Source of the DNA: Methanobacterium sp. BRmetb2
Lineage (GTDB): Archaea > Methanobacteriota > Methanobacteria > Methanobacteriales > Methanobacteriaceae
NCBI GenBank assembly: GCA_003491285.1
Contig: CP022705.1
Location: 1,095,647 to 1,127,646 of the forward strand
Length of the DNA: 32,000 nucleotides
Direction: 5' to 3'
Of this stretch, positions 1 through 32,000 are shown piece by piece. The position numbers and the translations under genes were made by a program. The notes beneath the pieces were generated by a model. That model saw only the letters and a program-made list of their open reading frames with translations. It was not told where the DNA came from and did no database searches. Numbering within the stretch: the first letter of the stretch is position 1; every line of letters begins with the position of its first letter.

Positions 1-101
1 GATTACCTATCTTGTTCAAGGGAGGATATTCTAAACCGATTTGGAAATTTTATTCCAAATTTCATTAGTAATACTCTTACCTTGAACGAGGAGGCGGCAG
101 A

Positions 102-830
102 ATTAAGCGACACTCGCTATTTGCATTGTTATTAGCTTTGGGCATAACAATGCTTGCGATTCCATCCTCATTTGGGGGTGTGGATAGCGTAAATAATTAT
201 AAAAACGCAAAAATTGAATTAAATAACGACGAAATACAACAAGTAAGTGCAGCGACTTATAAAAAAGTATGGTACAAAAAGTACTATAAAAAGTACTATA
301 AAAAGTACTATAAAAAGTACTATAAAAAGTACTATAAAAAGTGGTACAAATCTGGCGGGCGCTGGAGATACTACTGGAAATCGTATTGGAAGTCTTATTG
401 GACATATAAATATGTGAAGAAATCTAGCAGTGTAAGCGCAGCTAGTACTTCATCTTCTAAGACTTATAAAACCAGTTCTTCCAGTTCTGATTCTGTTTCA
501 ACCACTGGATTAAGTTTTACGGCGAGTTATATCAACCGAAACTATAACCACCGATACGGAGCTTCTACAACTGCATCTGGTGTTCGTAGAACTGGTTATG
601 GTGATTGTTGGGGATTAGCAGATTTAGCTGCCCAGGAATTAAAGAAGAAAGGTTACACAGTTCGTGTAGTCCAAGGTGCGAGCCGAGAATCAGCTCGACA
701 CAGATGGGTTCAGTATAAGTCTGGTGGTAAGTGGAAGACTTTTGAATCGACCATGGTCACCAAAAAGTATGGTTCCAAACACTATTCCTATGCCATAGCC
801 ACTGCAAGAACAGTAATCAAATACTACTAA
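102..830 (+). CDS. Secreted small paralog A: signal peptide, K/Y/W-rich (KKYY)n repeat, Ser/Thr linker, C-terminal minimal transglutaminase/Pei-like cysteine-peptidase-type core
   Basis: The ORF track gives 126..830 (TTG). The frame stays open upstream to ATT at 102, which follows GGAGG (90-94) by 7 nt, the same layout as in four paralogs. The N-terminus IKRHSLFALLLALGITMLAIPSS is signal-peptide-like. The C-terminus GYGDCWGLADLAAQEL...HRWVQY...KWKTFEST aligns with the G-x-C / H-x-W / W-x-T-x-(D/E)-x-T core of the transglutaminase domains in the genes ending at 10076 and 12598. Confidence 0.8.
   Translation: MKRHSLFALLLALGITMLAIPSSFGGVDSVNNYKNAKIELNNDEIQQVSAATYKKVWYKKYYKKYYKKYYKKYYKKYYKKWYKSGGRWRYYWKSYWKSYWTYKYVKKSSSVSAASTSSSKTYKTSSSSSDSVSTTGLSFTASYINRNYNHRYGASTTASGVRRTGYGDCWGLADLAAQELKKKGYTVRVVQGASRESARHRWVQYKSGGKWKTFESTMVTKKYGSKHYSYAIATARTVIKYY
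262..347 (+). repeat. In-frame 12-bp tandem repeat AAAAAGTACTAT, 5 perfect copies (276..335) flanked by degenerate copies; encodes (KKYY)5
   Basis: Counted directly in the sequence. Perfect units lie at 276-287, 288-299, 300-311, 312-323 and 324-335. Variants aaagtatggtac and aaaaagtggtac flank them. Paralog B (1429..2097) has only about one perfect unit at the same place. Confidence 0.95.
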
Positions 831-853
831 ATAAAATTGTAAAACAAACAGAA

Positions 854-880
854 GAGGTTTCAAATAACCTCATTTTTTTT
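854..880 (+). terminator. Hairpin plus oligo-T terminator after paralog A
   Basis: GAGGTT (854-859), loop tcaaat, AACCTC (866-871), then T8 (873-880), about 25 nt after the stop codon. Confidence 0.6.
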
Positions 881-1300
881 ATTTTTCTTTATTTTTATAA
901 AAAAATTATTATTTGTTATAAAATCTTTATAATTGTTATAATCCATTGCTAAATCATTTTTAAAAGGATTTTGATTGAGTTGATTCCATGTTTTCCATGC
1001 AAATATTGAAAATATATATATATAAATTGCATTAAAGCAGTTTTTTTCAATGACATTAACGTTTAAAAGGTTTTTTTCCTTATTTTAAACTCAAATAAGT
1101 GTGTTTTATATTTGGAGCGGTACCCAGCTTTTGAAACCAATCATATTTAACCATTTAAGTTGAAACGGGTTTGTATAATGTTTTAATCTTAAAAATGGAG
1201 CATAATTTACAGATTTTTATATTCTGCTAATATAATCTTATATTAAAATGTTTTATATGTTAAAAAGAGTTTTAAAACTGCTTTTTTTCCAAAATTAAAA

Positions 1301-1315
1301 CGCAATGTTTATATA
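1301..1315 (+). promoter_or_regulatory. Putative archaeal TATA box (TTTATATA at 1308-1315) for paralog B
   Basis: This is a consensus-like archaeal TATA box inside a block conserved upstream of all paralogs visible in the window (aatgttttatat...gcttttttt...tttatata). It lies about 120 bp upstream of the ATT start. Confidence 0.45.
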
Positions 1316-1428
1316 TAGTGATATTATGATTCATTTATAGTTCAAAAGTAAGTGGAAGGCTGTAATAAATAGAAAATGATATTCTGTTTTTTAATATAAG
1401 TCTTACTCTTGAATAAGGAGGCGGTATA

Positions 1429-2097
1429 ATTAAGCGACACTCGATATTTGCATTGCTATTTGCTTTGAGCATAGCAATGCTTGCTGTCCCATCCTCTGTT
1501 GTGGGCATGGATGGCGATAATATTCAAGACAACACGAAAGTTGAATTAGATAATAAAGAAATACAACAAGTAAGTGCAGCGACTTATAAAAAAGTATATT
1601 ACAAAAAGTACTATAAAAAATGGTACAAATCGTATGGACGTTGGAAATACTATTGGAAATCTTACTGGACATACAAGTATGTGAAGAAATCTAGTAGTGT
1701 AAAAGCAACTAGTACTACATCTTCTAAGACCTATAAATCTGGTTCTTCCAGTTCTGGATCAGTTTCAACCAGTGGATTAAGTTCTACGGCGAGTTATATC
1801 AACCGGAATTATAATCATCGTTCTGGAGCTTCAACTACTGCATCTGGTGTTCGTAGAACTGGTTATGGTGATTGTTGGGGATTAGCAGATTTAGCTGCCC
1901 AGGAATTAAAGAAGAAAGGTTACACAGTTCGTGTAGTCCAAGGTGCGAGCCGAGGATCTTCCAGACACAGATGGGTTCAGTATAAGTCTGGTGGTAAGTG
2001 GAAGACTTTTGAATCGACCATGGTCACCAAAAGATATGGTTCCAAACACTATTCCTATGCCATAGCCACTGCAAGAACAGTAATCAAATACTACTAA
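1429..2097 (+). CDS. Secreted small paralog B (same architecture as A, shorter K/Y/W repeat)
   Basis: The ORF track gives 1453..2097 (TTG), extended in frame to ATT at 1429 after GGAGG (1417-1421) plus 7 nt. Positions 1838..2097 are colinear with 571..830, with only about 8 mismatches. Confidence 0.8.
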   Translation: MKRHSIFALLFALSIAMLAVPSSVVGMDGDNIQDNTKVELDNKEIQQVSAATYKKVYYKKYYKKWYKSYGRWKYYWKSYWTYKYVKKSSSVKATSTTSSKTYKSGSSSSGSVSTSGLSSTASYINRNYNHRSGASTTASGVRRTGYGDCWGLADLAAQELKKKGYTVRVVQGASRGSSRHRWVQYKSGGKWKTFESTMVTKRYGSKHYSYAIATARTVIKYY

Positions 2098-2110
2098 GTT
2101 GAATTATTAT

Positions 2111-2210
2111 AGTAATCGGATATTACTAATTAAAATAAGTTTAAATGTAATCGGATATTACTATGCTGAATTTAACTTAATTAACTTAATAGTAACTAAG
2201 ATATTACTAA
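2111..2210 (+). repeat. Three direct copies of a hairpin-capable 17-18 bp element (GTAATCGGATATTACTA)
   Basis: Perfect copies lie at 2112-2128 and 2147-2163, with a degenerate copy at 2192-2209. Each perfect copy contains AGTAAT-cggat-ATTACT (6-bp stem). The element starts immediately downstream of the paralog B stop codon. Confidence 0.7.
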
Positions 2211-2224
2211 ATAAAGAATTAGTT

Positions 2225-2270
2225 GAGAGGTTTTAAAATCTCTCTTTAACTTATTTATTTTAATTTTTTA
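2225..2270 (+). terminator. Possible hairpin / T-rich terminator after paralog B
   Basis: GAGAG (2225-2229), 10-nt loop, CTCTC (2240-2244), followed by a T-rich tract ending in T6. Confidence 0.35.
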
Positions 2271-2727
2271 AAAAAGCAAAAGCCACGTTAAATTAGATTT
2301 AACCACTATTTAGATTTTATTATTAATTAAAAATTTATGATGGATTGTTTTTGTATACAAAATTATTTTAATAGAGAAATAGTGTTGAAAAAATGGTTAT
2401 TCAAATTAATTAGTGATAGCTACATCTATTCTATTCTAATAATTCAATTTATATTGTTTTTAAATTGTTTAAATTAATAAAATTAGCCAGAATATTCTTT
2501 TTTTTAGAATTTTAGGATAATTTCAAAGGAATTGTAATTTAAGCCTATTTAATTTTTTTGAATTAGCTATTAAATGGTGACTTATAAAAATGTAAAACAT
2601 TATAACTTTTTAATCATGAAAATGGTCTATAAATTATAGACTTTGAGATTAAGGTTATTTATTCTTTTATTAGAATGTTTTATATATTAAAAAGAGTTCT
2701 AAAACAGCCTTTTTTTTAAAATTAAAC

Positions 2728-2742
2728 CACAATATTTATATA
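2728..2742 (+). promoter_or_regulatory. Putative TATA box (TTTATATA at 2735-2742) for paralog C
   Basis: Same conserved block as at 1301-1315, about 120 bp upstream of the ATT start at 2857. Confidence 0.45.
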
Positions 2743-2856
2743 TAATCAGAATATGATTATTTTTATTGTTCAGACGAAGGACTTAAAAAACTTAATATAA
2801 TTAGAAAAATTTTTTATTTTTCAAGAGGGTCCACGTTTGAATGAGGAGGCGGTATA

Positions 2857-4320
2857 ATTAAGCGAGAGAAGAAATTTTTCGCGGCGTTAATAGCATGCAG
2901 CTTTTTGATGCTTTTTTCAATGGCTGGAGTTAATGCTGCAGAAAACGATTCTACATATACAAATATAACAAATGATAACATAATTCAAGAAGATCAGACG
3001 AATTCTACAATTAATGGCACTGAAGATCAGACAGATACTACTACATATCAAGCTAGTGCTGAGGATCCTACTGGTTTTGTAACTGTTGAAGAAGTTGAAA
3101 CAGCTGCAACTAACCTTAAAAATTATGTGGAAACACATAAAACTTTACCAGACACTATAGAAGTTGGATCAAAGACATTAACTATGGCCCAATTTTTAAA
3201 AGTTTTATTGACAACTACAATACATTTAGATCAAGGCATAATTGATTCAATAAACATTGACGCAGTGGATGATGCACCAAACCCTGCAGGTCAAAATATC
3301 TCAGACAACATTCTAAAATCAGGATACTTAGAAGATGCTATCAATATACTTAATTTCATGGATTCCTATGGAAGGGCACCAAACTATTGGAGTACTTCGA
3401 TTGGTAATCTACGGTTTGAAAATCTGGTACTTAGTTATGCTAATATCATGGATTTCAATGAGAATAATAATCGACTACCAAACTACACTAAGATTCGATC
3501 ATCCGATTTCAAATGGCCTGTGACTGTTGAAGAAATTGAAACAGCATCTATTTACCTTAAAAATTATGCGAACTCACATAAAGCTTTACCGGCGACTATT
3601 CAGGTTGGTTCCAACTCATTGACTATGTCTGAGTTTTTGAGGGTTTTAATGACAACCGTGATAAATTTAGATCAAAATGTATCTACACCAGTTGATATGG
3701 ATAATGTGAATAATGCGCCTAGTCCAGCAGGTGTGGTTATTTCAGGTAATATTCTAAAATCAGAGTATCTAAAAAATGCTACTACTATTCTAAATTTCAT
3801 AGATTCCAATGGAAGAGCACCAAATTATACGAATACTTCATTTGGTAATCTAAGGTTTGAATATATGGTGTATAATTTTGCTAAAATCATGGATTTCCAC
3901 AAAGATTACAATAGACTACCTAACTATACTATAGTCCAAACATCTGCAATGAGTTATGAATTAAAAGAAAATTATTCTTATTCAGTTTCAACTAGTGGTT
4001 TGAATGCAGTGGCCCGATATATAAATCAAAACTTCAATCACCGTTCTGGAGCTTCTACTACAGCAGCAGGTGTTTTAAAAACTGGTTATGGTGATTGTTG
4101 GGGATTAGCAGATTTGGCTGCCCAGGAGTTAAGTAAGAGTGGTTACAAAGTTCGTGTAGTTCAAGGTGCAAGCAGTGGTTCTTATAATCACCGTTGGGTG
4201 CAGTACTATGCTTATGGTAAATGGAATACTTTTGAATCTACAATGATTACCCAAAGATACGGTTCCAAACATTACTCATATGCCATAGCATCGGTAAGAA
4301 CAGTAATCAAATATTATTAA
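2857..4320 (+). CDS. Secreted paralog C: signal peptide, acidic sequon-rich linker, 2 x 147-aa pseudomurein-binding-repeat (PMBR)-like units, C-terminal minimal transglutaminase/Pei-like core
   Basis: The ORF track start (TTG at 2905) leaves only MMLFSMAGVNA, too short for a signal peptide. The frame is open back to the stop at 2842-2844. No ATG, GTG or TTG lies between them. ATT at 2857 follows GGAGG (2845-2849) by 7 nt and gives IKREKKFFAALIACSFLMLFSMAGVNA|AE. The C-terminal 121 aa are homologous to the C-termini of A and B (GYGDCWGLADLAAQEL, HRWVQY, FEST). Confidence 0.85.
   Translation: MKREKKFFAALIACSFLMLFSMAGVNAAENDSTYTNITNDNIIQEDQTNSTINGTEDQTDTTTYQASAEDPTGFVTVEEVETAATNLKNYVETHKTLPDTIEVGSKTLTMAQFLKVLLTTTIHLDQGIIDSINIDAVDDAPNPAGQNISDNILKSGYLEDAINILNFMDSYGRAPNYWSTSIGNLRFENLVLSYANIMDFNENNNRLPNYTKIRSSDFKWPVTVEEIETASIYLKNYANSHKALPATIQVGSNSLTMSEFLRVLMTTVINLDQNVSTPVDMDNVNNAPSPAGVVISGNILKSEYLKNATTILNFIDSNGRAPNYTNTSFGNLRFEYMVYNFAKIMDFHKDYNRLPNYTIVQTSAMSYELKENYSYSVSTSGLNAVARYINQNFNHRSGASTTAAGVLKTGYGDCWGLADLAAQELSKSGYKVRVVQGASSGSYNHRWVQYYAYGKWNTFESTMITQRYGSKHYSYAIASVRTVIKYY
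3076..3957 (+). repeat. 2 x 441-bp intragenic PMBR-like units in paralog C
   Basis: Units 3076-3516 and 3517-3957 both begin xVTVEE(V/I)ETA...LKNY and end ...NRLPNYT. Each holds three PMBR-like motifs: LKNYVExHxxLPxTIxVG, ILNFxDSxGRAPNY and IMDFxxxxNRLPNY. Confidence 0.85.
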
Positions 4321-4352
4321 GAGGAAATTTCCTCTTTTTATTTTTATTTTTT
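4321..4352 (+). terminator. Hairpin plus oligo-T terminator after paralog C
   Basis: The palindrome GAGGAAATTTCCTC (4321-4334) directly follows the stop codon. T5, T5 and T6 runs come next. Confidence 0.6.
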
Positions 4353-4399
4353 AAAGGCTTTTTAAATTCCTAGATAAAAATAAGGCTTATTTAATATTT

Positions 4400-4662
4400 A
4401 ATGTTTAGATGGTTGGTGAGTAGTCCATTAGTTCTTTTTTAAATTATATCTTAATTCGAAGAGTTTATATTTATTGATTGTAATATTCAAAGTCCTTATT
4501 TTCTAAAAATAATATTTTTATTGCGATTATTAAATTAAAAATAATATAATGATGAGGGTGGACCCTACCTTTTTTATGAAAGCTTATTAGAAGTTTTTAA
4601 AATGGAAAAATAATCTCAGAAAAAGTTTTTTTTCAGAAATTTAATGAAAAAAAAATTATATA
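4400..4662 (+). repeat. Conserved upstream non-coding module, copy 1 (before paralog D)
   Basis: It shares ordered blocks with the copies at 7668-7974, 10147-10484 and 12675-13014: gagtttatatttattgatt, cttattttctaaaaataat, a GC-richer island, ttatgaaa.cttattagaa.gttttaaa.gg.aaaata, an A-run/T-run palindrome, then the TATA box. Confidence 0.7.
4649..4662 (+). promoter_or_regulatory. Putative TATA box (TTATATA at 4656-4662) for paralog D
   Basis: Homologous position to the TTTATATA boxes of the other paralogs, about 90 bp upstream of ATG 4747. Confidence 0.4.
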
Positions 4663-4746
4663 AGATATATATTAATAATTCTATAGTCCGCAAACATATG
4701 TAAAATCATATATATACAAATAAAAATTGGTGATACTATTACGCGA

Positions 4747-6174
4747 ATGAAGTTTTTCGTGGCTTTATTAGCATGCAGCTTTTTGATGCTTTTTTCAATG
4801 GTTGGAGTTAATGCTGTTGAAAACAATACTACAGATGGAACTGTAATAAATGATATTAATGTATTGGAAGAGGAAAACAACCCTTTACAGTCCAGTGATA
4901 CAGATTCTACAAGTAGTGACACTGAAGATCAGACAGATACTACTACATATCAAGCTAGTGCTGAGGATCCTCCTATTAATTCTGTAAGTATTGAAGAGGT
5001 TGAAGCAGCTTCTGTTTTTCTTAGTGGTTATGTAGCATCACATAATACTTTGCCAGAGACTATTCAGGTTGGATCATATACATTGACTATGGCTCAGTTT
5101 TTAAAAGTTTTATTGTATACTACACTGCAGTTAGATCAGGGAAATCACAATCCCATAAAAATTAGCGCGGTAAATAATGCATCTAATCCATCTGATATTA
5201 ATGTTTCAGGCAACATTTTAAAATCAGAATATTTAAGAAATGCTATCAATATTCTTTATTTCATGAAGGACTATGGAAGGGCTCCGAACTATTGGCTCAC
5301 TTCCTTGGGCAATCTTAGATATGAAGCTATTGTACTAAGTTATGCTAAAATCATTGATTTCCATGAATATTATAATAGGTTACCTAACTATATTAAAATC
5401 AGCCGATACGATTTTAATAATTATAATAATGTTCATGGAATATGGATACAATCAGCAAGTGTGTACACCCTAGAGGTTAGTGAATTAATAAAAATGGACA
5501 TAACTGATGTGTTTGTTATATGTAAAAGAACAGGTTCTAATATATACTCCACCATCCTTCCTATATTACTCAATAAACTTCAAGGAACCAGTATAAGAGT
5601 TCATGCATGGATAATCTGTTTCCATGATGATAGTGGTTTTATTGATCCTTCCAATGAAACCTATCAACAAGATCTGATTAATTACATCTCATTACTAATG
5701 AATAACTATAATATTGACGGTGTACATTTAGATTATGTCAGATATCCTGGCGATGCTTATAACCATAATGGGACTGAAGTAATAACTAACTTCGTTGAAG
5801 ATGTCTACAACAGAGTTAAATCCATTAATAATGGACTCGCAGTTTCTGCGGCGTTAATGCCCGAAAAAGAGTCTAATGCATATTATTATGGGCAGGATTA
5901 TGGGCTATTAGCTCCTTATCTGGACTTTATGGTGCCAATGATTTACAAGTATGAGTACACCCCAACCACTGCGTGGATAGCTAGCACTACCCAGTATATT
6001 GTGGGTCAAGCAGGGGACACTCCAGTAATAGCAGGATTACAAACTTACAATGATGATTATGAACCAATTCTTCCTGCAGAATTAAGAAATGATATAAATG
6101 TAGCGGTGGCTAACGGTTCTTGTGGATTTGCATTATTTAGGTATGGATTAATCCACGAAGATTTCACATACTAA
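4747..6174 (+). CDS. Secreted paralog D: signal peptide, acidic linker, one PMBR-like unit (4981-5421), C-terminal TIM-barrel glycoside-hydrolase-like domain (GHL10 / DUF4015 type)
   Basis: ATG start gives MKFFVALLACSFLMLFSMVGVNA|VE. GGTGAT (4729-4734) also sits 3 nt before an in-frame ATT at 4738. The C-terminal 250 aa contain IRVHAWIICF...YNIDGVHLDYVRYPG...MVPMIYKY...GFALFRY, which resembles the (HL)DY(V/I)R(Y/F)P signature of the glycosyl-hydrolase-like families. Confidence 0.85.
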   Translation: MKFFVALLACSFLMLFSMVGVNAVENNTTDGTVINDINVLEEENNPLQSSDTDSTSSDTEDQTDTTTYQASAEDPPINSVSIEEVEAASVFLSGYVASHNTLPETIQVGSYTLTMAQFLKVLLYTTLQLDQGNHNPIKISAVNNASNPSDINVSGNILKSEYLRNAINILYFMKDYGRAPNYWLTSLGNLRYEAIVLSYAKIIDFHEYYNRLPNYIKISRYDFNNYNNVHGIWIQSASVYTLEVSELIKMDITDVFVICKRTGSNIYSTILPILLNKLQGTSIRVHAWIICFHDDSGFIDPSNETYQQDLINYISLLMNNYNIDGVHLDYVRYPGDAYNHNGTEVITNFVEDVYNRVKSINNGLAVSAALMPEKESNAYYYGQDYGLLAPYLDFMVPMIYKYEYTPTTAWIASTTQYIVGQAGDTPVIAGLQTYNDDYEPILPAELRNDINVAVANGSCGFALFRYGLIHEDFTY

Positions 6175-6404
6175 TGGATTTAAATAATGATATAACTATA
6201 TTTCACACGGAACCACATTCTAAACCATTTTTTTATAATTTCTATTTTTTAAAATCTCAAAATATCACATTTTAGCATATTAATTTTGTAAATTAAAACT
6301 TATAACTTATAAGTGTAACACTTATAACTTATTACAACGATAAAAATGAAACCTCAATCAAATTAATCAAATTTTTTAAAATGAATAGGGTTTACATAAG
6401 TTTT

Positions 6405-7526
6405 TTAATCCAATGTTGCCTGATATACTCCTTTAAATTTAACAAATGGTTCAGCTCTTTTGATTACTGCTCCCAATTTTTTAAGTTCTTCTAATTTATT
6501 AAATACATGACCTTTTCTTTTTTCATGGAGTATTCTAAGAGCTGATATTTTACCAATACCCGGTACAGTTATCAATTCTTTAAAGGAGGCAGAATTTATT
6601 TCTACAGGAAATTTTTCAGGATTATTTAATGCCATCAAATATTTGGGATCTTCATCCACAGACAGGTTTCCCTCCCCATCAAAGATCAACTCGTTCAGAT
6701 TAAATCCGTAATAATTTATTAAATAATCTGCCTGATAAAGTCTCGGAGCTCTCATAGGTTCAGGTTTATCTAGATTTTCGAGAGGTGTTTCTTTTAGAGG
6801 TTGGAATGGACTGTAATAACTTCTTTTCATTCCAAAATTATTTGAAAGCCATTTGACTCTCTTAAGGATTTCTTCATCACTTTCATTATTAGCCCCTATA
6901 ATAAACTGGGTAGTTTGGCCAGAGGGCGCGAATTCTGGATTTTTATTAGATATCCTTTTTATCCACTTCATTCTTTTTAATATGTCTTTTTGATAATCTT
7001 TAGTAGAGGTTAGTTCTTGGAAACCATCAGGTGTTGCCGCTTCAATATTGATACTAACCCGATCAGACAGACTCATAGCTCTTTTAATCATATCATAAGA
7101 TGATCCTGGAAGAATTTTTAAATGAATGTAACCTTTATAACCATGATCAACTCTCAATAAACGAGTAACTTCAATCATTTTCTCCATGGTATTATCAATA
7201 TCTTTGGAAACACCAGAACTTAAAAAAAGACCATCAACCATGTTTTGGTAATAATAATCCAAAAATATATCACTAAGTTCTTCAGGACTATATTCTAACC
7301 TTGAAAACTTCCTTTTACTATGATTCGTGCAATATTTACAATCATTATTACATTTATTTGTCATTAAAACCTTAAAAAGTGGAATAAAACATCCATTAGG
7401 GGAAGTTGCATTATAAACTCCTGGAATTTCACCATTCTTAATATTTTCCACCGAAGGGGTAACATAATTGCACAGATCATATTGGGCAGAATCACTTAAA
7501 ATTTTCAACTTATTAATATTCATCAT
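6405..7526 (-). CDS. Radical SAM protein with C-terminal helix-hairpin-helix (putative DNA modification/repair radical SAM family)
   Basis: The CNNDCKYC (CxxxCxxC) cluster motif is present. The N-terminus KLKILSDSAQYDLC resembles the family signature. The C-terminus LITVPGIGKISALRIL is an HhH motif. Confidence 0.75.
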   Translation of the reverse strand: MMNINKLKILSDSAQYDLCNYVTPSVENIKNGEIPGVYNATSPNGCFIPLFKVLMTNKCNNDCKYCTNHSKRKFSRLEYSPEELSDIFLDYYYQNMVDGLFLSSGVSKDIDNTMEKMIEVTRLLRVDHGYKGYIHLKILPGSSYDMIKRAMSLSDRVSINIEAATPDGFQELTSTKDYQKDILKRMKWIKRISNKNPEFAPSGQTTQFIIGANNESDEEILKRVKWLSNNFGMKRSYYSPFQPLKETPLENLDKPEPMRAPRLYQADYLINYYGFNLNELIFDGEGNLSVDEDPKYLMALNNPEKFPVEINSASFKELITVPGIGKISALRILHEKRKGHVFNKLEELKKLGAVIKRAEPFVKFKGVYQATLD

Positions 7527-7667
7527 GTAAATTTTGTTTGAATCAATATAATTATTTTTCTCATATTTTTCAAGAGCTAATTAATGGATTAAACTAATTT
7601 AATCTAAAAATTATGATTAAATTTTTTATTAAAATGTTTTTAGGGTCTTTAATTATTTTTAATCTAC

Positions 7668-7974
7668 GTTTGTTTATTATTTTCTATTTTGAGTTATTTT
7701 TTTTCTTTTATTTTGGATTTGGATTTTATATGGTGGGGTGATGGTCTTTTGGTTCTTTTTTTGATATTATGTTGGTTTAAAGATTCATATCTATTAATTA
7801 TAGTGGCAAAGTTCTTATTTTCTAAAAATAATCTTTTGATGGTTTTTCACTCAAATAGGATCTGGGATGATGATGGAGTATATCTCTTATATGTAAAGTT
7901 ATTAGAATGTTTTAAATGGTAAAACAAGTTATGGGAAGGCTTTTTTTTGAAAATTTAAAGAAAAGTTTTATATA
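7668..7974 (+). repeat. Conserved upstream non-coding module, copy 2 (before paralog E)
   Basis: Same ordered blocks as the other three copies. The 77-aa ORF 7689..7922 falls inside it and is not conserved as an ORF in the other copies. Confidence 0.7.
7960..7974 (+). promoter_or_regulatory. Putative BRE/TATA promoter (TTTATATA at 7967-7974) for paralog E
   Basis: A purine-rich stretch (aaaag) is followed by TTTATATA. The box starts 26 bp after the start of the conserved T8 run, the same spacing as in the copies before F and G. Confidence 0.5.
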
Positions 7975-8057
7975 AGATATAATGATAAAATTTTATAATA
8001 GCAAATGAATTATGCAAATCACATTAATTCTTAGAGAATTATATTGATAAATAAAAC

Positions 8058-10076
8058 TTGGGTGGTATCATCACACGAAAGAAATTTTTTTTAGCTTTAT
8101 TAGCATGTAGCTTTTTAATGCTTTTTTCTATGACTGATGTTAATGCTGCAGAAAGCGATTCTGTAGAGGATGGAAATGTTACTGTACTTCCAGAAGATAA
8201 TTCTGTACAGTCCAGCGGATTAGAGTCTACTGAGGATGCGGAAGAAGAGACTGATACAAATACGTATCAAATTAGTGCTGATTATATTGGTTTTGTGACG
8301 GTTGAAGAGGTTGAAACAGCTTCTAATTACCTTAATTATTATGTAGAGACATATAACTGTTTACCAGAGACTATTACAGTTGGATCCTATGATTTGACTA
8401 TGTCTCAATTTTTAAAGATTTTATTGGATACTAGTATTCAGTTAGATCAGGAAGATTATATTACTCCAATACCATTCACTGACATGGGTGATGCACCTAA
8501 TCCAGCAGGACAATCCATTTCAGGATACATTCTTAAATCAGAATATATCCTGAATGCTGCTGCTATTCTTAATTTCATGGAGGGTTACGGAAGATCACCG
8601 AATTATTGGCGTACTTCTTTAGGTAATCTAAGGTTTGAGGGTCTTGTGCTTAGTTATGCTAATATAATCGATTTCTATAGGGAATATAATGAGCTGCCTA
8701 GCAACACTTTTATTATTCCATGTGATTTTATGGGGTTAGTGACTGTTGATGAAGTTGAAGCGGCTTCTGTTTATCTTAAAAATTACGTGGAGACAAATAA
8801 CCATTTTCCAGAGACTATCCCTGTTGGAGCAAAATCTTTAACCATTGCTCAGTTTTTCAAGGTTTTATTAACTGCAGTTGTTCAGATTGATCAGGAAGAT
8901 TATACTACTCTAATATATGTTACTGATTTGGGCGATGTGCCTAATTCAGCCGGGCATGTTATTTTGGGCAACATTTTAAAATCGGATTATATTTCAAACG
9001 CCGGGCAACTTCTTAGTTTTATGGAGTCATATGGGAGAGCACCGAATTATTGGCGTACTTCTTTAGGTAATCTATGTTTTGAGGGTCTTGTGCTTAGTTA
9101 TGCCAATATCATGGATTTCCAGGAATCTAATGGCAGATTACCCAACTATACAGTTGTCAATTTTTCAGGGGCTGCGACTTTTGACAATGTTAAAGAGGCG
9201 TCTCTATATCTTAAGAAATATGTAACGGCTCTTAAACTTTTACCGTGGAGTATTAAGGTTGGTTCTTATACTTTGACATTGTCTGAATTTTTGAAAGTTT
9301 TATTGATATCAGTGATAAATTCAGATCAAAATCTATTTACTTCGGTGGTTATCACTGATGTGGATAATCCTCCTAAGCCAGCAGGCCAAAATATTTCAGG
9401 TACCATTTTAAAATCAGAGTATATCCAAAATGCTAATGCTATTCTCAATTTCATTGATTCCAATGGGAGAGCACCGAATTATGGAATTACTTCGTTGGGT
9501 GATTTAAGATTTGATTACATTGTGTTTGGTTATGCTAAGATCATGGATTTCCACAAAGATTATAATAGACTCCCTAATTACACTGTTGTAAAAAATTCTG
9601 ACTTTAATTTCAGTACAATTAACGCAATTTACTATTCAGCTCAGCTTAGACCAACAAACAATTGTCAGTCCACAAGTTCAACCATAATAAATTTTGCTAA
9701 AAACTTAACTAAAAACTGTTTTACCACCTACGATAAGGCTTTAGCCATATTTGAATGGGTAAGAGATTATTGTGATTATACATTCTATTACAATACCAAA
9801 TATGGTGCAGTTGGAATGTTGTACCGTAAGGATGGTAATTGTATAGATCATTCACATTTAATCAATGCTTTAGCTCGTTCTGTGGGTATACCTGCTAGAT
9901 ATGCTCATGCAAAGTGTAAATTCACTAATATGACCGTGGGACACATATGGTCAGAATTATATATCCGGGGGAGATGGGTTACTGCTGATGCAACGAGCTT
10001 AAGAAATGATTTAGGGACACAATTGAATTGTAAAATATTGTATTGGAAAGGAAGATACACCCAACTACCTTTCTGA
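8058..10076 (+). CDS. Secreted paralog E: signal peptide, linker, 3 PMBR-like units, C-terminal transglutaminase-like (Pei-type Cys-His-Asp) domain
   Basis: The ORF track start is TTG at 8058. The codon homologous to the family ATT is ATC at 8070, 3 nt after GGTGGT (8061-8066). The C-terminus reads FEWVRDYCDYTFY...DGNCIDHSHLINALARSVGIPARY...GHIWSELY...RWVTADAT, a classical transglutaminase core with Cys, His and Asp. Confidence 0.9.
   Translation: MGGIITRKKFFLALLACSFLMLFSMTDVNAAESDSVEDGNVTVLPEDNSVQSSGLESTEDAEEETDTNTYQISADYIGFVTVEEVETASNYLNYYVETYNCLPETITVGSYDLTMSQFLKILLDTSIQLDQEDYITPIPFTDMGDAPNPAGQSISGYILKSEYILNAAAILNFMEGYGRSPNYWRTSLGNLRFEGLVLSYANIIDFYREYNELPSNTFIIPCDFMGLVTVDEVEAASVYLKNYVETNNHFPETIPVGAKSLTIAQFFKVLLTAVVQIDQEDYTTLIYVTDLGDVPNSAGHVILGNILKSDYISNAGQLLSFMESYGRAPNYWRTSLGNLCFEGLVLSYANIMDFQESNGRLPNYTVVNFSGAATFDNVKEASLYLKKYVTALKLLPWSIKVGSYTLTLSEFLKVLLISVINSDQNLFTSVVITDVDNPPKPAGQNISGTILKSEYIQNANAILNFIDSNGRAPNYGITSLGDLRFDYIVFGYAKIMDFHKDYNRLPNYTVVKNSDFNFSTINAIYYSAQLRPTNNCQSTSSTIINFAKNLTKNCFTTYDKALAIFEWVRDYCDYTFYYNTKYGAVGMLYRKDGNCIDHSHLINALARSVGIPARYAHAKCKFTNMTVGHIWSELYIRGRWVTADATSLRNDLGTQLNCKILYWKGRYTQLPF
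8292..9611 (+). repeat. 3 intragenic PMBR-like units in paralog E (444, 435 and 441 bp)
   Basis: Units start at 8292 (FVTVEEVETAS), 8736 (LVTVDEVEAAS) and 9171 (AATFDNVKEAS). Each ends with N(E/R)LP(S/N)(N/Y)T. Confidence 0.85.
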
Positions 10077-10146
10077 ACTTTTTTTATCATTTTTTTCATT
10101 TTCTGGATAATTTTATATATCTAGTTTATTAGGGCAATATTAATGT

Positions 10147-10484
10147 GGTTTTAACTATATTTTAGTTTATATTTGTTTACTAATTTGTGTTCAAGGTTAA
10201 TTTATTTGTTTTATTCTCGATTTGGGGTTTTTATGATAGTTTAGTAGTTTGTCAGTTCTTTTTTTAGGTTTTATGTTGGTTCAGAGGGTTTATATTTATT
10301 AATTATACTATTTACAGTCTTTATTTTCTAAAAATAATCTTTTTCTGATTGTTTTTCACTAAAATTTAATATAAAGAGGAAGTTGCATTATATCCCTTTT
10401 ATGAAAACTTATTATAATGTTTTAAATGGTAAAATAAGCCATAAAAAAGCTTTTTTTTAGAATTTTAATGAAAAGGTTTATATA
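10147..10484 (+). repeat. Conserved upstream non-coding module, copy 3 (before paralog F)
   Basis: Colinear with 12675-13014 over almost the whole intergenic region. The TATA-like box at 10289 and the T8 run at 10451 are 162 bp apart, exactly as in the copies before D and G. Confidence 0.75.
10470..10484 (+). promoter_or_regulatory. Putative BRE/TATA promoter (GAAAAGG + TTTATATA at 10477-10484) for paralog F
   Basis: Consensus archaeal TATA box with a purine-rich BRE-like stretch, 82 bp upstream of the ATT start. Confidence 0.5.
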
Positions 10485-10558
10485 AGATTATGTTAGAATT
10501 CAAATAGTCAATAAATGATTTAAAAAAAATCATTTTAATTGAACTTGGAGGCGGTATA

Positions 10559-12598
10559 ATTAAGCGAAAGAAGAAATTTTTCGTGGCCATGTTAGCGTGC
10601 AGCTTTTTGATGCTTTTTTCAATGGCTGGTGTTAATGCTGCAGAAGATGATTCTTCAGATGGGATTATAATAAATGATACCAATGTAACTCAAGAAGATA
10701 ATCCTTTACAGTCCGATGATAACGATTCTACAGATAATGGCACAGAAGATACGGGAGATCAGACAGATACTATTACATATCAAACTAGTGCTGAGGGTTC
10801 TTCTGGTTCTGTGACGGTTGAAGAAGTTGAAACGGCTGCTAGCGAACTTAAGAATTATGTGGAGATACATAACAGTTTACCAGACACTATTCAGGTCGGT
10901 TCATATACTTTGACCATGGCTCAGTTTTTAAATGTCTTATTAAATACTACACTACAATTAGATCAGGAAATATATGATCGAATAACAATTAATACGGTGG
11001 ATGATGCACCTAACCCTTCTGGTAACGTTAATTCGGGTAATATTTTAAAATCAGAATATTTAGAAAACGCTGTCAGTATCCTTAATTTTATGGATACTCA
11101 TGGAAGGGCACCAAACTATGGGAGTACTTCTTTAGGTAATCTAAGATTTGAAGGCCTTGTATTTAGTTTTGCTAAAATCATAGATTTTTACAAAGATTTT
11201 GATAGGCTACCTAACTACGCAGTTATTATCCAATCCGGTTTCATGGGTTCTGTGACGGTTGAAGAAGTTGAAGCAGCTGCTAGCGAACTTAAGAATTATG
11301 TGGAGATACATAACAGTTTACCAGACACTATTCAGGTCGGTTCAAAGTATTTGACCATGGCTCAGTTTTTAAGTGTCTTATTAAATACTACGCTACAATT
11401 AGATCAGGGAAATTATTCTCCGATAAAGATTATTGCAATGGGCGATGCACCTAATCCAACAGGTGAAATTGTTTCAGGTAACATTCTAAAATCAGAGTAT
11501 TTACTAAATGCTACAAATATTCTTAATTTCATGGATTCCTATGGAAGGGCACCAAACTATTGCAATATTACCTTAGGTAATTCTAGATTTGAATATATGG
11601 TGTTGAGTTTTGCTAAAATCATAGATTTCTACAAAGAGAATGATAGGCTACCAAACTATACTAAAATTCTTCCAACGGATTCTATAGGATCAGTGACTTT
11701 TGAAGAGATTGAAGAAGCAGCAGTTTATCTTAAAGAGTATATAACAGCACTTAAATTTTTACCAAAGACTATTCAAGTTGGTTCCTATACTTTGACCATG
11801 TCAGAATTTTTAAAAATTTTATTGACAACAGTAATAAATTCAGATCAAAATATATTTACACCAGTAAATGTCACAGATGTGAATAATTCGCCAAATCCTG
11901 CAGGTCAGAAAATTTCGGCCAACATTCTAAAATCAGAATATATGCAAAATGCTATTGATATTCTTAATTTTATGGATACTTATGGAAGGGCACCAAACTA
12001 TTGGAAAACTTCATTAGGTAATCTCAGGTTTGAATATGTAGTATTTAGTTTTGCTAAAATCATAGATTTTCAAAAAGAGTACAATAGACTACCTAACTAC
12101 GCGCTCATACATACATCTGACATACTTTTCAATGTAATTGACGCACCGGGCAATTTACTACAGTATCTTATGCCAACAGATAATTGTCAGTCATTAAGTT
12201 CAACCATAATAAATTTTGCTAAAAATTTAACTAAAAACTGTTATACTGACTATGATAAGGCTAAAGTCATATTTGAATGGGTAAGAGACTATTGTAGCTA
12301 TACGTTCTATTACAATACCAAATATGGTGCAGTAGAAATGTTAAACCGTAAGGATGGTAATTGTATAGATCATTCACATTTAATCAATGCTTTAGCTCGT
12401 TCTGTGGGTATACCTGCTAGATATGCTCATGCACAGTGTAAATTCACCAGCATGACAGTGGGACATATTTGGTCTGAACTATACGTAAATGGAAGATGGG
12501 TCACTGCTGATGCGACAAGCACAAGAAACAATTTAGGAACACAAGTGAACTGTTCAATATTATATTGGAAAGGAAGATACGCAGAACTACCTTTCTAA
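10559..12598 (+). CDS. Secreted paralog F: signal peptide, linker, 3 x 147-aa PMBR-like units, C-terminal transglutaminase-like (Pei-type) domain
   Basis: The ORF track gives 10583 (GTG), extended in frame to ATT at 10559 within ...GGAGGCGGTATA ATT AAG CGA AAG AAG AAA TTT TTC. The C-terminal domain (12131-12598) is colinear with 9612-10076 of paralog E, including an 88-bp identical block. Confidence 0.9.
   Translation: MKRKKKFFVAMLACSFLMLFSMAGVNAAEDDSSDGIIINDTNVTQEDNPLQSDDNDSTDNGTEDTGDQTDTITYQTSAEGSSGSVTVEEVETAASELKNYVEIHNSLPDTIQVGSYTLTMAQFLNVLLNTTLQLDQEIYDRITINTVDDAPNPSGNVNSGNILKSEYLENAVSILNFMDTHGRAPNYGSTSLGNLRFEGLVFSFAKIIDFYKDFDRLPNYAVIIQSGFMGSVTVEEVEAAASELKNYVEIHNSLPDTIQVGSKYLTMAQFLSVLLNTTLQLDQGNYSPIKIIAMGDAPNPTGEIVSGNILKSEYLLNATNILNFMDSYGRAPNYCNITLGNSRFEYMVLSFAKIIDFYKENDRLPNYTKILPTDSIGSVTFEEIEEAAVYLKEYITALKFLPKTIQVGSYTLTMSEFLKILLTTVINSDQNIFTPVNVTDVNNSPNPAGQKISANILKSEYMQNAIDILNFMDTYGRAPNYWKTSLGNLRFEYVVFSFAKIIDFQKEYNRLPNYALIHTSDILFNVIDAPGNLLQYLMPTDNCQSLSSTIINFAKNLTKNCYTDYDKAKVIFEWVRDYCSYTFYYNTKYGAVEMLNRKDGNCIDHSHLINALARSVGIPARYAHAQCKFTSMTVGHIWSELYVNGRWVTADATSTRNNLGTQVNCSILYWKGRYAELPF
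10808..12130 (+). repeat. 3 x 441-bp intragenic PMBR-like units in paralog F
   Basis: Units start at 10808, 11249 and 11690 (SVTVEEVE / SVTVEEVE / SVTFEEIE). The first 160 bp of units 1 and 2 differ at only about 8 positions. Confidence 0.9.
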
Positions 12599-12674
12599 AC
12601 CCTTTTTTTATTTTTAGATTTTTAATTGCAGAATATTATATTATATATGTTTTAATTTATTATAGAGATGTTAA

Positions 12675-13014
12675 ACGGTTTTAACTATTTCAAACCGATT
12701 GTGTGTTTATTATTTTGTATTTAAGATTATTTTATTTGTTTTATCCTAGATTTGGATTTCATATGATTGGTTTGTGGTCTTTTGATTCTATTTTTAGGGT
12801 TTAAGTTGGTTCAAAGAGTTTATATTTATTGATTATACTATTCACAGCTCTTATTTTCTAAAAATAATCTTTTTAGGACGGGTTTTTACTAAAATCTAAT
12901 ATAAAAGGGGCCGGGGACTATATATCTTTTATGAAAACCTATTAGAATGTTTTAAATGGAAAAATAAGCTATAAAAAAGCTTTTTTTCGGAAATTTAATG
13001 AAAAGGTTTATATA
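12675..13014 (+). repeat. Conserved upstream non-coding module, copy 4 (before paralog G)
   Basis: Colinear with 10147-10484. It contains a GC island, ggggccggggac (12907-12918), in an otherwise AT-rich context. Confidence 0.75.
13000..13014 (+). promoter_or_regulatory. Putative BRE/TATA promoter (TTTATATA at 13007-13014) for paralog G
   Basis: Same GAAAAGGTTTATATA sequence as before paralog F. Confidence 0.5.
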
Positions 13015-13123
13015 ATATTTATGTTAGAATCTCATAATCAGCAAATAAACTATAATATCGTTTTATATTCTATATCCAGTAAATATCTAAAAAAATTCCA
13101 TTATATAATTTGGAGGGGTTTAC

Positions 13124-14563
13124 ATTAAGCGAGAGAAATTTTTCGTGGTGTTAATAGCGTGCAGCTTTTTGATGCTTTTTTCAATGGCTGGTGTTAATGC
13201 TGCAGAAGATGATTCTTCAGATGGGACTATAATAAATGATACCAATGTAACTCAAGAAGATAATCCTTTACAGTCCGATGATAACGATTCTACAGATAAT
13301 GGCACAGAAGATACGGGAGATCAGACAGATACTATTACATATCAAACTAGTGCTGAGGGTTCTTCTGGTTCTGTGACGGTTGAAGAAGTTGAAACGGCTG
13401 CTAGCGAACTTAAGAATTATGTGGAGATACATAACAGTTTACCAGACACTATTCAGGTCGGTTCATATACTTTGACCATGTCAGAATTTTTAAAGATTTT
13501 ATTGATGACTGTCATAAATTTAGATCAAAATGTGTCTACGCCAGTGGCTGTCACGGAGGTGGGTGATGCACCTAATCCTGCAGGTCAAAATATTTCGGGT
13601 AATCTTCTAAAATCAGAGTATCTGCAAAATGCTATTGGTATTCTTAATTTTATTGATTCCAATGGAAGGGCACCAAATTATTTTAGGACGTCTTTGGGTA
13701 ATCTACGGTTTGAATATATAGTATTTAGTTATACTAAAATCATGGATTTCTATGGAGATTATGATAGGCTCCCTAACTATACTAAAATTTGTTTATCTGA
13801 TTTTATGCAGTCTTTAACAGTTGATGAGATTGAAACAGCTTCTAATTGTCTTAAAAATTATGTACAGGCAAATAAAATTCTACCAGACACTATTCAGGTC
13901 GGTTCAAAGTGTTTAACCATGTCAGAATTTTTAAATGTTTTATTGATGGCAGTGATTAATTCAGATAGAAATGTGTCTATGCCCGTGGCTGTCACGGAGG
14001 TGGGTGATGCACCTAATCCTGCAGGTCAAAATATTTCAGGTAACATTCAAAAATCAGAATATGTAAGAAAGGCAACCAATATTCTAAATTTCATGAATTC
14101 CAATGATAGAGCACCAAACTATTCTACCACATCTTTAGGTAATCTAAGGTACGAATATATAGTGTTCAATTTTGCAAAGATCATGGACTTCCATAAATAC
14201 TACAATAGACTGCCTAACTATACCGTAGTCCAAACATCTGCCATGAGTTATCAAATGATGGAAATTTCTTCTAAATACGGTGCTAAAAACGTTATTGTGA
14301 CAGATAGTTATGTTCAATGCTCTGGAAGATGTACTTGTAGCTTGTATCAAGATTACGATTATCATACAGTTAAATTTGTTAACTACTGTCCTTATTGCCA
14401 TAAAAATTCTACACTGGACTATGAAGAAGGAAATACAATTTATGATAACCCTGAAGGAATGTGGGTGTGCAGTATGAGTAAAGGTGGCTGTGATGCAGAT
14501 TTCTGCTTAGTGCATGGTAAAGCCCATGTGACTAGTGGTGCTAAATATTTAACCTCTGCATAA
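13124..14563 (+). CDS. Secreted paralog G: signal peptide, linker, 2 x 147-aa PMBR-like units, C-terminal Cys-rich zinc-ribbon-like domain of unknown function
   Basis: The ORF track gives 13145 (GTG), extended to ATT at 13124 after GGAGG (13112-13116) plus 7 nt. The C-terminal ~100 aa read CSGRCTC...YCPYCH...WVCSMSKGGCDADFCLVHGKAH (8 Cys and several His arranged in CxxxCxC, CxxC and Cx6Cx4CxxH groups). Confidence 0.85.
   Translation: MKREKFFVVLIACSFLMLFSMAGVNAAEDDSSDGTIINDTNVTQEDNPLQSDDNDSTDNGTEDTGDQTDTITYQTSAEGSSGSVTVEEVETAASELKNYVEIHNSLPDTIQVGSYTLTMSEFLKILLMTVINLDQNVSTPVAVTEVGDAPNPAGQNISGNLLKSEYLQNAIGILNFIDSNGRAPNYFRTSLGNLRFEYIVFSYTKIMDFYGDYDRLPNYTKICLSDFMQSLTVDEIETASNCLKNYVQANKILPDTIQVGSKCLTMSEFLNVLLMAVINSDRNVSMPVAVTEVGDAPNPAGQNISGNIQKSEYVRKATNILNFMNSNDRAPNYSTTSLGNLRYEYIVFNFAKIMDFHKYYNRLPNYTVVQTSAMSYQMMEISSKYGAKNVIVTDSYVQCSGRCTCSLYQDYDYHTVKFVNYCPYCHKNSTLDYEEGNTIYDNPEGMWVCSMSKGGCDADFCLVHGKAHVTSGAKYLTSA
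13370..14251 (+). repeat. 2 x 441-bp intragenic PMBR-like units in paralog G
   Basis: Units 13370-13810 and 13811-14251. The second ends with LPNYTVVQTSAMSY, the same junction as in paralog C. Confidence 0.85.
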
Positions 14564-14824
14564 ACAATAAATAGGCTGAATTTATTATATCAGTCTAATT
14601 TTATTTATTTTTTGACATTGTTAAGCAGCACTGTAATTTATGTGAGAATTCTAAGTTTTTTTAAGATCATTTTTTTAATTGAAAATAATGGATTAATCCT
14701 TTTTCAGATTTCACCTTAAAGAATTATCTAATTAAAATTAGCCTTTAATTTTAATTCTCTTAAATAAGATTATTTTCGAATTGTATAAATAATAGGAGAA
14801 TTATTATTAAAAGTGGTGTTAAAA

Positions 14825-15376
14825 ATGTGGTTATACATAATTATAGGAATTATAATAATAATATTACTGGCAGCCCTGGCTTTAATGTATAACAGTCTGG
14901 TGGGCTTACGCAATAGAGTTAAAAATGCCTGGTCTCAGATAGATGTTCAACTAAAAAGAAGGACAGACCTAATACCTAACCTGGTTGAAACAGTTAAAGG
15001 ATATGCAACACACGAAAAAGGAGTTTTTGAAGAAGTAACCAGGGCTCGTTCAAGTTTAATAAACGCCCAAACAGTTAAAGAAAATGAAGAGGCTAATAAT
15101 ATGTTAACCGGTGCTCTTAAATCTCTTTTTGCAGTTGCCGAGAATTACCCTGATTTAAAAGCAAGTCAAAACTTCCAGGACCTGCAGATGCAACTGGCTG
15201 AAACTGAAGATAAAATTGCTTACTCACGTCAGTTTTACAATGACACAGTTTTAATGTACAATAACAAAGTTCAAATGTTCCCGAGTAATATCATTGCCCG
15301 CATGTTCAACTTCACAGAATCCGAATTCTTTGAAACAGCAGAAACTGAACGTTCAGTTCCTAAAGTAGAATTTTAG
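14825..15376 (+). CDS. lemA: LemA family membrane protein
   Basis: An N-terminal TM helix is followed by [43 protein letters not shown]...[14 protein letters not shown]...RQFYN, which is typical of LemA. ATG at 14825, preceded by GGTG (14815-14818), is preferred over the ORF-track GTG at 14813. Confidence 0.9.
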
Positions 15377-15384
15377 GTGGTAAA

Positions 15385-17199
15385 ATGAATAAAAACCATT
15401 TTATCACACTTTCTTTATTACTTTTACTCACTTTTTCTATTTTATCTACTGTCGCTGCCCAGGATGATGATGATCGAAGCTACACAATTCCTTATGCAAA
15501 TATAGATCTTTATTTACAGGAAAATGGTAATTTACATGTGAAAGAGAAGCTTCATTATTCCTTTTCAGGGACGTATAATGGGGTGTATAGAGACATACCG
15601 ATTAAAACTGGTCAGAGAATAGAAAATATCCAAATAAATGCTGACGGGGCATATTCTACTCTTGAAGTTATAAATCAAGGTGATACACAGCGACTGAAAA
15701 TTTATTTATACTCCAATCCTGAAAAAACAGTGCCAATAACTGATAGGGATGTAGATGTTTATATTGAATATGATTTTATTAATGTTATCAAAATCTACAA
15801 CGACGTGGCAGAGTTACAATACAAACTCTGGGGAGAAAATTGGGAGGTCGATGTAGGTCAGGTCACTGGAAATATTCATTTACAATCTAGTGAAGGTGTA
15901 AAATACTGGATTAACCCCCCATATTATGTACAAAGTGACAAATGGCAGGGAAATATTTTGCAGATTAAATCTACTAACATTGCTTCGGGTAACTGGTTTG
16001 AAATAAGACTGGCCATACCTAAGGATCAGTTTTCAAGCAACCCCCTATTTGCACAAAAAATTGATAGTAACGGGTTACCAGAGATGGAACGAATCCAACA
16101 GGACTATACAAACGAATTAAACTTTAAAACCATACTTTACTCTATTTTATCGGTTTTAATGATTCTGGGTATATTCGTACCTATAATAATTTATTTCAGA
16201 TATGGTAGAGAACCTAAAATAGATTATCAAGCAGAATATGAGAGAGATTTACCAACTGCAGATCCTCCAGCAATGGTAAATGCTATATCTGGAAAAGGAT
16301 TCTCCAAAAGAATTGGTGAACCAGACATGGACGGATTTAGAGCCACTATAATGGATTTAATTAACCGGAAGTATCTGTTGATTCAGGATATCCCGTCAGA
16401 TATCAAAGAAGATACAGAAGGATCCATTTCATTGAAAATTAATGAAAATAAGGATTTTTCAAAGCTTAAATATTTTGAAGCTGATGTTATAAATTTCCTC
16501 AAATCCTTTGAAGAGGAAGGCATAGTGGGTCTTGACAGACTTAAATCTAATTTAAAAGTTAGAAGTAACGCTGAATCATTTAGAGATTCTTATAACTTGT
16601 GGAAAGATGATTTAAAGAACGAATTTTTAAATGATGATGTTATGAAAAAGATTTTCATCAGAAAAGGAGACACTTATCTAAAAATTTTTGGAGGATTAGG
16701 TTTGGTTATAGCGGCAGTGACTTTCTTTTTCACACTATTTGATCCATTTCCTGCTGCAAGATATGCTTTGGTTTCATCCATTGTTTTAGGTGTTGTGGCT
16801 ATAATTTCTTTAGTACTGCCACAAAAAATTGCTGGACGATGGACTACTTATGGTGAAGAATACAATGCTAAATGGCATAATTTTAAAAAGTATATTATGG
16901 ATTTCAGTTTAATTAAAGAATATCCCCCGGAGTCTATTGCCATATGGAATAAATACTTAGTATATGCCACAGCTCTTGGAATTGCAGATAAGGTACGTAA
17001 ATCAATGGAAATGACACTACCAACCGACGAACTAGCACGGAGTGATATCTACCTATTCCACTATTATGGAGGATATGTAATTCTTTCCTCCACATTAGAT
17101 GCCGGGATGGCCACAGCCACAAGTGGAGACTCTGGCGGTTTGGGCGGAGTCGGCGGAGTCGGCGGAGGATCTGGTGGAGGTGGAGGTGGAGCTTTTTAA
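15385..17199 (+). CDS. DUF2207-like membrane protein with C-terminal Gly-rich tail
   Basis: It has a signal/TM segment, a large extracytoplasmic domain, central and C-terminal TM helices, and the tail GDSGGLGGVGGVGGGSGGGGGGAF. It starts 8 nt after the lemA stop, with GGTGGT as RBS. LemA-DUF2207 is a known conserved gene pair. Confidence 0.75.
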   Translation: MNKNHFITLSLLLLLTFSILSTVAAQDDDDRSYTIPYANIDLYLQENGNLHVKEKLHYSFSGTYNGVYRDIPIKTGQRIENIQINADGAYSTLEVINQGDTQRLKIYLYSNPEKTVPITDRDVDVYIEYDFINVIKIYNDVAELQYKLWGENWEVDVGQVTGNIHLQSSEGVKYWINPPYYVQSDKWQGNILQIKSTNIASGNWFEIRLAIPKDQFSSNPLFAQKIDSNGLPEMERIQQDYTNELNFKTILYSILSVLMILGIFVPIIIYFRYGREPKIDYQAEYERDLPTADPPAMVNAISGKGFSKRIGEPDMDGFRATIMDLINRKYLLIQDIPSDIKEDTEGSISLKINENKDFSKLKYFEADVINFLKSFEEEGIVGLDRLKSNLKVRSNAESFRDSYNLWKDDLKNEFLNDDVMKKIFIRKGDTYLKIFGGLGLVIAAVTFFFTLFDPFPAARYALVSSIVLGVVAIISLVLPQKIAGRWTTYGEEYNAKWHNFKKYIMDFSLIKEYPPESIAIWNKYLVYATALGIADKVRKSMEMTLPTDELARSDIYLFHYYGGYVILSSTLDAGMATATSGDSGGLGGVGGVGGGSGGGGGGAF

Positions 17200-17321
17200 A
17201 TAAATATTCTCTTCTCCACATCCATTTTTTTCCTTTCTTTTTTTAGGTAGGGGAAAATTAAATTCTCTTTTTTTAAATTTTTCACTAAATTTTTAAATAA
17301 CAGCACGGATTACTACATAAT

Positions 17322-18674
17322 ATGAGAATTGTCTTAGCAGGAACCGGAAGTGCTGTGGGAAAAACAACCATTTCCACAGGTATAATGAAAGCACTTTCTA
17401 AAGAATATAAGGTACAGCCATTTAAAGTTGGCCCGGACTATATAGATCCAACTTATCATACTATGGCAACAGGTAATCCTTCACGAAACCTCGATTCCTT
17501 TTTCATGTCTGATGGTCAGATAAGACAATCATTTGAAAGAGGTTTAAAAAATTCCAAGTCAAATCTAGGAATAATAGAGGGGGTAAGAGGCCTATATGAA
17601 GGATTAAGCCCCATAAGTGATGTTGGAAATACAGCATCCATTGCAAAAGCCCTGGATGCTCCGGTGATACTTATTTTAAATGCACGGAGCCTGGTTAAAA
17701 GTGCAGCGGCAATTGTACTTGGATTTAAAACTCTCGACCCCCAAATAAAAATTAACGGTGTTATTTTAAACCAGGTGAAAAATAAAAAACACTACCTTAA
17801 AACCAAGGAATCAGTTGAAAAACTTTCTTATACTGAAGTGATAGGTGGTTTACCTCGAAGCGAGGACATTGCTGTAGAACAACGTCATTTAGGTTTAGTT
17901 CCGGCAGTGGAACGCGAGAATATTCTAAGTTTCATTGATAAGTGGGGAAGAGTAATTGAGGAAAATATTGATCTGGATCGGCTTTTAACAATTATGAAGG
18001 ACTCCAATAAATTACCGCCGGGAAGAGAAGATACATGGCATAAAAAAAATCGTAAAAAGGTTAAGATTGGAGTTGCACAAGATGAAATATTTACTTTTTA
18101 TTATAAAGAGAATTTAGAGGCTTTAGAAGATAATAATGCAGAAATAGTACCATTCAGTCCCTATCATCATGAAGAATTACCCGATGTGGATGCACTTTAT
18201 TTTGGGGGAGGTTATCCTGAAATATTTGCCAAAGAACTGGAATCAAACCAATCCATGAGGTTATCTGTTAAAAAATTCCATGAAGATGGACGGCCCATAT
18301 ATGCTGAATGTGGAGGCTTAATGTATCTTACCAAATCTATAAACAATAAGAAAATGTGTAACGTTTTTAATTATGATTCTATAATGACGAAAAAGCCCCA
18401 AGCATTAAGTTATGTTATTGCTAAAACAAAAAATGATAATATTATCACTAAACAAGATGAAATATTTCATGGGCACGAATTTCACTACTCTAAAATCTTA
18501 TTAAAAGGTAAAAATAATTTTGCATTTGAAATCCTCAGAGGTAAAGGTATAAAAGGTTCTTTAGATGGTTTAATGAGTAAAAACACGGTGGCCAGCTATG
18601 TTCATACCCACGTGGCAGCTTGTCCTCAATTTGCCCCTAATTTGGCCATAAGTGCCGTGGAACTTAATGATTAA
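17322..18674 (+). CDS. cbiA: Cobyrinate / Ni-sirohydrochlorin a,c-diamide synthase (CbiA/CfbB family)
   Basis: The N-terminal ATP-binding motif is [24 protein letters not shown] is present. The C-terminal glutamine amidotransferase domain has [10 protein letters not shown] and GHEFHYS. I cannot tell the cobalamin (CbiA) paralog from the F430 (CfbB) paralog by eye. Confidence 0.85.
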
Positions 18675-18707
18675 ATTTTTATTGAGATTGGAGTTATAGG
18701 TGTATTT

Positions 18708-19853
18708 ATGAAAATCAGAAATATTGACATTTTTTCTCCTTACATCATGATTTTTGGTATACTGCTTTACCTGGCCCTGGCAGTTGTAGCTTTCAATTAT
18801 AATATTAATGGTTTAGAACCATCATCAAGTTTAACTTATTACACGGTATTTTATGGTGTAACTCTGTTTTTGGTGGGTATTTTTTTTGCAATTTATATTC
18901 AGAGGTACTTGAAAATAAAAAAATCTTCTTTGAGTTTTATAAAATTTTCTAAAAAGTTAAAACCACATATATCATTCGAAAAAATAATTTTAAGCTTGAT
19001 TATAATGGGGATATTATTACAAATAGTTAACATTTATCTGGTAGGAGGTATACCCCTTTTTAGTGGTTATCTCAAAGCTAAAGCCATAACTAAAATTTGG
19101 TTTGTGTCATATTTGATATTTCTACCGTCCATTAACATATTGTTGGCTAAATTTAATAGGAAATGGTATTATCTCCTTTTTGCTGTTGGTTTACTTTTAT
19201 TTGCCATTACTGGTTATCGAACTACTACCATGGCCATAATATTCAGTGTTTTTATCACCAGTTATTATGTGTTGAATCTAAAATTTAAATACATACTAAT
19301 TTTCGCCATGTTAATGTTAATAATAGGTGTATCAGTAGGTTATATTGCAGTAAAAGCAATTGAATGGCAGCAGTGGAACTTAAACCCCTTTGAATTATTT
19401 TTCTACCGTGCAGGCTACACACTGAATGTCTTGGATAGGGTTGTGGAAATGGTGGGAGCAACTAAAGGTTCCCTATTCTATTATACACTCACGGGATTTT
19501 TTGAATCTATGGATCCTAGGATTATTATTGGAGAAACTGTTTTAAAATATCGAGTATCTACTACATCTACTATATTTGGCCCAGCTTTACTGGATTTTGG
19601 CTATCTGGGCTTAGGGGTGCAGATGTTTTTGCTGGGAATTTATTTAAAATTGTTACACACACTTCAAAAAATGAAAAAAGGAATATACACGGCATTTTAT
19701 GCCATAATATTGGCTCATTCACTTATATGGATAGAAACTGGGCCTACTGATTTGGTAGTGTGGGCTTTCTTTGTAATTGGCCTACTTTTGATACTATTAA
19801 ATTATACTTTAGATTCAAAATCCGAAGTGAAAACTGAAAATGGTGCTCTTTGA
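18708..19853 (+). CDS. Polytopic integral membrane protein (about 10 TM; Wzy/oligosaccharide-polymerase-like topology, family unassigned)
   Basis: Hydrophobic segments run throughout. AGGTG RBS precedes the start. Its stop codon overlaps the next start (TGATG). Confidence 0.6.
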   Translation: MKIRNIDIFSPYIMIFGILLYLALAVVAFNYNINGLEPSSSLTYYTVFYGVTLFLVGIFFAIYIQRYLKIKKSSLSFIKFSKKLKPHISFEKIILSLIIMGILLQIVNIYLVGGIPLFSGYLKAKAITKIWFVSYLIFLPSINILLAKFNRKWYYLLFAVGLLLFAITGYRTTTMAIIFSVFITSYYVLNLKFKYILIFAMLMLIIGVSVGYIAVKAIEWQQWNLNPFELFFYRAGYTLNVLDRVVEMVGATKGSLFYYTLTGFFESMDPRIIIGETVLKYRVSTTSTIFGPALLDFGYLGLGVQMFLLGIYLKLLHTLQKMKKGIYTAFYAIILAHSLIWIETGPTDLVVWAFFVIGLLLILLNYTLDSKSEVKTENGAL

Positions 19854-20923
19854 TGAAAATTGCAATAGCTGCTGAAATTGCCCCTGCTAAAACTTTTATT
19901 CCGATATTAGAAAAATTAGACGCAGAAGTAATTGGTTTAACTCATGGTGATGGGGCAAGCGAATTATTAGAAGAATTTTGTTCTAGTATATACAGTATTG
20001 GGCAGGGCCGGGGAAAGGAAGCACAAAAACGATCAAATTTTAAAATTGCTTGGTTGGTTTTAAAGGATATTTTTAAAGCAGTTGGTTCATTACGAGGTCA
20101 TGATATTGATCTTTTACTTACCTGTGGAAATGCAGGTGATGTGAGAAAAGGAATTGCTGCCGCCAAAATACTGGGAATTCCCAACCTGCATATTGAACAG
20201 GATATCTATAATCCTATAGAAATGATAGCATATTCTAATCTGGTAACAGTTCCATCAAAACAATATAAAAATCTGGTGGAAGAGAGATATGGCCTAGTGA
20301 ATGTACGAGTAATTGGTGGATATCCCCAAGCTTCATATATAAAAAAAACTGCATTGCACAATGTTGAACAGATTAAAAATATGTATAATGCGGATGATTT
20401 CCTGTTGATGGTGCTGGGAGGAGATGTTAAAAGTGAAGATTTGCCTGAAATTATTAAAACACTTGAAAATCTCCATGAAAATATTTTAATAGCCCCATAT
20501 CGTTTTGATAAAGATCATGTACTAAATCTAGTCAAATCACCCCAATTGAAAGTTTTAGATGGTTTTGTGGATCTTTTACCTATTATGAATGCCTCCTCTG
20601 GCATGATATATGGGGCGGGTATGGGCCTAACTATTGAGGCTGGAGCAATGGAAATTCCTTCTATAAAATTGGCAGGATTTCACAGTCAACATGCCAGTAT
20701 GGATCTGGCATATAAATTAGGCATACCTGTTGTAGTTGTAGAAGATATTCCAGATGCACTTGAAAACCTTAAAAAACCAAGAGGTCAATGGTTAATTGAT
20801 AATGGAGAAAAAGCAGTATCAAATGTAGTGGAACTGATTAATAACTTTGATAATGAAAAATCCAGAAGCAGTGGTTTTTCAAGTATGAGAAAAATATGGA
20901 AAGAAAGATCAAAATTTAGATAG
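19853..20923 (+). CDS. GT-B fold glycosyltransferase-like protein (MurG/DUF354-like)
   Basis: The C-terminal IYGAGMGLTIEAGAMEIPSI resembles the MurG/GT28 C-terminal nucleotide-sugar-binding motif. The N-terminus MKIAIAAEIAPAKTFIPILEKL is Rossmann-like. ATG at 19853 overlaps the upstream stop. The ORF track uses TTG at 19850. Confidence 0.5.
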   Translation: MKIAIAAEIAPAKTFIPILEKLDAEVIGLTHGDGASELLEEFCSSIYSIGQGRGKEAQKRSNFKIAWLVLKDIFKAVGSLRGHDIDLLLTCGNAGDVRKGIAAAKILGIPNLHIEQDIYNPIEMIAYSNLVTVPSKQYKNLVEERYGLVNVRVIGGYPQASYIKKTALHNVEQIKNMYNADDFLLMVLGGDVKSEDLPEIIKTLENLHENILIAPYRFDKDHVLNLVKSPQLKVLDGFVDLLPIMNASSGMIYGAGMGLTIEAGAMEIPSIKLAGFHSQHASMDLAYKLGIPVVVVEDIPDALENLKKPRGQWLIDNGEKAVSNVVELINNFDNEKSRSSGFSSMRKIWKERSKFR

Positions 20924-21196
20924 CTCAATTAAATGAACTTTAATAAATTTTATTTTATTTTAATTTTCATTTTAAATAGATAAATTAATTTAATTATTTA
21001 AAACTGATTTTCAACTATTTAATTGATTAAAAATCCCTGAAAAAGTTTAAAATAAGCAAATTTTACTCTTTAATAATATATTACTAATTTGTTTAATTTA
21101 AAGAATTTGTTAAAATACCAGTATAAAAACTTAGCCATAAAAAATAAAATCAAAAAATACTTATTAGATTATTAGAATAGGATTTTTGGTGATATA

Positions 21197-22027
21197 ATGG
21201 TAGTTAAAATAGGAGTTATTAAATGTGGTAATATTGGTACCTCTCCTGTAATTGATTTATTACTCGATGAGAGGGCTGACAGACCGAATATAGACACCTG
21301 TGTAATCGGTTCTGGAGCTAAGATGAACCCAGAAGAAATTGAAAAAGCTGTACCTTTAATGCTGGAAATGGAAAGGGACTTTGTAATATTCATTAGCCCA
21401 AACCCTGGTGCTCCAGGCCCTGCTAAAGCAAGAGAATTATTATCTGCAGCAGATGTACCTGCAATCATCATTGGTGATGCTCCAGGACTAAGAGCTAAAG
21501 ACGAAATGGATGAACAAGGCTTAGGCTACATAATAGTTAAAGCAGACCCAATGATTGGAGCTAGAAGAGAACTTCTGGACCCAACTGAAATGGCCTCATT
21601 TAACTCTGACGTAATAAAAGTATTAGCATTAACCGGAGCTTACCGAGTTGTACAAAACACCATCGACGCTGCAGTAGCTAATGTTGAAGCAGGAAGTGGT
21701 GTAGAACTTCCAAAAGTTGTTATATCTAGAGATGTTGCTATAGAAGCTGCAAACTTTGCTAACCCATATGCTAAAGCCAAAGCAATGGCTGCATACGAAA
21801 TTGCAACCACCGTAGCAAATATAGATGTTGAAGGATGTTTCATGGTACAAGACGCTGCAAAATACATACCAATCGTTGCATCAGCACACGAAATGTTAGG
21901 TACAGCAGCAAAACTTGCTATGGAAGCTCGTGAAATAGAAAAAGCTAACGACACAGTTACCAGAACCCCACACGGTGGAGATGGTAGCACAGTTTCAAAA
22001 GTAGCTTTAATGGACAAACCACAATAA
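21197..22027 (+). CDS. mtd: F420-dependent methylenetetrahydromethanopterin dehydrogenase
   Basis: MVVKIGVIKCGNIGTSPVIDLLLDERADR...FISPNPGAPGP is the characteristic Mtd N-terminus, and the length (276 aa) fits. GGTGAT RBS (21188-21193) lies 3 nt before the ATG. Confidence 0.95.
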   Translation: MVVKIGVIKCGNIGTSPVIDLLLDERADRPNIDTCVIGSGAKMNPEEIEKAVPLMLEMERDFVIFISPNPGAPGPAKARELLSAADVPAIIIGDAPGLRAKDEMDEQGLGYIIVKADPMIGARRELLDPTEMASFNSDVIKVLALTGAYRVVQNTIDAAVANVEAGSGVELPKVVISRDVAIEAANFANPYAKAKAMAAYEIATTVANIDVEGCFMVQDAAKYIPIVASAHEMLGTAAKLAMEAREIEKANDTVTRTPHGGDGSTVSKVALMDKPQ

Positions 22028-22041
22028 TTTGGTTTTAAAGT

Positions 22042-22074
22042 AGTCCCCGGGACTGCTTCTTTTTTTCTTTTTTC
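22042..22074 (+). terminator. Inverted repeat plus oligo-T terminator after mtd
   Basis: AGTCCC/GGGACT inverted repeat (22042-22054) followed by ttctttttttcttttttc. Confidence 0.55.
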
Positions 22075-22210
22075 TAAATTAATTTTTAGATGTTTAGCTT
22101 TTTTAATCAAATATTAAAATTATTATATTTATTTAACAATTTCATAATTCTGTTTTTACGATACTACATATTTTAGTAAAATGTTTATTTTAGAAAAGCA
22201 TAATTGAATC

Positions 22211-22921
22211 ATGAATTTAAAGGATATTTTACATGATGCAGGGAGATACACATGTAGTGATTGGACTAAACTACTTCTTTTAGGATTTACTTTATTATTG
22301 TTAGATTTATCAAATGAAAGTGCTAGTTATGGACTTAAAAGTCACATATTTGATTATATATTCTTGGTATCGGGTTCAATCCTTGCTCTTGTTGAGGGAG
22401 GCTACGCATTTCGTATTGTAGAAGAAACAATTAAAGGATCTACGGAACCTCCCCATTTTAATAGATTTTATGAATTACTAGTACACGGACTTAAACACTG
22501 GATAATGATAGTTACCTACGCCATATTCCCATCAATCATTATTATAATTGGAGTGTTGTTTGCGGTGGTTGATAGTGACATAGGGGCCCTAATAGTTATT
22601 TTAGGATTTATTTTAACTTTTCCATTCACAATACAATGGATGGGCGCACTTTTGAACATGGCCCATAATCATGGAAGTTTAAAATCAGCATATCATTTTA
22701 GAACAATTTATAAAAGAATTAGATTAATTGGGCTTAAAAGATTAACTGTTGCTTATGTTGGGATATTTCTAGTTGCAAGTATAATAACTGTTACTTTGAG
22801 AGACAGTATGAGCTCGACCATACCTATTTTTGGAATTTTCATATTTCAACTGATATTAGCTCCGTTCATATTAATTTATACAACTCGGATATTGGGATTG
22901 GTTGATAAGCCCTTAAATTAG
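22211..22921 (+). CDS. Integral membrane protein, DUF4013-like
   Basis: The N-terminus ILHDAGRYTCSDWTKLLLLGF resembles the DUF4013 opening motif. It has 5-6 TM helices. Confidence 0.5.
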   Translation: MNLKDILHDAGRYTCSDWTKLLLLGFTLLLLDLSNESASYGLKSHIFDYIFLVSGSILALVEGGYAFRIVEETIKGSTEPPHFNRFYELLVHGLKHWIMIVTYAIFPSIIIIIGVLFAVVDSDIGALIVILGFILTFPFTIQWMGALLNMAHNHGSLKSAYHFRTIYKRIRLIGLKRLTVAYVGIFLVASIITVTLRDSMSSTIPIFGIFIFQLILAPFILIYTTRILGLVDKPLN

Positions 22922-23028
22922 AATATAATTGATTAAGATTAATATTAGAAAACATATTTTCTCAAAACTAAGAATGTGTTTTCTTAAATATCTAAATAAT
23001 TTCTTTTTGTGATAAAATAGAAATTTAT

Positions 23029-23496
23029 TTATTCAAAAAGTGAACTGAAATCTTCCACCATATTTCTCCATACGCCGCTCTTCAATTCATTTTTACCGAG
23101 TTTTACTTTACCAATAAATTCCATTCCTTTTTCTTCAAGAGCAGTTTTTATCTGATCAGTTGCCATTTCATTCCCATTTCCGCCCATGGTTACAAGTACT
23201 GCACACTTTTTACCTTCTGTATTATGGACTTGAGTTAAATATTCCAGTGTTCCAGAAGGCGCACGGCCGGCCCAAATAGGACAACACACAAGGAGACAGT
23301 CATAATTGTCCATATCAGTTTCACAAGGCTCAATAGGAACTTTTTTTTCAAGATATGCGTGTACTGCTTTAATAACATACCACCTATCTTTCACAGGTTC
23401 TATTCTGGTAAAATTTGCATTAATCTTTTTTTGTAATTCTTTCGCCACAGTTAGTGTGGTCCCAGTAAAGGAGTAACACGCTATTAGAGTCTTCAT
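23029..23496 (-). CDS. Flavodoxin-family protein
   Basis: MKTLIACYSFTGTT is an FMN phosphate-binding loop. The length is about 155 aa and CPIWAGRAP is present. Confidence 0.8.
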   Translation of the reverse strand: MKTLIACYSFTGTTLTVAKELQKKINANFTRIEPVKDRWYVIKAVHAYLEKKVPIEPCETDMDNYDCLLVCCPIWAGRAPSGTLEYLTQVHNTEGKKCAVLVTMGGNGNEMATDQIKTALEEKGMEFIGKVKLGKNELKSGVWRNMVEDFSSLFE

Positions 23497-23568
23497 TTAT
23501 CTTTCCCTCCCACTTTAGCTATTTGCTTTACTTTTTCTAATTTGATATATGCACTTTTTTGCACTAGA

Positions 23569-24156
23569 TTAGATTATACCTTTAGTACTTAAAATTGAAT
23601 CGTGTTCCACACGACACGCATCTTTCATGGCCTTTGAAAAAGCTTTAAACAGAGCTTCTATTTGGTGGTGATCATTTTCTCCAGTTACATGGGCGTTAAT
23701 GTTTATTTTAGCGGTGTTAGCAAAGGAATCAAAGAAGTGGGCCACGTTTTCTGTACTTAAATCTCCAACTTTGGATTTTTTAAACTTTATATCAAGGACA
23801 GAATAACTTCTTCCACTGATATCGATGGCTACAGTGGCTAGTGCATCGTCCATAGGGACTATGGCGTGTGACATTCTTTTTATCCCTTTTTTATCTCCAA
23901 TAGCCTGGTTAAATACTTCACCCATCAGGATTCCCACGTCTTCTACAGTATGGTGATCGTCAACTCCAGTGTCTCCAAAGGCTTTCACTTTAAGATCGAA
24001 AAATCCATGTCGGGCAAAAGAATCCAGCATGTGGTCGAAAAATTGAATTCCTGTATTTAAATCAGAATTTCCTTCACCATCAATATTGAGAGTAATTTCA
24101 ATGTCTGTTTCAGAGGTTGTCCTCTTCATTTTGCTTTTTCTTTTCATCTTTATCAT
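23569..24156 (-). CDS. hisB: Imidazoleglycerol-phosphate dehydratase
   Basis: RTTSETDIEITLNIDGEG, DHHTVEDVGI and ENDHHQIEALFKAF are the conserved His-rich IGPD motifs. The real start is probably an internal Met (24147 or 24129). The longest ORF overlaps the upstream ferredoxin gene by 47 nt. Confidence 0.9.
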   Translation of the reverse strand: MIKMKRKSKMKRTTSETDIEITLNIDGEGNSDLNTGIQFFDHMLDSFARHGFFDLKVKAFGDTGVDDHHTVEDVGILMGEVFNQAIGDKKGIKRMSHAIVPMDDALATVAIDISGRSYSVLDIKFKKSKVGDLSTENVAHFFDSFANTAKININAHVTGENDHHQIEALFKAFSKAMKDACRVEHDSILSTKGII

Positions 24157-24346
24157 CTCTTATTACGGTTATAGCTCCTTCAGGACATTTAGATGCACAT
24201 ATCATACATAAATGGCAGTATTCTAAGTTAGAAACATTTGCTGTTCGATTTTTTTTATTTACTGTCCATATTTTTGGTCCTTTGGGACATTCTTGAATAC
24301 AAGTACCACAGCCAGTGCATTTTTCTTGGTCTATAACGATTTTCAT
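24110..24346 (-). CDS. 2x[4Fe-4S] ferredoxin-domain protein with lysine/glutamate-rich tail
   Basis: Two cluster motifs are present: CTGCGTCIQECP and CHLCMICASKCP. Confidence 0.85.
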   Translation of the reverse strand: MKIVIDQEKCTGCGTCIQECPKGPKIWTVNKKNRTANVSNLEYCHLCMICASKCPEGAITVIRDDKDEKKKQNEEDNL

Positions 24347-24357
24347 TCAAATACCAA

Positions 24358-24392
24358 TTATAACTTATAACTTATAACTTTGAACTTATAAT
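24358..24392. repeat. 7-bp tandem repeat TTATAAC (3 perfect plus 2 degenerate copies) directly upstream of the ferredoxin-hisB genes
   Basis: Perfect copies lie at 24358-64, 24365-71 and 24372-78, followed by tttgaac and ttataat. A related ACTTATAACTTATAAG element occurs at 6297-6335. Confidence 0.8.
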
Positions 24393-24409
24393 TTGATAGT
24401 CACAAATTT

Positions 24410-25105
24410 TTATAGTTTAATAACAGGTACAGACGCTGCTTTAAATCCAATAAAAACTTTTTTATCCAAATTTAGCTGCAGTTCTTCTCTTGAATGTTCA
24501 GTGATATATGCAAATAGATTGATCTTTTCAGCAAGCATTATATTTAGTCTTACCATTTGATTTTTAATTTCCATTCCAATAATTTTCCCTTCGAACATAT
24601 TTCTAACGCTAGATTCTTGGGGTTTTAGCATGATAAATATGTCTTCAGGGCTTAATAACAATAATACTTTATCTCCTAAATTTAAATTTTCCATAAATGG
24701 TAACATCACATTAAGGCCATTTAAACTTATATTCATAACCCTATTCTTTTTATCTATATCTGAAACTTTGCCTTCTAATTCATTAAATTGAGAATGTTTT
24801 TTTAATATGATGTTAAGCTTTGCATATTCTTTAACCACTAATTTTCCCATATTTGTAAGTTCACTACTTCCCCCTCCACCTTTTCCTCCTCTTTTGGTAA
24901 TAACTATTGGTTTTTCAAGATTTTTTTCAATTAATTCTATATGTTTCAAGGCACTTCTATAGGGAATTCCACTAGTTTTTGCTGCTTTAATAATTGAGCC
25001 ATAATGATCTATGCATTTTAAAAATTCGTACTTTTTATGATCCAAAACAATAGATTTGCCCTCTATTTCCAGTTTATATTCTGGACTTTCTTTTAAGATA
25101 GTCAT
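24410..25105 (-). CDS. ModE-like transcriptional regulator (N-terminal HTH plus C-terminal TOBE/Mop-like domain)
   Basis: YEFLKCIDHYGSIIKAAKTSGIPYRSALKHIELIEKNL...ITKRGGKGGGGSSELT matches the ModE N-terminal HTH and its Gly-rich turn. The C-terminal half (GKVSDID...MNISLNG...VRLNIMLAE) looks like a TOBE beta-barrel. Confidence 0.65.
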   Translation of the reverse strand: MTILKESPEYKLEIEGKSIVLDHKKYEFLKCIDHYGSIIKAAKTSGIPYRSALKHIELIEKNLEKPIVITKRGGKGGGGSSELTNMGKLVVKEYAKLNIILKKHSQFNELEGKVSDIDKKNRVMNISLNGLNVMLPFMENLNLGDKVLLLLSPEDIFIMLKPQESSVRNMFEGKIIGMEIKNQMVRLNIMLAEKINLFAYITEHSREELQLNLDKKVFIGFKAASVPVIKL

Positions 25106-25147
25106 GATAAGACTACTCCCCTCTCAATTATAATGGTACATTTATTA

Positions 25148-26695
25148 TTATAGACCAAACCTTTCTATAAATCTAATCAATTTTTCCAATATTCCTGTCA
25201 ATGGACCTAATTTTTTAGAAACTTTTCTAAGCATTCTCAAATCTCTGGCTTCAAATCCTTTTAAAAATGTGAGAGATAGTAAATAAACTATTGGAGCTAT
25301 AATAATTGCCGCAACAAATCCTTCATAATTTTTAGGAAGCAATATTAATGGTAAACTCATTATAATTGTTGATACTAAAATTTTAGCAAAATCAAGATAA
25401 GGAGGAGTTACTTGAGTTTTTTGGAATGTTTGCCATAATATACCAACCATAATGACAAATGCCGCAATAGTGGTTGCCAGTGCTGCCCCAACAATTCCAT
25501 ACAAAGGAACCAATAAAAGGTTAAGTCCAAGGTTAATGGCTGTACCAATGAGGAGAATCATCATCGGTAATCTTGGATATCCTATTCCTTGAGATATACT
25601 TGCCGAAACCATGAATAATGTGTAGAAAGTCATACCAATAACCAGTATACTCAGTGCTTCTGCGCCCGGGACAAATTCAGAACCAAATAGTATTCCCATT
25701 AGGGGTGTTGCGAATATGGCTATACCTATACATAAAGGCAAAACCAGGAGTATAACGTAACGATATGATTGGACAATGTAATTTTTTAATAGGCCCTTAT
25801 CTTTAAGGGCGGCTGCTTCTGAAGCTGCCGGAAGTACTGCTGTTGCAACCGATAATGAAATAACCAGGGGTAATCTGGCGATAGGATCGGCAGCAGTATA
25901 GTACCCCACGTATTTGGTGGCCATGTAAGATCCAATAACAAATGTACTTATATCATATATGGCCATTTCAGAAAGAGCAGTTATAATAACTGGAATAGAA
26001 AATGCTAAAAGAGTTTTAATAAGTTTCAACTCATCCCAGAATCCCAACTTTTTTTCAGGCTCAGGTTCTGGTAAGTATTTCCAGAGAAACTTCCTAAATA
26101 TGAGAAATGCTGCTGCTGCTGACGCAATAAATCCTATAGCAGTTCCCATAACAGCTCCTGCAGCATAAAAGCCTATAGAAACCAAAACAACAGCCATAGT
26201 TATCATGAAAACTTGTTCCACAGCACGGGTAGCTACAATATATTCCATTTTATAGAATCCCTGAAAAGCTCCTCTAAATGCCCCTACAATCACGCTGAAA
26301 GGAGTAATAAGGGCCACGGCTTGTAAAGGGTACGTTGCTAAGGGTTTGTGGAATACGCTGTTGGCAATCCAATCCGCAGAAAAAAACATTACCAGGCTAA
26401 AAAAGATTCCTAAAATAACCATAAACTTTAGGGACGTGAAAATCACTTGTCTTACTTGATCATAGTCATCAAGGGCTTTATATTGGGATACATATTTTGC
26501 AATAGCTGGAGGCAGTCCTCCGGCAGATAATATCTGGAAGATGCCTTGAAAAGGTATGGTGAGTCCTAAAAGACCATAACCTTCCGGTCCTAGCAATCGG
26601 CTCATTAAAAACCTGTAGAAGTAACCGCCTACTCTGAAAAGAATGTAGCTTATCATCATCATGAAGCTACCTCTTACTAATTTTTCACTTCCCAT
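25148..26695 (-). CDS. MOP-superfamily polysaccharide/lipid-linked-oligosaccharide flippase (Wzx/MurJ-like)
   Basis: 515 aa with about 14 TM helices. The N-terminus SFMMMISYILFRVGGYFYRFLMSRLLGPEGYGLLG is typical of polysaccharide biosynthesis (flippase) proteins. Confidence 0.8.
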   Translation of the reverse strand: MGSEKLVRGSFMMMISYILFRVGGYFYRFLMSRLLGPEGYGLLGLTIPFQGIFQILSAGGLPPAIAKYVSQYKALDDYDQVRQVIFTSLKFMVILGIFFSLVMFFSADWIANSVFHKPLATYPLQAVALITPFSVIVGAFRGAFQGFYKMEYIVATRAVEQVFMITMAVVLVSIGFYAAGAVMGTAIGFIASAAAAFLIFRKFLWKYLPEPEPEKKLGFWDELKLIKTLLAFSIPVIITALSEMAIYDISTFVIGSYMATKYVGYYTAADPIARLPLVISLSVATAVLPAASEAAALKDKGLLKNYIVQSYRYVILLVLPLCIGIAIFATPLMGILFGSEFVPGAEALSILVIGMTFYTLFMVSASISQGIGYPRLPMMILLIGTAINLGLNLLLVPLYGIVGAALATTIAAFVIMVGILWQTFQKTQVTPPYLDFAKILVSTIIMSLPLILLPKNYEGFVAAIIIAPIVYLLSLTFLKGFEARDLRMLRKVSKKLGPLTGILEKLIRFIERFGL

Positions 26696-26957
26696 TATAT
26701 CACCAGAACTCTCTAAGAAATTGTTGAACTAATCAAATAAGAAAATAAGCAAACTTTAAGATTTTTGTTAACTTATGTATAAGATTAATTATTTAAAAGA
26801 TTTAATATTGATTAATTTTTTAATATCAAAAAGATTAATAGAAAAATAAACCTTAAATAGTTTGTTATTTTCAGATAAATTTAAATTAAATATCTGCCAT
26901 GCCATAAAATATTATTTTTAAAGACAGTTAATGAGCTGGTTTGTCCTAACTTATTGG

Positions 26958-27548
26958 CTATTCTTTTATTTCGAATTTTTCTAAAAATTTGACGAACATA
27001 TTAATAGTCTTTTTAAGACTTTTAAAACCATCTTTATCTGCCTTTACACCATCTAATGTGTCTTTTGACCAGAAATTAGCTCCCAAATTCGCCCCGAAAG
27101 ATCCACCACTTATAGGAATTATACCATTTAGGATGTAAAATGTGTGTATTTGTTGAAGGGCCAGTTCCTGTCCTCCTGCCCTATCTCCCCCCACGGAAAT
27201 TCCCATACCAACTTTATATCTCAGGGAATCATAATCAGCAGCACCCAGAGCTCGGCAACGATCCATCACAGCCTTTGTTTGGGCACTTATTCCTCCATTG
27301 TACATAGGACTGGCTATCACTATGCCTTCAGCATCTTTTAAAAGATCATAAACCTCATACATATCATCTTTCATTACACACTCTTTTTTTCTCAAACAGT
27401 AGTCACAATGTCTGCAGGGACTGATATCTTTCCCTCTGACTCCGAAAAATTGGGTTTCAAATCCTCGCTTTTCAAGTATTTTGAGAGCTTCATTTAAAAC
27501 ATAATCAGTGGCCTGTTTTCTAGGACTTCCGCATATTCCAACAATCAC
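26958..27548 (-). CDS. isf: Iron-sulfur flavoprotein / NADPH-dependent FMN reductase family
   Basis: MIVGICGSPRK is a flavodoxin-like start. The compact motif CRHCDYCLRKKEC (CxxCxxCx5C) is characteristic of methanogen ISF proteins. Confidence 0.8.
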   Translation of the reverse strand: MIVGICGSPRKQATDYVLNEALKILEKRGFETQFFGVRGKDISPCRHCDYCLRKKECVMKDDMYEVYDLLKDAEGIVIASPMYNGGISAQTKAVMDRCRALGAADYDSLRYKVGMGISVGGDRAGGQELALQQIHTFYILNGIIPISGGSFGANLGANFWSKDTLDGVKADKDGFKSLKKTINMFVKFLEKFEIKE

Positions 27549-27887
27549 GCTTATTTCTCCTTTATATTTTTAAATGATATTTATTAAGTCTTATTAATTA
27601 AATTTGGTATTTATAATTATTATAATAAATTCTACCTAGCTGCCTTTTAATCTAATGTTGAATTATTTATTATTGTAGTCACATAATATTGTTTATAGAG
27701 TTACATTAAATATTGTTTTAATAATTATAATCTATATCTTGAATTTGCAGGATTTGTGCGTGATTATATGGAAAATAACATTTAGGGGGGCTTGTAATAT
27801 TCTATACTATAATATGTTGTGGATGGTGCAAGGAAACGAACGAATTAATAATTTCATTTGATAAAAAAATATTAAAGGGGTGAAAAC

Positions 27888-29336
27888 ATGTTGTCTTATT
27901 CTTTAAGTGATGAAGAGATTGAAAAGTTAGTTAGTGAATCTGAGGAACTCTCTGGTGATGAGACTGTCAAAGCTTTAATGGCATATTATACCAAAGAGTC
28001 TCCCCGCTATAAGATTCCAGAGGATCCAATAGCAAATGATGTGGTTTACCACATGATCCGGAATGAACTGAAACTGGATGGTAACCCTTCACTGAATTTG
28101 GCCAGTTTTGTCACCACTGAAATGGACGAATATGCTAAGGATTTATTTATGGAAAATGCTGGAAAGAACTTTGTGGACCAGGATGAATACCCTTACTCTA
28201 ATTTAATACAGGAAAGAATTATAAGCATACTGGCCCGACTTTACAATGCACCAGAAGATACAAAACCTGTTGGAACTAGTGTTATCGGTTCATCAGAGGC
28301 CATACTCCTTGGTTTGTTGGCTCACAAATGGAATTGGAAGAAAAAAAGAGAAGCGGAGGGTAAATCAACTGATAAACCCAATATAATCTTTGGTGAAGAT
28401 GTGCACGTGGTGTGGAAGAAGTTTGCCAGATATTTCGATGTGGAACCTCGTATCATACCTATGGAGCATGATAATTATGTTATGAGTGTGGATCTTATCA
28501 GGGAAAGTATCGATGAAAACACTATATGTGTGGGCACCGTGCTGGGCACAACTTTCACTGGAGAGATGGATCCCATTTTTGAGATTAATGAAATGTTAGA
28601 AGAAATCAACAAAGAAAAAGGATGGAACATCCCTATTCATGTGGATGCTGCCAGTGGTGGATTTGTAGTTCCCTTCATATATCCGGAGATGGAATGGGAT
28701 TTCAGACTCCCACATGTCAGGAGTATTAATGTTTCTGGCCATAAGTATGGGTTGGTGTATCCGGGGGTTGGATTCCTGGTTTTTCGTGATGAATCCGACC
28801 TGCCGGATGACCTTATATTTGAGGTGAACTATCTGGGAGGGCTGATGCCTACCTATAACCTGAATTTTTCCAAGGGAGCCAGTACCATTATAGCCCAGTA
28901 CTTCAATCTCCTGGCCTTGGGAAAAAATGGATTCACTGCAATCATGGCTCTACTGTTTAACAATGCAGAGCATTTGGCAAAGAAGATGGATTCTTGTGGA
29001 AAATTTAAAGTAATAAATAATGAAACCCGAATCTTACCACTGGTAGCATTCGAACTGGATAATAAAGCAGATTTTGATGTCTTTGACTTCTCTGAGAGAA
29101 TAAGGCAGAAAGGATGGATCATCCCTGCTTATACCCTACCAAAAAATGTTGATGACAAGGCCATCATGCGCATTGTAATCCGGCTCACAATGAGCCGGGA
29201 ACAGGTAAACATCCTATTCAATGATTTGGTAGATGCATATGAAAGTCTACAAAGAGATATAGATGATGTTCTGCGCGAAGTCAAGCATTTAGAGAATCAG
29301 AAGTTCTCCAAAGAACACCCTGATACCATATGCTGA
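27888..29336 (+). CDS. gadB: Glutamate decarboxylase (PLP-dependent, group II)
   Basis: SINVSGHKYGLVYPGVGFLVFRD matches the GAD PLP-lysine motif (S-x-S-x-SGHK-x-G). HVDAASGGF is present and the length (482 aa) fits. GGGGTGA RBS precedes the start. Confidence 0.85.
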   Translation: MLSYSLSDEEIEKLVSESEELSGDETVKALMAYYTKESPRYKIPEDPIANDVVYHMIRNELKLDGNPSLNLASFVTTEMDEYAKDLFMENAGKNFVDQDEYPYSNLIQERIISILARLYNAPEDTKPVGTSVIGSSEAILLGLLAHKWNWKKKREAEGKSTDKPNIIFGEDVHVVWKKFARYFDVEPRIIPMEHDNYVMSVDLIRESIDENTICVGTVLGTTFTGEMDPIFEINEMLEEINKEKGWNIPIHVDAASGGFVVPFIYPEMEWDFRLPHVRSINVSGHKYGLVYPGVGFLVFRDESDLPDDLIFEVNYLGGLMPTYNLNFSKGASTIIAQYFNLLALGKNGFTAIMALLFNNAEHLAKKMDSCGKFKVINNETRILPLVAFELDNKADFDVFDFSERIRQKGWIIPAYTLPKNVDDKAIMRIVIRLTMSREQVNILFNDLVDAYESLQRDIDDVLREVKHLENQKFSKEHPDTIC

Positions 29337-29464
29337 TTTATTTATTTTTTTCAGCCAAATCTTATTTAAAAAGAGCAGGAAAAGAAAAAGAAATTATAAA
29401 AGAATTTTTTAGATTTTAAAACATAATTAAAAGAAAATAAGAAGAATTAAAAAAATTTAATTCT

Positions 29465-30685
29465 TTAAATAGACTCGTCTTCATCAAGGGCAAGTCGCAT
29501 TGTATCTGGATCTTGCGGCATATGTTCTAAAAAGTCTTCTGCAGCTCTTCTAACATCTCTGGATCCTATTATGTATCTTCCAACTACAATGATATCTGCT
29601 CCACTGTCCAGGGCTTCTTCTACTTTTTGAGGTGTTATTCCGCCGGCAACAGCTACCTGTTTTCCTTCACCTAGAATGTCTTTGATCTGGTTGATGTTAC
29701 CCCATTCAGTTATTTCTGCTTGTTCTTCTCCTCTCTCGGCTTTAAGGGTTTCCAGATCAACATTTCTATGTAACAGTACTATATCTGGTTTGAATCTTAA
29801 TTTACCAAGTTTTTCCACAAAATTATCCACATTCATCATGTCTAATATAGCGTATATCCCCTGTTTGGATGCCTCGTGAACTGCTTTTTCTATGGATTCA
29901 ATGGTTCCAAGCCCAGATATTGCAACTGCATCTGCTGTTTCATCCGCCGCCATTTTAACTTCTATTCTTCCAACGTCCAGTGTTTTAAGGTCGGCTATGA
30001 TAAATGCATCTTTTCGGAGTTCTCTGATTTTACTTACAATGCTCACACCAAATTTCTTAACCAGAGGTGTACCTGCCTCTAGGAGTATTCTTTCCCTGTC
30101 TGGTAGGCTGTTTATTATTCTTTCCATTTCTTCCATGTTATCCAGGTCAAGTGCTACTTGTAGGTAAGGTGGATTCCATAGTCTGACTACTCTGAATCCC
30201 ATGATTGGATGGGTTCCACGATCTTTTTCCCCTAACACTTTATCGATTGAAGGGTAGTTTTCCAGGGCTCTTTTCAGGGCTAATTTGGTTGCTCCATAAT
30301 TATATTGATATATTTTACGGAAATCTTCTGCCTCCGGATGGATAAATACACTGGCAATAATTACCAGATCTTCTACTTTGTCTTTGGGTATTATTCCTTC
30401 TGAGACTGCGTCGGCAACAGCTCTACCTACTGCAGTTTGTGCTGGGCCAAAAATTTTATCTGCATCTTTTAAATCTCTAACTGTTACTTTTGGAACAATC
30501 AAAGTTGATGGTTTGGTCATTAAGTTTGGTCTTATAACTGAGAGAAGTGGTGTGTGGCCTATTGAAAGCTGGGTTAAATTGTTTGCAAAAGCAGCACCAG
30601 CATGACCATCTTTACTACCTATAATTAGATCAACATGAGCTATTTCGTTACCATTTCCTATGAGGGCTTCCCCTATATTGTACAT
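29465..30685 (-). CDS. fae-hps: Bifunctional formaldehyde-activating enzyme / 3-hexulose-6-phosphate synthase
   Basis: The N-terminal Fae region reads [34 protein letters not shown]...HTPLL. The C-terminal HPS/OMPDC-like barrel reads YLQVALDLD...ADLKTLDVG...VAVAGGI. ATG at 30685 follows AGGAGG by 7 nt and is preferred over the ORF-track start at 30721. Confidence 0.9.
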
Positions 30686-30951
30686 AACATTTCCTCCTAT
30701 ATAATAATTTGATCTAAACAATATAAATAAATAACATTTCTTTGTTGAAAACTTCTTAATATTAATCAGCTTATTTAAGTTAAATTGATTTTCTAATTCT
30801 AATTATAAATATTTTAATATTATAAAATTTTAAAAATCTTCTAAATTAAGATAATTCTTAAAAATTATCTAATAAAGCTGTAAATATCTATTTTAATTAT
30901 TTAAGTTAAAAAAAGAAATAAAATTTTTTTAATCTTATTTTATGTAGACAG

Positions 30952-31293
30952 CTATGGTCCACCAGTGTCACCAGTGTCACCGGTTTCAGTATTAGTTCCA
31001 TCATCAGTTTCGTCAGTATTTCCTCCGGTTCCATCATCAGTATTATCTGTAGTTGTACTCCCATTTCCAGTATTTGTAGTCCGTGTTGTTGTCGAGGTTG
31101 TTTGAGGTTGATAAGTGTCAGTAGTTCCTAAGGAATTATTATTAGCATAACTTGTGTTGGTGTTGTTTGCATCATATGATAATTGATCAAATGCCTGTTC
31201 TTGACTGGTAGCCAGTGCCATTATGACGTCATAGCCTCCGAGTACAAAAACAACAACCAGCATGCAAGCAATTAAAAGAGATTTTTTATCCAA
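30952..31293 (-). CDS. Small membrane-anchored protein with Thr/Asn/Asp/Gly-rich low-complexity ectodomain
   Basis: TTG start preceded by a perfect AGGTGAT RBS (5-nt spacer). The N-terminal TM helix is LLIACMLVVVFVLGG. The remainder is T/N/D/G-rich with no recognisable fold. Confidence 0.55.
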   Translation of the reverse strand: MDKKSLLIACMLVVVFVLGGYDVIMALATSQEQAFDQLSYDANNTNTSYANNNSLGTTDTYQPQTTSTTTRTTNTGNGSTTTDNTDDGTGGNTDETDDGTNTETGDTGDTGGP

Positions 31294-31543
31294 ATTAGAT
31301 CACCTAAATAAATTTTACATAGTAAATTAAAATTATATACTGTTATTGACATTATTCATATTTATATATATCGAAGTTAGTTAATTGATCAATTAAACAT
31401 AATTTTTTTATTATACTAGTTTAGTTAAACCAAAATTAGTTTATTATAACTCAAAATTATATAATAATTCTTTAAAATGTTACAATAAATTTAAAATGGA
31501 TTTAAAACGAATTCAATTTATTAAAAAGAAAAAAACAGGGAAT

Positions 31544-32000
31544 TTATATTTTCCCTTCTAAAAAGTCTTCGTATCCTTTTAAATCCAGCATTCCATGTCC
31601 AGAGAAGTTTATAATTATGTTTTTCTCTTCATTATTCTTTTTGCACTCTAAAGCCATATCCATACCTACTTTTATTGCGTGGCATGTTTCTGGAGCAGGT
31701 ACTACTCCTTCGGCTTTAGCAAAAGTAGCTCCACTGGTGAATATATCGTGTTGGGATACTGAGCGTGATTCAATAATGCCTTCATGAGCAAGCAGTGCTA
31801 CTAGAGGTGCCATTCCATGGTATCTGAGGCCGCCGGCGTGTACAGATGGAGGGATGAAATCATGCCCTAAAGTATACATTTTTAGAAGCGGTGTTAAACC
31901 GGCAGTATCACCATAGTCGTACCGGTATTCTCCTTTAGTTAAGGTTGGACAAGATTTCGGTTCTGCAGCTACAAATCTACAGTCAAGGTTTCCGTCTAGT
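31544..32000 (-). CDS. trpB2: TrpB2-type tryptophan synthase beta-like PLP enzyme (C-terminal part; gene continues beyond the window)
   Basis: The ORF-track fragment contains HAGGLRYHG, PAPETCHAI and NFSGHG. I translated 31880-32000 by hand and the frame stays open (…VAAEPKSCPTLTKGEYRYDYGDTAGLTPLLKMYTLGHDF), so the N-terminus lies off-window. Confidence 0.85.
   Translation of the reverse strand, partial: LDGNLDCRFVAAEPKSCPTLTKGEYRYDYGDTAGLTPLLKMYTLGHDFIPPSVHAGGLRYHGMAPLVALLAHEGIIESRSVSQHDIFTSGATFAKAEGVVPAPETCHAIKVGMDMALECKKNNEEKNIIINFSGHGMLDLKGYEDFLEGKI

Follow-up and report, generated by a model that had tools for sequence, protein, structure and literature searches.

A chromosomal gene array in Methanobacterium sp. 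BRmetb2 encoding predicted exported, pseudomurein-anchored transglutaminase-like and glycoside-hydrolase-like proteins

PMB domains bind pseudomurein, and a functional domain, as described for MTH719, is made of about three motifs of 30-35 aa, all three of which are required (PMC3210951). In the closest described enzymes, PeiW and PeiP (MEROPS C71, PF12386), PMB motifs at the N-terminus precede a transglutaminase-fold Cys-His-Asp domain at the C-terminus, a plan also seen in the locus described here. As candidate cross-linkers, the literature names exported transglutaminase-like proteins that pseudomurein methanogens encode on their chromosomes (PMC2812497, PMC10117817, PMC11915815), and among bacterial proteins, Cwp19 joins a GHL10 barrel to three wall-binding repeats and is an autolytic lytic transglycosylase (PMC6016235, PMC5765458). 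Here we describe an array that we read, with a probability of roughly 0.6, as a toolkit of Sec-exported enzymes bound non-covalently to the cell's own pseudomurein sacculus, which they would remodel. Exported transglutaminases having already been proposed as pseudomurein cross-linkers, the array is a variant on that theme.

ORF calling in the window (the whole 32,000-nucleotide stretch of DNA analysed) yielded seven plus-strand ORFs, A-G, within 102-14563 of the Methanobacterium sp. BRmetb2 sequence, a metagenome-assembled genome in which one repeat or more is collapsed or variable. The seven same-strand genes lie where an earlier note on this DNA had placed them (A 126-830, B 1453-2097, C 2905-4320, D 4747-6174, E 8058-10076, F 10583-12598, G 13145-14563). 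The tandem array that the note had described is real, but it is split by a minus-strand radical-SAM gene. The features are listed below, with tgS denoting the reduced and tgL the full transglutaminase-like end; the listed extents of A, B, C, F and G begin further upstream.

102-830, plus strand: gene A; leader with putative ATT start, signal peptide, Lys/Tyr/Trp-rich basic module (255-425), Ser-rich linker, tgS (498-827)
1429-2097, plus strand: gene B; built like A, basic module (1582-1692), tgS (1765-2094)
2857-4320, plus strand: gene C; signal peptide, acidic N-x-S/T-rich linker, PMBR units (3079-3519, 3520-3960), tgS (3961-4317)
4747-6174, plus strand: gene D; ATG start, signal peptide, acidic linker, PMBR unit (4984-5424), glycoside-hydrolase (GH)-like TIM barrel (5425-6171)
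6405-7526, minus strand: radical-SAM gene, TIGR03916-like (340 bits); outside the system, serves as synteny anchor
8058-10076, plus strand: gene E; TTG start, signal peptide, acidic linker, PMBR units (8295-8738, 8739-9173, 9174-9614), tgL (9615-10073)
10559-12598, plus strand: gene F; layout as E, PMBR units (10811-11251, 11252-11692, 11693-12133), tgL (12134-12595)
13124-14563, plus strand: gene G; signal peptide, acidic linker, PMBR units (13373-13813, 13814-14254), Cys-rich domain with two metal sites (14255-14560)

Using the radical-SAM gene as an anchor, we retrieved relatives of the locus, which is syntenic in three species, between ParA/ThrRS and LemA/DUF2207. Downstream of the array, at 4-11 kb, lie genes for a membrane protein resembling O-antigen polymerase and for a MurJ-like flippase.

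The leader TTGAA-N3-GGAGGCGGTATAATTAAGCGA is common to all of A-G, as had been claimed; the near-identical signal peptide and acidic linker attributed to the whole set are restricted to C-G, where the hydrophobic region reads ACSFLMLFSMAGVNA, compared with LLxALGIxMLAIPSS in A and B. An invariant ATT stands 7 nt after GGAGG in the leader (at 102 in A) and is likely the start codon, one that would be weak. An upstream start is impossible for B, because a stop codon lies immediately 5' of GGAGGC, and if the ATT at 2857 is disregarded, the first canonical start of C gives just an 11-aa pre-sequence. D and E have canonical starts and full n-h-c signal peptides ending VNA, with A or V next; Sec-type features are seen by eye in D (MKFFVALLACSFLMLFSMVGVNA, then V) and in E, and the D/E signal peptide sequence recurs in C, F and G. 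A, B, C, F and G fit a Sec-type signal peptide only with translation from the putative ATT, meaning that five of the seven signal peptides hinge on a putative non-canonical start. Public gene calls start within the hydrophobic region, and export would not be predicted from such calls. The linkers carry 1-4 N-x-S/T sequons at a pI of about 4. The putative signal peptides and the sequon-bearing linkers suggest Sec-exported proteins. The leaders of B-G are preceded, 85-125 nt 5', by TATA-like boxes, and since such a box stands ahead of each leader, each gene looks like its own transcription unit.

1308-1315, plus strand: archaeal TATA-like box TTTATATA upstream of B
2735 (C), 4656 (D), 7967 (E), 10477 (F) and 13007 (G), plus strand: equivalent TATA-like boxes
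854-871 (after A), 2225-2244 (after B) and 4319-4336 (after C): terminator-like hairpins with T-runs

The 147-aa unit reported earlier occurs in 0, 0, 2, 1, 3, 3 and 2 copies in A-G, with a period of 145-148 aa; pairwise identity among the 11 units is 46-73%, and TRF detects a 441-bp period in 2.9 copies in F. The units do correspond to Pfam PMBR (PF09373, gathering cut-off 24.9 bits), with scores of 69.4 (C), 31.8 (D), 77.0 (E), 126.4 (F) and 75.3 bits (G), and PF09373 has no match in A or B. Of the three motif-like segments in a unit, just the middle one qualifies as a canonical PMBR, at 31 bits; the outer two stay sub-threshold at 19-20 bits or, in some units, give no match. One canonical plus two degenerate motifs per unit may amount to the three-motif minimum shown for MTH719. 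C-G would anchor non-covalently to pseudomurein via one to three such units, a role extrapolated from PMB-domain experiments with other proteins.

In place of PMBR, A and B carry a basic module of 37-57 aa (pI 10, 13-22 K+R, 16-25 Y/W/F, zero D/E), followed by a Ser-rich linker. The module of A includes a perfect coding repeat.

276-342, plus strand: 12-bp repeat (AAAAAGTACTAT, KKYY) in 5.6 copies; TRF, 100% matches

In the sister species, Lys/Tyr modules are found where BRmetb2 has PMBR, in the orthologues of C and G; these orthologues, like A and B, would anchor via the basic Lys/Tyr/Trp-rich module. What is exchanged is for the most part the anchoring cassette at the N-terminus, in the form of either PMBR units or a Lys/Tyr module, and not, as the earlier note had it, the C-terminal end alone.

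The four kinds of C-terminal end are present as described, but not all are unrelated, as both transglutaminase ends belong to one superfamily. E and F end in the expected Cys-His-Asp core, at 77-81 bits (Transglut_core, PF01841, cut-off 23 bits; E 76.8, F 80.6). The reduced Cys-His-Glu core proposed for A-C also holds, with 20.9 (A), 22.6 (B) and 31.0 bits (C), A and B falling just below the cut-off. An AF2 model of tgS, moderately confident (pLDDT 77.5, one of five models), resembles the transglutaminase-like protease 3isr (Foldseek probability 1.0, TM 0.64) and, less so, PeiP and PeiW; 3isr also matches F (E 2.7e-10). Cys, His and Asp/Glu are invariant across all tgS and tgL copies and orthologues, with a His-to-acid spacing of 15 residues in both, and the C-terminal regions of A and B are 91% identical. 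tgS and tgL share a transglutaminase/papain-like fold. A Pei-family assignment (Peptidase_C71, PF12386) was rejected for E and F, which score 19.3 and 18.1 bits, below the cut-off of 22; a Pfam profile search gave no PF12386 match for A-C, and PHROG 37889 matches F weakly (E 2.9e-5). The Cys-His-Asp/Glu domains of A-C, E and F would act on Glu-gamma-Ala-epsilon-Lys isopeptide cross-links. Whether such domains cleave or cross-link is not readable from sequence: they would either cleave, as Pei does, or form and exchange cross-links, as proposed for exported transglutaminases.

The GH-like TIM barrel noted in D is borne out by Glyco_hydro_18 (PF00704, 34.8 bits, cut-off 29.6) and by PDB sequence matches to the GH18 protein 4wiw, Cwp19 and YaaH. 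A GH18 chitinase-like hydrolase was considered and rejected, as the DxDxE motif reads DGVHLDYV, with Val where 4wiw has the catalytic Glu. Against DUF4015 (PF13200, cut-off 27 bits), D stays below the cut-off with 24.3 bits, and its orthologous counterparts in L001 and L002 reach 29.5 and 30.8; its homologues (n=101) are mostly PF13200, with or without PMBR. The end of D is probably a DUF4015/GHL-type TIM barrel (PF13200, PF02638), Cwp19 of C. difficile being the nearest characterised relative. To our knowledge, DUF4015 itself has no characterised member. The barrel would act on glycan strands, making D a candidate for the missing enzyme that cuts the sugar strands of pseudomurein; it could also target another wall glycopolymer or be non-catalytic.

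In G, the zinc-ribbon-type Cys spacing described before was borne out, and the Cys residues covary. This end has no Pfam match, and its AF2 model (pLDDT 89) has no fold match in the PDB; its family, with 133 cluster representatives, is unannotated and Cys-rich with two metal sites. It would be a metal-stabilised wall-interaction domain.

Viruses of Methanobacteriales carry relatives of three end-domain types and, with weak similarity, of the remaining one, which gives these domains a wall-lytic precedent. One tailed-virus contig encodes two PMBR plus DUF4015, with no signal peptide, between portal and MuF genes; the Drs3 and PhiF1 viruses carry PMBR/transglutaminase-like proteins, that of Drs3 covering 81% of F. 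The G-type Cys domain is found in large late-module proteins beside Pei in MSTV1 and vir249, and also in Drs3. This use of the same domains by viruses weighs against wall-decorating or adhesin-like surface proteins with catalytically lost end domains, as do the invariant Cys, His and Asp/Glu at constant spacing and the absence of the long repeat stretches or beta-helices seen in adhesin-like proteins. We consider such a non-enzymatic role very unlikely, even with the Glu for Asp in tgS, the missing GH18 acid in D, a Cys-rich domain in G without a recognisable catalytic fold, and the adhesin annotation of many gut-methanogen PSI-BLAST relatives of the PeiW transglutaminase domain (PMC10117817).

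Both sister species encode one fused, exported GH-PMBR-transglutaminase protein of 775-802 aa, and the same order is seen in partial proteins of other Methanobacteriaceae (P0004, P0007, P0099). Because they are fused in one protein, the predicted glycan-active and peptide-active domains are tied to one substrate. The same four end types occur across all three species, with identities to the sister species of 73-89% (tgS), 72-81% (tgL), 54-67% (GH) and 75-76% (Cys domain), compared with 68-94% for flanking housekeeping genes; conservation of the catalytic domains is on a par with that of these neighbours.

Housekeeping-like conservation and the widespread fusion would also suit a biosynthetic counterpart of bifunctional penicillin-binding proteins rather than autolysins, with E and F, perhaps also A-C, as cross-linking transamidases and the fused GH-like barrel handling glycan-strand insertion or length. 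Exported transglutaminases are the best published candidates for the Glu-Lys cross-link (PMC2812497; PMC11915815, OG0000044; PMC10117817), PBP-like enzymes are absent from pseudomurein methanogens (PMC2812497), and the polymerase-like protein and flippase downstream point the same way. The nearest relatives of both transglutaminase types are, however, proteases (3isr, CPR-C4, LapG, PeiP, PeiW), yet 4xz7 and TglA match too; the viral relatives suit lysis better than synthesis, multi-copy, fast-reshuffled paralogues are typical of hydrolases, and a GH-type barrel has no known way to polymerise lipid-linked precursors. On balance, we regard biosynthesis as an unlikely but serious alternative to remodelling.

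Comparison of strains showed variation in the anchoring part. In the L016 chromosome (98.5-99.98% identical), D is 769 aa long and has three units; forms of 475, 622 and 769 aa occur in the 90% cluster of D, and near-identical assemblies have 2 or 3 units in D compared with 1 here. An otherwise identical scaffold, L015, has N-gaps exactly at the unit of D and contains a unit fragment missing from the window. Since these sequences differ there, the single unit of D is either an assembly collapse or one allele. Also, A in L016 lacks three of the 12-bp repeats (12 aa), indicating that the repeat is length-polymorphic between strains. F and G share an identical tract whose flanks are about 80% identical, and which reads as a gene-conversion tract.

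10666-10918, plus strand: 253-bp tract in F that spans the linker and the beginning of unit 1; an identical copy lies at 13228-13480 in G

The array evolves by unit duplication, gene conversion and cassette replacement, so that species and strains differ in anchoring valency and in how domains are combined, with the catalytic domains under ordinary purifying constraint.

Three features might be expected of a locus of polymorphic effectors that the cell releases to lyse rival pseudomurein-walled methanogens: such recent recombination (the 253-bp tract and the length differences between strains), an N-terminal cassette that is conserved while the C-terminal ends differ, and wall-lytic domain types in common with viruses. 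The earlier note had offered this antagonism as one of two options and had seen no immunity-like small ORFs between the genes; indeed none was found, conserved or otherwise, with no intergenic ORF of at least 25 aa conserved in relatives, and PADLOC returned no matches. There is also no dedicated secretion system or toxin-delivery domain, the position of the locus is fixed in three-species synteny, the four end types are the same across these species and as conserved as their neighbours, and PMBR anchoring would keep the enzymes on the producer's own wall. The toxin analogy fails on these grounds, and antagonism is the least probable of the readings considered here.

The other option, an autolysin/remodelling toolkit, fits the evidence. 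In this remodelling toolkit, each gene would have its own promoter and conserved leader and encode a signal peptide, a flexible linker, a module for anchoring and a single end domain, either catalytic or accessory. Going further, and only tentatively, since we think the combination possible but rather doubtful, the DUF4015/GHL barrel may be the missing enzyme that cleaves or transglycosylates beta-1,3 GlcNAc-N-acetyltalosaminuronic acid strands, forming with the transglutaminase-fold domain a bifunctional glycan-plus-peptide enzyme that only pseudomurein archaea have; host and virus would share, in the Cys-rich domain of G, a new wall-targeting fold, and the conserved AUU start would keep dangerous wall enzymes low.

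Compared with known systems, the array resembles polymorphic toxin/immunity loci in its conserved N-terminal cassette, alternative C-terminal ends and inter-paralogue recombination, and differs in having no immunity genes or delivery system and in end domains conserved across species (54-89%). The structures of PeiP (8z4f) and PeiW (8jx4) align with the tgS model, but E and F fall under the C71 cut-off and into generic PF01841, the array proteins have 3-9 motifs compared with four in Pei, and A-C use Cys-His-Glu. Whereas Pei are encoded by viruses or prophages and have no signal peptide, the array genes are chromosomal and syntenic, with a signal peptide and acidic linker. The note had set them apart from Pei by chromosomal location and signal peptide, among other traits; the chromosomal location stands, but such exported proteins were already in the literature as candidate cross-linkers, a role that the note had missed. 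With those candidates (Leahy 2010; Lupo 2025, OG0000044) the array shares an extracellular PF01841 domain found only in pseudomurein-walled archaea, and E and F plausibly belong to this group; the published candidates are described as unclustered single genes, and the GH-like barrel fusion, PMBR triplet units and array are not described there. D resembles Cwp19 of Clostridioides difficile (GHL10 TIM barrel with three CWB2 repeats) in joining a signal peptide and a GH-like TIM barrel to wall-binding repeats arranged in threes, with local similarity around the DGVHxD..YP strand (E 3e-4). They differ in GHL family (DUF4015/PF13200 is best in the relatives of D), in repeat type (PMBR versus CWB2) and in substrate, here presumably a beta-1,3 GlcNAc-NAcTalNA glycan. 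Finally, like the bacterial autolysins AcmA, with three LysM, and bifunctional Atl, which has a parallel in the glycan-plus-peptide fusion that the sister species encode, the array proteins place a catalytic domain on a variable number of wall-binding repeats; unlike them, they do so with unrelated domains, on an archaeal wall, and with an anchor that can be swapped for a Lys/Tyr/Trp-rich module.

Seven plus-strand ORFs (A–G) occupy positions 126–14563 of the window, which derives from a MAG, Methanobacterium sp. BRmetb2. A motif scan together with pairwise alignment placed 0, 0, 2, 1, 3, 3 and 2 copies of a 145–148-aa unit in A to G, in agreement with the layout proposed in the earlier note. 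The 11 units are 46–73% identical in pairwise comparison, and in F they show a 441-bp period (TRF). C–G match Pfam PMBR far over threshold, confirming that the units are PMBR-like; when a unit is split, a canonical PMBR appears in the middle (31 bits), flanked by degenerate first and third motifs (19–20 bits or no match). All seven genes had also been said to share a leader, a signal peptide and an acidic linker; the leader is indeed common, but A and B have another signal-peptide sequence and lack the acidic linker.

D (AXV37705.1, CIT01_05590) and G (AXV37709.1) are both annotated as hypothetical. The JGI name for G (13145–14563), a FliN-like flagellar switch protein, is spurious; NCBIfam fliN matches stay under threshold (17–26 bits versus a cut-off of 84) and fall on the LTMAQFLKVLL segment of units in G, C and F. 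Apart from these, the NCBIfam search of the array returned nothing, and neither the Rfam search of the whole window nor PADLOC gave a match.

B–G each carry one TTTATATA-type box 85–125 nt upstream of the leader, and hairpin plus T-run sites lie downstream of A, B and C; a sigma-70 promoter scan was uninformative for an archaeon (93 sites versus 86 expected). Across 14 array genes from three species, GGAGG-7 nt-ATT-A(A/C)GCGA is conserved, with the ATT invariant.

102, 1429, 2857, 10559 and 13124, plus strand: ATT, with equivalents in the syntenic loci of two sister species (L001 and L002)

Translation probably begins at this ATT, as a non-canonical AUU codon. An upstream in-frame ATG, GTG or TTG is absent in 10 of the 14 genes, and in B and C a stop codon lies directly 5' of GGAGGC. 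Starting at ATT gives a textbook n-region (MKR...), and starting C at its first canonical codon leaves only an 11-aa pre-sequence. GG(G/D)(I/T)IKR appears at variable offsets in 9 of 134 family members, those with calls reaching further upstream. Public gene calls begin within the hydrophobic core; with an ATT start, public annotations would therefore truncate the proteins inside the signal peptide, hiding it. We found no paper on an ATT/AUU start in these genes. Tat export through the KR/RR motif was rejected, as there was no evidence for it.

A and B contain a module of pI 10, nearly all of whose residues are K, R, Y or W; a Ser-rich linker comes after it.

A 255–425 and B 1582–1692, plus strand: Lys/Arg/Tyr/Trp module with no acidic residues, unannotated, also in L001 and L002 array genes
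276–342, plus strand: perfect 12-bp x 5.6 repeat encoding KKYY (TRF), within A's basic module

In orthologous genes this module stands where PMBR units otherwise stand, and it is also inserted in a loop of the GH barrel (L001 11308–13635; L002 11257–13665). The module is a candidate for another means of binding the wall or a polyanion. The KKYY repeat suggests slippage-type length variation between strains, because the chromosome of a near-identical strain (L016) has three repeats fewer in A.

The C-terminal ends had been described as four unrelated domains. Four kinds are present, but the small transglutaminase-like end of A–C (tgS) and the full core of E and F (tgL) form one superfamily, as judged from tgS profile scores (Pfam, 21–31 bits), its invariant Cys, His and Glu, a His-to-acid spacing of 15 residues as in tgL, and an AF2 model of tgS (pLDDT 77.5) that matches 3isr, transglutaminase 4xz7, TglA and CPR-C4, and more weakly the phage pseudomurein endoisopeptidases PeiP and PeiW. 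tgL scores 77–81 bits with Transglut_core, and its best PDB relative by sequence is 3isr, a putative Cys protease. The proposed likeness to Pei holds for the fold, but E and F fall short of a Peptidase_C71 match (18–19 bits versus a cut-off of 22).

The glycoside-hydrolase-like TIM barrel proposed for D was upheld by Glyco_hydro_18 (34.8 bits) and by PDB sequence matches to the GH18 protein 4wiw, Cwp19 and YaaH, although the GH18 acid is absent, the position reading HLDYV; DUF4015 scores 24.3 bits, under its cut-off of 27. Most of its 101 homologues, which come from Methanobacterium, Methanothermobacter and Methanobrevibacter, have PF13200, some of them together with PMBR and some without; a number carry the name transglutaminase, partial. 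According to a 2011 review, no enzyme was known for cleavage of pseudomurein glycosidic bonds, phage isopeptidases alone having been characterised (PMC3210951); we found no paper connecting DUF4015, GHL10 or Cwp19 with pseudomurein.

The Cys-rich end of G has no match in Pfam, and none in PDB by sequence. A word-index homology search gave 3 relatives of it (and 2 of tgS), and an exhaustive phmmer search yielded a family of 133 cluster representatives, mostly proteins of 80–300 aa; among 58 representatives scanned, 11 carry PMBR, three a transglutaminase domain and one a C39 peptidase domain. The zinc-ribbon-like character claimed for this end is retained in that C45, C48, C72 and C79 point to a Cys4 ribbon site, because they disappear together in 11 sequences of a 96-sequence alignment; additionally, a second site is suggested by C26, C28 and C84 together with H/C/D at position 87. 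All sequences of this alignment keep D82 and G88. AF2 models the end confidently (pLDDT 89) as an all-beta structure, which has no significant fold match in PDB; its matches in BFVD are uncharacterised proteins of viruses, Methanobacterium virus Drs3 among them.

Viral relatives of the array domains bear on their function. The PMBR and tgL parts of F match PhiF1 Pei and, across 81% of F's length, the pseudomurein-binding repeat protein of Drs3; tgS matches PhiF1 weakly and gave no match in an IMG/VR scan. The Cys-rich domain occurs inside late-module proteins of 847 and 1041 aa near Pei in two Methanobrevibacter viruses, and in five IMG/VR contigs. Full-length relatives of the D barrel (38–39% identity) occur in two IMG/VR contigs.

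L019 3345–5888 (MSTV1 XCD08699.1) and L020 3699–6824 (vir249_00030): large, hypothetical late-module proteins with embedded Cys-rich domain
L026 3708–4712 (IMGVR_UViG_3300009503_000263): 334-aa viral protein, PMBR x2 (50.7 bits) plus DUF4015 (38 bits)
L027 3650–4726: D barrel relative in the second IMG/VR contig

Neither MSTV1 XCD08699.1 nor vir249_00030 has Pfam domains, and the MSTV1 paper gives no function for the protein with the Cys-rich domain. Terminase, portal and MuF genes clearly mark L026 as a tailed virus. The 334-aa protein, encoded between the portal and MuF-like head genes and lacking a signal peptide, would add to Pei a second putative type of viral enzyme acting on pseudomurein.

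The single PMBR unit of D (4984–5424) is correct for the window sequence, but not as a stable count. An otherwise identical public scaffold (L015) has N-gaps at this unit (12360–12852) with a unit fragment missing from the window, and L016, a complete chromosome with 98.5–99.98% identity, encodes a 769-aa D with three units (4474–6783). The 90% cluster of D contains 475-, 622- and 769-aa forms, and several metagenome assemblies have two units. The count in the window is thus unreliable: either identical 441-bp units collapsed during assembly, or copy number is truly polymorphic.

Relatives of the locus were fetched with the radical-SAM gene as anchor.

6405–7526, minus strand: radical-SAM gene between D and E, TIGR03916-like with helix-hairpin-helix tail, putative DNA modification/repair

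In 12 Methanobacterium loci the flanks occur without the array; the radical-SAM gene is present there, and a functional link between it and the array was rejected for that reason. A prophage remnant was likewise rejected, phage genes being absent and the housekeeping flanks syntenic. The two sister species (76–80% identity) have a syntenic locus of different build.

L001/L002, part 1: two or three genes combining Lys/Tyr module and tgS
L001/L002, part 2: one 775–802 aa gene with signal peptide, acidic linker, GH barrel with Lys/Tyr/Trp insertion, one PMBR unit and tgL
L001/L002, part 3: radical-SAM gene
L001/L002, part 4: one gene with Lys/Tyr module x2 plus Cys-rich domain
L001/L002, part 5: LemA

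Because the sister species have this single 775–802 aa gene, the fused GH-PMBR-tgL gene is split in BRmetb2 into D and E/F, with copies of tgL on the far side of the radical-SAM gene as a result of duplication. In C and G, one cassette of promoter, leader, signal peptide, acidic linker and PMBR units has taken the place of Lys/Tyr modules. F and G have an identical 253-bp tract in common, and in L016 the tgS of A has been converted to B's sequence; recombination is thus visibly ongoing in the array. Identity to the sister species is 54–89% for catalytic domains, within the span seen for flanking genes (68–94%). In L001, a small secreted Tyr/Lys/Gly-rich protein of 144 aa (19702–20136, minus strand) is encoded between ParA and ThrRS, immediately outside the flank of the array. 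Cell-envelope genes lie downstream in the window (14813–17199, 18708–19853, 25148–26695 (−)): LemA plus DUF2207, a PF01901 O-antigen-polymerase-like membrane protein (342 bits) and a MOP/MurJ-like flippase.

To our knowledge, no archaeal wall other than pseudomurein resembles peptidoglycan, and we know of no mechanism for its enlargement, cutting and cross-linking outside the cell. Read most economically, the array encodes enzymes that are exported, anchored to the wall and active on the pseudomurein of the producer itself, a reading that fits the autolysin/remodelling option of the earlier note without separating cleaving from forming. The analogy with polymorphic toxin loci fails, because immunity genes are absent (as had been noted, and with no intergenic ORF of at least 25 aa conserved in L001 or L002), catalytic domains are conserved and synteny is fixed. 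For enzymes acting on the own wall, transglutaminase-fold domains would supply peptide-bond chemistry and the GHL barrel glycan chemistry, two chemistries linked by the fusion of these domains in relatives; unit number would tune anchoring valency. The Cys enzymes may either cut or form cross-links: for exported transglutaminases, published work leans towards cross-linking (PMC2812497, PMC10117817, PMC11915815), and the nearest relatives and viral distribution favour hydrolysis.

The locus offers as candidates a PMBR-anchored GH-like barrel, also found in a virus, two transglutaminase-fold classes and an unannotated metal-binding domain, along with natural variants of anchoring valency. Such enzymes would serve as tools for methanogen lysis and transformation, and might offer leads for methane mitigation. 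As a class, proteins that join PMBR to a transglutaminase-like domain are already known from methanogen chromosomes; new are the array with cassette shuffling, the Lys/Tyr module replaced by PMBR, the unannotated Cys-rich family, the ATT start, and DUF4015 barrels apparently tied to pseudomurein in hosts and one virus, on which we found no paper. With its three motif-like segments, the unit of the array would match the minimum of three motifs shown by experiment for the PMB domain of MTH719 (PMC3210951).

Follow-up and report, generated by a model that had tools for sequence, protein, structure and literature searches.

Putative ATT start codons behind extended SD sequences in a family of wall-associated Methanobacterium proteins

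The paralog family and its initiation regions

Which codon starts translation of a secreted protein whose reading frame holds no ATG, GTG or TTG where its signal peptide ought to begin? This question is raised by one member (paralog C) of a family of seven paralogs (A to G), all encoded on the forward (+) strand of the window, i.e., the whole stretch of 32,000 nt of the Methanobacterium sp. BRmetb2 genome analyzed here; the family is characterized by a signal peptide followed by pseudomurein-binding repeats (PMBR) and transglutaminase-like or GH18-like domains. As an earlier note on this DNA had pointed out, the frame of paralog C is open from a stop at 2842-2844 and has no canonical codon before 2905. 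The stop is a TGA, the frame opens at 2845, and the first canonical codons are those at 2905 (TTG) and 2908 (ATG); a start at 2905/2908 leaves only MMLFSMAGVNA ahead of the cleavage motif VNA/AE (slash, cleavage site). The codons from 2845 read GGA GGC GGT ATA ATT AAG CGA GAG AAG AAA TTT TTC and continue as GCG GCG TTA ATA GCA TGC AGC TTT TTG ATG.

[quoted passage not shown] The window holds five matches to the pattern as compared to 0.16 expected, and none of 100 shuffles reached five. As these copies belong to paralogs, the repetition of the motif reflects common descent and not five independent events; conservation across diverged relatives is thus the meaningful test, and this test, run separately, was positive (see below). 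The codon preceding ATT does vary as described; A has AGA and G has TAC at this place, and B, C and F share ATA.

In paralog A, the initiation region (90-104) reads GGAGGCGGC-AGA-ATT, with the ATT at 102-104 and a predicted SD:anti-SD duplex of -11.0 kcal/mol, and the ORF from this ATT (102-830) specifies 242 aa with a signal or anchor peptide, a K/Y/W-rich repeat and a transglutaminase-like C-terminus just under the Pfam cut-off. The initiation regions of B (1417-1431) and C (2845-2859) read GGAGGCGGTATA-ATT and directly adjoin a stop codon (TAA in B, the TGA at 2842-2844 in C); their ATT codons (1429-1431 and 2857-2859; predicted duplexes of -12.8 and -12.9 kcal/mol, respectively) open ORFs of 222 aa (1429-2097) and 487 aa (2857-4320), the latter with PMBR repeats and a transglutaminase-like core. 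The same GGAGGCGGTATA-ATT is found in F (10547-10561; ATT at 10559-10561; -12.1 kcal/mol), whose ORF (10559-12598; 679 aa) has four PMBR matches and a PDB 3isr-like transglutaminase core, and G (13112-13126) carries GGAGGGGTTTAC-ATT (ATT at 13124-13126; -12.6 kcal/mol) ahead of an ORF of 479 aa (13124-14563) with PMBR and a Cys-rich C-terminus. The remaining two paralogs are of a different type, as the earlier note had recognized. Paralog D (initiation region 4729-4749) reads GGTGAT(4729)-ACT-ATT(4738) ACG CGA ATG(4747), with the ATT in SD register and an ATG three codons past it, and its ORF (4738-6174) encodes PMBR and a GH18-like domain. Paralog E (initiation region 8061-8072) has ATC (8070) at the homologous site, 3 nt after its GGTGGT (8061), in the order GGTGGT-ATC-ATC ACA CGA; the SD is overlapped by an in-frame TTG (8058) that itself lacks one, and the ORF (8070-10076) encodes PMBR and a transglutaminase core.

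A TATA-box-like element, TTTATATA, is located at 2735-2742, 122 nt 5' of the ATT of paralog C, and sequence equivalents are found at 1308 (B), 4655 (D), 7967 (E), 10477 (F) and 13007 (G); these elements 5' of B to G suggest separate promoters and leadered mRNAs. The TATAAT within GGTATAATT was rejected as a promoter element, as most species carry GGTAAAATT. Termination-reinitiation by way of a uORF ending at the SD-adjoining stop was rejected as a general mechanism, as A, F and most relatives do not have that stop.

SD register, predicted pairing and protein features

The spacing between SD and ATT had been claimed to equal that of ATG genes, which proved correct for fae-hps (AGGAGG-aaatgtt-ATG) and mtd (GGTGAT-ata-ATG). 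A MurJ-like gene shares the arrangement of mtd and a DUF2207 gene reads GGTGGT-aaa-ATG, and both the GGAGG-N7 and the GGTGAT-N3 spacings are common to ATT genes and ATG genes of the same genome. The pairing computation used an assumed 16S rRNA 3' end in place of that of the BRmetb2 genome. With this assumed end, the extended SD GGAGGCGGU is predicted to pair at 8 of 9 positions, the conserved spacer bases lengthening the predicted complementarity. Predicted duplexes at the GGAGG-type ATT sites (A, B, C, F and G) range from -11.0 to -12.9 kcal/mol and are the strongest in the window; those of D and E are about -9 kcal/mol (-9.1 kcal/mol for ATC 8070) and those of ordinary genes about -7 to -10 kcal/mol, and the TTG at 8058 of paralog E has a predicted pairing of only -2.3 kcal/mol.

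Signal peptides were assessed by simple sequence rules for Sec signals (a positively charged n-region, a hydrophobic stretch of approx. 10-20 residues, and small side chains at -3 and -1). By these rules, the first 27 codons of paralog C (2857-2937) specify a signal peptide with the n-region M/I-KREKK, the segment FFAALIACSFLMLFSMAG and the cleavage site VNA/AE, an uncharged run of 19 residues lying between n-region and cleavage site, and D to G are alike; in A and B, the N-terminus may instead act as an anchor that is not cleaved off. Among the mature domains, PMBR (PF09373; cut-off of 24.9 bits) was matched by C (69 bits), D (31.8), E (77), F (126) and G (75), and this profile had no match in A and B. 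The transglutaminase-like core (PF01841; cut-off of 23 bits) was matched by C (31 bits), E (76.9) and F (80.5), scored slightly under the cut-off in A (20.8) and B (22.6), and had no match in D and G. Paralog F also matched PDB 3isr, a putative cysteine protease (E = 2.7e-10). With the Pei endoisopeptidase profile (Peptidase C71, PF12386; cut-off of 22 bits), E and F scored 19.3 and 18.1 bits, both under the cut-off; lytic activity is therefore a conjecture, and the label "potentially lytic" given to these proteins is a conjectural reading of their transglutaminase-like cysteine-protease domains. All ATT genes tested encode PMBR or transglutaminase-like proteins; unrelated secreted proteins, i.e., the DUF2207 protein and a Chlam_PMP-repeat protein in the relative genome locus L002, start with ATG.

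Conservation among relatives and competing readings

The earlier note had asked whether orthologs keep the ATT, and relatives in many other Methanobacterium genomes do retain it at equal SD distance; an in-frame stop between the ATT and the downstream start, which the note had named as evidence against its proposal, was found in no relative. When signal-peptide proteins of Methanobacterium are clustered at <70% identity, at least 22 clusters, drawn from many MAGs, have ATT in SD register (N7-N9), although these clusters share descent and the conservation counts are not independent. Related loci were searched for with an alignment of 8 PMBR sequences, and in a sample picked via the PMBR domain only, 16-18 of the 22 loci whose 5' end was complete were of the ATT type. 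ATT is invariant in the alignment despite an Ile codon usage of 0.44 for ATT, 0.40 for ATA and 0.16 for ATC, and the neighboring codons vary, with AAG, AAA, AAT or ACG as the second codon, CGA, AGA, AGT or CGG as the third, and AAA before the ATT in most other species. The exact codon is not universal, as L014 and L148 have ATA ACG where others carry ATT. Three relatives have ATG AAG CGA in place of ATT; in L146 (GGAGG-cagtata-ATG AAG CGA) the N7 position and the next codons are identical to those of ATT genes, and the ATG stands at N6 in L011+8391 and at N9 in L147. An ATG also occurs 2-3 codons past the ATT in D, L008/L009 and P0044, and could be the working start in these genes.

Among the matches listed from a metagenome scan with the start-codon-neutral pattern GGAGGCGGTAAANNNAA, L031 and L132 were the only family members, both with ATT; the matches listed were mostly chance matches in unrelated bacteria, and the scan gives no unbiased triplet distribution. 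A viral-contig scan for GGAGGCGGTAWAATTAA returned 10 chance matches and no family members, and protein searches directed at further genera retrieved nothing but proteins and fragments from Methanobacteriaceae or Methanobacterium.

In the leader alignment, GGaGGcGgtaWa ATT aa is the sole conserved block. Divergence is 22% upstream of the initiation region (34 gaps, mostly of 1-2 nt), 11% within it and 15% downstream of the ATT, where substitutions number 59/32/73 by codon position and indels are almost absent (in-frame 3-nt indels only). The coding signature begins directly after the ATT.

These patterns bear on the other positions at which translation might start. Gene callers, including NCBI's, choose the first canonical codon downstream (TTG 2905/ATG 2908 in C, GTG 10583 in F, GTG 13145 in G, TTG 126 in A, TTG 1453 in B), which would turn the ATT region into an untranslated leader and would let F and G keep a 17-residue uncharged stretch. 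We consider this very unlikely, as the downstream candidates have essentially no SD (-0.2 to -3.3 kcal/mol; TTG 2905, -1.5; ATG 2908, -0.2; GTG 10583, -0.2; GTG 13145, -3.3) and the segment that they skip evolves as coding sequence, with the codon-position pattern and triplet indels given above and Arg encoded by CGA, AGA or CGG. Downstream starts would, moreover, strip all n-region K/R from A, B, C, E, F and G and leave C and E with no more than 6-9 uncharged residues; a canonical codon is first reached at codon 17 in paralog C, codon 105 in L003 and codon 174 in L025, and relatives have ATG at the very position of the ATT. A canonical start upstream of the SD, which would make the "GHGGGKIKRK" of many database proteins a genuine N-terminal extension, appears extremely improbable. 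In several relatives, gene callers do use an ATG or TTG that lies in frame 5-28 codons upstream, and such codons (e.g., the ATG or TTG 19 codons upstream in L150 and the TTG 7 codons upstream in L025) may be the start in those individual relatives. However, stops adjoin the SD in B and C, many relatives have no canonical codon in the upstream open frame (L002+7454, L010, L013, L015, L031 and L153), orthologs differ by 1-nt indels between SD and ATT that shift the upstream ATG to another frame (L003 vs. L002, L004 vs. L010), some of the indels located further upstream likewise shift an ATG or TTG, the region has the high divergence and many non-triplet indels described above, and the "GGG" is merely the translated SD.

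Initiation at the adjacent ATA or another near-cognate codon, or shared among ATA, ATT and, in genes that have one, a downstream ATG, would fit the ATA ATT of B, C and F, the ATA ACG of L014 and L148, and the ATG 2-3 codons later in D, L008 and L009; we nevertheless regard it as unlikely, since ATT alone is conserved where the preceding codon is AGA (A), TAC (G) or AAA (most other species), the register of ATG genes matches ATT, and in L146 ATG stands for ATT and not for ATA. The conservation of the spacer CGGTAWA beyond what SD spacing needs might instead suggest that the block of 15-17 nt is a cis-regulatory RNA or a protein-binding element (e.g., a riboswitch, a thermometer or a repressor site), with ATT kept for that role and not as a start codon. 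There is no support for a structured regulatory RNA, however, as an Rfam search of the whole window gave no family at the gathering threshold and RNAalifold found 0 conserved pairs in 15 diverged leaders; the conserved spacer bases add complementarity to 16S rRNA, and such an element would leave the missing start codon unsolved. This explanation, which has little probability in our assessment, is compatible with ATT initiation and is not an alternative to it.

Overall, the comparative data strongly support ATT (ATC in E) as the family start codon, and several genes, among them B and C with their SD-adjoining stop, have no alternative. We consider it probable that the real starts are the ATT codons at 2857, 102, 1429, 10559, 13124 and 4738 (D) and the ATC at 8070 (E), and that their output is low; they may have been retained to limit or co-tune wall-active enzymes.

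Annotation, expected output and significance

Current gene calls for this family are shortened, or lengthened through the ribosome-binding site, by gene callers including NCBI's. The public call P0001 (98-100% identical to paralog C) begins at the internal ATG 2908, and NCBI CIT01_05610 (Methanobacterium sp. BRmetb2) is paralog G called from residue 17. As a consequence of starts systematically mis-called by Prodigal-type callers and the NCBI pipeline, signal peptides disappear from the annotation, and the number of secreted, wall-associated proteins of Methanobacterium is underestimated.

With ATT as the start, we infer the following course of events, including initiation at ATT itself, its low efficiency and the reason for its selection. 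Each paralog gene would have a separate promoter and yield a leadered mRNA, on which the unusually long SD is predicted to anchor the small ribosomal subunit. AUU would thereby come to lie in the P site, its register being identical to that found for AUG genes of the genome. Initiator Met-tRNA would read AUU with a third-position mismatch, so that the protein would begin with Met, followed by the K/R-rich n-region, the hydrophobic core and the VNA/A cleavage site seen in the sequence; the product would be exported via Sec and retained on pseudomurein by its PMBR repeats. As AUU would be a poor start codon opposed by aIF1 proofreading, low output per mRNA would be expected, and the strong SD would fix the site of initiation; conversely, AUU may not be weak in Methanobacteriales. 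The long retention of ATT across a large clade of wall-associated proteins would then serve to limit or co-tune production of wall-active enzymes, and it is plausible, by analogy, that the weak codon throttles them.

In the bacterial genes infC (encoding IF3) and pcnB, initiation at a conserved AUU preceded by a functional SD is low and sensitive to initiation factors, and infC regulates its own expression, as it is IF3 that discriminates against AUU. The analogy with infC drawn in the earlier note stands as regards a poorly recognized start codon; it does not extend to autoregulation, which nothing suggests, as the Methanobacterium genes encode wall proteins (PMBR or transglutaminase-like) and not initiation factors, and the archaeal proofreader would be aIF1. 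A parallel is the secreted Enterococcus faecalis pilus tip protein EbpA, whose experimentally studied ATT start lowers expression (PMC4447247); there, too, the annotated downstream ATG of a surface protein was wrong, and the SD together with the requirement for an N-terminal signal had led to the in silico prediction of the ATT (PMC4447247). ebpA is, however, a single bacterial gene with experimental proof, whereas the Methanobacterium family, known from sequence alone, belongs to an archaeon with eukaryote-like initiation factors and keeps the codon across paralogs and many species. Similarly, the deposited Asgard tubulin AtubA is N-terminally truncated, and its conserved N-terminus is regained with an ATT further upstream, plausibly spaced from the RBS, a start inferred from sequence and structure only, for one gene in one lineage and with no family-wide or cross-species conservation analysis (PMC13394414). 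PeiW and PeiP (Peptidase C71) and other PMBR proteins of Methanobacteriales likewise combine PMBR with a Cys-protease or transglutaminase-like domain, with pseudomurein as their predicted binding partner or substrate (PF09373; PMC2812497, PMC4335013). The Pei enzymes differ in being phage or prophage lysins; the paralogs score 18-19 bits against the C71 cut-off of 22 and place the signal peptide first and the catalytic domain C-terminally. Start codons of PMBR/Pei proteins are not discussed in these two papers (PMC2812497, PMC4335013), a 2020 review of archaeal translation initiation names AUG, GUG and UUG only (PMC7531240), and we found no description of ATT starts in Methanobacteriales in the literature.

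Methanogen proteins that act on the wall have been considered as targets in efforts to mitigate methane (PMC2812497, PMC4335013), work for which the correct N-termini and the expression logic of these proteins are relevant. The family, with long-conserved AUU starts behind strong SDs, would also suit study of aIF1 start-codon fidelity in an SD-dependent archaeon. A more speculative idea, which we hold to be doubtful at present, is that the extended SD and AUU define a translational regulon for much of the PMBR-anchored, pseudomurein-remodelling secretome of Methanobacterium, with output following start-codon stringency (aIF1 activity or abundance, temperature, growth state). If true, this regulon would be the archaeal counterpart of IF3-dependent AUU discrimination and would couple wall remodelling to the physiological state of the cell.

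Paralog family in the window

The window (G+C 33%) carries mtd (21197-22027) and, on the minus strand, fae-hps (29465-30721), and is therefore DNA of a hydrogenotrophic methanogen. Paralogs A to G, seven genes for predicted secreted wall proteins, all lie on one strand within the first 14.6 kb. Profile searches found PF09373 pseudomurein-binding repeats (PMBRs) in C to G, the PF01841 transglutaminase-like core in C, E and F, and a GH18-like domain in D; A and B scored slightly under the cut-off of the transglutaminase profile, and the Pei endoisopeptidase profile (C71) stayed below threshold against the paralogs. The catalytic domain of F is similar to PDB 3isr, a putative cysteine protease. 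In G (13124-14563) the C-terminal ~90 residues are Cys-rich (…CSGRCTCS…CPYCH…CDADFC…), in place of the transglutaminase domain of other paralogs, and showed no Pfam match.

Paralog A contains a perfect 12-nt tandem repeat (AAAAAGTACTAT, 5.6 copies, 276-342) coding for (KKYY)n within a K/Y/W/R-rich segment, which may serve as a spacer that binds the wall or a polymer; a weaker counterpart is present in B (around 1590-1680), and comparable segments rich in basic and aromatic residues are found in P0029, P0034 and P0042, which are distant DUF4015-PMBR-TGase relatives. Directly past the stop codon of B, a partly palindromic 32-nt unit (AGTAATCGGATATTACTAA...) is repeated 2.8 times (2079-2172) and may represent a terminator or a duplication scar. 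The start of the LemA gene (14813-14830) is ambiguous, with a mechanically listed GTG, then GTG TTA AAA ATG, and weak Shine-Dalgarno (SD) pairing.

Candidate ATT starts and predicted ribosome pairing

The earlier note had proposed, from this sequence, that the family uses a conserved ATT start, and the anatomy it described was confirmed. ATT lies at 102, 1429, 2857, 4738, 10559 and 13124 in A, B, C, D, F and G, respectively. The arrangement GGAGG-N7-ATT-AAG-CGA (N7, nt between SD and start codon) occurs five times in the window versus 0.16 expected. The element in D is GGTGAT-N3-ATT, followed three codons on by ATG, and that in E is GGTGGT-N3-ATC (8070). The ATG codons of canonical window genes lie in the same register (AGGAGG-N7 in fae-hps, GGTGAT-N3 in mtd and a MurJ-like gene, GGTGGT-N3 in DUF2207). 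As these copies are paralogs, their repetition in the window alone is no evidence, and the test must use diverged relatives.

Initiation at canonical codons further downstream is an unlikely alternative. In C, where TGA (2842-2844) adjoins GGAGGCGGTATA ATT AAG CGA, the first later ATG, GTG or TTG is the TTG at 2905, followed by ATG at 2908, and a downstream start leaves only 11 residues ahead of the VNA|AE cleavage motif. Such starts would leave six of the seven paralogs without any n-region K/R, and C and E with only 6-9 residues; in the related loci L003 and L025, no canonical codon occurs downstream until codons 105 and 174, respectively. With an assumed 16S rRNA 3' tail, predicted pairing was -0.2 to -3.3 kcal/mol for the downstream candidates. 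At the ATT sites of A, B, C, F and G it was -11.0 to -12.9 kcal/mol, stronger than anywhere else in the window except at one small ORF. The conserved spacer bases G-G-U are predicted to lengthen the SD duplex beyond one mismatch, which may explain their conservation.

A TTTATATA/ATTATATA-like box is located 82-122 nt upstream of each paralog's ATT (boxes at 1308, 2735, 4655, 7967, 10477 and 13007), and a like arrangement recurs among relatives from other genomes. Many leaders also have A-run or T-run stretches 15-35 nt ahead of the SD, with no conserved structure predicted.

Start codons and divergence in relatives

Scanning a single genome for each species with the PMBR motif GNILKSEY only yielded 25 loci from many Methanobacterium and Methanobacteriaceae MAGs. 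Start codons were typed by walking upstream in frame from the PMBR match in the 22 loci whose 5' end was complete. GGAGGCGGTA(A/T)A ATT AA., or a near variant with N8-N9, was found in 16 of these; two had ATT TAT ATG, one ATA ACG, and three a canonical or ambiguous start. After the sample was widened to neighbouring genes and eight loci reached via individual proteins, ATT in SD register was observed in at least 22 clusters (<70% identity; not phylogenetically independent) of proteins with predicted signal peptides. Protein searches directed at other genera gave only Methanobacteriaceae or Methanobacterium proteins and fragments. All ATT genes examined belong to the PMBR or transglutaminase-like group, with varying partner domains (BPL_N/DJ-1-like, GH-like, TGase), and two unrelated secreted proteins start with ATG. 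The near-cognate codon can also be ATA, as in L014 and L148; in D-type genes the nearby ATG may be the true start.

ATT is invariant in the representatives (genome Ile codons: ATT 44%, ATA 40%, ATC 16%), and the codons after it vary freely, with Arg encoded by CGA, AGA or CGG. L146 has GGAGG-cagtata-ATG AAG CGA as compared to GGAGG-cggtata-ATT AAG CGA in the window, with the same spacing and next two codons, and ATG AAG CGA occurs at N6 in L011+8391 and at N9 in L147; ATT thus stands where a canonical start stands.

Single-nt indels between SD and ATT (L003 versus L002, L010 versus L004) put upstream ATG/TTG codons out of frame, and ATT remains in frame with the body. Across twelve independent pairs, divergence was 22% in the leader (-72 to -16; 34 gaps, mostly 1-2 nt), 11% in the block from -15 to +4, and 15% in the 90 nt past ATT, where substitutions by codon position were 59/32/73 with essentially no indels. 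An alignment of 15 diverged leaders showed conservation solely at GGaGGcGgtaWa ATT aa and no predicted conserved base pairs, and Rfam gave no match.

In L020 (5637-5740), ATT, SD and signal peptide are out of frame with the rest of the protein, and reading from ATT meets a stop after 32 codons; the locus is either a pseudogene with a frameshift or misassembled. A start-codon-neutral pattern scan repeatedly matched a GCTTA(T/C)AA(Y)(R)GGAGGCGGTAAATAGAA context on low-GC contigs of unrelated metagenomes (L028, L041, L043, L050, L083, L094, L104, L115, L116, L124, L125 and L136), which looks like conserved RNA or organelle sequence, separate from the ATT finding. Most of the matches listed by this metagenome scan were due to chance, and a scan of viral contigs yielded 10 chance matches with no family member among them.

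Proposed initiation and selection; gene annotation

According to the best-supported reading of these sequence data, the mRNA is leadered and its extended SD would set AUU in the P site, where initiator tRNA would begin the signal peptide. As ATT is kept across proteins just 30-40% identical, with occasional switches to ATG and an ATG gained 2-3 codons downstream in several lineages, the pattern argues for retention by selection rather than drift. By analogy with EbpA, a secreted Enterococcus faecalis pilus tip protein with an ATT start (PMC4447247), the simplest reason for this retention would be low output as a selected trait. The parallel with bacterial infC drawn in the earlier note holds for a poorly recognised codon and does not extend to a feedback loop.

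AUU starts are known in bacteria. An ATT start was lately inferred for one Asgard gene (PMC13394414), and a review of archaeal initiation gives AUG, GUG and UUG only as start codons (PMC7531240); our literature search found no description of ATT starts in Methanobacteriales. Against this background, what appears new is an AUU initiation module conserved family-wide, across many species, in an archaeon.

The module has a direct consequence for annotation. NCBI protein CIT01_05610 (Methanobacterium sp. BRmetb2) matches paralog G exactly, except that it starts at residue 17. Among 88 homologs, many called proteins start within the hydrophobic core (e.g., MLFSMAGVNA... and MAILLLCTIALPFSAGTAFA...), others are extended upstream and contain GHGGGKIKRK, GGGIIKR or GGGKINS (i.e., translated SD plus Ile), and a minority start with a normal M-K-R n-region. 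The N-terminus is wrong in P0001, P0002, P0003, P0005 (CIT01_05610), P0016 and P0050, being either shortened to MLFSMAGVNA... or continued upstream across the SD (…GGGKINS…, …ERGGGIIKR…). Overall, public calls for this family appear to be systematically wrong at the N-terminus, and as they are truncated or extended, signal peptides are missed or distorted.

Follow-up and report, generated by a model that had tools for sequence, protein, structure and literature searches.

The window that we analysed, a 32,000-nucleotide stretch of the Methanobacterium sp. BRmetb2 genome, contains an ORF at positions 4747..6174 of the + strand (the strand of every feature given here with window coordinates) that starts with ATG and encodes a protein of 475 aa. 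The strings IRVHAWI, IDGVHLDYVRYPG, PMIYKY and GFALFRY, to which the original prediction for this locus had pointed, are all present in the translation, confirming that the earlier observation is real. This is not a chance ORF, because its homologues number in the hundreds. The best of them is 99% identical across the shared parts, and a 622-aa metagenome protein, P0001, represents a near-identical allele with one additional 147-aa unit; outside the extra unit, just 4 nucleotides differ. The exact 475-aa protein has no entry in the gene-position collection, and it gave no match in an NCBIfam search. A putative ribosome-binding-site-like motif, GGTGAT (4729..4734), can be read from the sequence 12 nt upstream of the ATG; the intergenic region that holds it is 426 nt long and AT-rich, and the gene therefore probably has its own promoter. 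Paralogs lie at 2905..4320 (two PMBR units and Transglut_core), 8058..10076 and 10583..12598 (each with PMBR and Transglut_core) and 13145..14563 (PMBR only, with no Pfam domain found in its C-terminal part).

The protein was predicted to keep the signal peptide of its family, and residues 1-23 (4747..4815) do form a signal-peptide-like N-terminus that is common to the neighbouring paralogs: MK is followed by a hydrophobic run and VNA|VEN (MKFFVALLACSFLMLFSMVGVNA|VEN; Kyte-Doolittle profile), the stretch recurs nearly word for word in the paralogs at 2905, 8058, 10583 and 13145, and the h-region is nearly identical across all five. The AF2 model of the 475-aa protein has a helix at residues 2-14, followed by disorder. 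Residues 24-78 (4816..4980) make up an acidic linker with a high content of Asp, Thr, Ser and Asn, modelled with pLDDT 26-49 and without secondary structure. Next comes a single wall-binding unit of 147 aa (residues 79-225), exactly at 4981..5421 as predicted, its length being set by the indel relative to P0001. PMBR (PF09373) is a 33-residue pseudomurein-binding repeat, and its Pfam profile matches two stretches of the unit with 31.8 bits (gathering score 24.9), the better at residues 188-218. The unit can be read as four helix-plus-loop motifs, with helices at 82-99, 115-130, 159-176 and 192-209 in the AF2 model and loops HNTLPETIQV, NHNPIKISAV, YGRAPNYWLT and YNRLPNYIKI; two of the four motif-like elements are weak, and the second half of the unit is poorly modelled. 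Aligned with each other, the two halves score 30, not above shuffled controls (23 +/- 5, maximum 45), so that the four-motif reading draws on the Pfam matches and the predicted helices. Binding of pseudomurein by PMBR is reported to require at least three motifs (PMC3210951). That the protein has a single unit, half of it poorly modelled, counts against the reading favoured below.

The C-terminal ~250 aa (residues 226-475, 5422..6171) fold in the AF2 model into a (beta/alpha)8 barrel of eight strand-helix pairs (pLDDT 96.4), as Foldseek and a family profile also indicate. The expectation that this region resembles the GHL10 and DUF4015 barrels was borne out: Pfam, profile, AF2 and Foldseek results agree on the GHL10/DUF4015/GH18 neighbourhood, and structure prediction and profile searches returned a glycoside-hydrolase-type barrel and no non-hydrolase fold. 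Glyco_hydro_18 (PF00704) matches with 34.8 bits (gathering score 29.6) over residues 293-404 only, and DUF4015 (PF13200; 24.3 bits) and GHL10 (PF02638; 11.7 bits) fall under their gathering scores of 27 and 27.9. We nonetheless rejected membership of GH18, whose DxxDxDxE motif is replaced by D324-G-V-H327-L-D329-Y-V331, with Val at the Glu position throughout the family. The H-F-D-D-Y motif of GHL10 reads H-L-D-Y-V in the window protein. The protein shares with DUF4015, including the uncharacterised structure 4s1a (family profile E 1.2e-13), the signature [HQ]-[LF]-D-Y-[IV]-R-[YF]-P, which includes D-Y-[IV]-R-[YF]-P; PF13200 is passed by, or precomputed for, the viral and bacterial relatives and most of the archaeal ones. 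The barrel is DUF4015-type, a sister of GHL10, to which its homology is clear at superfamily level. Among the papers searched, DUF4015 is mentioned solely in connection with a domain fusion, with no activity assigned to it.

The family profile matches Cwp19 of Clostridioides difficile with E 4.5e-19 over the whole barrel, making this GHL10 enzyme (PF02638; PDB 5oq2/5oq3), a peptidoglycan lytic transglycosylase and autolysin (PMC6016235), the closest characterised relative by sequence. Like the window protein, Cwp19 is secreted and combines a wall-binding repeat module with a (beta/alpha)8 barrel (Foldseek TM 0.75). The two have in common HAW in beta-3, G-x-H-x-D...Y-P in beta-4, Ser in beta-5, Tyr in beta-6, a Gly in beta-7 that replaces the clan GH-A nucleophile, and Phe in beta-8. 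They differ in that identity is only 14%, the window barrel is smaller by ~100 residues, PMBR stands in place of CWB2 as the wall-binding module, Arg132 and Gln77 of Cwp19 are not conserved, and D-D-Y-F in Cwp19 corresponds to D-Y-V-R here, placing Tyr330 at the position of the proposed catalytic Asp196. The profile also matches YaaH, a GH18 spore-cortex enzyme (3e-8); alignment with GH18 enzymes (YaaH/SleL, chitinases) pairs the Asp of beta-4 and the Tyr of beta-6, whereas their catalytic Glu is absent here.

Foldseek matches of the barrel comprise PgaB, Cwp19, GH164 and GH18; nearly all of the best 50 PDB matches are carbohydrate-active enzymes, mostly glycoside hydrolases, and matches in BFVD are generic TIM-barrel glycosidases only. 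Cwp19 and PgaB's C-terminal domain (GH153) rank at the top (TM 0.74-0.78), PgaB being the best structural match (E 3e-12). PgaB hydrolyses partly deacetylated PNAG with a single identified beta-4 Asp and no canonical partner residue. It differs from the window barrel in being periplasmic and exopolysaccharide-processing, with a beta-1,6 substrate, and at ~13% identity there is no significant sequence match. That an exopolysaccharide-active enzyme gives the top fold match raises the alternative that the barrel hydrolyses another wall-associated glycan (PNAG-like, exopolysaccharide, capsule or envelope heteropolysaccharide), with PMBR serving only as a tether. The window does encode an O-antigen-polymerase-family protein, a GT28-like protein and a Polysacc_synt/MurJ-type flippase. 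We consider this alternative unlikely, given that Cwp19 acts on peptidoglycan, and for reasons of genomic context taken up below.

Residue correspondences were drawn from sequence and profile alignments, not from superposition. The beta-4 motif, D324-G-V-H327-L-D329-Y330-V-R332-Y333-P-G335 (5716..5751), aligns with DGVHFDDYFYPG of Cwp19 and with the DxxDxDxE region of GH18. Across 69 aligned sequences, G325, D329, Y330 and Y333 never vary; H327, R332 and G335 are nearly invariant (at least 90%), S367 and Y400 likewise reach 90% or above, and D324 is poorly kept (19/69). S367 opens beta-5 and its loop, S367-A-A-L-M-P-E373 (5845..5865), where position 373 is Glu in 58 of the 69 sequences and Asp in 4, and Glu in 13/14 of a wider set. 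In beta-6, P397-M-I-Y400-K-Y (5935..5952), Y400 aligns with Tyr297 of Cwp19 and with a Tyr in GH18 proteins (PMTYE in YaaH, MTYD in 4wiw). H327, D329, Y330, R332, Y333, S367 and Y400 are invariant in the aligned archaeal, viral and bacterial members. The C-terminal ends of strands hold more than their share of positions conserved at 90% or above (16/56 vs 14/194, p = 7e-5), and the invariant residues cluster on the catalytic face of the modelled barrel. D384 is replaced by Cys in two viral proteins, and the window protein itself departs from the family consensus at five well-conserved positions, G251D, W298F, G402Y, N403E and S436D; both observations speak against the reading favoured below.

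The catalytic Asp/Glu pair sought on the barrel did not appear in canonical form: D329 shows no variation and E373 little, Val331 occupies the position of the GH18 catalytic Glu, and the equivalent of Cwp19 Asp196 is missing as well. These losses would suit a non-catalytic pseudo-enzyme that binds glycan and adds wall affinity, like the chitinase-like lectins, and PgaB's C-terminal domain was itself long regarded as a binding domain only. Nonetheless, we regard a pseudo-enzyme as very improbable. Family-wide, the catalytic face keeps a dense cluster of polar residues that do not vary, D329 among them, together with the near-invariant E373, both of the nearest characterised relatives proved to be active without a canonical pair, and a second binding module would be needless in proteins that already carry PMBR.

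Knowledge of pseudomurein goes back to the 1970s. The enzymes shown so far to degrade it, PeiW, PeiP and PeiR, all cut peptide, and the original prediction that no enzyme cutting its backbone has been characterised agrees with the papers searched: reviews know of no glycan-cutting enzyme, and a September 2026 paper describes none. On balance, we favour the reading of the gene product as an exported enzyme of wall remodelling or autolysis, acting by cleavage of the glycan strand of pseudomurein; its substrate, the bond cut, the mechanism and the residue roles are what we infer for the barrel. A Sec-type signal peptide would carry the protein out of the cell, the flexible acidic linker and the single PMBR unit would keep it on pseudomurein, and the DUF4015-type barrel would cut a glycosidic beta-1,3 linkage in the GlcNAc(GalNAc)/N-acetyl-L-talosaminuronic acid strand. 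The most likely chemistry would be that of an endo-beta-N-acetylhexosaminidase with GH18/GHL10-like acetamido-assisted catalysis, in which D329 (beta-4) and Y400 (beta-6) may orient the -1 sugar's 2-acetamido group, and the leaving group may be protonated by E373, a candidate general acid, or by D329 itself. Because talosaminuronic acid lacks a hydroxyl at C6, a 1,6-anhydro product of the Cwp19 type is excluded on it. We also rejected, by chemical reasoning, a beta-elimination lyase mechanism, since the uronic acid of pseudomurein is 3-linked, not 4-linked. If such an enzyme is encoded here, it would fill a gap in the account of methanogen growth, division and autolysis, provide a first function for DUF4015, and offer a second, possibly synergistic, lytic tool for breaking open methanogens, in DNA and protein extraction, genetics and mitigation of ruminant methane.

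The barrel was proposed to replace a peptidase-type C-terminus. This fits the window protein, in which Pfam finds no cysteine-peptidase domain (Peptidase_C71, Transglut_core or C39), but not most of its archaeal relatives, which join the barrel, PMBR and a transglutaminase/Pei-like domain in one polypeptide. At least 120 aa follow the barrel in 112/223 relatives, typically PMBR with Transglut_core, and the syntenic gene in another Methanobacteriaceae genome encodes barrel, PMBR and Transglut_core, with a weak match to Peptidase_C71 (Pei). For the cross-linking of pseudomurein, the transglutaminase-domain proteins to which the barrel is fused are at present the leading candidates (PMC11915815), and wall cross-linking, instead of peptidase action, may be the role of the paralogs' C-terminal domain. 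The dominance of transglutaminase fusions would also fit a wall-building transglycosylase, a functional analogue of bifunctional PBPs or of fungal beta-1,3-glucanosyltransferases, that cuts and re-ligates the strand or inserts nascent strand into the sacculus together with exported transglutaminase domains. Indeed, retaining acetamido-assisted enzymes frequently transglycosylate. We find a builder quite improbable, however, since no donor-binding or lipid-linked-substrate feature was seen, and degradation fits the viral copies beside a lytic C39 peptidase and the catabolic-looking bacterial loci. In Methanobrevibacter, homologues carry Ig-like domains in place of PMBR and adjoin PGA_cap, an arrangement that would favour action on a glycan other than pseudomurein; by contrast, the recurrent fusion or adjacency of Pei- and transglutaminase-type, peptide-active domains in archaea, viruses and bacteria argues against it.

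Four contigs of Methanobacteriales viruses, with terminase and portal genes related to those of psiM2/psiM100 (62% identity) and Drs3 (39%), encode proteins with PMBR and the barrel but without signal peptides. In one (L085), the barrel gene overlaps the end of a gene for a PeiR-like protein with PMBR and Peptidase_C39; in another (L082), it is flanked by the portal and MuF genes, at a place where psiM2 lacks a gene. The viral copies occupy lysis or head-module positions and are not on tail fibres, which again speaks against another glycan as the substrate. Against PHROGs, the viral proteins matched through their PMBR part alone, with nothing for the barrel; in the GenBank phage collection the barrel has no close homologue, and psiM2, psiM100, Drs3 and MSTV1 are without it. 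The endoisopeptidases PeiW, PeiP and PeiR, which occur in the same virus groups, likewise combine a PMBR targeting module with a catalytic domain, but theirs is a cysteine peptidase (C71 or C39) that cuts the peptide cross-link. Export or delivery by a virus, a wall-binding repeat and an enzymatic-type domain, the components of a modular wall lysin, are all found in this family. A glycan-cutting barrel would explain how viruses pass through the pseudomurein wall.

Many relatives occur in bacteria without pseudomurein, and the fold is for that reason not specific to this polymer, a point in favour of another glycan as the substrate. Nonetheless, a Paludibacter locus encodes a lipoprotein with PMBR-like motifs and C39, a DUF4015 barrel 33% identical to that of the window, GH20 and GHL10. 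A Bacteroidales locus holds two DUF4015 genes, Peptidase_C1, Transglut_core, GH20, a MurQ-like SIS protein and an MFS transporter, and the neighbours in a Lentisphaerae locus are uninformative. Homology to murein-active GHL10 enzymes and GH18 chitinases, together with documented archaeal peptidoglycan hydrolases that kill bacteria, would be consistent with an enzyme that acts on other organisms, attacking bacterial murein or chitin either as a weapon or to obtain nutrients. We judge this extremely improbable: PMBR targets the producer's own wall type, viruses of the same hosts carry the barrel, and a survey found only two peptidoglycan-hydrolase homologues among pseudomurein-synthesising Methanobacteria and Methanopyri. 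The original view of the window protein as a wall-targeted, glycoside-hydrolase-like candidate is supported by its architecture and barrel family, as a candidate only, and is strengthened by the transglutaminase/Pei-like fusions, the methanogen-virus homologues and the Bacteroidota loci with C39, transglutaminase-like and GH20 proteins. The protein is a strong candidate for cutting the pseudomurein glycan, as distinct from a demonstrated activity.

We propose, tentatively and with rather more doubt than conviction, that the PMBR-linked DUF4015-type family is the missing glycan cutter of Methanobacteriales, their tailed viruses and Bacteroidota. Methanobacteriales cells would use the barrel, often joined to a transglutaminase domain of cross-linking or Pei-like type, in growth of the wall and in autolysis; tailed viruses would use it for entry or lysis beside Pei peptidases; and the Bacteroidota loci, with their PMBR-like C39 peptidases, barrels and GH20, would degrade pseudomurein. 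On that reading, these loci would represent the first systems for pseudomurein degradation in bacteria; their confirmation would suggest that some bacteria use methanogen walls as food.

DigH/YddW of Escherichia coli, a glycosidase with a GHL10-type barrel, is a divisome enzyme acting on denuded peptidoglycan strands. It resembles the window protein in its barrel superfamily and in the wall-glycan cutting proposed for that protein, and differs in being a bacterial lipoprotein with murein as its substrate. Some relatives of the window protein bear the JGI name 'lipoprotein YddW'.

The gene at window positions 4747-6174 on the forward strand, proposed in the original prediction, is genuine: it begins with ATG, encodes 475 aa and contains every quoted string. 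Three proteins encoded nearby match Methanobacterium sp. BRmetb2 exactly, which assigns the window to this organism. Reading the sequence, we find an RBS-like GGTGAT 12 nt upstream of the ATG on the same strand; the spacer 5' of the gene is AT-rich and 426 nt long. A signal-peptide-like segment recognised by its hydrophobicity (residues 1-23) ends between VNA and VEN, and this N-terminus recurs near-verbatim in the paralogs at 2905, 8058, 10583 and 13145. An acidic, Thr/Ser/Asn-rich linker, predicted by modelling to be disordered (residues 24-78), leads into a pseudomurein-binding repeat (PMBR) unit (residues 79-225; Pfam PMBR 31.8 bits, threshold 24.9), in which the predicted model has four helix-loop motifs at moderate to low confidence. 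Residues 226-475 form a compact (beta/alpha)8 barrel in a model built from a 69-sequence alignment (pLDDT 96.4, pTM 0.93). The count of one wall-binding unit is exact: P0001, a metagenomic allele (622 aa, 19 member sequences; L081 367-2235), differs by 4 nt and by precisely one added 147-aa PMBR unit, located after residue 107. Hence, either PMBR unit number varies among near-identical strains, or one assembly collapsed a repeat. An 88 aa antisense ORF overlapping the 5' end of the gene (4656-4922, reverse strand) is without support and probably spurious.

The barrel scored above the Pfam gathering score for GH18 (34.8 bits; 29.6) and just under that for DUF4015 (24.3 bits; 27), with a weak match to GHL10. 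When PDB sequences were searched with the single protein, the matches were the Clostridioides difficile GHL10 protein Cwp19 (E 5e-4) and the GH18 spore-cortex enzyme YaaH; a family profile matched Cwp19 across the entire barrel (E 4.5e-19), followed by the uncharacterised 4s1a, which carries QFDYIRFP (1.2e-13), and then GH18 proteins. Foldseek with the barrel model placed Cwp19 and PgaB's C-terminal domain (GH153) at the top (TM 0.74-0.78), followed by GH164 and GH18. The predicted fold and these matches bear out the resemblance to GHL10/DUF4015 families noted previously. The beta-4 motif reads D324-G-V-H327-L-D329-Y330-V331-R332-Y333-P. We rejected a GH18 identity, since this departs from the GH18 motif, with V331 in the position of the catalytic Glu; Y330 occupies the position of Asp196, the proposed catalytic residue of Cwp19. 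We therefore file the barrel as a DUF4015-type sister of GHL10, belonging to neither GH18 nor GHL10. The fold assignment is not new: database entries for its relatives already bear names such as "putative glycoside hydrolase" and "GH18 family protein". Both top structural matches have known activities, Cwp19 being an experimentally demonstrated peptidoglycan lytic transglycosylase (PMC6016235) and PgaB hydrolysing PNAG, with a single Asp identified.

Conservation within the barrel is concentrated where catalysis would be expected. W288, G325, D329, Y330, Y333, Q383, M398, G460 and F464 are invariant in the 69-sequence alignment, and H286, H327, R332, S367, Y381, D384, Y400, W410 and Y434 show conservation of 90% or more; residue 373 is Glu in 58 of the 69 sequences and Asp in four. 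In a wider set of 14 sequences, among them four proteins from viruses and two from bacteria, H327, D329, Y330, R332, Y333, S367, Y400 and Y434 are invariant, E373 is retained in 13, and D384 is replaced by Cys in two viral proteins. Highly conserved positions are enriched at the C-terminal strand ends (16/56, versus 14/194 elsewhere; Fisher p = 7e-5), the usual mark of a TIM-barrel active site, and we consider it very unlikely that the barrel is a non-catalytic binding module. D329 aligns with the Asp preceding the acid in GH18 and Cwp19, and Y400 with Tyr297 of Cwp19, a position that is also Tyr in GH18 proteins. Catalysis would be acetamido-assisted, the acid being E373 or D329. Five well-conserved positions carry a residue other than the family consensus in the window protein (G251D, W298F, G402Y, N403E and S436D). 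The reading with the best support, at a little better than even, is that the protein is secreted, held in place by PMBR, and cuts the glycan strand of pseudomurein during remodelling or autolysis, probably as an endo-beta-N-acetylhexosaminidase. On chemical grounds, talosaminuronic acid having no C6 hydroxyl, a lytic transglycosylase reaction like that of Cwp19 would be possible only with GlcNAc or GalNAc at -1.

The family is small: among 1.84 billion cluster representatives, 177 match at E <= 1e-30, a number that rises to 1220 when the cutoff is relaxed to E <= 1e-3; named members are from Methanobacterium, Methanothermobacter, Methanobacteriaceae and Methanobrevibacter. Half of the retrieved relatives (112/223) extend at least 120 aa beyond the barrel, typically with PMBR and Transglut_core domains, and 15, including the near-identical allele and Methanothermobacter proteins, have a C-terminal barrel like the window protein; the remainder are short and stand-alone. 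In a Methanobacteriaceae MAG, the syntenic gene (L004 5710-8037), upstream of the same radical-SAM/HhH gene as in the window, encodes a 775 aa protein in which the domain order is reversed: barrel, PMBR and Transglut_core, with a weak match to Peptidase_C71, the Pei domain. Exported transglutaminase-domain proteins are the current best candidates for pseudomurein cross-linking (PMC11915815), so the fused proteins may pair glycan cutting with peptide cutting or cross-linking. A barrel that instead builds the wall, as a transglycosylase partner of the cross-linking domain, seems to us quite unlikely. Many tri-domain relatives (P0004, P0005 and P0104, for example) have an insertion of ~60-110 residues after about position 80 of the barrel domain, which splits the phmmer match in two and which the window protein lacks.

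Viral homologues offer a context for the proposed glycan-strand cleavage. Scanning IMG/VR identified barrel homologues of 37-39% identity on four contigs (L082 3708-4712, L083 7650-8726, L084 200-1174 and L085 1820-2785), all with PMBR and barrel in 321-358 aa and without a signal peptide. These contigs encode terminase, portal, MuF and protease, and their portals are 62% identical to those of psiM2/psiM100 and 39% to that of Drs3, identifying them as tailed viruses of Methanobacteriales. On the Drs3-related L085, the barrel gene overlaps the end of a gene for a PMBR+Peptidase_C39 protein, a PeiR-type lytic enzyme (768-1829), and the pair lies just upstream of the terminase (packaging) genes; from this arrangement, it is possibly a two-enzyme pseudomurein lysis cassette. 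On the psiM2-like L082, the barrel gene is tightly packed between two head genes, those for the portal and a MuF-like protein, at a spot where psiM2 has no gene, suggesting a virion-packaged enzyme for wall penetration during entry. No PHROGs family covers the barrel, and none of the deposited methanogen viruses in the GenBank phage collection carries it.

The nearest bacterial homologues lie in Bacteroidota loci. A Paludibacter MAG locus (L007 2151-11325) encodes an LTD+DUF4015 barrel protein (33% identity to the window barrel, E 3e-42), Ig-like proteins, GH20, GHL10 and a lipoprotein with PMBR-like motifs and a C39 domain that aligns to a viral PMBR+C39 protein (E 7e-9). A Bacteroidales MAG locus (L012 35-12565) has GH20, MurQ-like SIS, two DUF4015 genes, a BACON protein, Peptidase_C1, Transglut_core and an MFS transporter. 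Por_Secre_tail and BACON domains speak for both contigs being truly bacterial. By gene content, the two loci may serve the breakdown of a wall polymer made of glycan and peptide, murein or pseudomurein, and the PMBR-like motifs of L007 hint at pseudomurein. For the window protein, a bacterial murein or chitin substrate is highly improbable. In two Methanobrevibacter genomes (L008 3420-8469 and L011 2331-6768), a PGA_cap (CapA-like) gene is followed by two tandem Ig-like+DUF4015 genes whose products lack PMBR; we regard as possible, though unlikely, that the window protein acts on another wall-associated glycan.

A 2011 review described the pseudomurein glycosidic bond as having no known cutting enzyme (PMC3210951), and the enzymes named in reviews of 2024 and 2025 are all of the Pei kind. 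A survey of peptidoglycan hydrolases across archaea, from 2025, includes just two in pseudomurein producers, and a September 2026 study assayed a PMBR+C39-like protein on aryl glycosides, its authors concluding that the backbone is probably not the target. The statement that no backbone-cutting enzyme has been characterised thus stands in the literature searched, a 2023 methanogen-virus compendium being outside that coverage; DUF4015 turns up in a single, unrelated paper of the literature searched. Within the same literature, what is new is the tie between the barrel and the pseudomurein backbone, backed by the viral and bacterial contexts.

Elsewhere in the window, envelope-glycan synthesis genes at 18708-20923 and 25148-26695 include an O_anti_polymase-family member (E 6.5e-102), a weak N-terminal match to GT28 (MurG-like) and a flippase of the Polysacc_synt/MurJ type. 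Two short paralogous ORFs (126-830 and 1453-2097) have a hydrophobic N-terminus and marked Tyr/Lys repeats (YKKYYKKYYKKYY...), with sub-threshold Transglut_core matches (20.9 and 22.6 bits, threshold 23). A conserved stretch right after an in-frame stop, at ~2860-2905 and upstream of 126, 1453 and 8058, translates as GGGIIKR/GGIITRKKFF (coding sequence GGAGGCGGTATAATTAAG). This stretch looks like a ribosome-binding site with a possibly non-canonical start, making the mechanically listed starts of those paralogs uncertain, unlike the plain ATG at 4747.
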